A stretch of 64,000 bases of DNA, taken from Protoeuglena noctilucae. Its lineage: Eukaryota. The position numbers and the translations under genes are program-made. The notes under the pieces are model-generated. The model made no database searches and was not told where the DNA came from. It was given only the letters and a program-made list of their open reading frames with translations. The number at the start of each line of letters is the position of its first letter. Within the stretch, counting starts at the first letter, position 1. Location of the stretch: the NCBI GenBank assembly GCA_958009085.1, contig OY253683.1, forward strand, positions 806,001 to 870,000, written 5' to 3'. Positions 1 through 64,000 of this stretch are shown here, one piece after another.

Positions 1-35
1 CCTCGTCACCTCCCCGCTCCGTCCCCGCCACGCAG

Positions 36-3000
36 CCGCTCCAGTTCAACGTGCTGGTGACGACGTACGAGTTCGCCATGAACGACCGGTCGCGGCTGTG
101 CCGCGTGGACTGGAAGTACATCATCATCGACGAGGCGCAGCGGATGAAGGACCGCGAGTCGAAGCTGGCCAAGGACCTCGACAGGTTCAAGGCGTCGCGG
201 AGGCTGCTGCTCACGGGTGAGGGCGGGGCAGAGGGCGGGAGCTGCGGGCAGCTGCGGTGGCGGCGCGAGGCGTTTTAGCAAGGACGCTTGTCGCTCTCTC
301 TCCTTCTCTCGTGTTCCCGGAGCTTAGTACTGAATGTTAAGTAGAACACCGCACCGGAGGATAGCATAGCACGGCCCTTGTTCTGACCCAAGAAGGCCCG
401 CCCTCCCGCTGCAGGCACGCCGCTGCAGAACGACCTGCAGGAGCTGTGGGCGCTGCTGAACCTGCTCCTGCCGAACGTGTTCGACGACCGGAACATCTTC
501 ACGGACTGGTTCTCGCACGCCGGCGGGGGCGAGGGGGCCGCGGAGGACAACTGGGTCGAGAAGGAGAAGCGCATCCTGGTCGTGCAGCGGCTGCACCAGA
601 TCCTGGAGCCCTTCATGCTCAGGCGAGCCGGCGCGGACGTTTATGATCCAAATGCAAACCGGCGCGCGGGCGGGCGGGCCGCAGGTCGCGGCCGGGAGCC
701 AGCTGCACTTGGGCCCGCTCCCGGCCCACCCTGCGAGCTTGCAGGTTGTGGGCTCGTCTGGCGGGCCCATTTCCCTTTGCTGCGGCTTTTTAGACATTTT
801 ATTCGTCCACGCGCATCGATTTGAGTCCGCTCGGCCGCTTCTTACGGGATGTTGAGAACAGCGCGTTCTTTGCGTATTTTGGTTTTTTGCAGGCGTCAGG
901 TGGAGGACGTGGAGAAGAAGCTGCCCCCGAAGATTGCCGTGGTCGTCAAGGTCCCGCTCAGCGCCCTGCAGTCGAAGGTCTACGAGTGGGTCCGCGCCAC
1001 GGGTGAGGACTTGGTTGCTTTCGTGCGACGGGGTGCGGGGCCAGGTCAAGACTGATGCGCCTGCGATATATATGCAGCATGTCCCTGTGCGTTTCGCTCG
1101 CAGGGACGCGCCGCTGCGACCCGCTCAGCTACGACTACGAAAAGGCGCAGCGGCACGGCAAGAACTACACGAGCCTGCGGAACCGGTGAGGGTTTCGAGG
1201 CCGTGGGGAGACTTGCGAACCTAGTACTGAGTGTTTTGCTTCTTATAGAGTCAGTTTCAAGTTAAGTTCTCATGATCTTCGCCGGATCTGATCACGAGTG
1301 CCCTCCGCATCGCCTCCCCGCAGTATGGTGGAGCTGCGCAAGATCGTGAACCACCCCCTGCTGTGCTACCCCGACCAGTACGACGTGGAGGCGGTGGGGG
1401 TGGGGCCCAGCATCGTGAGGAGCTGCGGGAAGTTCTGGGTGCTCGACCGGCTGCTGGTGAGAGCTGCTTAGTTGGACGTGGTGTTAGTACGACGTTAATA
1501 TCGTCATCATCATGCTACCATCGTCACTTTCGATGAGGGCAACATAGATCATCATTAATCGCTATTCTGTCCCAGGTCAAGTTCTTCAAGACGGGCCACC
1601 GCGTGCTCCTCTTCACCACCATGACCAGCGTGAGTGTGCTTGTCGCGTCTTTGTTATTACGCATTGATGTGTAGCGTTCTTCAGCTATGTTTGCGATCGA
1701 GTACTGCCATCTAACTGTTACCATACTTACCATATCAATCATATTACTTTCATATTCGCAGTTACTGGACGCGATCGAGTATTACCTCAAGTGGCGCCGC
1801 GTGGACGGGCGCTCCATGCGCTACCGGCGCCTCGACGGCGGCACGGCTTTGGAGTCCCGCGAAGATTCCATCAAGGCGTTCAACGCCCCCGATTCCGACA
1901 TCTTCATATTCCTGCTTTCCATCCGTGCGGCCGGGAGGGGCCTCAACTTGCAGACGGCTGATACGGTCATTATCTACGACCCCGACCCCAACCCCAAGAA
2001 CGAGGAGCAGGCCATCGCCCGGTCGCACCGGTGAGTCATGAGTGATGAAATATGGTTTTTTTAATACTATATTGATTGGTAGATATCTAAGAACCAGGAG
2101 CAGGCCATCGCCAGGTCGCACCGGTGTATGCTAGGATATCAATAATTAATCAGTTATTCATCATGGATATAATTTTATTCTGCTCCCTGTCCCACCCACC
2201 CCCCGCAGCATCGGCCAGACGAAGGAGGTGCGCGTGGTGCATTTGGAGGCGGTGAGTGACAAGTCGAGGTTCCAACACGTCATCGACACGTATGGCGGGC
2301 CGGCAGCCACGGGGCAGGGGATCATGGGTGAGTTTTATCACCCATGTGTGGTTGTGTGGTTGTTACAATGGCATCGTAGCTTGCTTGTGTGATGCATGAG
2401 GGAATGGCAACCAGCCATTATGGCAGGGAATACTTTGTGAGAGGCGATTTGTAATTAATAGAGTCTTTTGTATTTCGTTGTTTCGCAGCGTTGGATTTCG
2501 AGCAGGGCAAGGGTCTGCCAGAGAAAGGGGCGGAGGGGCCAAAGGCCGAGGGTGGGGTGGGGACGGGTGGGGCGGGAGATGTGGTGGTGCAATGGGAGGG
2601 CGGGAATGGGGTGAAAGAGGGAGACGGGGCAAAGGGGGAGGGCGGGGAGGGGGCAGGAGATGGTGTGAAGGCTGAGGGTGGTGGGGATGGGCAGGAAGCA
2701 GAGGGTGGGGAGGGGGCGAGTGGGGCGGGAGCTGAGGGTGTGAAAGCAGAGGGTGGGGAGGGGGCGGGAGATGGGGCGAAAGAGGGGGATGGGTTGAAAG
2801 CGGAGGGTGGGGGTGGGGCAAAGGCAGAGGCGGGGGATGGTGTGAAAGAGGGAGATGGGGCGCAGGTTGGGGGTGATGAGGGGGCAAAAGAGGGGGATGG
2901 GATAAAGGTTGAGGGTGGGGCGGGTGTGAAAGAGGGAGATGAGGTGAAAACTGATGGTGGGGATGCTGTGAAAGAGGAGGGTGGGGTGGACGTTGAGGGT

Positions 3001-6000
3001 GGGAACAGGGCGAAGGTTAAGGGTGGTGAGGGGGCGAAGGTTAAGGGTGGTGAGGGGGTGAAAGAGGGGGATGGGGATAGGGCAAAGGGGGCAGCAGATG
3101 GGGGTGTGAAGGCAGAAGGTGGTGGGGGGGAAAGGGCGAATGGGGCAGTAGATGGGGCAGTGAAGGGGGATGGGGATGTGGAGATGGGTGAGGGGGAGGG
3201 AATGAGGGAGGGCGAGCCAAAGGGTTTGACGGAGGTGGGGATCGAAGGGGAGACGCAGAAAAGGGGCGAGGTGGAGGTGGGGATTGAAGGGGCGACCGAG
3301 CTGGCTGGGGGCGGGGAAGGGAGGGGTGGCGTGGTTGGGAAGAGTGGTGGGGAAGGGCAGGAAGTGGATAAGGATGGGGCAATTGCTGCGATTGCGGATA
3401 AGGTAGCGGTGGCTGATATGGGTGGGGAGGGGGCTGTGGCAGTCGGGGATAAGGGAGCGGTGGTGGGTGGGGGTGTGGTGGGGGAGGGGAGTGAGATGGG
3501 TGGTGCAGGTGTAGGTGTGGGTGCAGGTGTGGGTGAGGGTGAGGGTGGCAGTGCGAGGGATGGAGGTGTGGGTGAGGGGATGGAGGTGGATGGGGATGGG
3601 GATGGCGTGGCAAAGGGGGCGGATGGGGTGGGTGGGGATGCGGGGAATGGGGCAGGGAGCGGGGTTGGGGAGAGTGCAGTGGGTGGGGCAGCGAGGGGGG
3701 GTGATGAGGAGGGGATGGGTGCGGGTGCGGTGGGGGTGGTGGGGGTGGGTGAGAGTAAAGAGGGGGGTGCGAGAGAGGGTGGGGAGGGTATTGCTAATGG
3801 GGCAGATGTGGTGGGTGCAAAAGAGGAGGGTGGAGTGGGGAAGGTGGTTGTGGGTGGGGGAGAGGGTGGGAGGGGCGATCGGGTGGGGTTGGTGACGGGG
3901 GTGACGGGGGATGGGGATGTGGAGATGGGGGATTCGAAAGCTGTCGCGGCGAATGCTGATAAGCCAAATTCAGATATGGGTGATAAGGGAGCGGCAGGTG
4001 GGAGTGCTGGGGAGGGTGGGGAAGGGACGGTGGTGGGTGAGGGTGTGGTGGGTGTGGGTGAGGGTGCGAGAGAGAGTGAGAGGGTAGGTGGGGGAGAGGG
4101 GGATGTGGAGATGAAAGCGGGTGGCAGCGAGGGTGGCAGTGCGGGTGCGGGTGGCAGTGCGGGTGCAGGTGGGGGTGGCAGTGGGGAGGGTGGGAGTGGT
4201 GCTGCGAAGGGAGTGGGAGATGGGGTGCAGGTGGCTGAGGGTGGATTAGGGGACAAGCGAGGGGAGGGAGGGGCGAAGGAGGGTGGGAGTGGCGGTGCGG
4301 GTGGGAGTGGTGCGGGTGTGAAAGAGGGCGGGAGTGGCAGTGGGGGTGCGGGTAGGAGTGGGGCGGGTGTGAGAGAGGGAGAGGGGGCGAGAGAGGAGGC
4401 TAGGCGGACGGAAGAGAGCAAAGCGACGTACGAGGTGAGAGAAAGGAGGGGTGTGTGAGCGATTGTGCCACTTTTCATACAGTATCTAATCTTATGGTGC
4501 TGGTCACCACCGTTTATTGTTATCTGATGTTATGCTGACATCAAAGTCTAGTTAGAGTCATAGTTACTGGTATCGTCAACTAATAATACTATTTTCCCCA
4601 TAATCCCCAGTTCCGCGAGATCACCGTCAAGGACGTGCACGTGGAGGGCGACCCCGGGGAGCCGATTGGGGGATCGAATCGCGACTATGTCGACAGCGTG
4701 GAGAGCATCGTCCGCAATTACGTCCAGAAGGGAAAGATCGAGTTGGCCGCCGAGGTCATTGACGCCGGGAGGTTCGACACGATCGCCAGCAACGAGGACC
4801 GGCGCATGACGCTGGTGAGTAATTGGTGATAATGTATAATGATAATTGTAGTGGATTCTGTTCTAGCTAAAGTCATTGTTGTCTTGATGGTGGCCAGCAA
4901 CGAGGACCGGCGCATAACGCTGGTGTGAGTGGTCGATGGAGGTACTACTTACGACAATTAAGTTGACAGTCATAGCCATCAAAATTGACTGATCATCTCC
5001 ATCGCAGGAGCAACTGCTTAATAGCGCGGCCCGGCAGATGATCCCCACGCGCGACGTCCCATCTCTGAAACAGCTGAACCGCATGGTGGCACGGACGCCG
5101 CAAGAAGTGGAGCTCTTCGGTGAGTTATAGCTGATAATTAATTGATATGTATTAGTAAATATTGAACTGTCATGGTGGCCAGGACGCCAAAGGACCCCAG
5201 GAGGTGGAGCTGTTCGGTGAGTTATACAGGTCGAGTATTGTTCAAGTTATAACAGTTATTACTAGTTACTGCTCTGTCACTTGACAGCCACTTTTATAAT
5301 TAGAGTTAAAGTGATGACTGTCAATCCCAGCTATTATTAAATAACTGTTACATCTCCGTACCGCAGACAAGTGGGACGAGGAGCTGGAGTGGCCGGGGGC
5401 ACTGATGGCCGAGGACGAGCTGCCCACGGCGGTGAGCATTGCGAAATGTGATGGTTAATCTATAATAAAAATAAGATGTAACTATTTACAACGGCATCCA
5501 CTGCCCCCTCCAGGCCCCCTTCGTGCTGTTCGAGCAGCACGACATGGTCAACATATACTATCAATACTAATATTAATACTAATAATCCCATATTATTCCC
5601 TCTTATCACAGGCCCCTTTCGTGCTGTTCGAGGAGCACGACATGGTCAACGCCATCCGCGCCCACGCCCCCCTCCCCCGCCGCAACCCCCGCCCCGCCCA
5701 GGCGCCCGGGGCCATCCGCCCACTGCCGCGACCGAAGGATTCGAAGCCGAAACGTCCGGGGCAGTTGGGGGGGGCGAAGAAGGGGGGGGCGAAGGGGGAG
5801 GGGGAGGGCGGGGCGTTTGGTGGGTTCTTAGGGGGGGCGGGGATGGAGGTGAGGGGGTGGGATGGTGGATGGGGTGGTATTGGTAATGGGTTGGAGATGG
5901 GTTGTTTGGCGTAGCAATTATCGCTATCATTGACGTAAGTTATAATTGATTATAATTATTGCAATTATTGTAACTGATTACTGCAGTTATCTTAATTATT

Positions 6001-8191
6001 GTAATTTTAATTATTGTAAGTATTATTAATTATAATTAATTTTTACAATCTCTCTCACCATTTCCCCTTCAGGTGGAGATGCTGGACGCGGCCAATCTGG
6101 CGGACGCGGTGGTGGCGGGGATGAGCCGGCCGACCGAGGACGAGAGGAAGGCGCAGGTGATGGTTGTGATGGTAATAGTTACAATTATAGATATCGATAT
6201 AGAGAATACCCCTCTATATGGATGATCCACAAAACTCCGCATTTTTTTACCCCAGAAGCGCAAGCACGTGTTGGACGCCACCCCCGCCGAGGCCCAGCGG
6301 CAGAGCAAGCGCGCGAACGTGGCAGAGCAGAGGGCAGCGGTGGACGCCAAAGTGCAAGCGGAGAGAGACAAGGTCCGGGCGAGGGAGGAGGCCATGAGGG
6401 AGGCGCAGAGGAGAGAAGAAGAGAGGAGGGCGGCCAGGGTGAGTTGCAGTAAGTGAAGTTTGTTCGGTATAAGTGGGGTAGGGTGCAGCGGAGCTTCGCT
6501 AGCGCCAGTGGAATGTGCGTATATATAATTTTTGCTATTACTACTATCTTATCATGTAATCCTTCCATTCCCTCTCTCAGGCCGACCAGCCAGCCGCCGA
6601 GGAGGAGGTGGCCTGGGACGAGGGGTTTCTGGCGGCGGCCGCGCCAGAATCCAGCTCCGAGAGCAGCTCGGAAAGCAGCTCCGAGTCGAGCAGCGGTGAG
6701 TGGGGATATGTTGTTTTATACATTTCGATTGTAACTAGTATGACGGTGTTATGAATATGGATGGTTGAGCTCCAAGAGCAGCTCCGAGTCGAGCAGCGGT
6801 AAGACGGTTGGGGTTGAAATAATTGTGAATATTACATATAATTTGTACCTTATTGTTCATTAATTTTTTATATTCTGATAATTTTGTGCTCTGTAAAATG
6901 ATATTAAATATTATTTTATGTATCTAAAAAAATTAATGAACCCCTTCGCTCACCCTATTCTGCAGGTCTCGGGGACGTGGTGTTGGAGGAGGAAGGGGAA
7001 GGAGATGGGGAGCCGGGCACCGTCAGCGTGGAGAGGGCGGGGAGCGACAGCGGGAGCGACGCAGGGGGGGGGTGAGGGGGGTTGGGGGTATGGAACCTTG
7101 ATAGTATTTCGTAATTTATCGTGTTTATATCTCCTATTCATGGGTCGTAATATGTTGGTGTGTACAAGATGTACGCGACGCTGGGCAGTGAATATTGTTA
7201 TTATTGTTATTATTGTAGTTTTATATACAATGCCGTTTGTATCATTATCGTTCTCTCGCTCACCCTCGCAGTCCCCCCGTTGCGGCGGGGGAGGGTGGGG
7301 CATGGGATGAGGCTTTGGGTGAAGAGGAGATGGGGGGCGGTATGGGGGATAACGATGACGAGGGGGGTATGGTTGATAACAATAATGATATATCAGATGA
7401 TGAGGATGATGGTGATGATCGGGAGAGGGGGGGGGGAGGGGGTGGATGGGGGGAGTGAGGGGGATGAGGAGATGGGAGGGGCGGTGGGGGTGGGGAGTGA
7501 GGGGGGGAGTGATGTAGATGAAGAGATAAGGGGTGGGGATGGGGAGAGTGATGGGGATGATGAGATAAGGGGGGGAGAGGGGGAGAGCGAGGGAGGGAGT
7601 GAGGGGGAGGAGATTGGGGGTGGGGAGGGGTGGGAGGAGGAGGTGGGGGGAGAGGTGGAGGGAGGGGTGGAGATAGGTGAGAGGGGGGGGTGGGGGGGGG
7701 ATGATGAATGGACGGTGCTTTCATGACAGTTTGTGTTGATATGAATGACTGGGTTGTGTAATTGGCGTCTGCTGCATCGGTCGTTTGCTACCAAATGAAT
7801 GCTTGATTGCACTATGACTTACTTTAACTAATTACCATATCAATTGCCCATCATTAATAATTGATTATCGATCGTCATTGCCCGCGCAGGCGATTTCGGT
7901 GGCTGCGCTCCCCCCCTGCCATTGGCGGATGTGGGGGGGGAGGGGGAGGGTTATGGGTTTGAAATGGAGGGAGAAGCTGCGGGTGAATTTGAAACGGGGG
8001 AATATGAGGATGGGGAGGGGGATGAGGATGAAGGGGATGGGGGGGGTGAGGAGGGGGGTGTGGGGTATGTGGGGGTTGAGGGGGAGGGGTATGAGGTGGT
8101 GGGGGGAGAGGGAGAGGGGCAAGAGGGGGATGTGGAGTTTGAATTTGATGAGGGCGGGGAGGATGGGGAGGGGGATGAGGGGATGGAGTGA
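36..8191 (+). CDS. BRM: BRAHMA-like SWI2/SNF2 chromatin-remodelling ATPase (5' end upstream of window; multi-exon)
   Basis: Spliced exons give [135 protein letters not shown] and [20 protein letters not shown] and [12 protein letters not shown] are characteristic of plant BRM. The acidic 3' exons are less certain. Confidence 0.9.
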
Positions 8192-8242
8192 GGGTGTGGG
8201 TGGTGGCGCGGCGTGCGTGTTTGTGAGGTGGCTTGCCAAGCA

Positions 8243-8247
8243 TGTAA
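8243..8247 (+). promoter_or_regulatory. TGTAA chlorophyte-type polyadenylation signal (BRM); similar signals at 8421-8425 on the minus strand (DET2) and 21443-21447
   Basis: TGTAA lies a short distance downstream of the predicted stop codons. UGUAA is the established chlorophyte polyA signal. Confidence 0.5.
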
Positions 8248-8548
8248 CCAGTGCGTTAGTAACTGCGTTACTGATTTTCGCTTAATAGCTCTCGGTAGCT
8301 CCTGTGTGGGTCGGGAGTGTTGGATTGTACGTGCTGCAATGTCACTGAAAGGCAAGGCCAGGCACAGGGCTTTGAAATGCTGCTTTACTGGCGAATAAAG
8401 TTAAGACCTTTCAAATCGTGTTACAACAGAGCGTCTGTACACGCAACATCTGCATTTGATATCATAACCGATAACACACACCCACGCTGGCCGGGCGTCC
8501 TGAAAGCCCCCCACAGCACATTCCCACCCCACATCACGTCCCGCCTCC

Positions 8549-10414
8549 TCACAGCACGAACGGCACCAGCGCCTTTCGATCCTTCGGATAGGTCTCTTTG
8601 AACTTGCTCAGGTACCACTGATGGTGGTGGAGGGCGCGTGGTCCGATGTTGGCCCACGTGAAGAGGGAGAAGGTGACGGCGGGGAGGGAGAGACCTGTGT
8701 AAAGGGGATGAGGGGTGAAATGGTGGGTGATGGTGGGTGATGGTGGCCCAGGTGAAGAGGGAGAAGGTCACAGCTGGCAGGGAGAGACCTGGGAATGAAG
8801 TGGTGGGGTATGCGTGCGTTAAGAGACAAACAAGGATTAAGACAACTCTCCCCTCACCGGCCGCCCATACATACGAAGACCCATACCCCCGTCTCACCCG
8901 TGGCCACCGCGTACCCCGTCCACTCCACGCACTCCCCGAAGAAGTTTGCGCCAGAAACGTACTCGAACATCCCTCCCCGGGGGATCTTGTACCCGTCCCC
9001 CGGCAGGCGGCGCAGGCGGCGCAGGATGGCGTCGGAATGGAGGTTCACAAGCAGGCCGGAGAGCCACAGCACGAAACTGCAGGGGAGGGGGGGTGGCGGT
9101 AAGTGAGTAGTACAGAAGCTGTGAGGTGGAGTGAGTGCAAGGGGGCTGTTGGGCACCAAAAGCACCACCATATGTATTGCCAGTACTAACACCGTTCAGC
9201 ATGGCAGCATTGGCAATCCGCAACATAAACCCCGCCCTAACCCCGCCATACCCCTACCCATGCCTCCTCACCCCCCAACGAGCGCCTCCGTCGACACCTT
9301 GAACGGCGTGGTGAGCAGGGTGCCCTGCAGGTATCCGTTATACACACAGAACGACACACTCATTGCCCAAATGGATACGGGCATGGGGCGGCTGCTGGGG
9401 TTCATGAGGAGGGGGTAGACGATGCTGCGCTGGACGTAGTGGCCCAGGAACATGCACGCGAGGAACCTGGGGGTGTGATGGGGAGAGATAGAGATAAGAT
9501 AAGATAAGATGCCGATGGAAAGTTGGTGTGTGGTACGTTGCTGCGAAAGCGTGCGGTTGGGACGCTGTCCCTTCGCTCATCTAATAAGCAAACGGTCATG
9601 ATAATCTGATTCTTATTCGATACTAATGCACCGACGCAGCATATCATAGCGACAACCCTGTCTGCGCTCACTTGTGGGTCCAGGGGAGGTCGAGGCCCTG
9701 GAAAGCAACGCGGTGGGCGATCATGCCGAGCGGGATGACCAGGGACCAGATCTCCTGCGATTGCAAATCGGTAGGTTTAGTTGTAATGAAGAACAATTGC
9801 AAATAACAAGGATCGATGGGGGACCGCTCGATGGCATGGGACGGCGCAGCGACATTTCCTCTCAAACATCGCCATATGTTATCCTCCAAACCTCGTGCAT
9901 CCTTCACCTGAGAGAACCACGCAAGGCGCGCGTCCATGTCGATGCCCCAGCCCTGGCGGTGGTGCTTGCCGTACGGGGCCGTGATGCCGAGGCATAACGC
10001 CACGCACGCCGCTGCGGGCGAGGCGCGGAGTAGGGCGCAATCGACTCATTGTGCCTATTAGTAGGCAATCATCACTACGATTGAAACTCATGCCACTCAC
10101 CGACGCCGGAGAGCATCAGGATGTAGCAGAGGGCGGAGAAGGTGGGCGTGTACTGCAATGGGGAACTCAATTATGCTACGGTTATGTCCGATTTGCACAG
10201 TAGGTCAACAAGCAGACATCGCGTTGCCGGTGCAGTCAAAGGGGAGAGGAGCGGAGCGACGGGGCTGCGGAATGTTTGCGGTGAGCCGCGTGGCTCCTCC
10301 CGCCAGCCGATGGCGGAGACAGCAAACACGTCGACGTAACGACAGCAGACTCACCAGCGGGTGAAGGGTGGCGAGCCGCTCGAGGAGCGTCTGGACCGCT
10401 CTCGGCGCTGCCAT
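8549..10414 (-). CDS. DET2: Steroid 5-alpha-reductase (DET2/SRD5A family)
   Basis: Exons encode ITAPYGKH..ARLAWFSQE, FLGHYVQRSIVYP, FCVYNGYLQG, NLHSDAILRRLRRLPGDGYKIPRGGMFEYVSGANFFGECVEWTGYA and NIGPRALHHHQWYLSKFKETYPKDRKALVPFVL*. Confidence 0.92.
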
Positions 10415-11216
10415 CGTGGCCAAGTAACACGGGGGCGCGGATGAGGGAAAAACAGAGCGCACGCGGCGCGGAGGACAGCTCCGATTGGTGCTAAGTACCA
10501 CTACCAAACGGCAGTGTCACTGAGCAGGGCCCTAGTCGAGGAACCGGCCTGTGGGCCTCCTTAGATGGAGCGAGGAGCAGCGAGCAAGGGACAAGCGACG
10601 ATTCCCGGACCGCAGTGCCATGCGATGGACGTGCGTATTGCGCACGTGCGAGGGTGAGGGCTGCATTGATCGGGGCCGCGCAGGCCACACAGAAATCCCC
10701 TGGCGCCGCACCGCCAGACCAGAGCCCCGCTGGTCCGCACGAGTCGCCATCCGCCCGCAACTCCGACGGCATGGGCAGATCGGCGCCTCCGGCGTCGCAG
10801 GAGCCGAGCCCAGAGCCAGCAGTCGCTTCTGTTAGCAGTCTCTTGTTCAGGAGCCCCGCTACCCCTTTCCAGGCCCCGCGATCGGCTAGGTAAGGCTAGC
10901 GCACGCAGCATCAACGCAGTACCACGGCCGCTTCCCATCCGATGACCCGCCTTCGATCCCCGAGCGCCGATGGCGGGGCAGTGTTTGTCGCCTCGCTTTG
11001 CCCGGCCGCGCAGCGCGCGTCTCCGCCGTCGCGACGACGGTCATCCCTTCCATTGTTATGTTCAACTGCTGCGATGCTCTGACGTGGTCCTCGGCGGCCC
11101 CCTCGCCCACGTTGCCCTCCCTCGTGACCGCAGCGCCCGCTTCCCGGACCGTTCCGGCGGCTTTCGCCCTGCAGGCCCTAGCCGGGCGCTTTCTATCTCT
11201 TCATTGCTTGATTTGG

Positions 11217-14200
11217 ATGGAGGCGGGCCCCTCTCGCGACGACGCCGGCCCGCGGCATGACGCAGACGGGGTGCAGCGCGGCGGCCAACGCTGGGGGTCC
11301 GGCAGGGGCCGCGGAGGACGGCAGCGCGGGGGCCGCGCGCGGCAGCACGCCCCGTCGTTCGACGTGATCACCGTGCCCCGCTCGTCCGTCCCCAACCCGG
11401 CGTCCGTCCCCTTCATCCCGGAAGCCGCGATCTTCGTCCCGCCCAGCCACCGCCCCCGCCCCGCACAGCCGCTGGCGGACCCGGCGCCTCAAGCGGAGAC
11501 CTCCGGGCGTGGCAGGAGCGGCCGCAGGAGCCGCGGGACGGCCGTGCCGGACGGTGCGGGGCGCACTGCGGGCCAGACCAGCACTTCCGAGGTGCCTGTC
11601 GTTTACCCCGCGGGGCCCCGCAGGCGCGCTCTCAACGCCAACGCCCCCCCGCACATACCTGCGGATCGGCCTGGCGCGTCGGCAGCTCCGCCGGGCGGGC
11701 CTGCGGATGGCCGTGTGGAGGGTACCAGCGAGGCTGCAATTTTCGTCCCCAACGATGGCGCTTCCCAGAGACCGGGCGGCAATGGAGAGGCGGAGGGGCG
11801 CGGGCGGAGGAAGGGGAGGGGAGGGAAGGAGGCGGGCGCTGCGGCGGGTGAGCGGGCACTCGCACCCGCGAGGCAGGGCCGCTGCAGTTGCTTCTGTCCC
11901 CGTCACTGAGCATCGCTGCACCTTGCGAATGCGTGTACACCTCAATTACGTCCATATGTTCGCTGTTTGCAGGTTCCCGGCGCGGCCAGAGCGCCGCAGC
12001 GGGCCAGGGTGGCGCGAGGCAGGGTGGCAGGGGCCCGGGTGGGGCGCAGGGCGGTCGCCGCCGCGACCCGCGCGGCCGCGACGGCGCAGCGCACGGTGGC
12101 GATATTGCTGCAGTCGAGGTCCGCGAGATCGGGCACGGCCGCGGTCGGCAGGGCGAGGCCGGCGTCGATGATTACGGTCGCAAACAACACGGCTACGACC
12201 AAGCGGGCGAACACGGCCACGATGACTATGGCCACGATCACGACCACGGCGAGAGGCACGAGTGCGTGGTCTGCAGCGAGGTGCTGCGGGACGTCGCCGT
12301 CGGGTGAGCGCAGACCGTTGAGCATGATTCGGCCATTTGTCAGCATAGCAGGGCAAAACAAAGCAAAGCAGAGAACCTCTTCTGCCCCTTATCCTCCCAG
12401 CCCCTGCAACCACGCGTGCATGTGTGGCTTCTGCGCCCTCAAGAACCGTCTGTGCTACGGCAACACCCGCTGCCCCGTCTGCAACCACGGCATGGATCGC
12501 ATCGTGATCGCGCCGTTCGCGTCCGAAACCTCGCGGGGCGAATCGGGGGACGAGCGGGTATCGAACCTGGACTTCTCGGACCTGATGCGGAGGCAGGGGG
12601 ACCGGGCGTGCATGCACTACGACGGGGGGTGGGCCAAGGGGGTGTACGTGGTCAAATCACCCGATGAGAAGGCGAGTGGGTGGTTGAGGGAATGATTATC
12701 ATGGCGTCGGTTGATGATGGCTGTTACTGGATGAGCCAAGGGGCTAGTTGTGTCGGTCGCCGCCCGTCACTATCGCCCAACCAGCCGTCACGTGGGTTGC
12801 AATTACCACAGTCTCCGCATTTTGCATTTGTTACCTTGGTACAGCCCACACTAACCCTACCTCCTCTCCCCCTTTACCCCCAGTCCCCGCCCCTCTGGCA
12901 GCGGCTGGTGGGGCGCACCTCCCTCTCGTGCCGCACCTGCGACGTTTCTGGCGCCAGGCCCTTCCCGAGCGTCCGGGCGCTGGCGGAGCACGTTTCCTCG
13001 CAGCACAGGCGCCGAATGTGCTTCGTGTGCCTCCACAGCCGCCAGCGCTTCCCCATGGAGTGGCCGACCATGACGGGGGCCGAGCTCAAGGCGCACATGA
13101 GGGAGTGCCACCCCAGGTGTGTGTGCGTGTTAGTTGTCAAGTATGTATATGTGTCAGTTGATATGGGTTGCTACGTAGGTTCTGTATTTACGATCGCCCC
13201 CTCCTTCCCACCCCTCATCATCCCAGGTCTGAGTTCTGCGACTGTTCCCTTTTTACCAATACAAATTACCCTCTTTACCCCTTATTGCCCCAGGTGTGAG
13301 TTCTGCGACTGTCACTTCTACGACGCCGACGCCTGCTACCGCCACATGGGGTCCGAGCACTTCCAGTGCATGCTGTGCATGGCGGGGGGCGATTATCGGT
13401 ACTTTGAGACGGCTCAAGAGATGGCGGAGCACAACCGCACCGACCACTACGTCTGCACCGAGCCGCCCTGCTGGTGAGATGATACTATTACTATTACTAT
13501 TACTATTACTATTACTATTACTATTACTATTACTATTTCTATTACTATTACTATTACTATTACTATTACTATTACTATTACTCGCAGCGAGAGCGAGGGT
13601 TTGATCGCGTTCCGCTTTTTGGAGGACTGGCAGCGCCACATGCGCGACGCCCACTCCCGGAGCATGCCGAGGTTCGACCGATCACGGGCCAGGCCCATCG
13701 AGGCGAGTGAATGATAGTAATGATTGGGTCTTATTTCAGTATTATACAGTACGGCTGTATATTGCCGTGTCTCTGCTCACCTTTGCAACTCTTGCACAAG
13801 TGCTGCCCACTGTTACATGGCGTAATATGCATCTCTATCGACATATACAGTGATGAATATTAGTTATCGCTTCACCCACGCAGGCCACATTCCTGTTCGG
13901 CGACTCAGCCACCACTGCTGCTCCCCGCGCCCCCCGCAATGCCTCACGCCACGCCCCCACCTCTGCTACTGACGCAAATTCAAATTCCAATTCGAATTTG
14001 AATGCGGTCGGGGATGCGGACGCAACCAGTGCCAACGCGGGGGGTGCAGGGGTGGAGGGGGGGAGGGGGAGGAGCAGGGCGGACGTGCTGCGAGCGAGGG
14101 CACAGGTGGGGAGGGGGCAGATGAGAACGTGCTTTGAGGATATGAGGAACACGTTTCTCACTTGGCATGATTAATTGTATACTTTTTTAACTCTTGCAAG

Positions 14201-17200
14201 CATATGAAGCACTCTCGCTACCCTGTTGTGCAGGGTGGTGTGCGGGGTGCAGGGCAAGGAGCGTTTGGCGGTGGGGGTGGCGGTGGGGGTGGCAGTGAGG
14301 GTGAGGGATGGGGTGGGAGTGGGGGTGAGGGTCGGCATTGATACTAGTGTTGTTTGCAATATTAATTACTAAGTAATAAGTAATTGTAATGCTGATCGTA
14401 ACTACTCATCGTCACCTACCCACTTCCCTCGCCCCCGCAGCCCCCTCCCTCCCCTCCTGGCCCCCCCACCCCTCATCTGCATTGCGCCAAGAGGAGTTTC
14501 CCTCCATCAGCGCAGCTGTGGGACAGATGGGTGGACCTATGGGCGGGCATATGGGGGCGCATATGGGTGGGCATATGATGGGTGGCAATGGGCAGGGATA
14601 TGGGCAGGGCAGTGCAGTGGCTGCGCGGGGGGAGGTGGGGGATTGGGAGGATGGGGCGGGGGATGAGGCGAGGGGTGGGGCGGGGAACTGGCGAGTGGTG
14701 GACGACAACGCGTTCGAGGGGGAGGCGGGTGAGTTATTATAAGTAGTACTTGTTATAGTAAATGGTCATGTGCGATGTGTGAACTGGCGAGCGGTGGACG
14801 ATGAGTGGGTTATTGTAAATATAATATCAAGGAATTAATAATGGATAATAATATTCCAACCGCCTCTCTCTCCTCCCACCCCCGCAGCCACCCCCTGGTC
14901 CAACCCCGCCCGCCGCCACAATGCCGAATTCCCAACACTCACGGCAGCCAGTGCCACTGCCACACAAACACGCACAAACACAAACACAACTGCACCTGCA
15001 TCAGCATTCACAACAAGCACAGCACAGGGGGCGTGGGGGGGTGGCGACGGCAGCACCGCCCCCGTCCCCGCCTCTCGCATGCTCGCCGCCAGAAACAACG
15101 CCGGCGCCGGGAATAACCCCGGGAATAATGCCGGGAATAACGTGTCGCCGAGTGCCGGGGGTGTAAATGCGGGTGCGGGTGCGGGAGCGCGGAGGGGTGT
15201 GGGTGGGTTGACGCCCCTTGTGCCAGTGAGGGTGTCTTGTGCGTGTGGGAGAAAGACGGCGAGGGTGCCGGTGCCGATGGGGGAAGAGGGGAGGGCGACG
15301 CAGCTGGAGTGCGGTGAGTTGATCATGGTTTTATTATGTACGATCTTTATGCTTTACTAACAGCTGTCACGCTTGATAGTCTTGATCGTTTACTCTTCCC
15401 CACGCCACCCCAGTCACATGCATTCCCACATCATCCCTACCCCCCACTGCCAACCCCAGACGCTGCCTGTGAGCGTGAGAAGCGCGCTAAGGCCCTGGCG
15501 GATGCGTTTGGGGTCGACCCCTCCGCCCCCGACGCCCACCTGTCGCACTGGGAGAGGAACCGGGAGGCGAATTACACGCCGGAGATGCTGCTGTATGCCA
15601 AGGCGAGGAAGGAAATGGGGAGATGTTGATTATCTCAAAGTTAGTATGATGTTTTGCGATGAGAAGGTTTTGTCATTATGATTAATTATTATATCATCTT
15701 ATAAACTTATGCTTTTTTTGTTACGACAATATACAACAATAATTAACTCGCTGTTCTCACTCATCTCTCAGGAGCACCCCTCCGTGGTCTCTCAGCTGCA
15801 AGAGGCGTTTGCGGGCATCGTGAGGGACAGGAGCAAGAGGAGGGAGGCACTGGTGAGAGTTCAATATGAGTGGACTGCGAATACATATGATGATATGCAT
15901 TAGATATGCACTGTCTAAGACTAAGCTGTTTCACTCTGCACATCCCCACTGCCACCCCCACTCCCCCCCTTATCACCACCCCCGCTGCCACCCCCACTGC
16001 CCCCCTAATCACCACCCTTACCACCACCCCCACCCCCACCCTTACCACCACCCCCACTGCCACCCCTATCACTCCCCACCAACCCACCCCTCTCCCCTCC
16101 CCGCAGCCCCCCATGCCCAAACCCGACCGCCGCATCGCCCACCTGTTGGCCAACCAGTACGGCCTCACCTGCGTGTCGCAAGGCCAGGAGCCCAAACGTC
16201 ACCTGGAGTGCTACAAGGGAGCCAACGCGGGGATACCCGCCACTTTGCTGAGCGAGGCGGCGGCCAGGGTCACGGGTGAGATGGGGGGTTGGTGATGGTG
16301 GCAGTGGTGGTGATAGTGAATGCACTAAATGTAAGCACAAGCCAGTAATTGAGCAATCAGTATCAACCGACTATCACTTCCCCACGGAATTATCAAGCCC
16401 CTATTCCATCCCCAACCCCATTCTCAATCACCCCCCATTCCATCCCACATCCCTGCAGCATCGGAGATCGCCGCTCTTCAGACTGAGTCAGACCGGCTGA
16501 GCCTGTACCTGACGCAAGTGTCAGAGGGGGCAAATCTGGACGCTTTGCTGGCGGGGTGGAGGGGGTATTTCGTGCTGCACGAGGGGAGGGACGAAGCACG
16601 ATTGCAGTTCCGGAACGCAAAGACGCTGAGGGACTGGTGAGGGGTTGATGTGGGTTTAATGATAAGTAGATATAGATACTGTGGATATATGAAGTAGATA
16701 TGAGTGCTGTGGATATGTAAGCTCGGACTGTTGCTTGCGATGGGGGCAGGAAGGGCGGGGGGGGGGGGATGCAAGGGTGTGTGCACAGCGCTACCCCTCA
16801 CCCTCCCTTAACCCCTCACCCTCTCCCTCCCTTACCCTCACCCCCCCAGTGCCACTCAGCTGGGCGGCGGCATGAAGGGCGCTTTTACCGTCGATCGGAC
16901 CAGGGGGGCATTCGCACCCGACACCGCAACGCAGACCTCATCCACTAACCCCGGCGTTGCGACGAGCAGCGGGGGTGCGGGTGGGGGTGGCGATTGGCGT
17001 GCAAGTGGCGGTGCGGGTGCGGGTGGCAGCGGGGGTGCGGGTGCGGGTGCAGGTGCGGGTGGCAGTGCAAGTGGCAGTTGGGTTGCGGGTACAAGCGGCA
17101 GTGCGGGCAATCGCAGCGCAACAACAGCAACAACGTCTACAGCGGCAGCACCGGCGGGCTCCTGGCACGCGCACTCTGGCGCCAGTGTCGACCGCGTCGG

Positions 17201-17987
17201 TGCCAGTGGGGCGGGTGTCGGTGTCCCGGGCTTTGCGGGTGCGGAGGAGGAGTGGTGGGGATCGAAACGTGCTGTAAGGATGGGGGGGGATGCCTGGGAG
17301 ACGGTGGGGATGGACACCAAAAAGCGTGGTGGGAAGGTGAGAGAGGGAAGATGGTGAGAGGGAGATGGGACGTGCATGTAGCGTGTAAGCGTGGCGGAAA
17401 AGTGAGAGACGGATGGGGGGAGACGGGCGTGTTGCACGTTGCATGTTGTTTGCACCTTGGTAGTGTCCAAGCATCCACACACTGCTATTGCATGGTGGCT
17501 GTGTGCAGTGAGTCGATGGTGGTGCCGTGCTATCAGAACCAAACACCGCCCATCTGCCGATCGTGCTCCGCAGTCGTCGCTCGTCCCCCCCACCGCCTGG
17601 ACGGGCTGGGACGACCGGGGCCCCCCAGCGACACACGCCGACTGGCGCGGGACTGGCGTTTCGTCTGACGCGCCCCCCGCCGCCCCTCCCGGCCCTTCCA
17701 GTGGCAGGGATGAGATCGCAGGGGTGCGCAAACCGCCGCCTTTTGTGGGAGAAGCGACGAAATTCGATGTGCTGATGAGGACGGGGGAGGGCTTGGATGG
17801 GGAAGGGGAGGGGATGGGGAGGGGGGGAAATGGGAGTGGGGTGAAAGGGACGTTTGCGGGGTTGGTGTCTGGGGCTCTGGCTTCGTGGGAGGATGCGGCG
17901 GATGATGATGAGGATGGGGATGGGGAGGGAGAGGGGGAGGAGGGTGCGGGCGGCGAGGCGGTGGAGGTGGTTAGCGGGGCTGACTGA
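11217..17987 (+). CDS. ZNF598/Hel2-like RING + C2H2 E3 ubiquitin ligase with NFX1-like R3H C-terminal region
   Basis: RING CVVC..PCNHACMCGFCALKNRLCYGNTRCPVC; C2H2 array (CRTC..HVSSQH, HPRCEFCDCHFYD..HMGSEHFQCMLC, HYVCTEPPC..HMRDAH); later CACGRK..LECDAACEREKRAKALADAFG and R3H PPMPKPDRRIAHLLANQYGLTCVSQGQEPKR. Confidence 0.8.
13483..13581 (+). repeat. (CTATTA)n microsatellite filling intron 13474-13587
   Basis: About 16 near-perfect hexamer units read directly from the sequence. Confidence 0.95.
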
Positions 17988-18410
17988 GATTGATGGGTGC
18001 GCGGTGCTGCGATTGAATCGAGTGGCACTCGCTGGCATGATGCAAGAAAGGTCCACTGGCGGTGACAACAGTGACTGATGAGAGCGCCACCTTGCCTCAT
18101 CTGCTACTGCTACATTCGCAAAAGAACCGGAAGCGTCGCTCACGAGCATCGCTGCCGTCGCGCGCCCGCGGATCCACCGAAGTGTGCGCTGCCCATCGAT
18201 CTGCCGCGCGCGCACGGACGCACGCCGCGATCTCGCGCCTGTCACTAGCCTTCGCTTACACGCACATATATCAGTCGCTTGGCGCGTGTCCGGCCCTCTC
18301 ATCGCGGCTCGTCGAGTAGCGCAGGCCTCTGCCAGCAGTGACCATCCAGCGCCGCTCCCGTTCCCCGGGCTGGGCCTAACGAGGGCGCGTTCCGGTCATC
18401 CGCTGTGACG

Positions 18411-21400
18411 ATGACCCAAGCATCCTGCGCGCTGCACGGCGGAGCGCCGTGGTCCCTCTCGACGTCGCGGGAGCGGCTGATGCCACGTGCACGGCCGGCC
18501 ACCTCCGCGCTCGCGCGATCGCCATCGCTGCGGCCCCGCGACCCCCTCTCTTCCGGCATTGCGTCCTCGCGCGTCGTTCGCGCGCCGTCTCGGCCGCGGA
18601 TCGTCCCCCAGGGCCGCGTCGCGCACCTGACACCTCGCGCTTCCGCATCCACCGCCGCTGCGGGCGGCCGCGCCGCTTCCCCCGGCCGCCGCGCCGCGGT
18701 CGTCGGCGGCGGTCCCGCCGGCCTCGCCGCCGCGCTGATGCTGGCGCGGCGCGGGTGGGGCGTGGACGTGTGGGAGCGCCTTTCCGAGTGCCCTACCCCG
18801 GAAGCCGCTGAGTGGGGCAACCCGGAGCGTTCTTACAACCTCGGCGTCAACGGTCGCGGCCAGGAGGTGTTGAAATCCCTGGGGGCGCTGGAGAGGGTCG
18901 TGGAGTGGAGCTCCCCCATCCACGGGCGCCGCGTGAGTGGAGGGGCAATGTACAGGATGAGTGGCTAGGGTGGCAGTGGTAATGGTAGCTAGCTAGCTAG
19001 CTAGCTACGTGGCAGCTGTGAAGAGTGGCCCTCTCCCACTCCTCTATAGCTCACCCTAGTCACCAACTTGCTGCATAGTCCCACCCCTATCGCAGCAGTT
19101 GCTTAAGTGCCATGCACGCAAGCGCAGTGCTTAGGTGAACAAGACTGATACTATCATCCATTCCCCATCGCAGGAGTGGGTCCCCGGCAAGCGCGGCGCG
19201 TATGATGAGCGCGTGCGGTGGTCTAAGGAGGTGCAGGAGTGGACCACGGTGGTGCTGCAGCGGGACAGGCTGGCCGCGTGTTTGCTGGCGGAGATAAGGG
19301 AGCAGTTTCCTAGCCAAGTAATGGGTGAGTGGTTAGACTATGAGAGATGGGGGAGTGGATGGTTGTGATGGGGGAGTGGCGATAGTAGTCATCTACTTTA
19401 GTGAAGAGTGATGGGTCAGGGGAGAGAGAGTGACAGCCTGACACAGCCACACACCCCTATCCCCACCCAATCCCTCGTTTCCTGCAGTGCGGCACAACGT
19501 GGAGGTCACCGAGGTGGACCTGGCGTCGGACCCTGACACCGTCACTCTGACGTTGGGGGCGTCAGAATCGTCAGAACAGACGGGGGAAGGTGATGTGGAG
19601 AATCAGCGTGGGACGTACGATCTGGTGATTGGGGCGGATGGGGTCAACTCCGTGGTCACGCGGTGAGACAGTGGGTACTAGTGGGTAACACTACTGGGTG
19701 GTGTTATTGGGATAGATGGGTGGGTGGGTGAGTGGGAGATGTGATGGGTGGAAACGGAGATTGACGTTCTTATTGCCCACCCCATTGCCACCCCAAACAC
19801 CACCCTCACTGCCACCCTCACTGCCACCCCCACTCCCACCCCCACTGCCACCCTCACTGCTACCCTCACCCCCACCCTTACCACCACCCCCACTGTCAAC
19901 CCCACTGCCACCCCAACCCCCTCACATCCACTCCCCCCCCCCCACCCCCCCAGAACTCTGGAGTCCGTCACTAACGGCCGTGTCTCCGTCCAACGCTTTG
20001 CCGACACCAACCCCCGCGTCTACCGCACCATTCCCCTGTCGCTGCCGAGTGATTGGAAATCGGAGATGAATTATTCATTTAGAACAAGAGAAGGGCCGGT
20101 ATTCGAGGCACTGCCCACCAAGGAGGGCATGCTGGTCGGATTGGTGCTGGTGAGTGGTATTTACACGGTGGTGGGGGGGGGGGGGGGCGGGGTTCTGTTG
20201 CTAATGTAAATTTACCATTGCAATAATTTACTTAAGATTAATAATAGCACACTCCCTCTCTCTCAGTTCGAGCCCGACTACGCCCCCCTCCGCGACCTCT
20301 CCACCGCCGCTGAAGCCGATGCGGCCCTCTCCCGCCTCTTCCCGCACCTCCGCCCCCACTTCAAAGCACAGCACGTCGCGAGATTCGCGGAACAGAGGAT
20401 CTCCAAACTGCCCACGTTCTCGTTCGCGGGACCGGAGCTGCATTTGGATAAGAGGGTGGCGCTGATTGGCGACGCCATCCACACCGTCAAGCCCTACTTC
20501 GGGCTCGGGGTGAACAGCGCGTTCAACGACGTGGACGGTGAGCTGAAGTGATTAGGATTATATATTACAATTACATCATCGGCACTCCTATTGCCTTTAT
20601 TGCTGAGTACCTGGTCATTCCCTAGTCACTGCCACCCCCATGCCACAATAACAATTACAATTACCAGAACCAACCACTATCACCACCATGTTGCTATCTC
20701 CACGCAGTGCTCGCCCGTTGCCTGGACAAGGCAGGTAATGACACCTCCATCGCTCTCCCCGATTACACGAATGAGAATGCCGAAGACGCCAAAGCGTTGG
20801 TGCGGATGAGCCGGCAAGCGGACCAGGGCATCGTCTTCTTCGTCGTGCCCATCATCCTGGATACCATATTCAGGTGATTTTGAATGTCAGAGAGGGCAGT
20901 GAGTTCTATTAGTTAGTTATGGAAGGCGCTAGATACTATAGTTGGCATCACTCATGTTCATGGTTAGTTATGGAAGGCGCTAGATACTATAGTTGGCATC
21001 ACTCATGTTCATGGTTAGTTATGGAAGGCGCTAGATACTATAGTTGGCATCACTCATGTTCATGGTTAGTTATGGAAGGCGCTAGATACTATAGTTGGCA
21101 TCACTCATGTTCATGGTTAGTTATGGAAGGCGCTAACCCTACCCTAACCCTAACCGACATTTACCTACTTATCTTAGTCCTCAGATCTTCGTATCTCACT
21201 AATGGAATCACCCTCTCTCTCCCTCCAGCAAGCTCCTCCCCTCCCTCTTCACCACCACCACCATCCGCATGCTGCAACGGGGGGAATTCAAATACGCACA
21301 AGTGGGGAGGATGAAGCGGAGGGAGCGAATCATGCAAGTGACGCTGATCACCGTCGCACTGGCGCTGGCTGCTTTCGCTGTTAAGGCGGCGGTTGGGGCG

Positions 21401-21436
21401 GCGGTGGTGGCGGTGCGGGGGGCGCTGGGGATGTGA
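18411..21436 (+). CDS. FAD-dependent monooxygenase, kynurenine 3-monooxygenase-like, probable organellar transit peptide and C-terminal TM helix
   Basis: AVVGGGPAGLAAALMLARRGW (Rossmann), RSYNLGVNGRG, YDLVIGADGVNS, VALIGDAIHTVKPYFGLGVNSAFNDV; R/S/A-rich N-terminus; hydrophobic C-terminal tail. Confidence 0.85.
20912..21156 (+). repeat. 51-bp tandem repeat (about 4.3 copies) followed by short CCCTAA telomere-like tract, intronic
   Basis: Unit gttagttatggaaggcgctagatactatagttggcatcactcatgttcatg repeated identically, then ctaaccctaccctaaccctaacc. Confidence 0.95.
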
Positions 21437-21605
21437 CGGCGATGTAAAGCGCGGTTTGCAAGGACGATACTTTGTGAGATTCAATTCTCGTTAATTTGAA
21501 AATGGAAGCGTCGGGAGGGTCGAGTGCAGCGCGTATCACACTGCCAACACCAAAGCTCAGCTCTCCACTGCACTCAAACAACAGAGGCGTTTTCGAATTC
21601 CGCTC

Positions 21606-24251
21606 TCAATCTGCATTCCCAATCTTGACCACCACCTTGCCGATCGTGCTGCCGGACAGCATGGGGTCTGCGGAGCACGAATATGAGGGGGGTGTGCGCG
21701 TTCTCGTTAATAGCTGTTACCCCTCTGCCACCCCACCACCCCCGCATACTCCATCAGTCGCTCACAACATCCGGCACATCACTCACCGGCCTCATTCCAC
21801 CCCTCACAAACCCAGCCCCACCAACCCCACACCCACCCAACACACAACACCACCACCACACACCCCACATACCACCTCCACCCCAACACCCCTCATACCA
21901 CCACCCCACCCACCCACCACTCACCCACCGCATCCGGCACGGCCTCCAACCCCACGAACGCCCTCCCATCCACCCACGCCTCAAGCCGCCCCTCCTCCCA
22001 CAACGCAAACACGCGCTCCTTGCACCGTCGACGCTCCTCCGGGCCACAGTGGTACACGTCCCCCACCACGCGCCGCCCCTGCTTGTTGTCGTTCAATTTC
22101 ATGCGGCCCCAGAATATCTCCTCCTCTGTGGGAAGCTCCCACCCACCCACGCACACGCCGCGGGTGCGGGGTGGGGCGGGGGCGGGGGTGGACGGAGGGG
22201 TGTGGGCTAGGGTGCTCGGACTGCCACCCGCACTGCCACTCGCACCCGCACTGCCACCCTCACTGCCACCCTTAACACCACCCCCACTGCCACCACCCCC
22301 ACCACCCGTACCCTTCCCCCCAGCCATCGCCTTGGTCATTCTCTTGGTCAGCCTTCGTTCCTCCGTCGCAGCGTGGGGGTACTTGGAAATGTACCCCACC
22401 ACCATAACCAGCCCCCCCTCTGCCAGATTCTCCACCGCGGCTCTCAGCATGTCGCCGCCCACTCCCTGCAGTGTGTGTGAGAGGGTGAGGGTGAAATGGC
22501 GAGATGTGGCTAGTTAAAGTTACACATACAAATTACTCACAGCCGCACACACACCTCGTTTCTCGCACCCATCTCACACGCATCAAACCGGCTAAGCAAG
22601 AAGCCACACACTCACACTCACACTCACACCCACCCCGTCACCCCACCCCACCCCACCCCACCCCCCTCACCTCATACGCCAGATCCACCCCCCCGGGACA
22701 CTCCTCCCTCAACACCCTCTGCACCTCCTCTTCGCTGTGCACAATCACGCGGTGCACACCCAGCGCCCGCAGCCGCCGAGCTTTCTCCTCACTCCCGCAC
22801 GTCGCAAACACCCTCGCTCCCGCAAGCACCGCCAGTTGTGCTGCGAAGTGTCCCGTGCCCCCCGCAGCTGCGGTGACCAATACGGTCTGGCCGGCGCGGC
22901 ACTGGCCCGTCACCTCGATGCCCTGAGGGGAGGGAGGGGTGATGGGGTGTGATTATGCACATAGTATATCTAGCATTGAGTGACATCACCCCTATAACAC
23001 CACTACAGGGTTGCGCACACTGATTGCTCCCACTCACCACCCATGCATCATCCATGCTGACATGACCCTACATCTCTCACCACGCACGCGGTCACGGCAC
23101 TGAGAGACAGCGCCACGGCCTCGGGGGAGCACTCTTTTATCCGAAACACCGACGAGGATCGAACATACGCGTACTCGGAGAACGCCCCGCCCGCGAAGGT
23201 GACCGCGTCGCCCACTGTGGCAACGGTGGGGGGCACCTGAGAGCCCACGGCCTGCGATGAGGGGTGAGAGAGGGGGGAGAGGGATGGGGGGGGAGAAGAG
23301 GGGGGAGAGGTGATGTGAGGTGGTTTGTGAGAACGTGATGTGGAGTGCTGACCCTCTTCGCATGCCCAACCCTCACCACCACCACGACCCCATTCCTCCT
23401 CACCACCATCCTCCACCATCTACCACCCCACCACCCTCTCCTCTCCTCACTACCACCTCTCCGCACTACCACCTCCCCCCTCCCCTCCCCTCACCACCAC
23501 GACCCCGCACCCCTCGGCCCCCAGATCGAATCCCTCCCTCCCCCGCAAAAAGGCGAAGGCGTGGTCCCCGCGAACGCGGAACGTCTCGCATCCCCCGTTG
23601 ATCCCCGCATACGCCACCCTCACCACCACCTCCTCCGCACCCACGGGGCGACTGGGGACGTCGACCATCTGCACACGCGGGTGTGTTTGATAGATGCGAT
23701 GTGGGTCAATTGCTGCAGAACCTACAGTACACCTTGTACTGTATGGGTGGAGAGCACCAGGTGTGTCAGTGCTACTTGCGCTGTTGGCCCCCGCACCTGT
23801 TCCCCGCACCCAACCCGCCACTCACCCGCGCCACCTCTCGGAAGCTCTCGCCGCAACCGTACGCGACGAGTTTGCGGTAGGTTTCGGGCATGCCGGCGGG
23901 GATGGGGCCATTGCTTGCTGGCACCGTCGCGGCTGCAGTGGGTCTCGCTGGCGAGGCAAGGAGGCGGATGCCTCGCGGGCGAGACACTGTCGGCCTGGCT
24001 GGACCTGATGAGCAGCTGCAGGTAAAGAGAATGACAGAGATGGCGTGAGGATAAGCGCGCTGCGGAGCGTGCGAGGGCGGGGAAAGGGCCGAGAGGCAGC
24101 AAACACGAGTAGGCATCAGATATGTTTCACTAGGCAGCGCCGCTCGCCTTGGATGAGCGCGATTGGTAGCCGAAAGAGATAAGATGCCGGCGCGGACGGC
24201 GGGAGGCGCCGAGCGCACGGTGAGCGGCATTGTTGGCAGGGCCTCGTGCAT
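21606..24251 (-). CDS. MDR-family NADPH oxidoreductase (PTGR3/ZADH2-like); start uncertain
   Basis: ETYRKLVA, VVVRVAYAGINGG, FDLGAEGCGVVVAVG, GGAFSEY, GQTVLVTAAAGGTGHFAAQLA, GVDLAYEGVGGDM, VVGYISKY, MLSGSTIGKVVVKI. Confidence 0.88.
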
Positions 24252-25019
24252 CAGGTCCCTGCGAGAGACGCGGCAGCCTCGCGGGCGTTGGAAGGGCGCG
24301 AACAAGATTGCGGGAATGACGCATACGATGGCGCGATTGTTTGGCAAAAGACGGGCCCAGCGGGAGCAGAGCGGTGAATATCTGGCGCTGGTGGCGCTGA
24401 GTTTCAGGTGCAGTAAGGCGTTTTGAGTCTTGACGCGGCTGGGCTCGCACCACAACGCTGCGACAAAGGCGGCGTGCCAACTGCGAACGCGACTCATTGT
24501 AATCGAACCGTCTCGCTCCCTCGTTGAGGTCCTGTCTGTCGTCTGTGCCGCCCCTGTGCGGTCGCCGACCCTTTGAGGAAGCGCCTCGTGCCCTTGGCGA
24601 CGTCCATTGACGGATATGGCGGTCCCTTGGGCGGGGACGAGCGTGCAGCGGGACCCTGTGCTCCGCGCGTCCCCGGCACCCGCGCTCAGGGCCCGCAGGG
24701 GCTTCCCCCCTCTCCATTCTCCAGGTGGCTATGCGCGCAACGGTCTCCGGGCTGCGATGTATTCCGCCCGCGTCCGGGGAACGCTCGCACGGGTGCAACT
24801 CGCGACAGGATCGCTCGTCGGTTCTTGGTCGCTTAAATTAATACCGTACACGCATCATGGATACGTCTCACGCGAGTGAATGATTCGCGCAATCCTCGCA
24901 GGATGCCTGGCATGCGGGAGGGCGGGACTCGCGACGCTGCGACCGCCTCGCTCCTTCCCACCGCGCCAGGAGGGGGCTTCGCGCTGCACCCGCTTCGTTT
25001 TCGGTGAGACTGTTAGCGA

Positions 25020-26852
25020 ATGAATGACTTGCGATCCGAACTGCGGCCATCGCGCCGCCGTTCGCGTGGTCTTAGCTTAGTTGCACACGATGTAGCCCGC
25101 CGTGCGGAAATTCCATGCCGCCTGCCCGCAGCGAGGAGCACGTATAACAACGCGACGAACGCGGCTTTCGAGTACGGAGACGCGGAGGCGAGTCGCGCCG
25201 CGCAGGTAGTGCCGTGCAACCCTGTGCGTCCTAACCTGATACCCAACTCATCGCGCTGTGTCTGCTCGCAGATAGAACACGTAGACGCTGCGCACGAGGA
25301 AGAACGGTGAGGCTTGGAAGGCGCTGGGCGGAATGTGCATGTTCCGCAGCTTGCCCATTGCAGCACGGGGATGTGTGCAGCGCAGTGTGAGGTGTTGCTG
25401 CGCTGCTATCGCTCATCGCGTGCGCTTGGCAACCTGCAGGGCGCTCTCGGTGCGCAAGGGGGCGCGGCTAGCTCCCGAGGGCATGGACGTGATGGACCAC
25501 GTGCGAAAGAGCTTCCGGTGAGAATCGAAGACGTGACATGCACGCCTGCCCTCTCTCAGCCATGGCCACAGTATTCTGTTGGTCAGTCTAGCTCTCAGCT
25601 GCGCGCCTGCTTTCCTCTCTCTTACACCCCCGCAGCCACCACAACCGCCGCATGGTGTTCCTGGACCAGCTCTCTCACCATCACCTCTCTCTCACTCTCT
25701 CTCATCAATTGTCTCCTCCCCTCCCATGCAGCCACCACAACCGCCGCATGGTGTTCCTGGACCAACTCTACTGGGTGCCCCCAGACAACGCGGACCGGCC
25801 CAAAGTGGAGGCTATGGCCGAGGCGTTGAGGGAGAAGGGGACCATGGTGAGCGACAATCATACTAGGAGTGATGCTGATGGTGGTATAAGCACAGTTGAC
25901 ATGGAGGCCATGGCTGAGGTACTGAGGGAGAAGGGACCATGGTGAGAGACAATCATACTAGGAGTGATGCTGATGGTGGTATAAGCACAGTTGACATGGA
26001 GGCCATGGCTGAGGTACTGAGGGAGAAGGGACCATGGTGAGAGACACGCATGGTGGTGTTACTGATGATGGTGACGCAGAGCACAATGGGAGACGCCCCA
26101 ACGCAGCATCCCCCCTCTCATCATCAATTACCGCAGTATTTCCGCAGCTGCCGTCTGGGAGACTCTTCATCATCTCTCATGCCTCCCTCTCTCATTACCC
26201 GCAGCTCCCCGTCGACGTCGTCCAAATCAACCGCAAGCTCTACCTGGCATCGCAATCATGCACGCGCGTCCTGGCACTGGCGACTATGGCCACCTCCCAG
26301 CTTAGGGTGAGCGGGGCAGGGTAGCGGGGTACTGGTAGTGGGTTAACATAGCATAGCCTGGCACAGCCTGGCATGGGATGTGGTGATGGGCACTGGCAAC
26401 CATGGCCACATCCACATACACCCACACCCCACCCCACTGCACCCCTCCTAACTCCCCCACATACCTGCGCAACTACACCTGTCAACCCCCACCCCCACCC
26501 ACTCCCCTCGCAGGTCCGTGTTGTGCGCAAGGACCCCCCCTGGCCCCCCTCCCTGCTCCGCCGCCACGTCCGCTTCAATCGGGACGCCGTGCGCAAGTGG
26601 CTGAGATCAGATGTGGACAGCTATTTGGACTGGGCAGCCCAATGGCAGCCGGATTTGGCGAGGGGGGTGCTGCGGGGCGGTGGGGGGCGGAGAGGGGGTG
26701 GCAGGGGTGGGGGCGAGGCTGGGCGTAGCAGTGAGGGGAGGGGAGGTGCTGAGGGTGGCGGCGAGGGGCGGGGTGGGGTGAGGGCAGGGGGGGGCGTGGC
26801 TGGGGGTGGTGATGGTGGAGAGGGAGCGGATGAGGGGAGGGAAGGACTTTGA
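25020..26852 (+). CDS. ParB/sulfiredoxin-like domain protein (start uncertain)
   Basis: Spliced core DRPKVEAMAEALREKGTMLPVDVVQINRKLYLASQSCTRVLALATMATSQLRVRVV resembles the Srx/ParBc pattern KVxSLxxxI...PIDV...Y.FGGCHRYxA...IPxKLV. All introns are GT-AG and keep the frame. Confidence 0.6.
25808..26045 (+). repeat. 95-bp tandem repeat spanning an exon end plus splice donor (3 copies)
   Basis: atggaggccatggctgaggtactgagggagaagggaccatggtgagagaca occurs at 25901 and 25996 and matches the exon end at about 25805-25855. Confidence 0.9.
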
Positions 26853-27495
26853 GTTCAAGCGAGCTCGCATGCATGTCGAAAGAGGTTGAAAGCAAGCATG
26901 TGCTGGGAGACACAGGATGGTAGCAGAGTTACTGGGATATGAGCGACCACTGCAACAGCAAAGTCACGGGTAGCGCCACTTATGCATACAGCCTAGCTAG
27001 CCTAGCTAGCGGTGAGAGCGAATGGAGCCAATATAATTATACATAAGCTTGCGGTTATGCCCTTCGACAAGAAAAAGGACTCTGGAAATGGTCACGAAGC
27101 GCATAACGCCGCCCGAAAGGGTGGGTGCGCGTTCGATGATGGGTTAGGGTCTTAACATTAATTATCACACATGGGCAACAGGCAGCTGCACGCGTCGGTA
27201 GACACGGGCGCCTCACTCCTTACGCAGGTCGTGGATAGTCTTATATAGTCTTAGATTATATGTAAGCCACCAATGGCCTTATAAACGACGCATGCCATTG
27301 GCGGCAGTGGGGGTGCCCATGCTGCCAATGAGATGACACTCTGCGGTCAAAAAGAGACGAATTGGCGAATGAGCTTTCAGTTGTGAAACATTACGTGACC
27401 CCTTGCAGGGAGGAGGGAACAGCACATAGCACAGCACACCACAGCACCGGCATGCCCTGCCAGCTCATCACAGCCGCTCACCCATTAACTCCGAA

Positions 27496-28373
27496 TTAGT
27501 CGTCCCATGGCTCTAAGAGCCCCGCATCGAGGGCCGTGCCGTCGAAAGGGCTCCGGCGATAGCCCCTTCCGCGCGAAACGTTTACGCCTCCATGCCCGGG
27601 GGGGCCTCGCTCGTCGTCCTCGTCGAAATCATCGCTGTCAGAATCGTCGTCGTCGCCGTCGTCACCGGGATCGGTCTGACTCGCGCCTTGCGCAGCGGCA
27701 GCGCCGTTGGTCTGCGGCGCGTGGTGGCTGGTGGACGGGATGGTCTGGGCACCCTGGGTCGTCTGGGCGGCCCAGAGCAGCTGCTGGGAGGCGCATGCGA
27801 TGGCCCCGCTGGTCGAGAAGAACGCGATGGAGCTTGGTACAGTGCGGAACTGCAGGGAGGAGCAGGAGCGCCTGTTGAATGCGACGACAAAGCGGGAGCG
27901 CTCAACGCTCAGCATTCATGCGCGCGCTCACGCACCCGGGTCCACCGGACGCTGGAGGATGGGCAGCCGAAGAAGGACGCGTCGACCGCGAGGACGTCCT
28001 CCTCCCTCTCCGGGTTCTCCGGGGCCCCGGAGAACACGCCCTCACGGTACCGCCGGTGCGCCTCTCGCGCCGAGCCGCTCTCTCCGCCTGGGGCGACGGA
28101 GATACCAACGATGAGAATATTGCGAGCGGGCGGGTCTCCATCCGCGGACACCCGGGCTCGGCGGACGCGAGAAAGTGCCCCCGCGGCCCCGTCGCGCAGT
28201 CCGATGGGGCCGTCTTCCCGCCTTGGGTTTGAGAAGATGCAACGCCCACGAAGCTAGCAGCGCAGCGCGACCGGGCGCCCCGCATCGGCGCGGGGGCGTC
28301 GTGCTCCGACGACCTCGCCCCCGCGGGGCCTGCTGAGGCGAGATGGCGGCCCCCGCCCCCGCTCACCAGACAT
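27496..28373 (-). CDS. Hypothetical protein with acidic C-terminal tract (gene model tentative)
   Basis: An open, coding-like exon (RNILIVGISVAPG..VLAVDASFFGCPSSSVRWTR|GTGCGT) joins in frame to FRTVPSSIAFFSTSG..DDGDDDDSDSDDFDEDDE..LLEPWDD*. No family recognised. Confidence 0.4.
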
Positions 28374-29004
28374 GTGAGGCAATGAAGACACTGCGCCGAG
28401 AGACGGCGATGTCAATGGCCCTTCCCGGGGCGAAGGAATTGGCAGACGGCCAATGCGGGTCGAAACGCTCGGACGGCTACGCTGGGTCATCGATTGGGAT
28501 GATGAGTTCGCAATGGGGGACCGGCAGGGCGGGCCGAGCAAACGTGCGACCAATCAGGGTTCTGCAACGAGGTTCTGGCGTTTTGTCAGAATCTAGTTTC
28601 AAGCTGAGGTTGAAGCGCCCCGTCCACTTCATCCGCCCATTCGCCACTTTCTCTGCATCAGAAGACGCCCAGAAGTTGCATCGCTCAGGAGGACCGCTGG
28701 ATCCAGCTTCATCTGAACTTACAGGTGGGCGCCACATCCCTGCTTTTCGAACCGATCATTTGTTAAGGAGCCGTCCTGGCGAGTCTTTCGCATTCGTTAT
28801 CGATCAGACAAGCGCTCGCTGCCGAGGATCCGCGGCTTTTGTGCGCCGTTAGGGCGAAGAGCATTCCGGGTTCTTTTCCTTACATGAGCCGGGCCCGCAC
28901 GCCGCCGCGCAGGAATGAGCGCGCGTGTCCAGACCCCGTGCAAGACTCCCGTGATTTCAGCGCGCCGCGGTGTGCTGTGCCGCGCTCGCAGCGCTGCACC
29001 CACC

Positions 29005-29828
29005 ATGACCAAGCTCAAGCTCACGTACTTCCCGGCCGCGGGCCGCGCGGAGCCCATCCGCCTCACGCTTGCGATCGGCGGCGTGGAGTTTGAGGATGAG
29101 CGCATCGTCCGCGACGAGTTCGTCAGCCGCAAGCCCTCGCTGCCCTTCGGCTCGCTGCCCGTGCTGGACGTCGACGGGTCTGTCTACTCCCAGAGCCACG
29201 CAATTCTCCGCTACGCCGGCAAGCTCGCCAAGCTGTACCCGGAGGACCCCCTGCACGCGCTGCGGGTGGATGAGGTGCTCGATGGCCTCACGGACGCTCT
29301 GAACGCCCTTGTCCCGTCCTTCCGGGTGAGACGGTGGCTGCAAGCTGCGGCGCTTCGTCTCTCTGGCCCCACGCTCTATGTCCCCCACCGCTCTGTCGCA
29401 TCGATGTCGTCTCATTGTCACCTGCGACAACCCGCCACTCTTCGACTATCTACTGGGTTGTCTCTCTCCCACCGCTCTGCCGCATCGCTGCTGTCTTTGA
29501 TGTCACATCACTTCTTCTCGTCTCTCAATCACGCCCGCAGGCCCAGGACGACGAGACGAAGAAGCGCCTGCGCACCGAGTTCCTCAAGAACGAGTTCCCG
29601 CGCTACTTCGGCGGCGTGGAGAAGCTCATCGCGGGCCCGTTCGTCCTGGGTGACAAGCCGTCCATCGCGGACGTGGCCATCTACACGTCCCTCCAGAGCT
29701 TCACGGACGGGTCCCTGGACCACATCCCGGCCGACTCGGTCAACGCCTACCCTAAGATGGTGGCCGTGGCCGCGCACGTGAAGGCCATGCCGGCCGTGCA
29801 GGCGCGCCTCCAGGCCCAGGCCAAGTAA
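29005..29828 (+). CDS. Glutathione S-transferase (sigma-like), 2 exons
   Basis: MTKLKLTYFPAAGRAEPIRLTLAIGGVEFEDERI..LPFGSLPVLDVDG..SQSHAILRYAGKLAKLYPED; exon 2 FVLGDKPSIADVAIY..YPKM; intron 29326-29540. Confidence 0.95.
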
Positions 29829-29995
29829 GGGGTCTCTTTTTTGTCAGGTTTCAGCTCGGGCAGAACTGCGCGCGTATTTGCTCAGGCGCGGACAAGAACA
29901 GCGGACGCAGCAGCGGTGGTTGCGCGTGGCTCGGTTCAATTTTAGAAGCCCATGGCACACTGGCGGCGCAGCTCGCGACGTACCGTGTCAAGGTG

Positions 29996-31162
29996 TTAGC
30001 CGTAGCAACGGATAGGGTCGTTGCAGCCCTTAGCCGCGGACTGCTTGCGCCCGAAGCGCCCGCCCTTCTCCAGGTACTGCTGGTGGTAGTCCTCCGCAAT
30101 GTAGAACGTTGTCGCGGGCTTGACCTCCGTCGCGACCTGCGGGGCCGCGAGGAAGGAGCGGATGGGCGAAAATAACGGAGCAATGAGTGCTGTCCATTCA
30201 CAATGCGCTGCGCTGCCCTCGCCTTCACGCCCGCCTTCCGCTTGGCCTCGATGAACGCCTCCGCCTCCTGACGCTGCTCCTCGTTGTGGTGATAGATGCC
30301 AGAGCGGTACTGCGGCGCGATGCGGAGGGGCGGCTTCCCGGCAGGGGCCAGCTGCACCCAGAGTGCACCCTGCGCGCCGCACCCATCCCGCACCCACCTG
30401 CGTCCCAATGTCGTTCCCCTGGCGGTTTAACTGCGTCATATCGACGCGCTGCTCGAAGACCTCGAGGAGATCCGCGAAGGCGCACTCCTTAGGGTTGTAC
30501 GTGACCAGCACGGCCTCGGTGTGGCCCGTGCCGCCGCTGCACACCTGCTCGTACGTCGGGTTCTCCACCTTGCCCTGCGTGTACCCCGACTTGGTCTCGA
30601 CCACGCCCGGCACGCGCTGCGGGGGCAAAGAGAGGCCGTGACCACCCATTGATGTCTCCTCCCCGCGCGGAAGCTCCGATACACCGCTGAAGCCACCACG
30701 CTGTAAAGGATCACCTGATAGGCGAGCTCGATGCCCCAGAAGCACCCGCCAGCGAGCGTCGCGTACTCTAAGCCCGCCGCGGGGCGGTCGGGTGCGGCCT
30801 GGCTCCCCCGCATGACAGTGCGCTTCCGAGCCGCTGCGAGACGACGGTCGCGAAAGTTAGGGTGCAGGACACGCGAGACGCGTGCGCGATACGCTGACCA
30901 GAGCCCCGCGCGACGCACCGGGCTGGCTGTCCGAGGGCCCCGCGACGACGTTGCGGATGCCGTTGAGGATCGAACCCACAAAGTTCATAGGCGTAGAGCG
31001 CGCCACGATCCCATGCCTGCTAGAGACGCTGGCGAGGCAGGGCCTGGCCTGATGTGCTGCCTGCGGGCCGAGAAGCGAGTGCCAGTGGTTGGCCGCCCGC
31101 GCAGGACCCGGTGGCGCTCGAGACAGCCCCCGGGAAGGACATGGGTTTGTAAAAGCTGCCAT
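29996..31162 (-). CDS. MSRA: Peptide methionine sulfoxide reductase A, probably plastid-targeted
   Basis: ATLAGGCFWGIELAYQRVPGV..GYTQG..PTYEQVCSGGTGHTEAV..LNRQGNDIGTQYRSGIY..FYIAEDYHQQYLEKGGRFGRKQSAAKGCNDPIRCYG*; transit-peptide-like N-terminus. Confidence 0.96.
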
Positions 31163-31520
31163 GTGACCGTGAGAGCGCGGCGGGCAGTGCGCGACGCTTG
31201 TGGTGGCCACCCCAACCCACCCGGATAGCACCGGACAGGGATTGCATCCCTAATTTGGCTAGAAACAGGACAGAGTCGCTTTCAAACTGCAGGAGTCTGC
31301 ATCATCAGCCAATTCCTGGTCTTTTCAACTTCGCTGCGCAAGGATCTTGCGTGTGGTGCGCAAGTGCGTCGCTGGAGCTGTTCAGATGTCAAGCTACACG
31401 TACGACGAAGATGTATTTCTTAAACGCCAGGCGGCAAACAACCTTGTGTGCATCAATGGACCATCCTAGCTACCCATCAGCTCAGCTCACGCTCTTCCGG
31501 ATGCGGATGTGCTCCCCACA

Positions 31521-33077
31521 TCAAAACGCCTCAGGCGGGCTCAGCTCCCGGTCTCCGTTCGGACCCAGGGCCTCGCGGACCCACGACGGCGTATCGCGAC
31601 TCGAAATCCACTGCGGGCGCGGGCAGATCCCTCAACAACGCTGCTGCCATGGCCGTGTGACATGCCTCCGGGTCGCTTCAGATGTTCCCCGCGCTGCTCC
31701 GGCCCGCGCTCTCACCAGGGGCGCGTCGTCTCCCTTACGCTTGAAATCGGGGAACTTGGGGCTGCGCTTCCCCGCTGCCTTGTCGGCACGGAAGTCCATC
31801 CACCTGTCTTGCGAGCCCTCCGCGAACAAATCCATCCACAGCGGCTCACGTGGCACGTAAGCGTCTCCGCGAGAGGCGGGCTGCGGGGAGCGGCAGGTGC
31901 AGGGCAGGTGCAAAGCGGCGGTCTGCCGCAGCAACTGCGTTTCGCGTGCTGCGCCTACCTGCAGCAAATGCGGCCGCGGGCAAGCCGGCTGCGACAAATA
32001 ACCCATGATGGCGATATCTTTGAACACGAACGCACCTTGGACGACCCGCGAGCGCCGCTGGAAGCCTCAGATTGCGCCGCGGGCCGGGCGGCCCCGGAGC
32101 CACGCTCTGCGGGCGCCCCACGCTCCGCGCTCGCCCCGGTCCCAGTCCACGCACGTGCCCCCTCCTGCACCCCACCGTAGCCTCCGTATGCGACCCCCGG
32201 GCCCTCGACCGCCTCATAGGCGAGAGCACCCGTGTCCGCCTGGGCATCCCCAGTCCAGCCCTCGCCGCCCGACGGGTTGTACACCACCTTGCTGATTTGC
32301 GATGCCAGGATCACAACCTTGCTGCGCTTGAGCCCTGAGGAGGCAGCGAGGCAGCAGACGGGGTCCTCGACCAGCCACGAACGTTCGCAGCTCGTGGTCC
32401 CCACGCCGAACGGCCGCTGTGGTCCTGTCAAACTTCCCGTCTCTCGCATTCAGTCGCGATTGCTTTGCTCATAAAAAAGTCCCCTCACCCGTTGTCCGGT
32501 CGACCCACGAGCTCGTCTTGAGGGAGCCCTTCACGCACACCAGGCATCCCTTGCCAACCTCGGCCCGCACAAGTTCCGCCAACGGGCCCCACGTCTCGAC
32601 GTCGTACCACGCCGTGTCGCCCTTGCGTCCCGTCTTCACTGCCATCGAGAAGGTGGCGAGGGTCGACGTGTTCTCAAACTTGCGGAAGTCGGGGTCCTGG
32701 CCGAGGTTCCCCATGAGATAGACTGCGCGATGGGGACGCGGGTTGACGCTCTCCTCAACAGGGTAACTTAGAAAGCGAGAGGAAGAGAGGAAAACGAAAC
32801 GCCCGCGATGGCGCGCGCAACTCGCTGCCATGGCGCGCCGGCGCTCGCGCGCACCCGTGTTGGCGAACTCCCGGTCGTAGATGACCGTGTCGATGAACGG
32901 GGCATCGGCAGGAGGCGAGGAGCTCGAGCTGGTGCCACGCGCAGAGGAGAATGTGGCCTGGGGACGCGCGGCCCACGCGCGGGGGTGCAAGGAGACGGCA
33001 AGGATACCAAAGGATCGAGAGTGCGCAGAGACGGTGGGCAGAGCGCACGCGGCGCGCGGGTGGAGCGCGGCGGACAT
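31521..33077 (-). CDS. Organellar single-stranded DNA-binding protein (SSB OB fold + PDF motif; OSB/PTAC9-like)
   Basis: VYLMGNLGQDPDFRKF..TFSMAV..TAWYDVETWGPLAE..KGCLVCVKGSLKTSSWVDRTTG (SSB) plus LWMDLF..RWMDFRADKAAGKRSPKFPDFKRKGDDAPLWI (PDF motif). Confidence 0.88.
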
Positions 33078-34352
33078 TGTTTCGGCCAAGTGCCCTGCAC
33101 AAGCGCGAAGCGGCGTTTGTAACGGCGTAGCGAAAGCCGCCAGTCGAAGGCTACTTATGTCACGCGGCCGCGTAGCAAGGTGCGGCCGGCGGGTCGGCAG
33201 GCAGGGCGCCTGCGGGAGAGCAACCGTCGCGACGCGCGCACAGCAGCGCTCGCCGCGCCGGCCGAGCCCCTGGGCAGCGCGCGGCAGCCGCAGGCACCTC
33301 TTAGCGGCGGCGTGCTGCTCGAGGCCCGGGAGAAGGCGGCGGATACGCGGTGCAGCGCCAGCAGGCACGAGCGCATGGCAGAAGCTGGGAGCTCCGGGCG
33401 ACGGCACTCTTTTCACCGAGTGCGACGCCAGCGGCGATGCGATCTGATAGGTGAAGGTGACTGACCTGTAGCACGACACGGGTACTTTGCGGTGTGTCAG
33501 CCACTGCGTTCAAACGCCTGAACCGTCTACAGAGTGCCAGCGACACTCTTCGAAAATCGGCGCGGTTCATCTCAAACGCGGCATGCAAAAACGGGCAAGG
33601 TACCAACCACCGCAGCTTTCAGGCATTGCAGCACCTCCAGACGCCAACTCCGAGGCAGCGAGGTGCCGAGGTGCTTGACCATTTAGCCAGGCGAAAAAAG
33701 TGAAGCACGTCCACGGCCGTGCCTAGGGTCAGGCGGGAGGTCGTAGGATGGGCGCCAGCGTGAGCGGAGCACGCGTTGCACGCACGTAGCATGGAAAAGC
33801 GCAGCAAAGCACGAAGCACGGGAAATGCGTGCAACTCAGCCATGACTGGTCATCGGGATCTTGACGGGTTCGGGACAGGGATATCCTCGGCTAAGCGACT
33901 GGGTCTAGTAAGGTCGTGACACGCTCGGGTCGTGACACGCTTAGCAGGGCAACTGGGGCTCCTGAGATCGTGACAGGCTCGCGAGAGAGAAATCCTCTGC
34001 AGGGCGACGGGCGGCCCGGGTGCGGCTGCCGCACGCCTGCATGGATGTTGGGAAAGCGATGGGAAGGAACGGACGGATGGGGCATCGGGTGATGACGATC
34101 AAGGTCGGCACAGGGCGGCGGACAGGAAGCGGGAGCGGGGTGGGAGTCTTCTACGTCCTGGCACTGAAGCTGGCTGGAAATGGGACGGCTCAGGCAACGG
34201 CGGACGGAAAGGGGCGGCAAAGGGCGGACGGCCCTGGTTAATTTGGGGACAACCAGGGGACAGTGTGCGTTGCTGATCGGGTGCATGCGTGACTTAGCCT
34301 GGCGGCCGCGGCTTGGCCGGGCGTGCGTTCTTGCCTGGGTGCAGTGCGCTCG

Positions 34353-37300
34353 TCACTCCGGCTTGGCCGGAGAGCCTTTGCCGGGGGCGCTGCCGGTGGG
34401 TGCCTCGCGCTTGCGCACCTTGCCCGCACACACGGCCTCCCACACGCGGGGCTGGGCCATCAGGTTGAGGCCTGGGGGGGGAGCACCGGGGGCGGGAGCG
34501 TCAAGATAGGATGACGTGTTACTTCGATGCTGGCCCCTATTGCTTGCTAGTGCTACTTTTAGCGCTAGCTCCTTCCACGCACTGTCCCCGGCACCTCAAC
34601 CCCCAATTTCCCACCCAGGCACCCCCCTCGACCCTCACCGAGTCCCCCTTTCCCACCCAGGTACCCGCTTCGACCCTCACCTAGCTCCCGCACAGCCTCG
34701 GCCCTCCCCTCCACGTCGAGCAGGTACGTCTTCATGAGCCCCTTCCCCTTGATCTCCATCTCCCTCTCCACAAACAAGCCCTGGTGCTGCGGGGGCAGGC
34801 CCGCGTAGAAGGCCGCGGTGGCGTGGACGTGGCTGGGCAGCGAGGTGCTCTCCATGCGGCTGGCGGTGTTGAGCGTGTCACCCACGAGCGTCATGACCGA
34901 GCGCTTCTGGCCCAGCACGCCCGCGGCGACTGCGGGGGTGGAGTGGGGGTGAGGGGTGAGGGTAGAGTGACGAAGCGGTGTTGCGTCGCGAGTGGACGCG
35001 TCTGGCCCAGCCAGCTAAGCCCGTCACTTAAATAGCCCATCATCTTACCATCTCCATGTGTACACCCGGGCATACCCCCATATCTACAAACTGTGTCCTG
35101 ACCTGCCCTTGCCCTGCCCCGCACCACTCACCCGGCCCCGTGTTGAGCCCCACCCGCGCCTGCATGGCCTTGGTCTCCCCGTCCGGCGTCACCACCACCG
35201 TGTCCCTCAACAGCGACACGAGCGTGACTCCCATGACGAGGGCCGACACGCGGTGGCTGGGGTCGGGCTCGAGGAGGTTGGACGCCACATGTAGGCGTCA
35301 CCCACCGTCTGCTTGGGGGGGTGGGGGTGAGGGTGAGGGAGGAGTGAGTGGTGGGGGTGGCAGTGGGGGTGGCAGTGGGGGTGAAGGTGAGGCTGAGGGT
35401 GAGTGAAGGATGGTTGTGAGGGTGGCATTGAGCGAAGGAGCGGGAATGGAGGAGTGATCTCGGATTCGCTCGGGTGTGCATAACCACTTTTTAAAGACAC
35501 CCGCTTGTTGCATTCCCATCGATTCGCGTCACTCGCCTCGTACTTGTAGCTTCTGAGGTACCCGCACACGCGGTCCAGTGTGTGGAAGATGGAGTGGAGC
35601 ATGATGAGGACCGTCTCTGGGTGGAGGCCAGAGGCCATCTCGGTGTACCCCACCAGGTCCGAGAACATCATGGTGACCTGGGGGAGCGGGGGAATAGGGG
35701 AAATGGGTTGAATACAGATAGGGGAATGGATGCATATGGTGACCAGCGACGAGGCGACCCATCTTGTGTTTTCGGGAGCAGGGCATCCCCATGGCACTGG
35801 CATTGGTTACATACTGCTACATACTGATGTGCCAATGATACTGTGCACATCGGCGAGTCCCATGCGGCTCTCACCTCGTGGTGTTCACGGTAATAGGGCA
35901 TGTCCATGACTCCGATGCCAGGGCTTTCGGTCTTGCTGAAGATGCGTGGGGCGTGGGGGGAGAGCGAGGGGGAGAGGGCGGGGGAGAGGGGGAGGGGTTG
36001 GTCGTGGCTGGGGCGGAAGGGATGCAGGGAAGGGGTGAGCGTGGGAGCAGGAGTGGGAGGAGTGACGGAGGGAGTGGGGTAAGCATGGAAGGGCGGGCAG
36101 CCGTGCCCCTCATTCGAATCTCACCTTATCTTCGAGTGCAGCCGCGCCCCCGAGGACGTCTCTTCCTTGGCACTGGCGGAGTGAAGGGCCAGGCGGTGCG
36201 CTGGGGGAAGGAGGTGGGGGTGGGGGGTGAGAGCGGGAAGTAGCGCATGCAAGTCTAGGAGTGGTGAAAGTGGGGTGAATGGTGGGGCTTGCGGGGTGAT
36301 GAGAGGGGAGAGTGGGGAGAGTGGGTTGAGGGGTGGGGCGTGATAACATATTCGTTGGTCAGGCGCGCTCCACCCACCCCAACCCAGTCCCCACGCCCCA
36401 CCTCACCACCCCACCGCTCCCCAATGCTCACCGTGGCCCCCGCTGCGCTCCGTAAACGCAACGCGGCTCCCCATGTCCTCCAAAATCGACCCCCCCCGAC
36501 CCTCCTCCCCTCCCACCCCACCGACGCCGTCCCTCCCACCCCCACCCACGCTGCGCCCGTGGACGGGGGTGGTAGTAGCCATCGCGGCCATATCCTCCCC
36601 GCGCAGCCCCGCCCCGTGCCGCTCGCTGCGGCCCTCGCCGCCCTGGCTGGCCCCGTGCGCAACTGCCGGCGCCACCGTCGCCCCCCACACCCGCCCGCTC
36701 GACGCCCGCCGCACCCGCGCCTTGTCACCCGCGCCGCTGCGCAGGCGCCCAGGCACCAACCGGAACAGCCAGGCGGCCGGGCGGGAGGAGGGCACGTGGG
36801 TGGACGAGGACGAGGTGCGGGGGAAGGGCGCGGAACGTGCTGTGACCACCCCGCCCGAGGCATCCAGCTTGGAGGTCGTCGCAATCTTGAAATCCTCAAC
36901 GGGTTTGAATTCCTCGCCGGACTTGAACTCCATGCCGCTTTTGAAGTCGTCGCTCAAGGCGTCCCGGATGTCGGTGGGCGGCGGGCGAGGTCGGGGCTTC
37001 GATTCCTGCGGAGAAAATCAGGGAAAAGGCGAACCTTAGCGCGTGCGATCGGAAGCGCGGAGGCGCGGAGGCCCGCCCTCCCGCTCCCAGCCCGCGCTCC
37101 CGCCGCACTACCATACTAACATTCCTTGAGATGAGGGTGGTTATCTCACAGTGCCCAGCTGCCCCTAACCCCACCAACCTCACCTGCAGTGCCCTGCTCA
37201 TCCCTTGCCTCCACCCACCATCTCCACCACCACCCGCACCTGCGTCGACTTGCTCAGTGCTTGCCCCCACCTCACCACCACCACCACCCTCACACACATT

Positions 37301-40300
37301 GCCCTGCTCATCCCTTGCTCCCCACCTCACCATCACCACCACCCTCACCTGCATCGACTTGCGTGCCGCCTCCGTCCCCGATGCCTCGTCCACCGCCATT
37401 GTCGGGCGCAGACCCCCCGACTCCCCCGACGCAATCCCCGCGTCCCCAGCCCCGCACTGCTGCCCTCCCAGCGACCGCCGCGCGTGGCGAATCTCCGAGG
37501 TGCTCTCGAGGGGCGCGGTGTGACTGCTGCGGCGTCTGTGGCTGGCCTGCGAGCCGCTCAGCCGGCCCAGGGCGCCCCGGCTGCGCTGTCCGAGGTGCGC
37601 GGCGCTGGTGCTGGCGGTGGCGGCCATCCCCGCGCCCGCCGCGCTCTTGCGCGGGGTGCGCGTGGGGGGGGCGGGGTCCGTGGCGAGGGCGCCGTTGCGC
37701 CTAGCTTGCTGGCGGGCGGCGTTCTGGACCAACACGGCAGCCACCTCGGGGGGCACGATGTTGTGCAGGATGGCGTCTCTCTGTGACCGGGTGGTGGGGA
37801 TGCGTGGGTGAGGGGCGGGGTGGGTGGAAAGGTCAGTGGATGTGGGTGAGGGGAGGGGTGAGTGGAGGGAGAGGGTGGTGGCGGTTGGCTGAGTGAATGG
37901 ATGTGGGTGAGCGGGAGGGTAGGGATAGGGTGGGTGCGTCTGCATGCGCCCTCGCCCGACCTTGCCTGCTGCGCCGCGACGCGCGACAGTCGGACCGAGG
38001 TGCCCACGAGCAGGAAGGCCGTGAGGAGGTAGAAGAGTGGCAGCGCGACCAGGTACCACTGTTGGGCCTCGAACACGCGGTCAGGGTGCGCGGCGTGCAG
38101 GGAGGCCCAGGCTTTGTTCTGGAAGCCCCTGCGGGAGCGGAGACGCCGGCAGGGAACAAGTAAAATTGAGACAAATATTAATATTATTATATTTGAGCGC
38201 AGTATAGGGCAATTGAAGCGGCGGAGAGCGACTCCTGCCTTCGCACGAGCGGATCTCACACAGGTACTGCCCCATCTGCCACACCCAGCTCACTCACCAT
38301 AGGTACTGCACCATCTGCAACGCCGCGATGCCAACGCCCACGGGCATGAAGATCCAGCTGGCGGCCGTGAGCAGCCGCAGCATGCGCACATCGTCCCTGC
38401 CAAACGCGATGAGCCGCCCCCGCCAGCACATGCCCTCGGGGGCACGCCGAGAGGACCCCCACTTGCCCAGCAGCGGCCGGGGCAGGCACGCGCGCGCCAC
38501 ATCCAAGAGGTCCCGCATGACGGACGGCTGGGGGGACTGCTGTGCGTTGTTGCGCGTGAGGGAGAAGCTGTTGGCAGTCTGGATGCTGTCGGGCCGGCAG
38601 CAGCGGCAGCAGCAGCCTGGGGGTGGAAGGGGTGTGGGTGCGGGTGAGGTGGTGTGGGGGGGGGGGGGGGGGGGGTTGCGGGTGGGTCGTGGAGGGCGGC
38701 GTTGGAACCACCATTGTCCCCTCCCCCAGCTGTGAACTTTGAACAACCTGTCGCCACGTGTACAATCCCTCTAGTCACCTGCCGCCGCTTCCTCCTCCTC
38801 CCCCGCGCCCCCTCCTTGCGCCCCAACCCCGGGATTGGCCGGCTGAGGCGAGCAGAAGAGCCGAATTAAGCCGCCCAGGATCAGCCACATGGCCGGGCCC
38901 ACCAGGACGCGAAACACCGAGCCAGCGCCGCCAAACCCCGACCGGACCTCCATCGCTAGTTGGGTGCTGCGGGTGGGGATCAGCGGAAGGGAGGTCCGGG
39001 GTGCCGCGGAACGGTCCTTTACCATCCACCCATCGCGTCCACGCGCGTCGCCCCTTGCGCACGTGACGACAGCAGTTGCGGTGCAAGCCCTCACCCGCAG
39101 ATGACGATGGCCCCTCCGAAGAGCAGGGCGGCGCCGAGGATGCGCGCGGGTTTGCCAGGGACGGCCGCGAAGCAGAAGGACCATACGGCCATGTAGGTGA
39201 AGACGCGGGCAGACTGCGGGTGGTGAGGGCGCGGTGAGGGGTGGCAAAGGAGTGATGGGTTGTGGGGACCGAGATAGGCTATTGAGTCCATCAGCATCTG
39301 CCCCGCCCCCCTCACCAGGACGGACCAGGATCGGGCAGTGGTGGGCTCCGCGGCGACGCGCGAGTCGATTGCGCAGTAGACGATGTTGCCGGCGTAGAAG
39401 GCCACCACGAGGGCGGTGTCGACGTAAGGGAGATGGTGGCGGAGGGCGTAGAAGGCGCGGGGGCCCTGGGGGAAGAGAGCAGCAAATGGGATTGGGGGAC
39501 GAGTGGGGTGGGGCAGCGGTGGGCATGACAAGCGTGTTGCCCATTTGCTCACCGCGCTGATGACGCACGCGTAGGCGCATGCCAGGCATTGGACGCCGAA
39601 GCTCGCCATCTGCAGGGCGTCGGCCGCATAGACGCGGCTGTCAGACCACGCAGCCACGAACGTGCTGTCCCCTGCGAGAGAGTCCGGACAACACTTCCTG
39701 ACCCTCGGCGAGTCAAAATCACGTGAGATTGATACACACGCGACGTGAAGGAGGCGGCTCCTGGGTCACCGGCGAGGATGCGGGGCCAAATTACAAGCCC
39801 CTCAGTGTTGGTCCCAATGTCGACGGCCAGGATGATGGCGTGGATCAAGAAGACGCGGATGCGCGTGTCCATGGCGAAACCGCGCCGAAGCCCATTGACC
39901 ACTGCGGCGGGCGAGCGCGCGGGAAGTGAGTCGCGCAGCGAGTGCATGGGGTCGTTTCGGATGCGCGTTTCGGCGCGGGTCCCGAGTGGGCGCGGGTGAA
40001 TCGCGTGCGGGTGCGTGGAAAATCACTCCCACTTCCGGCGGAAACGTCGCGAGGAGCGGGAGAAGCTTTACGCGCACGCTGGAACATTTAACCCTGAGCG
40101 TGCCGGGACCAGATGCTTGCGGGCCCGCCTTCGGGGATCTTCCCTGCTCACCTAGCTCGGCATCTCCGCCTGTCAACCCAGTCTCGAGCCATTCAAGGAC
40201 CGTGCGGCCCTGGGGAGGCGCGGACGCTCGCCTCCCCGTTGGCGACGCCCACGCCTCAGGCCAATCTCCGCGGGCCAGCAGCTGGCTGCGGCCGTCGTCC

Positions 40301-40386
40301 TTAGCATCTTCCAGAACGTTCTCTCCGGTTGTGAAGAAAGGAGGTACATCATCCCGCGCGGGCTGCGCGCACAGGGTTCTCTGCAT
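34353..40386 (-). CDS. Multi-TM class III adenylyl/guanylyl cyclase (apparent 1-nt frameshift at about 35289; start uncertain)
   Basis: Hydrophobic N-terminal exons, RDAILHNIVPPEVA, YYREHHEVTMMFSDLVGYTEMAS, YKYETVGDAYM, ARVGLNTGPVAAGVLG, LVGDTLNTASRMESTS, MEIKGKGLMKTYLL. Confidence 0.88.
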
Positions 40387-40852
40387 GCACGTGAGTGTGT
40401 GAGCGTACTCGCACCGGGGGGAGCAGAAGCCCAGCGGCGGTTCCTGATACGACGATTTCCCCAGCGACCGAATCTACAGATGCGCCCTAGATGCCCCGCG
40501 CGCCCCTCGAATGCGTGGGAACGGGGCAAGGTGGTGCAAACCCGTCGCGACGCACCATTGGGGGCTCGGGGCTCGATCCCGCGGCGTCAATCTCATCTGG
40601 CGGCCGCCACACCATCACCGACGCGGCCATCACGGTGCGGTCGGCATCCAGCCCAACACGGAACGCGCGCAAGGTCAACCTCGGTGTTCCGCGTCCATGC
40701 CGCCCACTCGCATTTCAATTCGCAATATCAAAACATCTGTCGACCGCCCACCGGCGCGACAGGGCAAGGAAAGGCCCCTTACTGGCAGAATTGCATGGCA
40801 TCAGAAACACAGAACTGCAGCTGGCCCCTTCCTGCCAGTTCCAGTTTCGGTT

Positions 40853-41997
40853 TCAGGCCTCCCCGCGCAACGCTGCCAGCCGGCGCTTCACGTCCTCCGG
40901 GAGCTCGTCCTCGTCATCATCGGCCGGCGCGCCGCCCGCCTGGGGCTCCTCCCGGGGCCTCTTGTGCCCCGCAGTCGCCTCCCGGGACCCCTCTTGCACC
41001 CACACTGCACAGTCGGAAGCGATGATGCGTCCCTCGCAGAGCCGAGGCTTTCCAAACGCTCGCAGCCATTGCATCTGAGGTGTTTGGCCGCTCGAGCGCG
41101 CACGCAGGGCACCCACCTGCGCGGTTGATGCGGCCCTCCCCCTCCTCATCCCCCTCTTCTTCCAACTGGGTATTCCACCATATCGGGCCACCGTACGCGC
41201 TGTCGCCCGGGGCGCAGGAGATGCAGCCCGTCACAACGTTGGGCGAGATGCGCTGCGCCGCAGCCCGGTGCTTGAGCGGAACACGGCAGATGGACGTGCC
41301 TCCGAAGTTAGTCGCGCCCTTCTGGATCGCCAGCAGACTGCAGAGGTTTTCGTACCCCGGCCTGCGCCACTGCGACAGACAAAGGGTCGCACGCGGGCAT
41401 TCGGCGCGACCGAGGGTGCCGGCGATCGGCGCCCGGCACCCCGGGCCAGCACCCAGGGCAGGCGGGAGGGCGAGCGACGACCGCCACGCACCTTGGCGAT
41501 GAGGGGCCCGTCCGCGATCTTGTTCCGCACCAACCAGTCGAAGAGCTCGCGCTTCATGACCTTGCGCTTGTACATGAGGTCGAAAATGAAGCGGTTCTTC
41601 TCCCAATGCAACCTGCGTGCGAAAGTTATCGACAGGAAGGCCTAGGAGGCGGGCAGGCGCGCGGAAAAGGCGTTCCGGCACGGCCGGCCTGGAGCGCGGT
41701 GTCGCACGCTCGCTTCACCGGTGGATCTTCCACGTCGTCTCGTTCTTCCGGAGGCCGTTATGGTCCTCGTTCACCGCCTCTCGAAGCTGGTTCTCGAAAT
41801 CCCCTATCACCTGCGCAGGCCGGGGCGCAGGGGGGTCTCCCATCCGCAGCGCGTCTTCCGCCCCTCTCCCCGGCCTGACCTGCCGCAGGTCAGGGGCTGT
41901 CCTAGCGCCAGCACAAGCATGCTCTCAACCTCACCTCTTCGATGAGCTCCCAGCCCTCCGGGGGCTTCTGGCCCGCCACCCGGGCACGCCACGACAT
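40853..41997 (-). CDS. BUD31: BUD31/G10 spliceosomal protein homolog, divergent
   Basis: KPPEGWELIEE..LREAVNEDHNGLRKNETTWKIHRLHWEKNRFIFDLMYKRKVMKRELFDWLVRNKIADGPLIAKWRRPGYENLC..TNFGGTSICRVP. Confidence 0.9.
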
Positions 41998-42452
41998 GGT
42001 CGCGCCAAATCCCTCCGAAACCCCGCGGCCCTCCGCACCCAGGCGCACGTCCTATCCAATGTTCGGTCCTGTGCGCACGAACGGCGTGCCCCGGGCCGCA
42101 GCTGAACCTGTGGCCACAAGAGAACTGCCAAAGCAGAAGGATTTGCGATACGCTTCCTGATCGTAGCGTAAGTGACTGATGTCAACTGGAGCATTGCTCG
42201 GGCGCGTTAGCCCCTTGGGCTGGATCACGTACACCGACGTCCGGCGTTTCGTCGAAACGCGCTTTCCCGCGCGACCTCGCAGCCGTCGGGGCCACCTCGT
42301 CACGGGTGCGGTCGATCGCGAGAAAGCGATCGACACGATACCGTGTGAGGCCCCCCCGACGACGACGCGTTCGCCTCAGGCGTGGGCTCGCCTATCGCCC
42401 CGCCGATACCCTGACCTGTCGCTCCCGGCGACGACCATTTAAAGCCAGGAGG

Positions 42453-45400
42453 ATGGGATGCCTATCGGGCATCCTGTCGTCGTCGCCCCAGGCCATCCGG
42501 GTGAGCGCTCGGCGCAGGGCGAGGCTTTGCGCAGTCTCGCATCATCTCAGCCTTCCTCTTCAGTCTATTTTCGAACTGGTCGATGGCGTGCTTCGGGGGG
42601 GACGCGACCGTTCACGTTGGGCGCGTGCAGCCCCGAGGGTTTCGCAGGGACGCGCCTTTGGACGATTTTTCCCTCGATGGCTCCCACGGCAATGTGTGCC
42701 TCGCCTTGAAATCGCTGCGAGGCCCGTGTCGCAGGTGGAGGAGTGGCATATGGGGCCGATGAAGGCGCGGTTCGAGGTTGAGACCATCATGGGGGAGGGC
42801 GCGCAGGCCTGCGTGTACAAAGGGGTCGACAGGTGCGTGACATGAACAGCGATGAGCGCGCGAGGGCCCTTAGTTGCCAAGCCGGGGTCCAGCGCCGCGC
42901 TAGAGCATGGACGTTGACTGTTCGCGCGTTGGGGCTCCCTCGGCCCGCCCCTCCGGCGCTCCCCGCACCGCGCGCCGCATCGGTGGGGTCTTCCTAAGCT
43001 TCTGCGCCCCTCGCGCATCCCGCTTAGGGGATTCGGCCAAAGGCTTCGCGGGAGGCTGTCCGGTGGTCAACGCGTTCCCCGCCTCCCCGCCCGCGCCCAT
43101 GCGCCGGTCCCGCCGCGCGCGCATCCTCCCTCGCTGCCCCATTTGCAGGTTTACGTCGGTCGCCGTGGCTATCAAGGTCTCCCGGCTCCCCCACCCTCTG
43201 GAGCAGCTCTGCCGCTGTGTCCCGCTGCTGACCATGATCCCGCGCGAGCCGACCGTGATGCAGCGCTTCCGGGACGTTCCGGGCATCCCTCCGATTCTGT
43301 GTATTTCCGTCGCGCGTCGTCACATCGCCTTCGCGATGCCTCTCTACGAAACGAGCGTGGCGCAGTGGGTCGCGTCGCATGGCCCCCTCTCCGAGCCCCA
43401 CGCCGCGGCCGTCCTCCGAGGGCTCCTGGAGATCGTTGCGAAACTTCACGAGAAGCACGTCGTGCATCGGGACATCAAGCCGGACAACGTGATGCTCGAC
43501 TTGGCCCAGGTAACGGTGGCACCCTAGCGCCCTGCCTGCACCCGTTCCTGCCCCAGCGTTCGGGGACCCTCCCCGGGCGGAGGCTTCATCGATCGAACCC
43601 ATGTCCCATTCGTGCAATGAATTTCTCATCCCCGCGCGATGCCCTTGCCGGACAAAGCAGCGTCTTGTTTCGGCTCACAAGCCGCCCCCGTTCACCATTT
43701 CCCCGTCGCAGTGCGAGCCCCCGCGCCCCGCGAGGAAGGTCCGCATGTCGTCCGGAGTTTTCAACTGGTTCAGCGCCCACGACCGCCACCAACCTGCCGA
43801 CCGCACCGCCCCCGCCTCGCAACACGCGCCCGCCCCGGCCACCGCATCCCAGCGCGGCGCCGCGGCGCTATCCTCCCCGACGCGCCCCGCCTTTTGCTTC
43901 AAATCGGGGAGCGTGCCTCTGCGCAGCGTTGCTCACGAGGGCACAGGCAGGAGCAGCGGCGGGGGCCGCCTGAGTTTCGGGGGCGGGCGCACAGCCGCAG
44001 CGCTGGCGGCACAGGAGCGGGACTGCTGCGGGGGCCTGACCGCGGTGGCGGTGGAGATGCCGGGGGTTTCGAGGGCGCTGGGCGGGTGGCACGAGCGGAC
44101 GGGCAGCGGGGAGGGTGTCGTGGTGGGCGTGGCGCAGGCTGCGCCCCGTCAGCGGATGTCGGAGGGGAGCGCGCAGCCTCCGGAGCACGTCGTGCTGGCC
44201 CTGCTGGGGTCGTCGCAGGTGCGAGGGGGCGGCGAAAGGGGGTGACTGGGGCTGCGCGGGGGGTGGGGACGTCGGGAAGCCAACGGTGGTTGTTTCTTGT
44301 GTTCCTGCCTTACGTCAAGAGCGTCAGCCAGTTGTGTGCTGGTCGCCTCATGTGCTTGCGTCACTGTGGTTGCCACCGCCCCGCCTCTCACTGCCACCGC
44401 AGGACGGGGACAGCAACGCCCACGCCGTCGTCTTGTCGGACTTGCACCCGGGCGACCGCCCCGCCACGCCGACTCTCACCTTAACGCCGCTGCTGGAGCG
44501 CGGCGCGGTTGCGGGCAAGGGTGCGGGCAAAGGGGACGCGAGCGGGGCGGGCAGCCCCGTCAGCACGGGCAAGGACACCCCCGAGATCACCACGAGCTCC
44601 TGCGCCCCCTCCGCCAACGAGCTCGCGTCCGGCAACGTCACAGCACGTTACCGCTCCCCGTCGAGCCTCAGCGGCGAGGCCGAGGGGGCGGGGCGGCCCG
44701 CGGGCGGCACCCCAAATACCGCACCCGCCGCGCTCGCCACTGCGATGAGCGGGGAGACGAGCGGCGGCGACGGCGACGGTGCGGAGGGCGACGGCGACGC
44801 GTGGGGTGAGGGCGACGAGTCCGACTCCAAGCACGCGGCCCGGGACGAGGCCCGGGCGCTGGCGCTCCAGGCGTCGCCGTCGGCCCCGCGCGGCTCGCCC
44901 CCCCGCTCCCTCGCCCTCCTCTTCCGCCGGTCGGCGAGTTTCAAGCACCCGGCCGCGGGGCCCGATTCCGTCGTGCCCCCGGCGCCCCCCACGTCCCCGG
45001 CCCCCATCCTCGGAATGCCTCCCGAGTTAGTGGAGGCCCTGTCGTCGCCCGCTGCCCGCCGGCGGTCTACGTTTGGCCCCAACGGCGCGAGCGCACCGGA
45101 GGAGGGCGAGGGGGTGGCGTCCGGCAAGGCGCGGCACCTGTGGGAGATCGTGCGGCTGGTGGACTTCGGATGCGCGGCCAAGGCGCACAAGAGGTGAGGG
45201 GTGGCGGTGAAGGGTAGTGGAGGGTGGGGTGGGTGGAGTGGGGTTTTGCAGCCTCAAAAGCGCATAAGCGCTTGTGAGATGGGGCTGCGCATGTCCGTCC
45301 CCACACACGCCACCTCCCCAGTCAGCCAGCCACCCTCTTCGCCTCCCACACACGCCACCTCCCCAGTCAGCCAGCCACCCTCTCCGCTTCCCACACACGC

Positions 45401-46550
45401 CACCTCCCCAGTCAGCCAGCCACCCTCTCCGCCTCCCAGCCGACTCCGCACCGCACCCTCTGGGAGGGAAGCCCACCATCTCTTAACCCCGCTTGGCATC
45501 GCCAAGGCGTCTACTTGCCGCACACGCCGTGGCGGCAGGTCAAGACGTCCCTCACCGACACCGTCGTCGGAAAGTTTAGGGAGACTGTTGCGACAACGGC
45601 CTCAGCTGGTGCGGCTTGACCTGCAGCCACGGCGCGAACGCCAAGACCGCCACTGTAAAGGGCCAGACTCCCCCTCCCCCCACCCCATTTCCCTTACCCT
45701 CCAACCCCCACCCCTCTTGCACCCACACCCAGGCGCCCTGAGAAGGGTTACGTGGCTGGCACCTCCCCCACTGTAACTTCGACCCCCCTCTCACCCACCC
45801 AGGCGTCCCGAGAAGGGCTACGTGGCTGGCTCCCCCGGTTACGTCCCACCTGAGGCGCTGAAGGGTGCGGGCCACTTGGAGCCCTATGACATTTACAGCT
45901 GCGGTGCCACGCTATTCTACGTGCTCACGGGGACGCTGCCCTTCACCGAGTACGAGATACTCTCCCTTAACTACCGGTGAGCAGCGTGGGGGGACGGGAG
46001 GGATCAGTGTTGCCATTGATCAGTGCTGCCATTGAGTGCAAGACTGGGGAGCGCGTGGCGACGTGGCAGCACGCTCCCATCACTCCCTCAATCGCTGCTC
46101 CTCACCCTCTCATCACTCACTCCCTCACCCTCAATCGCTGCTCCTCACCCTCTCATCACTCACTCCCTCACCCTCTATCGCCCCCCCCACCCCCGCAGCC
46201 ACATCCCCATCGAGCGCGCGATCAACATAAAGTCCCCCGACAGTCCCTTCCACAAGCTCTCCGAGCCTTGTAAGGCCTTCCTCATGAAATTGGTGAGACG
46301 CCATGCCGACATTCATCGGAAGCCATCATTGCGCTCGGCTGTGCTGCGCATGGGCGCACTTGCGCTACAGCAGCACCAACTTGATGCGTGCACTCTGCTC
46401 GCCTCCGCGCACCCGTGGCGCCTGATCACGCATCGTCGCTCTTCCGCACCCCGCCCGCAGCTCTCCGGCACTCCTGCGAACCGCCCCACTGCAGTCGAGG
46501 CCCTCGCCGACCCCTGGCTCGTCTCCGCGAGCGAGGCGTTCGGGTCCTGA
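42453..46550 (+). CDS. Ser/Thr protein kinase with N-terminal MGC acylation motif and long insert
   Basis: MGCLSG; IMGEGAQACVYKG; VAIKV; VVHRDIKPDNVML; VRLVDFG; AGSPGYVPPE; DIYSCGATLFYVLTGTLPF; NRPTAVEALADPWL. Confidence 0.9.
45300..45437 (+). repeat. 45-bp tandem repeat x3 (intronic)
   Basis: cacacacgccacctccccagtcagccagccaccctct starts at 45302, 45347 and 45392. Confidence 0.9.
46086..46176 (+). repeat. About 43-bp tandem duplication (intronic)
   Basis: ccctcaatcgctgctcctcaccctctcatcactcactccctca occurs twice in tandem. Confidence 0.85.
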
Positions 46551-47665
46551 CGCGCGACCCGCGATTCATTCCGTGATAGTCACACATTATGCGAACGCAA
46601 CCCGTAGCACCGCCTGATAGTAATCACAGCGCTGTCCAGTTTTTCCACGGACACGAACTTTTGGCTTTAGGAACTGCTTAGCTCTCCCCAGTGCGGCTTC
46701 CGTGCACTGCCCGCTCCAAGTCTTGCAGCGTCGATTGCAGTGTTTGGGCGTTGGCTCCCGCGCTGGCTGCAGTGGCGCGCGCAAAAGGATTGAACAAGGA
46801 TGTGTCTTGTCCCGGCAGCTCTGGCCGCGCATCGCATCCCCGGGACGGCCCTCGACACGCGGTTGTAAAGCGTGCATGCGGCTGCGGGGTCGCGCGGCCA
46901 GCGGTCCCGTCGCTGGGTCGGGTTTGCCACGTCAGTGTCCTGCGTGCAAAGGTGTGCCCCTAAATGGCGGCCGGACCCTCGCGTCAGGCGGGCGTTCGCA
47001 CGCTTGACTGGCTCACTGTGCCTCGTGCTTCTTGATCGCCGCTGTCGACGCTCCCTCGTCGCCGTCGCCTCGCCCCTGGCTGAACGCAGGTGGGTGGGTC
47101 CCCCGGGGGCGAACCGCGCGGGCAACTCGATCGTTTCGGTGTCGATTGCGCGTGGAGAGAGCCGCGGCCGGCTTCGGTGTCGCGCTGACGCGCGCTGCCA
47201 CGTCCGCGACGATTCCGCGCGCTGGCACACTTGATGCGCGTCTCTTTACCCCCGACTGCCGTTTCCGAAACCGTGCGCGCGTGTCCCCGTCGCCCAGCGC
47301 CCGTGGCGATCCCCGCGAGCTGCAACGGTTTCGTTGAGCCGTGCACCCACCCCAGCCCACCCGCGGCATCCCACCCCTCGCCGATGGTATCATGTGATAT
47401 ATGACGTTTCCGATCGGCCGCGGTTCGATCCGCCGGGGCTTGCACGGGCGCGCCCGGGAGGGTTTCCATGCGCGACACCCGGATGCGCCTGCCCCGCCGT
47501 GCCCCCGCCCCCGTCCTGTGCGCCTCCCCCGCCGCCGTCCACTTTTCTGCGCCAGACGCCTGCTGACCGTCTCGGGTCCGCACCCCACCGCGTCGGCGTG
47601 TGACGAGCCTCGCCATCGCTCCTCGCCGCAGGTCCGCGCGCCCCTACGCCCGCGTTCCGTCCGCC

Positions 47666-50600
47666 ATGGGTGGCAGCAGTCGCCGTATGGACCTCACGGA
47701 GGTCCAGGCCCCTCCGGCGGCCCCGGCGCCCTCCCCAGCCGTGCTTTCGGACGACCAGAAGTTCGCCATCCAGGAGGCCGTGTTGCAGAAGGTGCGCGGC
47801 GCGCAGCGACGGCGAAGCGCATTCTTCGATCGCCCATGCGCGTGACGCGCGGTTCGGTGGGCCCTCCTGGGCCGGGAGCGAGATTTCCGCGGGCACCTAC
47901 CCTGCTGCAGTGGATGTTGCGCCCGCATCCGCGCCCGCCCGCGCACGCTTCGTCCCGGGCGCGGCCGCAGAAGAACCGTTACAAGGACATGAACATCAAG
48001 GGCATCCGCAAGCACGGGCTGACGAAGGGCCAGCTGATGATGGACCGGCACTCACGCATGGCCAAGGGCTCCGGGACGGCCAAGAAGGGCGGCGGGGGCG
48101 GAAAGTTCACGTGGGGCTCGGCGTTCATCAACCGGGTGAGGAGACGCAGCTTTGTCTCGTTTTCATCACAATTAGGAGTACAAACGTATTGCTCGCCTCC
48201 CCTCAGCTGCACCAGCCATCCAGCCCGAGAACCGATCCTGTAATTAAAAAGCAACAATTTAAATCAATTCTTCACAATAATTGCAATGTCCTTTCGCGTC
48301 TCGCAGGAGGAGTGCGACGGCGTGTTGGACGACGGGGACCCGAACTACGACTCTATGGAGGACGGGGGCGCGACTGCGGGGGAGCCGGCGTTCGGCGACC
48401 GCGTGCGGGGGTTCAAGGGATTCGTGACGGAGTGCGTGCAGGAGTATTTCGACGCGGGGGAGATCGCGGAGGTGGGTGGTCTTGGCGTGGGGGTGTTGCG
48501 GTGCAAGTGTGCGTGGGTGAGGGTGTCGGTAGGGTGTATGGAGAGCGATTGTTCACAGCGGTCGTGGGAAGTGAGAGCCAGTCATCATGTGCGCTCTTCA
48601 CTCCCAAATGTCACCGCCTCCATCGCAGCTCAAATTTACCGAATCCATAACACCCCACCCACCACCGCCCCCGCCCCTTCAGGTGTCGGAGCTGCTGAGT
48701 GAGTGCGCGATGCCCCGCCTGATGCACCACTTCGTCAAACGTGCCGTGGTGATGAGCATGGACCGGCACGACCGCGAACGTGAGATGGTGTCGGTGCTGC
48801 TGTCGGCCCTTTACGGGGACGTGCTGGCCGCGGACGACGTCGAGAAGGGGTTCCTCAGCCTCGTCAAGACGGTGAGTGAGGGTGTGTTTTGTAATCATTA
48901 TATATGTACAGTTATATTTATAGTGATAGTCATGTGCATGGCACCCGACGACGTAGAGAAGGTGATGTTACGTGACTAATACATCGTTAACAATATATAA
49001 CAATGTATTGTGCTAACTATTACCCTTAGCCTCCTCTCAGATCGACGACACTGCGCTCGACGTCCCCGGCGCCCCCGCCATGCTGGCCAAGTTCATCGCC
49101 AGAGCGGTCGTGGATGAGATCCTGCCCCCCAGCGCCGTGCAGCAGCTCTTCGCGGCGGCGCCGTCGCCGCAGGCCGAGGCGTGCGTGAACGAGGTGGGTT
49201 GGGTACAAGAAGGGTGGGGGGTAGTAGTTGATGGGTGTGGGGATCGGGTGTGGGTGCGGGAGTGGATGGGGAGGTGTAATTACAGCTGTTGCTGTTCTTA
49301 ATACTGTTGTTTTCACTATTACACGATAATTACAATTATCCACCCCATCCATAGGCCGACACACTCCTGCAGGGCCACCACGCCGCCGAGCAGATGCTTC
49401 GCTGATAATTAATATCAATATACAATAATTACAATCATCATTCCTTTTCCATGCAGGCCGACACGCTCCTGCAGGGCCGGCACGCGGCCGAGCAGGTTCT
49501 TCGTTGCTGGGGGAGCGGGGCGGGGATGACCCTGGCAGAGACGCGGCAGTCCATCACGGCGCTGCTGGACGAGTACCAGGCGAGTGATGATATTGATGAT
49601 GATTAGAACTATATTGCTTATAGTATAAGTATTATACTGACTGTGTGACCCTGGCAGAGACGCGGCGGTCCATCACGGCGCTGCTGGACGAGTACCAGGC
49701 GAGTGATCGTGACTACCGCAATTCAAATAAAAATGGCCGCGCTTTATCTTATGAACAATACCATGCAATTACAATTTATAATTTATAATTTGTGAATTTA
49801 TAAATTTACAATAATTCTTATGATAATAATAATTCTCATAATTCTTATACACCCCCCTCCCTCCCCAACCCCCCCCAGACGTCTCTGGACGTTTCTGAGG
49901 CCACCCGCCGCCTCCGGGAGCTGGCGGTGCCCTTTTTCCACCACGAGCTCGTGAGACGTGCTGTGCAGCGGTGCCTGGGCAACGCGGGGGCCGCGGGGGC
50001 CATGGCGGGGCTGCTGAGGGAGCTGCACGGGATGGGCATGGTGTCCGACACGCAGGTGATATCACGATATGAATAGTTAGTAATTATTTGAGTGTATGCA
50101 TGTTTGTATCTTCAACGGTCAGGTTTGTAGGGGCATCTTAGGCTACATTTACCCACCCCATCATCCACCCCCACTCCCACACCCATACCACTACCCTCCC
50201 AGCCACCCCCATCCCCACCCCCACCCCCACCCCCACTGCCATCCTCGCTCTTACCCATAACAGTACCCCACCCACCCCCACCAACCCCCACCCCCCCACC
50301 CCCCCCCAGATGCTCAAGGGCTTCCAGCGCGAGGCCGAGTGCCTGGACGACGAGAGCATCGACGTTCCGGGAGCGAAGGAATCTTTTCAGAAGCTGGTGG
50401 AGGACGCCAGGGACCAGGGGTGGCTGGACCCGCACTTCAGCCTGGAGGCGGCGATGGTCGAAGCCAGGGCAAGCGCGGGTGAGTGGTTGACTGTGATTGT
50501 CGTTGTTACTGTAATTGGAGTGCAATTAGGGGATTTTAGAGTGGGGGGAGTTGGTGAGGGGCGGCGATGGTGGAGGCCAGGGCGAGCGCGGGTGAGTACA

Positions 50601-52005
50601 TGGGGTGGGGAATTTGAATATGAGTGGGTGGGGGAGGGATAATGGGGGTGAGAGGGGGGTTGGGGTGTGGGGGTGGCGGTCGGGGGTGTGAGTGGGAGTT
50701 AGTGTAAGAGTAAGCATAAGCTTTCTCTTATCTTCCCCCACATCACTGCACATGATTCGCTATTACCCCCATGTTACCACCCCCGCCCTTACCACCACCC
50801 CACCACCCCCACCCCATCACCCCCTCCCCCCCCTTAATCACCCCCAGTCGAGATCGACCCCACCGAGCAGTCCTACAAGCGCCGCTGCGAGGTGGTGGTG
50901 CGCGAGTACTTCGACAGCGACGATGCCGCGGAGGTGGGGCGGTGTTTGGAGGAGATGAGCGACGTCAGCATGAGGCACCTGTTCGTGAAGAGGCTGCTCA
51001 CGGTCGCCATGGACCACAAGTGAGAGTGTGGATGATGTACTGCTTGTGATTTGTTGATGTGGATATGAGCAGAGATGGGGATGTTTGGCGAGGGTCATCG
51101 GCACTCGCCCACCCACCCCCCAGGCCCCGCGAGTGCGAGATGTCCTCTCGCCTCCTCGCCTCGCTCTACCCCGCCACCCTCCCCCAGGCGGCCATCATGG
51201 GGGGATTTGAAGCGGCGATCGACGCGGCGGAGGATCTATCGCTGGACTGTCCCGATGCCTCTCATCTGCTGGGGCTATTCCTGGCCAGGGCGGTTGTGGA
51301 CGACGTCCTGCCGCCCGCGTTTTTGCAGGCGAGGGGGTGGGGTGATGGGGGATGGTGGTGGGTGGTAGGGTGGTGGGGGTGGTGAGTGGGGAAGAGGGTG
51401 CATGACTGGCCGCGTTTTGGCAGGCGAGGGGATAAGGGTGGTGGGTGAGGGGTAATGGTAGAGGGTGCGTGACGGCCGGCGAGGGTGTGAGCAACCTGCA
51501 TATACCATCACTTACTCACTCACCCCCTCTCCCTCACCCTCACTCACTCACTCACTCCACCCACCACCCACCCTCACCCCCAGTCCGTGCTGCACATGCT
51601 CCCCCACATCATCACCCACCCTGTCCCTCTCATTTCAACTCACTCACCCCCACCCCCAGTCCGCGCTGCACATGCTATCCATCACTCAGTCACACCCTCA
51701 TTCCACATTCACTCCCTCACTCACTCCCCCACTCTCATCCACATCCACTCACTCACTCACCCACCCCTGTCCACCCCCAGTCCGTGCTCCACATGCTCCC
51801 CGACGGCTGCCTGGGCGTGGACATCGTGCATTCCGCGGCCGCCCTCCTCTCCCAGCGCAACGCCGCACTCAAACTGGAGAGCTGCTGGGTGGGGAGTGCA
51901 GTTGCGGATGGGGAGAGTGAGGGGGCGGCAGAGGGGGCGGGGGTGGGAGCGGGTGGGAATGGGAGGGGGGATGCGGGGGGGGATGGGACGGCTGTGGCTG
52001 CGTGA
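47666..52005 (+). CDS. PDCD4-like / MA3-domain translation regulatory factor (plant-type, four MA3 repeats)
   Basis: DRHSRMAKGSGTAKKGGGGGKFTWG..DDGDPNYDS; MA3 units VQEYFDAGEIAEV..HHFVKRAVVMSMDRHDREREMVSVLLSALY, LAKFIARAVVDEILPP, LDEYQTSLDVSEA..LRELAVPFFHHELV, VREYFDSDDAAEV..LFLARAVVDDVLPPAFL. Confidence 0.92.
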
Positions 52006-53858
52006 GGGGGGGGGAGAGGAGCAAGGGGGTGTGCGGGGGTGGGAGTGGGGGTGTGGGTGCGATGATGGTGCGGGTGGGAGTGCAGATGTGGACACAGCTG
52101 CATTGCGTTATGTTGTTGGGCTGTGGGCTGTTGGGTGCGGGAGCTGTTTGTGTCTCTGCAAACAGTTAACCATGCTGCCACGCGCCGCCCGCCTGCCCCG
52201 CGGCTTCGTGCTGTGCCATCGTCTTTCGTGCTGCAGCGCCGCGCCTCGCATTTGCCTCTAACAACCCGCGCCCCTAGCTGCGGCGATCCTGCTGGCTTCG
52301 GCGGGACTGGGATTTGAAAGAGGGGGGTCCTGAACGAAGAACACGGCTGGTCACTTTCCTGATACGGCGACTCTGACACAGGCATGTGACCAGCACAGCT
52401 GGGGAACGAGAACAGCTCAGCAGTTGGGATTCTCGACCCCCCTGCGTGTTCGCGGATGCTGCCAGTCACGTGTCGTGGCAAGAGAATCGAGTCTTGCTGA
52501 AGTTGATCGGCTTCACAGCATTTTGGTGCGAGTGTTGATATGTCACGGTCGCATATGATGCACGACGGCGCAGCTTTGAGGCTAGGCAAGCAGAGCTAGG
52601 CATGGGCATCTCGTCTAAACACTAGTACTAATTAGTCGACTACAGTGCTAGGACACATCGTGAAACGCAGCCATCACCTACGCATGGGCACACGCTAGCG
52701 GACGGAACGGAGGTGGCAATTGGGGTCGGTCGGGGCAAAAAACCCCAACCCACGCCGCGCCGGGGAAACAGAGGCCGGGCAGAAAGGGGGCGACATCAAA
52801 AGGGGGGGCGGGGGCGGGAACGGGGGACGGGGCGGGAGGCGCGACACGCGCGACACTGACGGCGCGGCTCAGAAAACGCCCCGCCCGCCCGTCGGAAAAC
52901 GCCCCGCCCGCCACAAAACGCCCCGTCGGGAGCGCCGGCCGCGAGCAAGGGATGCACGGGTTGTCTAAGCTAGGTGCAACGGGGAGGCTCGATGCATGTC
53001 TTGCATGGTGCGCTGTTGCAGGGTGCACGTGCGCGTGCGGGTGCTTTCGCAGCCGCAGGCGAGAGAGGGGGCAACGACGGCGCCGGGATGGGCCGCTGCG
53101 ACAAGGCGAGCCGGGCGATTGCGCGAGCACGGCGACGGGGTGAGCACAGCGCGGTCACAAAGCACGCTCGCACAGCACAATTGCAAAGCGCGATCGCAGA
53201 GCACGGTCCGGGAGTGCGGGTGGGCCGTGGGTGCGCCGGGCGAAAGGGCCAGGTGTCCCTCTCCCCCACAAACGAAGATGGGCTGCTCAGAAAGGCCCCC
53301 CAGCACCCCACCGATGCCGATGGGTGTCGTGGGGGCGTCGGCGGGCTTTGAGCCCCAAAAGCGCAAACCCGGAATCGCAAACCCGGGATCGCGAGCGCGA
53401 GAGGGCGAACCCGACAGGGCAGACGCGCCGCTCGCTGGGAGCGGCGTGCGTGCAGGTGCAGCCCTGGGCGCGACGAGGGTAGGCGGGGTCAAACCCAACC
53501 CACCCATAGGGCACCCGGGGAGCGCCCGAGAGGAGCGGCGGCGCGGGCGGCGCGAAACCGGGGCGGCGGCGGGTGGAAAAACGGGGCCCCGCGGGCGTCG
53601 ACATTGTGTGGGGTGCCCGCGCCGCCGCGCGCCGCTGCAATGCTAGGCAGAGGAATGCACAAAGGGTACAGGCGGGGCGGGTAGCGGTCTCCCTCCCCGC
53701 TGCGATGCGGCACGCCCGCGCGCAACTGCTCCTTGGGCCGGGCCGGGTGCAGGTGGCAGTGCTGGTGGCAGTGCGGGTGCGGGTGCGAGTGCGGGTGTTG
53801 GCGAGGCAACTGCACTCATCCCGTTGGGGCAGCGTGGTTGTAGTCAGACGGTTCGCGA

Positions 53859-55351
53859 TCAGCATAGGTGGAATTCCCCTTCCTTGCAGTCGATGACCGT
53901 GACGTCGCTGTGGACGATGCGGCTGCCGGCCTCGTTGGCGTAAAGGCCCCACTTGGCGCACCCCACGATGACGGTCCCAAGCACCGTGGCGCTGCGGGGG
54001 GAAGGGAGAGGCGGAAGTGGTGGTGAGAGGCATTGGGCGGGAGCGAGGGCGGTGGGGGGTGGGGGGGTGCAAGTGAGGCAGTGGGATGGGGAGGGAGAGA
54101 GACAAAGGTCGGCGGTTGCACGGTGTGAGCCCGGCAGTAGCACCCTTGCACAGCCGCGCCCACGCACTGCCACCCCCCTCACCGTGCGCCGAACTGGCAC
54201 AGCACGCCGCTGCGCTTGGCATCCCCGATGCGCCCGCCCCGCAGCACGAGCTCGCTGCCCTCGCGCAATGCGATCGCCCCGCAGCTCCTGGGAGATCGGA
54301 TGTCCACGCCGTCCGCCTCAGCCCGTGCCCCGCCCTCGCACACGATACCGTGCCGCCCCGCGTTCTCGATCACGCCGCCCCGGATCAAAGCCACGGCGCC
54401 CTCGCCCATTGCGCACACGGCGCTCTGCGGCGCGTCGCGCACCGCGCAGCTCCGCATCTCCAGCGCCCCGCCCGGGCTGACGTGAATGCCGGACCGGTGC
54501 ACCTCCACGTTCTCCAACACGAGCGAACCGCCTTCGACGACGCGCAGCGCGAAGCCGCCGCCGATCGCGATGTTCTCCGCGCGTATCACGCCGTTGCGCA
54601 TGAGCAGCCGCGTGGAGACGACCACCTCGTCCGGCAAAGGGACCACCTCGCCCCGCAAGTCGATTTCCTGGATAGATGCCGGGGCGACGGGCGGACGGGC
54701 GAGTGGAAGAGAAAAGGCGCCAGTCGGCTGCGGCGGCGGAGGCGGGGGCGGCGACGGTGGGCGCGCGCGGGAGCGGGTGTCAGCGTCGGCGAGCGGCGGC
54801 GGAGGGCTCACGTGGAGTCCTGCGAGCGTCTGCTGGGAAAAGGACGGCATGAGGAAGGGCGACGTCGCAGGCGTCAGCACGCGCCCCAGGTCGCGCGGGA
54901 GGGGCGGGTGCGGGTTGTGGGCGGCTTGCGCATGCACGGCTGCCAGCTGCATCTGGAGGTCCGCGACCTCCCCCTCCAGCTTGAGCACGCGGCGCGACAC
55001 CTCCGCCTGGAAGGCCGCGAACTTGAGCGCGAGATCATCGACGCGCGTGGGGGTTAGGGCGTTGCCAGGAGGCGCCTGCGGAGAAAGAAAGGGGGCGCGT
55101 CGGGGCGGGGGACCGATACTTTCCGCGCACAGGGCCCGGCGATGCAAAAGAAGTGCTCGCAGCGAGTCGGGCCATCGCGGGGCGCCGGGCCCCAGGGGCG
55201 TGGCGTGACAAGCTGGCGCGCCGGCGGTTCGGCCCGACGTCGGGCGCCACACCTCCGTGGGGGATCTCCTCGTCGCGTCCGGAGCAGGGAACGCGAGGCG
55301 CTGCACAATCTCCCTCTCCAGGCCAAGCACCAGCGGGTCGGACGAGGCCAT
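53859..55351 (-). CDS. Right-handed parallel beta-helix protein with N-terminal coiled coil
   Basis: Coiled coil (FQAEVSRRVLKLEGEVADLQMQL), a Pro-rich linker, then PbH1-like repeats: SLVLENVEVH, LEMRSCAVRDAPQSAV, IRGGVIENAGRHGIVC, LRGGRIGDAKRSGVLC, VLGTVIVGCAKWGLYA. Confidence 0.7.
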
Positions 55352-55481
55352 CCATGCCCCAAACGCCGCCGGTTGCGGCCCCCCCGTCGATCGATGTGTT
55401 TCAAAACTGGGGTCGCGGCGCGGCGCGGAGCGGAGCTTAGCCGCGCGAGAGCGAGATTCGGTAAAAACCTCCCGAGGGTTT

Positions 55482-58126
55482 TCAGCCCAGCTCGAGCGCC
55501 TGCGCCAGCAGATCATCGCTCCACCCCGCCGCCTCGACCGCCGAGAGCGCATCGGCCCTCGGGCGCTTCCGCGCGTCCAGTTGCGCCGATTGCAGCTGCA
55601 CGCCCTCCGAATCGACGTCCCTCAGAAAGTCCAGCGTCTCAACCCACGCCCAGGCCTCCCGCAGCGCCTTCGATCCCAGCGGCATCTCCGGGCTCCGAAA
55701 TCCCCTGCAGTCCGGGCGCTCATGTCATGGGCGGCACGTCAGAGAACAATTCAAAGCGTTGTTGCCACCCGGGCCATGGGGATGACAACGACTCACATTA
55801 TCCTCTCAGGCCTCACCTGCAGTCCGAGTCGTGGCATCGCTGCGACCATGTGCCCCTCCGCAGCGCCACGGCGTAGTAGACGCGGTTGCTGCGGTGGTGC
55901 CGCCCCACGTGGTGGCAGAAGCGGCCACCCTGGACGTCCAGGGTCAGCGTGGCGTGCGAGGCGTCCGCAGACAGCGACCATCCCGACACGGAGCACTGCG
56001 GGAGACGACAGTGGGCATGGGGATGGGCATGGTCTGGATTGTCAATGGCGCGTGGCAATCAGCGGGGGTCGGTGGTGGGGCGTGCAGAGGAGGGGCACGG
56101 ACACAAACGCCAGGGCAGATGCCCAGTGCAGTGCAGTGCAGACACGCGCCTGTGTCGGGAACCACTCCCTTACGAAGCCATGCACCATGCGACACGCCCA
56201 CCCACCACCGCCCCGCCGCAAGCCCCAGCTCTCACCGGCACGCCGTGCTGGCTGGCCACTTCGGACACGAACGCGTCCACTCGCGGGAACGGCGACGGGC
56301 CCACTCCCCGCGCCGCCACCTCCCCGCCCTCGCCCATCGCTATCGGAATGCCCACCCCATCCGCCCCCCGCGCCAACCCCCCGCACCCCGCACCCGCTGC
56401 CACCCGCCGCCCCGCCCCCTCCATTTCCAGCACCCGCAGCCGCGCGCCCGGCAGCGCCGCCTCCTCCACTGCGCTCGCCATCGTCGCCCGCAGCACCTCC
56501 AAGCACGGCCCCCGCCCCTCGCAGGGATCGAACCCTGAACCTGCCCCGTCCTTTTTTACCACCCACCGCTGCAGCCGCGCCCCCGCGTACCGCCCCGTGA
56601 CTCTCAGAACGGCGTCCTTTTTGAATTTGGAGCTCCCCGCCAGACGGAAGGTGCGGTTGCGTGTGTAGACGCCCATATCCACGAAACACGTCGTGGCACC
56701 GGCGTCCGCGCACACGGCGAGGTCGGGGGGGAAGGGCGCCCGACGAGGGTGAGGTGGCGGGGACGCGGAGGTGGTGGGTGCCGGTGTTGGTGCAGGTGTT
56801 GGTGTCGGTCGTTCGCACGACGGCGTGCTCGTCTCTGATGCCGGTGAAGCTCCTGGCTCCCCCACACCCGCACCTCTACTTCCTTCCTCCCCCACACCTT
56901 CGCCCCCACGCTCACTTGCCGCCCTTGCCAAGGCCGCTGCCGCCAGGGCCCCCACGTGCGCATTGTCACGGAACGCAGCGCCAGGCACGCGCACAATCAC
57001 ATGCCTCGAGAACTTGTCTGGGGTGCTGGAGTCGAGTTCGTACACACAACTGTCGGGAGGGACCTGGGGGGGAGGGCAGGGATGGGAGAGGATATATGAA
57101 AGGTTGGCCTCGCCTGCGCCACCCACAACATTGCCTGCCGACCCCATCGCCACCGCGCCCATCCCTCCTGCACCCACCGCAGCCCTCACCTGTACCCCAA
57201 ACCGCCTCTCCATCTCTTCCAGCATCAACCGCACCACCCTGCCAGTCATGGCGTCCCCGTCGCGACCCTCGTTAAACGCCCGCTTGTATTCCAGGTCCAG
57301 GTACAGGTGACAGGGTCGATTCTCGCGGATGACCTCGTAAAAGTGGCGGCGGCCGGGGGGGCGCGCCTGCATGCGGGAGAGGGCCGAGGCCAGGGCGCCC
57401 AGCATCACCCGGCGCTTGCCTGCAGGCGATGGGGTGTGGGGGGAGAGTGATGGAAGAGCAATGTGAGAGTGGTGGGGAGAGTGATGGTAGAGAAATGAAA
57501 GAGTGGTGGGTTCACAAACCATGGGCATGCACACGTATGGAATGCTCAGCTGCACCCTCGCCCGTCCCCCCCACCTCCTCCCCCAGACTCGCATCGATGT
57601 TGGATGTCAGACTTAGTTCAGTTGTGTTCTTGTGACATAGTTCGAATCCACAGCTGCACCCTCAGTCACCTGACTCCCCCACCTCCTCTGCCAGACACAT
57701 CTCGCTTTCCCGCTGGGCCTCTCCCCGCGCGTCCCACGCCTGAAACGCCAAGTGCTGCCGGGGGAAGATCGACACATTTCCACACGCCCGCTGCCCTTCT
57801 CGGCGCGCCTGCAGGTGCGGCGGACGGGGCAAAGCTGCGCCTGCTATCCCACTGCACTGCGCCGCTCCTGGCTGCGCCTGCAGTAGCCCTCGCACCTTCT
57901 TCAGCCGCTCCCGCGCCTCCACGGCAGTCACGTCATCCTGGAGGAGGAGCTTCCTGCACGATCCGGACCTGCGGGTGCGCGGGCGAGCGGAGAGCTAGCC
58001 GGGTCTCGTGAGTGCAGCGACCGTGCGTCCTCCCGAGGATTGATGGTATCCGGCGAGTCCTCACCCGTAGAAATCCAGCTCAGATATCTCTGCCGGTGAC
58101 GCCGGCTCGTCCATAGCCGCGACCAT
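55482..58126 (-). CDS. PRIMPOL: DNA-directed primase/polymerase PrimPol
   Basis: HFYEVIRENRPCHLYLDLEY (DxE), LDSSTPDKFSRHVI (SxH), FVDMGVYTRNRTFRLAGSSK, and the C-terminal Zn finger RFCHHVGRHHRSNRVYY..QRCHDSDCR. Confidence 0.95.
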
Positions 58127-58579
58127 CGAGCGTCGGCAGCGACCGGACTGGGTGCGCGTCAGCAGAACCCGGCGCCACGGCCTCGGAACGGCCGGAGCGT
58201 CATTGCTGTGTAAAGCAGCTTTTGACCGCAAGCAAATGGGCCTACGGCAGCGGTCTGTCGAGCTCCCCGCTTTAAACGCAGGACGAAGACAGACTCGGCT
58301 GGTTCTCAATTGGCGCAGTGGATGTGAAGAGCAGCGCAGGGGTGCAAGGAAGCTGTGAGTTACTTTTGCACGGCTGAACTTGAACGCGTCAGCCAACTGC
58401 CAGCCAACGCCAGCCTTAGGGCAAGCCTCCATAATCCAGGGATGCGCATTTCACGCTGAGATTCCCACTGACAAGAGAAGACATGAATAGTGATGGCTTT
58501 CAGTCCCCGTCCTATCGCTTAGCGTCGCCACTCGCTGCGAACGGATCTCCGCTGCAGACAGCGCTCCTCAGCGCGCCCG

Positions 58580-60164
58580 ATGCTCGCCGAACACGATGAA
58601 GCCGGCACGCGCTCCCACCAAAGCAACGAGAACCCGACCAGCACGTCTTCCCGCCCGACCATGTGAGGCTGCGCGCGCGCTCCCGTCGCTTCCGCTCCGC
58701 ACAGCGCTCGCCTGCACCCGCCGCGCTCCGCTCCCGCAGCGCGCTCGACGACTACGCCGTGACAGGCCCTCTTCGAGACGTCTACTACGTTCCCGACTAC
58801 CTCTCCTGCGCGGAGGAGTCCGCGCTGCTCGATGCGGTGCGAGCTTCGCACTCCTGGGTGGCGCTACGCAACCGTAGGCTGCAGAACGTGGGAGGGATGG
58901 TGACGGCGAGCGGCCTCGTGCCCGCGCCGCTCCCCGCCTGGGCGCGTCGCGTGGTCGAGCGGCTGTCGCGGGAGCTGCCGGGGCTGTATGGGTCGGGAGA
59001 TGCCAACCACGTGCTGGTGAACGAGTACATGCCGGGGCAGGGCATCCTGGTGAGTAGCTGTTAGGGGATTGTCTGCCAAAGAAGGGTATGCCAACGCACC
59101 TCAATGCAGTGTTGTCCTCCCAACCACACTTGGCACATCTCTCGCAACTCAGTCGTCATTGCCTCTTTGCACGCTCAACTTCGTAACACCCCATGCACTA
59201 TGCCCCTTTGCAGCCCCACGAGGACGGCCCCCTGTACTTCCCATCGGTGGCAATCGTCTCTTTGGGGAGCCCCGCGGTGCTGAGATTCTATCCGAAACCG
59301 AACGGGGACGATACGTTGGCGGGATTCGATCCGAGACCTGCTGCGGACGAGGCAGAGGGTGTGGGGGGCAGCGATGGTGAAAGAGTAGGTGCGGGTGGTG
59401 TGGGGGGTAGCGGTGTTGACAGTGGTGGTGGCAGAGTGGCTGCGGGGGGCAGTAGTGGCAACAGCAGCGGCGACAGAGCAGCTGCGGATGGGGCGGCGGG
59501 GATGTCAACGATGGCAATGGGTGGGGCTGAGAGACATAGTGCGGGGCCGGGGCCTGGCCGCGAGATGCACTGCGCTGTGTCGGTGTCACGGAGCGAGGAC
59601 GACGGTGGGCGCAGGAGTGGGTGCGTGACGCACAGCACGTTGCCGCAGCGTGTGCACGGCACGTCGCCCGTGCTGTCGGTCGTGCTGCAGCCTCGGAGCC
59701 TGTTGGTGTTCCGGGGCGCTGCGTATCGTGAGGCGTTGCATGGGATTGATGAGACGCATGTGGAGGTGCTGGATGAGACGGTGGCGAATGCGGGGGTGGC
59801 GGTGGGGGCGAGTGGGGGAGTGGGGGTGGGAGAGGGGTTGGCGAATGCGGGGGTGGCGGTGGGGGCGAGTGGGGGAGCGAATGCAGTGAGAGAGGGGGTG
59901 GTTGTGAGAGAGGGGGTGACGAGTGCAGGGGTGGTGGTGGGAGAGGGGGTGACGGTGTGTGGGAGTGGGGGACTGGTGACGGGAGAGGGGTCTGCGAATG
60001 CGGGAGAAGGGTCGCCGACATCCACAAAACAGGGGTCAACGATGATTAATGCGAATGCGGGGCCAGGGTTGGGATTGGCCAGGACGGGCGCTCGCGTGTC
60101 ACTGACGGTGCGTCGCGTGGAGAGGGTGGTGAGGGCGATACGGCTGGGAGGGAAGCGAGGGTAG
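58580..60164 (+). CDS. ALKBH6: AlkB-family 2OG-Fe(II) dioxygenase ALKBH6-like
   Basis: [91 protein letters not shown]. Confidence 0.92.
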
Positions 60165-60365
60165 TTCGGTTGTTGATTGAAGGCTACGTTTGTCGGCGTG
60201 TGTAGGTCTTGTTGCACTTGTTGCAATTGGTGGTGGGTTGCTTGAAATACGCACCCAGTGCCAGCGCTGTGCACGCCGTCGATCAGCTCTCTCAGTGCCC
60301 CCTCCCCTCTTCAAATGCCGATAACAACACACAGTACCAACAACAACACACATCGCCATCGATCA

Positions 60366-63300
60366 TCAATGCCCCCCCCCCCTTTTCAGTGTGGACAGCT
60401 CCAGCGCCGTGCACGCCATCGCCAGCGTCTCTACGGGGATCTCCTGGCTCCCCCACGCCACCGCTAACAACGAGTACACCTGCTGCACCACCTCCCGCGG
60501 CACCCCGGGCATCTGCTTGGTGGTGATCTTGAGCAAGTCCTGGCGACCTGGGGGGCGGGAGAGATAGGGGCGAGGGAAGCATCGCACGATTGGGGTACTG
60601 CGTTGGAAGCACGAGGGGGGTACCGACGCGCACCTCACGCGCGCTACATACACATCTTAACATCTACATCTCCCACACTCCCCTCCACACACACACCCGC
60701 AGCCCCCCCCCCTCCACCCTTCACACCCCTTCACAACCACCCAAAAAAAACCTCACCCATCGCCCTCCTCCCCGAGCTGTCCTCGGCCACAAACACGTCC
60801 AGCCACCTCACGTACCGCGGCTCGCTCCTCACGAGCAGCTTGGATGCGAAGTACTGCAGCACGCTGTCGGCCATCTGATCGGATCCATAGGTGTCGTCGA
60901 ATTCGTCCAATATGCCGTGGCGCTCCATCTGTTTTATGTCGGGGTAGAGGAGCTGAAGAATGTGCTGTGGGGAGGTAATAAGGGGAGGGAATGTGCTGTT
61001 GGGGGCAACCGGCTGTTCTCACCACCTCACCGTCCACCAGCACTGACAAACTGCCACCCACACCCACACTGCCACCCACACCCCTCACATCCCCACACCC
61101 CCATCCCACTCTCACCTCGAAGTCCGTGTGGCTCTCCATGCGCCCCACCTCTCTCTCAACACTGATATACATAGTTATATACATAGATGTATGAATCCAC
61201 ACTATCTCATCCCTGATAACCCCTCTCACCTCAAAGTCGGTGTGGCTCTCCATGCGCCCCTCCATCAGTCGCTTGATCTCCACCAACGACCACCACATGG
61301 GCTCCTCGACCTGGTTGCCCAGCGCTTTCGCGGACAGCTCCATGACTGCAGTAGATAAGGGAGATAATGGGTAATGGGTATTATATAACACCCCACATCC
61401 CACCCCACACTCCCCCACATCACACCCACCCCACACCCACCCCACACCCCCACAACATCCCCCCAACCCCTCACCCGTGTCGTCCGCCCGCGCCCTCTCC
61501 ACGCCCATCATCACCCCGTGCATCACCAGCAGCGACACCTGCCGATTCCCATACAGCTGCATCAGACACGCCAGCAAGTGATCCGCCAATGTCTCCCTCC
61601 TCTCGCTCCAATGCGTGATGGCCTCGAACCCCTCCAGGCCCTCCCCCACGTTCACGCGCGTCAGTTTCGGGTCCATATCCTTGACATATTTGCTGCGCAT
61701 CGTTCCCAGCAAGTGTTCCTTGGCTAGCTCGGGGCGGACCAATCGGGGGACGCGGGGGTGGACCTCCTCGGGGTCCTCGCACTGGAATTATCAGATAAAA
61801 GAGAGAGTTGTTTGATTGATAATTGGGTAATAGCATATGAGCTGTTATATATGTATGTTACTGAGGTACTGTGTGGGTAGTGCAAGGGGGTGGGTGAGGA
61901 ATGCTATACTACAATTATATCTGTTGCAATCATCCAAGCACCCCGCATCCACCCACACTCACCTTTGTGATGTACCCCGCCCACATCGGGTCCCCCCCCG
62001 CCGGCCCAATCGTCACCCCATCACGCTTGCCCGCAGAGACCTGGGGATGGAGATGAACGGTGGAATGGCTGTCTGACTATATCAGATATGCTTAGAAATA
62101 CATATGTAATGATATGCACCGTCCAGCCCACATCGCACACCCACTATAGTCTATACACCCACTTACCCCACTACACCCACCTACACACCCACTCCACACC
62201 CACCACCCCCTTCATCACTACTCTCACATCCCCCATCACTACCCTCACCTTCCTCATCTCCTCCTTCCTCTGCTGCGCCCTCGTCCACCTCGCAAACGCC
62301 TCCAATTCATCACACATCACACATCACACACATCCCATTCACTACTCTCTCTACTATTCTCACCTTCCTCATCTCCTCTTTCCTCTGCTGCGCCCTCGTC
62401 CGCCTGGCAAACGCCTCCAGTTCGTCCGGCCGCACCATCAGCCCCGCTGCACTCCTCAGTATTTGTGCTTCCAGCTGCACCTCGGAAATGTGCTCTCGCA
62501 AGGTCGTCAGCTCCCCCTGTGCCAACTCGATTTCTTGAAGGAACTCCTCGCGCAGTCGGTCAATCTGGGGGGGGGGTATGAGAAGGGGGGAGGGGGTGGG
62601 GGTGGTGGGGTGAGTGGTAGCGCTGCAAGACATGCACACAATCCTATTGTCCACAAACATCAACCACTCTCGTTCCACTATCATTTCAAATCCCCCACCA
62701 CCCATATCTCCTCACCTTCACGTCTTGAACGCCTCCCCTCCCACACACATACTGACCATGCCCAGTTTCACAACTACTTCTAATATTACCAGTATTGCGA
62801 ATATTATTTGTCAATTTCCACTTCCAATCTCCTCACCTTGGCGTCCCCCTCCATCTTGAACGCCTCCCCGCACACCGCCCGCACCCCCATCTCCGCCACC
62901 TGCCGCTCATACTTGTCCACCCGCACATTCCTCAACAACAAGAGCTGTTCGGCTAATTTACTCGCTTCCCCGGCCCCCAGCCCCAGCGCCTTGTCTCTGG
63001 CCGCAGCTTCCTCCCCCACCCGCACCGCCACCGCGTTAAACGCCCTTCTGGCGATCTCCTCTTGCATAGACACGCCCTTGTACTGCTGCAGCTCGATCTC
63101 CATGCGGCCGATCTGGGGGAGAGGGGGGGGCAAATGGGAGGGGTTGGTTTGTTAAGTGTTCGTGCTTCTTTAGTGGTTATCATTTTAATCACATGCCGCA
63201 TGCGACTCGATCTGGGGGGATAAAGGAGAAGGGGAACTGTTGTTTAGTGTTGATGATGATTCGAGCGACAAAGACGGCTGCAACTTTGGACCTATCCAGT

Positions 63301-64000
63301 GATGCATCTTATGTTGACATTATCATTAATCAAACATGTAGTACTACTTATCAACAACACCCACTCGCCTTCTCCTTGTGCTTTTCTAATTCTTGTATCA
63401 AATGCCGGTGGTCCGCCCGCGCCTGCTCCGTCAGCGCGCGCCTCTCCGCGTGCAGCTCCTGGATCTCCGAGGCACGGGCAGCCAGGTCCTTGTCGCGGGA
63501 CGCGAGCTCGTCTTGCAGGTCGCCGATGCGCCTGCGATAGGGAGATATGTGGAGGGATGGGGAGGGATGAGGGACGAGAATACCGCCAGTCGCATTAGAG
63601 CATGCAGTGGTGAGAGGGGGATGAGGGGCTGTTCCAGGCCACCAATGCCCGCCTTTCCTTTCCCACCCACCCATGCATCCAAACCTCACCCACTCCACCC
63701 TATGCACCCCGTCTCACCCCATCCCATCCCACTCACCCCACCTCACCCACCCCACCCCTCCCACCCCACCCATTCACCTCATCGCCAGCTTCAGTTTCTG
63801 CTCCTGCACGTCCTCCCCCCCCCCCAGCTTGGCCCGCAGCCTCTCCACTTCCGCTGCCATGCCCCGCCCCTGTGCCTCCGCGTGTGCGAGTGCGGCAAAG
63901 AACGGCACTCGGGTGTCTTTGGTGGGGGTCCAGCCAGCAGGGAGGGGCTCAGAGATGTCAGTGGCGGTGACGGTGCTGTGGGGGGTGGGGGAGGGGGGAG
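60366..64000 (-). CDS. Large coiled-coil protein with helical C-terminal domain (5' end beyond window); function unknown
   Basis: In-frame spliced exons: RIGDLQDELASRDKDL.., IGRMEIELQQYK.., IDRLREEFLQEIELAQGELTTLRE.., TLADHLLACLMQLYG.., LLYPDI.., EPRYVRWLDVF..; stop at 60366. Confidence 0.65.

Follow-up and report, generated by a model that had tools for sequence, protein, structure and literature searches.

The question that this locus raises is why so many of its introns contain a piece of the neighbouring exon. Within 64 kb of the genome of the marine green alga Protoeuglena noctilucae (hereafter the window, the whole 64,000-nucleotide stretch that was analysed), many introns hold a short copy of the adjoining exon end together with its splice site, which we call an echo of the source exon edge. 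The first-pass annotation had listed 16 such introns, and all 16 entries align (18 echo copies, two entries having two echoes each) at positions that agree with it exactly or to within a few bases; two further, weaker pairs were detected at 14684 and 51315. Ungapped identity between echo and source is 85-98% over 22-65 nt. The gene names SNF2/BRM, steroid 5-alpha-reductase (DET2), protein kinase and MA3 are supported, the DET2-like gene by a Pfam Steroid_dh match (E 2.9e-16), while the zinc-finger assignment is weak, its E of 0.009 missing the cut-off, and the labels 'Srx-like' and 'coiled-coil' are unconfirmed. The pairs are as follows, with the offset between copies in nucleotides and synonymous (S) and nonsynonymous (N) differences.

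1996-2033 (source, exon end plus GTG), 2034-2088 (spacer), 2089-2126 (echo), plus strand: BRM/SNF2, donor-type; offset 93, 36/38 identical, 1 S and 1 N.
4785-4817 (source), 4893-4925 (echo), plus strand: BRM, donor-type; offset 108, 32/33 identical, 0 S and 1 N; source and first intron codons present in 17 public contigs.
5083-5129 (source), 5172-5226 (echo with an 8-nt insertion), plus strand: BRM, donor-type; 10 shared intron bases (GTGAGTTATA), 6 S and 0 N.
5511-5552 (echo, CAG plus exon start), 5553-5608 (spacer, containing a separate pyrimidine tract and CAG), 5609-5650 (source), plus strand: BRM, acceptor-type; offset 98, 40/42 identical, 1 S and 1 N, flanks unrelated.
6665-6700 (source, donor GTGAGT), 6768-6803 (echo, donor GTAAGA), plus strand: BRM, donor-type; offset 103, 2 S and 1 N.
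8645-8697 (source, start of the last exon), 8739-8791 (echo), minus strand: DET2-like gene, acceptor-type; offset 94, 5 S (four in consecutive codons) and 1 N.
13222-13245 (echo), 13289-13312 (source), plus strand: zinc-finger-like gene, acceptor-type; offset 67, 23/24 identical, the sole difference giving the echo Ser where the exon encodes Cys.
14684-14705 (23 nt inside the exon), 14780-14801 (copy directly adjoining TGAGTGG), plus strand: extra weaker pair, left out of the codon counts; offset 96, 20/22 identical.
25632-25673 (echo), 25728-25769 (source), plus strand: unnamed gene, acceptor-type; offset 96, 41/42 identical, 1 S.
25806-25851 (source), 25902-25946 and 25997-26041 (echoes), plus strand: 2.5-unit array (25806..26046) in the same gene; units of 95-96 nt.
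45726-45760 (echo), 45796-45830 (source), plus strand: protein kinase gene, acceptor-type; offset 70, 3 S and 0 N.
49353-49404 (echo), 49405-49454 (spacer), 49455-49506 (source), plus strand: MA3 gene, acceptor-type; offset 102, 5 S and 2 N.
49527-49588 (source, exon end plus GCGAGTGAT), 49646-49707 (echo), plus strand: MA3 gene, donor-type; offset 119, 61/62 identical, then unrelated flanks.
50447-50484 (source), 50560-50597 (echo), plus strand: MA3 gene, donor-type; offset 113, 3 S and 0 N.
51315-51336 and 51410-51431, plus strand: MA3 gene, extra donor-type pair; offset 95, 21/22 identical, 0 S and 1 N.
51575-51607 and 51650-51676 (echoes), 51772-51804 (source), plus strand: MA3 gene, acceptor-type triple; offsets 197 and 121; CTG in both echoes against CTC in the exon, and one private nonsynonymous change per echo.
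61109-61146 (echo), 61223-61260 (source), minus strand: donor-type, gene called 'coiled-coil' in the first-pass annotation; offset 114, 36/38 identical, 2 S and 1 N.
62244-62308 (echo), 62359-62423 (source), minus strand: donor-type, same gene as the preceding pair; offset 115, 61/65 identical, 4 S and 1 N.

Each echo comprises 22-65 nt of exon and 2-11 nt of splice site placed 67-121 nt deeper into the intron, the repeat ending 2-11 nt beyond the splice junction, and this period of about 100 nt is less variable than either repeat length or spacer length. In acceptor-type pairs the spacer has a pyrimidine tract and AG of its own; both elements are preserved in all eight acceptor-type echoes, and most donor-type echoes retain a usable GT or GC donor, although in several the donor (GTGTAT, GTGTGA or GTAAGA) is weaker than that of the source; two echoes contain frameshifting indels (+8 nt and -1 nt). 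The intronic flanks of the two copies had been described as usually not alignable, which is true for 13 of the 18 comparisons; flank similarity rises above mismatched-pair controls in only five, three of them low-complexity. As a chance control, we took a census of repeats of at least 22 nt and at least 80% identity after removal of low-complexity sequence. At distances of 30-400 nt there were 25 direct repeats, 19 rows being echo pairs and the other six tandem or G-rich arrays (the pair at 62244 was removed by the filter in this run), against no inverted repeats in the identical census at that distance and, in five other bands of distance each 400 nt wide, 1, 0, 1, 0 and 0 direct ones. The window is very rich in minisatellites of 12-95 nt (74 rows).

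One reading is that two haplotypes or strains were joined in series during assembly; the window may come from a metagenome, and the copies do resemble two alleles. Whether both copies lie on one molecule was checked in Logan contigs from an organism-labelled run (X4) and from a metagenome of another sample (X6), for the pairs between 44000 and 63000 only. Source, spacer and echo occur together, with 0 differences, on single contigs for the pairs at 45726 (X4 contig 45403-46114), 49353 (X4 and X6 contigs 46146-49578), 49527 (bridged by X4 contig 49559-49697), 50447 (X4 contig piece 50247-51703), 51315 and 51575 (both X4) and 62244 (X6 contig 61839-62596). These unscaffolded contigs were built separately from the two runs and show the same order at single-copy depth. 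At 62244, moreover, four database proteins from independent ENA assemblies continue past the exon into that spacer, and a spacer-to-echo junction should be impossible in either haplotype on its own. An assembly artefact is thus largely excluded, and we regard it as exceedingly improbable.

How a gene tolerates an echo is apparent from RNA-contig joints, 10 of which, all in the MA3 gene, are listed out of 65. Three of these 10 span echo-bearing introns of 263, 299 and 369 nt: joint 49191>49455 confirms the intron 49194-49456, which holds the 49353 pair; joint 49575>49875 confirms the GC-AG intron 49580-49878, which holds the 49527 pair; and joint 50477>50847 confirms the intron 50479-50847, which holds the 50447 pair. 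For these three introns the spliceosome takes the outer, exon-joined site and discards the copy with the intron, and the gene survives its echo because of this; presumably the same holds for all the other echo-bearing introns. None of the 10 listed joints uses an echo splice site. The seven echo-free MA3 introns measure 104-542 nt (median 179). The echo-bearing introns are spliceosomal, and the copies within them are out of frame.

The differences between echo and source bear on where the copies came from. The proposal that three-quarters of them are synonymous holds, with 38 S to 14 N over 17 independent pairs (39 S to 15 N over 18 comparisons, one S being counted twice). Per site, pS is 0.289 and pN 0.031 over the 17 pairs, a ratio of 9.4 against 2 under a neutral model. 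Random changes in the codons concerned are 22.5-24% synonymous and neutral local duplication would give 37-39%, whereas the observed share is 38/53 (P = 1.4e-6 to 2.3e-7), so that within the window the excess lies far above neutral decay of a local duplication, as had been suspected. By codon position the differences fall 10:7:35, and at the 35 third-position differences the echo has A/T in 9 and G/C in 14, with C<->G swaps in the other 12; the echoes are therefore not decaying towards A/T-rich intron composition. Nonsynonymous differences show no greater share of conservative changes than chance would give (P = 0.21).

When the pairs were divided after the data had been seen, two groups emerged. 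Nine pairs have pS of 0.34-0.69 and, among 266 N sites, 7 N (pooled pS 0.43, pN 0.026, summed by hand), as is characteristic of two sequences both of which evolved as coding; a copy decaying in an intron cannot give this pattern. The remaining eight have pS of at most 0.18 and, among 187 N sites, 7 N (divergence of about 8% at synonymous and 4% at nonsynonymous sites, summed by hand), a 2:1 ratio that would fit a plain local copy. Our leading reading, which we find quite possible if short of probable, is that the echoes are inert scars left where repair or duplication spanned a junction, with the eight pairs fitting a local copy and the nine a diverged functional homologue as template. A small DNA rearrangement at an exon-intron junction would add about 100 nt to the intron and place an exon end and its splice site inside. 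In about half of the pairs the echo would then be a slightly decayed copy, made locally, of an exon edge of the same gene. For the other half, we infer from the divergence pattern of the nine pairs that the two copies derive from two diverged, functional versions of one gene, joined out of register. Candidates are alleles that have diverged strongly and homeologues left by an earlier hybrid or duplicated genome.

Both donor and route of repair are likewise inferred, and the likeliest route would run as follows. A break in the exon close to the junction might leave an end that invades the diverged homologue, about 100 nt might be copied over the exon edge into an intron without counterpart in the broken chromosome, and end joining instead of re-annealing would then close the gap, unequal exchange giving the same product. 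The exon edge and intron end in use until then would thereby give way to new ones and be left stranded in the intron. Against a homologous template stand the mostly unrelated flanks, where homologous introns would be expected to differ by about 30%; the many repair events with a diverged partner that 17 scars in 64 kb need; the lack of a conservative bias among nonsynonymous differences; and a donor not found, a two-group split that is post hoc and an over-dispersion of synonymous differences that is marginal (P = 0.058). The suggestion that the exon edge was copied in from a divergent allele accordingly survives in part: the synonymous excess, the lack of A/T drift and the coding-type divergence of nine pairs speak for it, and the eight of 17 pairs that look like plain local copies speak against.

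It may instead be that all echoes are ordinary local events in one genome (tandem duplication of the minisatellite type, insertion of templated sequence in the course of end joining, or replication template switching primed by microhomology that resembles splice sites) and that the synonymous excess has an unrecognised mundane cause. Minisatellites abound here, the 25806 echoes form a plain 95-nt tandem array, the period is tighter than repeat or spacer length, eight of 17 pairs show the neutral ratio and public data yielded no donor genome. In introns of 100-250 nt, most intron-touching duplications of 100 nt would have to cross a junction, so that their association with exon edges would call for no particular mechanism, and a copy pasted about 100 nt away would make spacer and remaining intron consecutive, which would explain the unrelated flanks. 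We nevertheless consider this unlikely, if a serious contender, given the pooled synonymous share (38/53, P ~1e-6), the contrast between pS and pN in the nine pairs, and the G/C retention and C<->G swaps at third positions; gene conversion between copies would be expected to prolong nonsynonymous, not synonymous, differences.

Mostly synonymous differences, little A/T drift and unrelated flanks are likewise predicted if the echoes are maintained decoy or helper splice sites, with every echo base under selection and only the silent sites of the exon drifting. The intact acceptors, the largely intact donors and the strangely even nonsynonymous differences (exactly one in 12 of the 17 echoes) agree with this alternative, which had been raised from the start. 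It is weakened by the frameshifting indels in two echoes and the several weakened donors, and pairs with the fewest synonymous differences, which would be the youngest on a decoy view, already have unrelated flanks. No listed RNA joint uses an echo, though echo-using transcripts might be degraded. Selection would be needed on every base of 22-65-nt stretches, and we know of no role that requires this. We therefore hold decoys to be distinctly improbable.

Public data were searched for the diverged donor that the leading reading requires for nine pairs, and none was found. X4 and X6 contigs aligned at a likeness of at least 90%, a threshold at which a copy with about 10% divergence could escape notice, contain no variant letters, and a collection of 5.8 billion proteins, queried with exons 4602-4814 and 62368-62600, returned only identical sequences or one-residue variants. 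The idea that replacement is 'ongoing' is therefore unsupported: the contigs of the two DNA runs lack variant letters at that threshold, and for the two exons queried the protein collection yielded near-identical versions alone. One relative occurs in JGI metagenomes; it is a distant one, at 72% protein identity, and has no echoes. Its BRM locus is 71% G+C and its composition map shows no A/T-poor islands. Such a composition suggests that A/T-rich introns like these are rare or absent in the relative, and that the present lineage gained many of its introns.

Lineage-specific intron gain would also suit spacers that are small introner-like mobile elements, the repeated exon edges being target-site duplications, as would the order of repeat, unrelated spacer and repeat and the spacers of 54-58 nt in four pairs. 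This is very improbable, however, since the spacers have no significant similarity to one another or within the window apart from the 25806 units and low-complexity matches, the repeats vary from 22 to 65 nt, one repeat boundary always lies at the splice junction, and a target-site duplication is identical at birth, leaving the synonymous excess unexplained. Introners are reportedly intron-generating transposons (Gozashti et al., 2022). As the Pelagomonas genome paper portrays them (PMC9481584), the setting is alike in that marine picoalgae have many lineage-specific introns, but the window's spacers lack a repeated element family and a fixed short target-site duplication.

Flanking direct repeats also mark introns whose inserts are ascribed to error-prone break repair; those gap-filling repeats are short, whereas those of the window are 22-65 nt long, contain a splice site and lie in introns that were already present. 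Intron gain by tandem genomic duplication was reportedly described by Hellsten et al. in 2011, and internal gene duplications are said to have been treated by Gao and Lynch in 2009. In the tandem-duplication model as outlined in one review (PMC3443670), an AGGT-containing exon segment is duplicated. A small within-gene duplication is tolerated there too and the extra copy spliced away, but the new intron is made of duplicated exon, whereas here only the exon edge and splice site are repeated, in an intron that already existed. The review also counts intron transfer, in which recombination between homologous genes moves an intron, among seven proposed routes of gain. On that account a diverged homologous copy donates an intron end and adjoining exon, much as in our leading reading; intron transfer is, however, a clean replacement, whereas the join proposed here would be out of register, with the old edge remaining and the donor not found.

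A close parallel is intron 7 of human F7, where, according to the report of Borensztajn et al. (2006, PMC1557585), the first unit of a 37-bp minisatellite lies across the exon 7-intron 7 boundary, pseudo-donors within the intron are silent and splicing takes place at the exon-joined donor, the one furthest upstream. Exon end and donor thus lie in direct repeats in both cases, and the 25806 array is exactly of this type. As that report presents it, F7 is a single locus of near-identical head-to-tail units, whereas the window has at least 16 such introns in 64 kb, mostly with unrelated spacers, with acceptor-side versions and with mainly silent differences. In the 25806 array, the first unit spans the exon end, and the second and third are 99% alike; the exon part of the first unit carries 4 S and 1 N differences plus a 1-nt gap, and its intron part matches that of unit 2 at all but one of 55 bases. 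Two versions of the exon edge and two of the intron start are combined in the array as a mosaic: exon a with intron a, exon b with intron a, and exon b with intron b.

Alignment bore out all 16 entries in which the first-pass annotation had seen an echo, that is, an intronic copy of a neighbouring exon edge (the source) together with its splice site: each is a direct repeat of an exon end and splice site lying inside the adjoining intron, and to this list we added two weaker pairs, 51315/51410 and 14684/14780 (pairs and arrays are named by window coordinate). Across the whole window, with low-complexity sequence excluded, 25 direct repeats were found at distances of 30-400 nt and 19 of these rows are echo pairs. 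The corresponding chance controls returned no inverted repeats at 30-400 nt and, in five bands at other distances, 1, 0, 1, 0 and 0 direct repeats; the exon-edge echoes are not due to chance. When the scan was relaxed to 23/30 matches, the only new cases lay at 24133 (source-to-echo offset 139) and 33898 (offset 54), the rest being known tandem arrays, and given so few additions there is no visible tail of older echoes, although indels could conceal some.

The genes that carry these repeats indicate the kind of organism concerned. The first encodes an SNF2/BRM helicase whose best named relatives, at 69-79% identity, come from green algae and plants, and we therefore take the organism to be a marine green alga; its sequence is present in runs labelled with the coded organism name and in marine metagenomes. 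A steroid 5-alpha-reductase, a protein kinase and an MA3-domain protein are also encoded in the window, where G+C ranges from 52 to 71% per 2 kb and the introns are short, A/T-rich or G/C-skewed, and low in complexity. We compared contigs from four public runs with positions 44000-63000. An organism-labelled DNA run (X4) and a metagenome from another sample (X6) each contain a 3,433-nt contig matching 46146-49578 with 0 differences, on which echo 49353-49404 and its source 49455-49506 both lie. Contigs of X4 also span pairs 45726/45796, 50447/50560 and 51315/51410 as well as the echoes at 51575 and 51650, and a 139-nt X4 contig bridges pair 49527/49646; pair 62244/62359 is spanned by X6 contig 61839-62596. 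As these contigs are unscaffolded, the order of source, spacer (the sequence between the two copies) and echo is present in the reads themselves. Likewise, in four database proteins from ENA assemblies the reading continues from the exon at 62368 past the donor and on into the same spacer. The merging of two haplotypes into one assembled sequence, which the annotation had named as a way in which the echoes might prove spurious, does not agree with source and echo being joined on single X4 and X6 contigs, and on this evidence an assembly artefact is exceedingly improbable.

The echoes share a consistent anatomy. Ten copy an exon end with its 5' splice site (donor-type) and eight a 3' splice site with the exon start that follows it (acceptor-type), and all are in direct orientation on the strand of their gene. 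The repeat is 22-65 nt long and, in simple pairs, the spacer is about 35-80 nt; their sum, the period, falls between 67 and 121 nt, mostly 93-119 nt, a narrower spread than that of either component. On the intron side the repeat ends 2-11 nt past the junction. Spacers of the acceptor type contain their own pyrimidine tract and AG, and so form a working intron end. Beyond the repeat, the intron flanks of the two copies resemble each other no more than mismatched controls do in 13 of 18 comparisons; the five that exceed these controls are 25806, 49353, 51315 and the two 51781 echoes, the last three being low-complexity. A shuffling test of the spacer against the start of the remaining intron found similarity only in 25806, 49353, 51781, 62359, 5083 and 51315. 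Head-to-tail units, in which the intron part is repeated too, are clear only at 25806 (source 25806-25851 with two echoes) and partial at 49353, the former being a 95-96-nt array in which two exon-edge versions and two intron-start versions are combined as a mosaic. Searched on both strands of the 64-kb window, the spacers yielded no source, local or distant, and no significant matches to one another. Footprints of introner-like transposons flanked by target-site duplications are consequently very unlikely, given that the spacers form no repeated family within the 64-kb window and that the repeats measure 22-65 nt rather than having the fixed short length of such duplications. An origin from mutually exclusive exons was rejected as well, the period of about 100 nt being shorter than the exons concerned.

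Evidence on splicing comes from the MA3 gene, for which one RNA contig found in two metatranscriptomes provides 10 joints. Three of the introns so defined bear echoes (263, 299 and 369 nt), and in all three the outer, exon-joined splice site is the one used; the seven without echoes measure 104-542 nt (median 179). Intron 49580-49878 is an RNA-confirmed GC-AG intron with donor GCGAGT, and its echo carries the same unusual donor. We give the rate of echoes for these 10 introns alone because a home-made intron predictor was abandoned after calling 207 introns over the two strands, clearly an excess. Retention of the echo in frame, by translation through the inner site, was also considered and rejected, since periods divisible by three make up 6 of 17, as chance predicts. 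Separately, RNA contigs of two metatranscriptomes match the window up to 50016 and 62276 and then run into sequence absent from it, the second endpoint falling inside an echo; such ends may reflect graph branches, other transcripts or a related gene.

We next turn to how the copies differ. Reading frames were taken from open frames with third-position G+C of 0.73-0.90, supported by Pfam or homology. Across 17 independent pairs there are 52 differences, 38 synonymous and 14 nonsynonymous, distributed 10:7:35 by codon position, where random single changes in the same codons would be 22.5-24% synonymous. Under a neutral model in which a local duplication leaves an intronic copy that decays freely and an exon that accepts silent changes only, 37-39% of differences should be synonymous and the per-site ratio pS:pN should be about 2. 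The observed share is 38/53 (P = 2e-7 to 1.4e-6; the second 51781 echo contributes one further nonsynonymous change to the total of 53) and the observed rates are pS 0.289 and pN 0.031, a ratio of 9.4, so that for the whole set the neutral decay of ordinary tandem duplications, which the annotation had offered as its own counter-explanation, does not account for the data. Among the 35 third-position differences the echo has A/T in 9 and G/C in 14 while 12 are swaps between C and G, a pattern that runs opposite to decay inside A/T-rich introns. Those 12 swaps also led us to reject CpG decay as the cause of the bias, and gene conversion between the copies was rejected because it would be expected to prolong nonsynonymous differences instead.

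The pairs can be divided into two groups, a split that is post hoc, chosen after the numbers were known and summed by hand, with marginal over-dispersion of synonymous differences (P = 0.058). Eight pairs with pS of at most 0.18 have 4 synonymous differences over 52.7 sites and 7 nonsynonymous over 187.3 sites (7.6% vs 3.7%), the 2:1 ratio that a neutral local copy would give. The other nine, with pS of 0.34-0.69, have 34 over 78.7 and 7 over 266.3 sites (43% vs 2.6%), and in nonsynonymous divergence the two groups agree. Counted per echo, nonsynonymous differences show a more even distribution than chance would give (exactly one in 12 of 17, none in 4, two in 1; dispersion P = 0.99, high side), and a BLOSUM62 test of these differences detected no departure from random (P = 0.21). 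Some mundane, unrecognised bias affecting duplications or templated insertions that were purely local is a somewhat unlikely explanation: the low group, itself defined post hoc, fits the ratio it predicts, whereas the synonymous share of the whole set (38/53) stands against the 37-39% expected. Maintenance of the echoes as decoy splice sites likewise predicts a bias towards silent sites, and yet is improbable because it is hard to reconcile with the indels found in two echoes (+8 nt and -1 nt), with weakened donors and with young-looking pairs whose flanks are already unrelated. By eye, the 8-nt insertion in echo 5172-5216 becomes a clean three-codon Lys-Asp-Pro insertion if one C is lost from a C-run, which hints weakly at an in-frame coding variant.

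That the echoes are small junction-spanning rearrangements is secure, and genes withstand them because splicing proceeds from the outer site. Given a unit of about 100 nt and introns 100-250 nt long, a duplication that reaches into an intron would in most cases also span a junction, so no special targeting need be invoked. The nine high-pS pairs call for a further explanation. In these, a silent difference of 43% beside a replacement difference of 2.6% argues that both copies lived as coding sequence, and from these substitution patterns we tentatively favour a homologue, diverged but functional, as the template or partner. Homologous repair that was aborted and then completed by end joining would be a likely route, as would unequal exchange; DNA synthesis would have run for about 100 nt over the exon edge and into an intron with no counterpart in the broken chromosome. 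Synthesis of this kind would explain the constant period, the boundary at the junction and the working intron end on each copy. Counting against such a donor is the finding that the flanks are mostly unrelated, though homologous introns of two gene versions should be moderately diverged. This reading comes close to the first-pass proposal of replacement from a divergent allele. The description of that process as ongoing is unsupported, given that no donor was found, that the flanks are mostly unrelated and that the only relative found is distant. X4 and X6 contigs contained no variant letters at ≥90% likeness, a threshold below which a copy about 10% diverged could fall, and two exons compared with 5.8 billion proteins returned near-identical versions and no donor version. 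If the donor reading is right, the events would be past ones, for example in a hybrid or duplicated ancestor. A broader and more doubtful possibility is that the echoes preserve, as a fossil record, instances of repair between two diverged genomes once present in one nucleus (those of a hybrid or duplicated ancestor, or an unsampled divergent haplotype), each scar marking an exon edge and intron end that were swapped.

The sole relative from JGI metagenomes, L001 (1-10207; 72% protein identity, 71% G+C), has no echoes, and its composition map has no A/T-poor islands; this suggests that L001 is without A/T-rich introns and that those in the BRM gene of the window are confined to its own lineage. 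In human F7, a 37-bp minisatellite lies over the exon 7-intron 7 boundary and its identical downstream donors are silent (PMC1557585, in excerpt). Judged by that excerpt, the F7 boundary minisatellite is the nearest described case: an exon end and splice site are repeated in the intron and the outer site is used, as in the three RNA-checked introns here, but head-to-tail units are not the rule in our window. As set out in the portion of PMC3443670 consulted, neither tandem-duplication intron gain, break-repair intron gain nor intron transfer covers many introns with exon-edge copies whose differences are mostly silent, and introners, going by brief descriptions, do not match the pattern either. 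Donation resembling intron transfer would be expected to give pN far below pS, which is present here (0.031 vs 0.289; in the nine pairs 0.026 vs 0.43). Our literature search found no report of window-wide exon-edge copies with synonymous bias, which is not proof of absence in print; publications on Pelagomonas and Chloropicon proved to have no bearing on the window.

Intron turnover is poorly understood, as is the reason why introns become unrecognisable between close relatives whose exons are conserved. If the echoes did arise as scars when a gene was repaired from a diverged copy, such events could be dated and counted from them, a globally uniform picoalga would be shown to have hybridised in the past, and there would be a known way for splice sites and intron ends to be replaced as units; repair between two genomes would further account for introns turning unrelated while exons remain alike. 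Even on the plainest reading, silent duplicate splice sites occur in at least 16 introns of this 64-kb stretch and in 3 of the 10 RNA-confirmed MA3 introns, making this organism a natural test bed for how the spliceosome chooses between identical neighbouring sites and the echo splice sites a caution for gene predictors.

Other repeats were seen in the window. Positions 2455-4458, inside the BRM gene, are a 2-kb G-rich stretch (GC skew 0.66) with one frame open for 667 codons, made of imperfect repeats of 18-42 nt and probably encoding a low-complexity Gly/Glu-rich protein region. The minisatellite at 20912-21135 has 4.4 copies of a 51-nt unit at 100% identity and is therefore very young; comparable arrays occur at 45300-45438 (45 nt x 3.1, 96%) and 46085-46181 (43 nt x 2.3, 98%). 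Lastly, a (TACTAT) microsatellite of 16.7 units at 13483-13582 occupies most of a short A/T-rich intron-like stretch directly after a zinc-finger exon.
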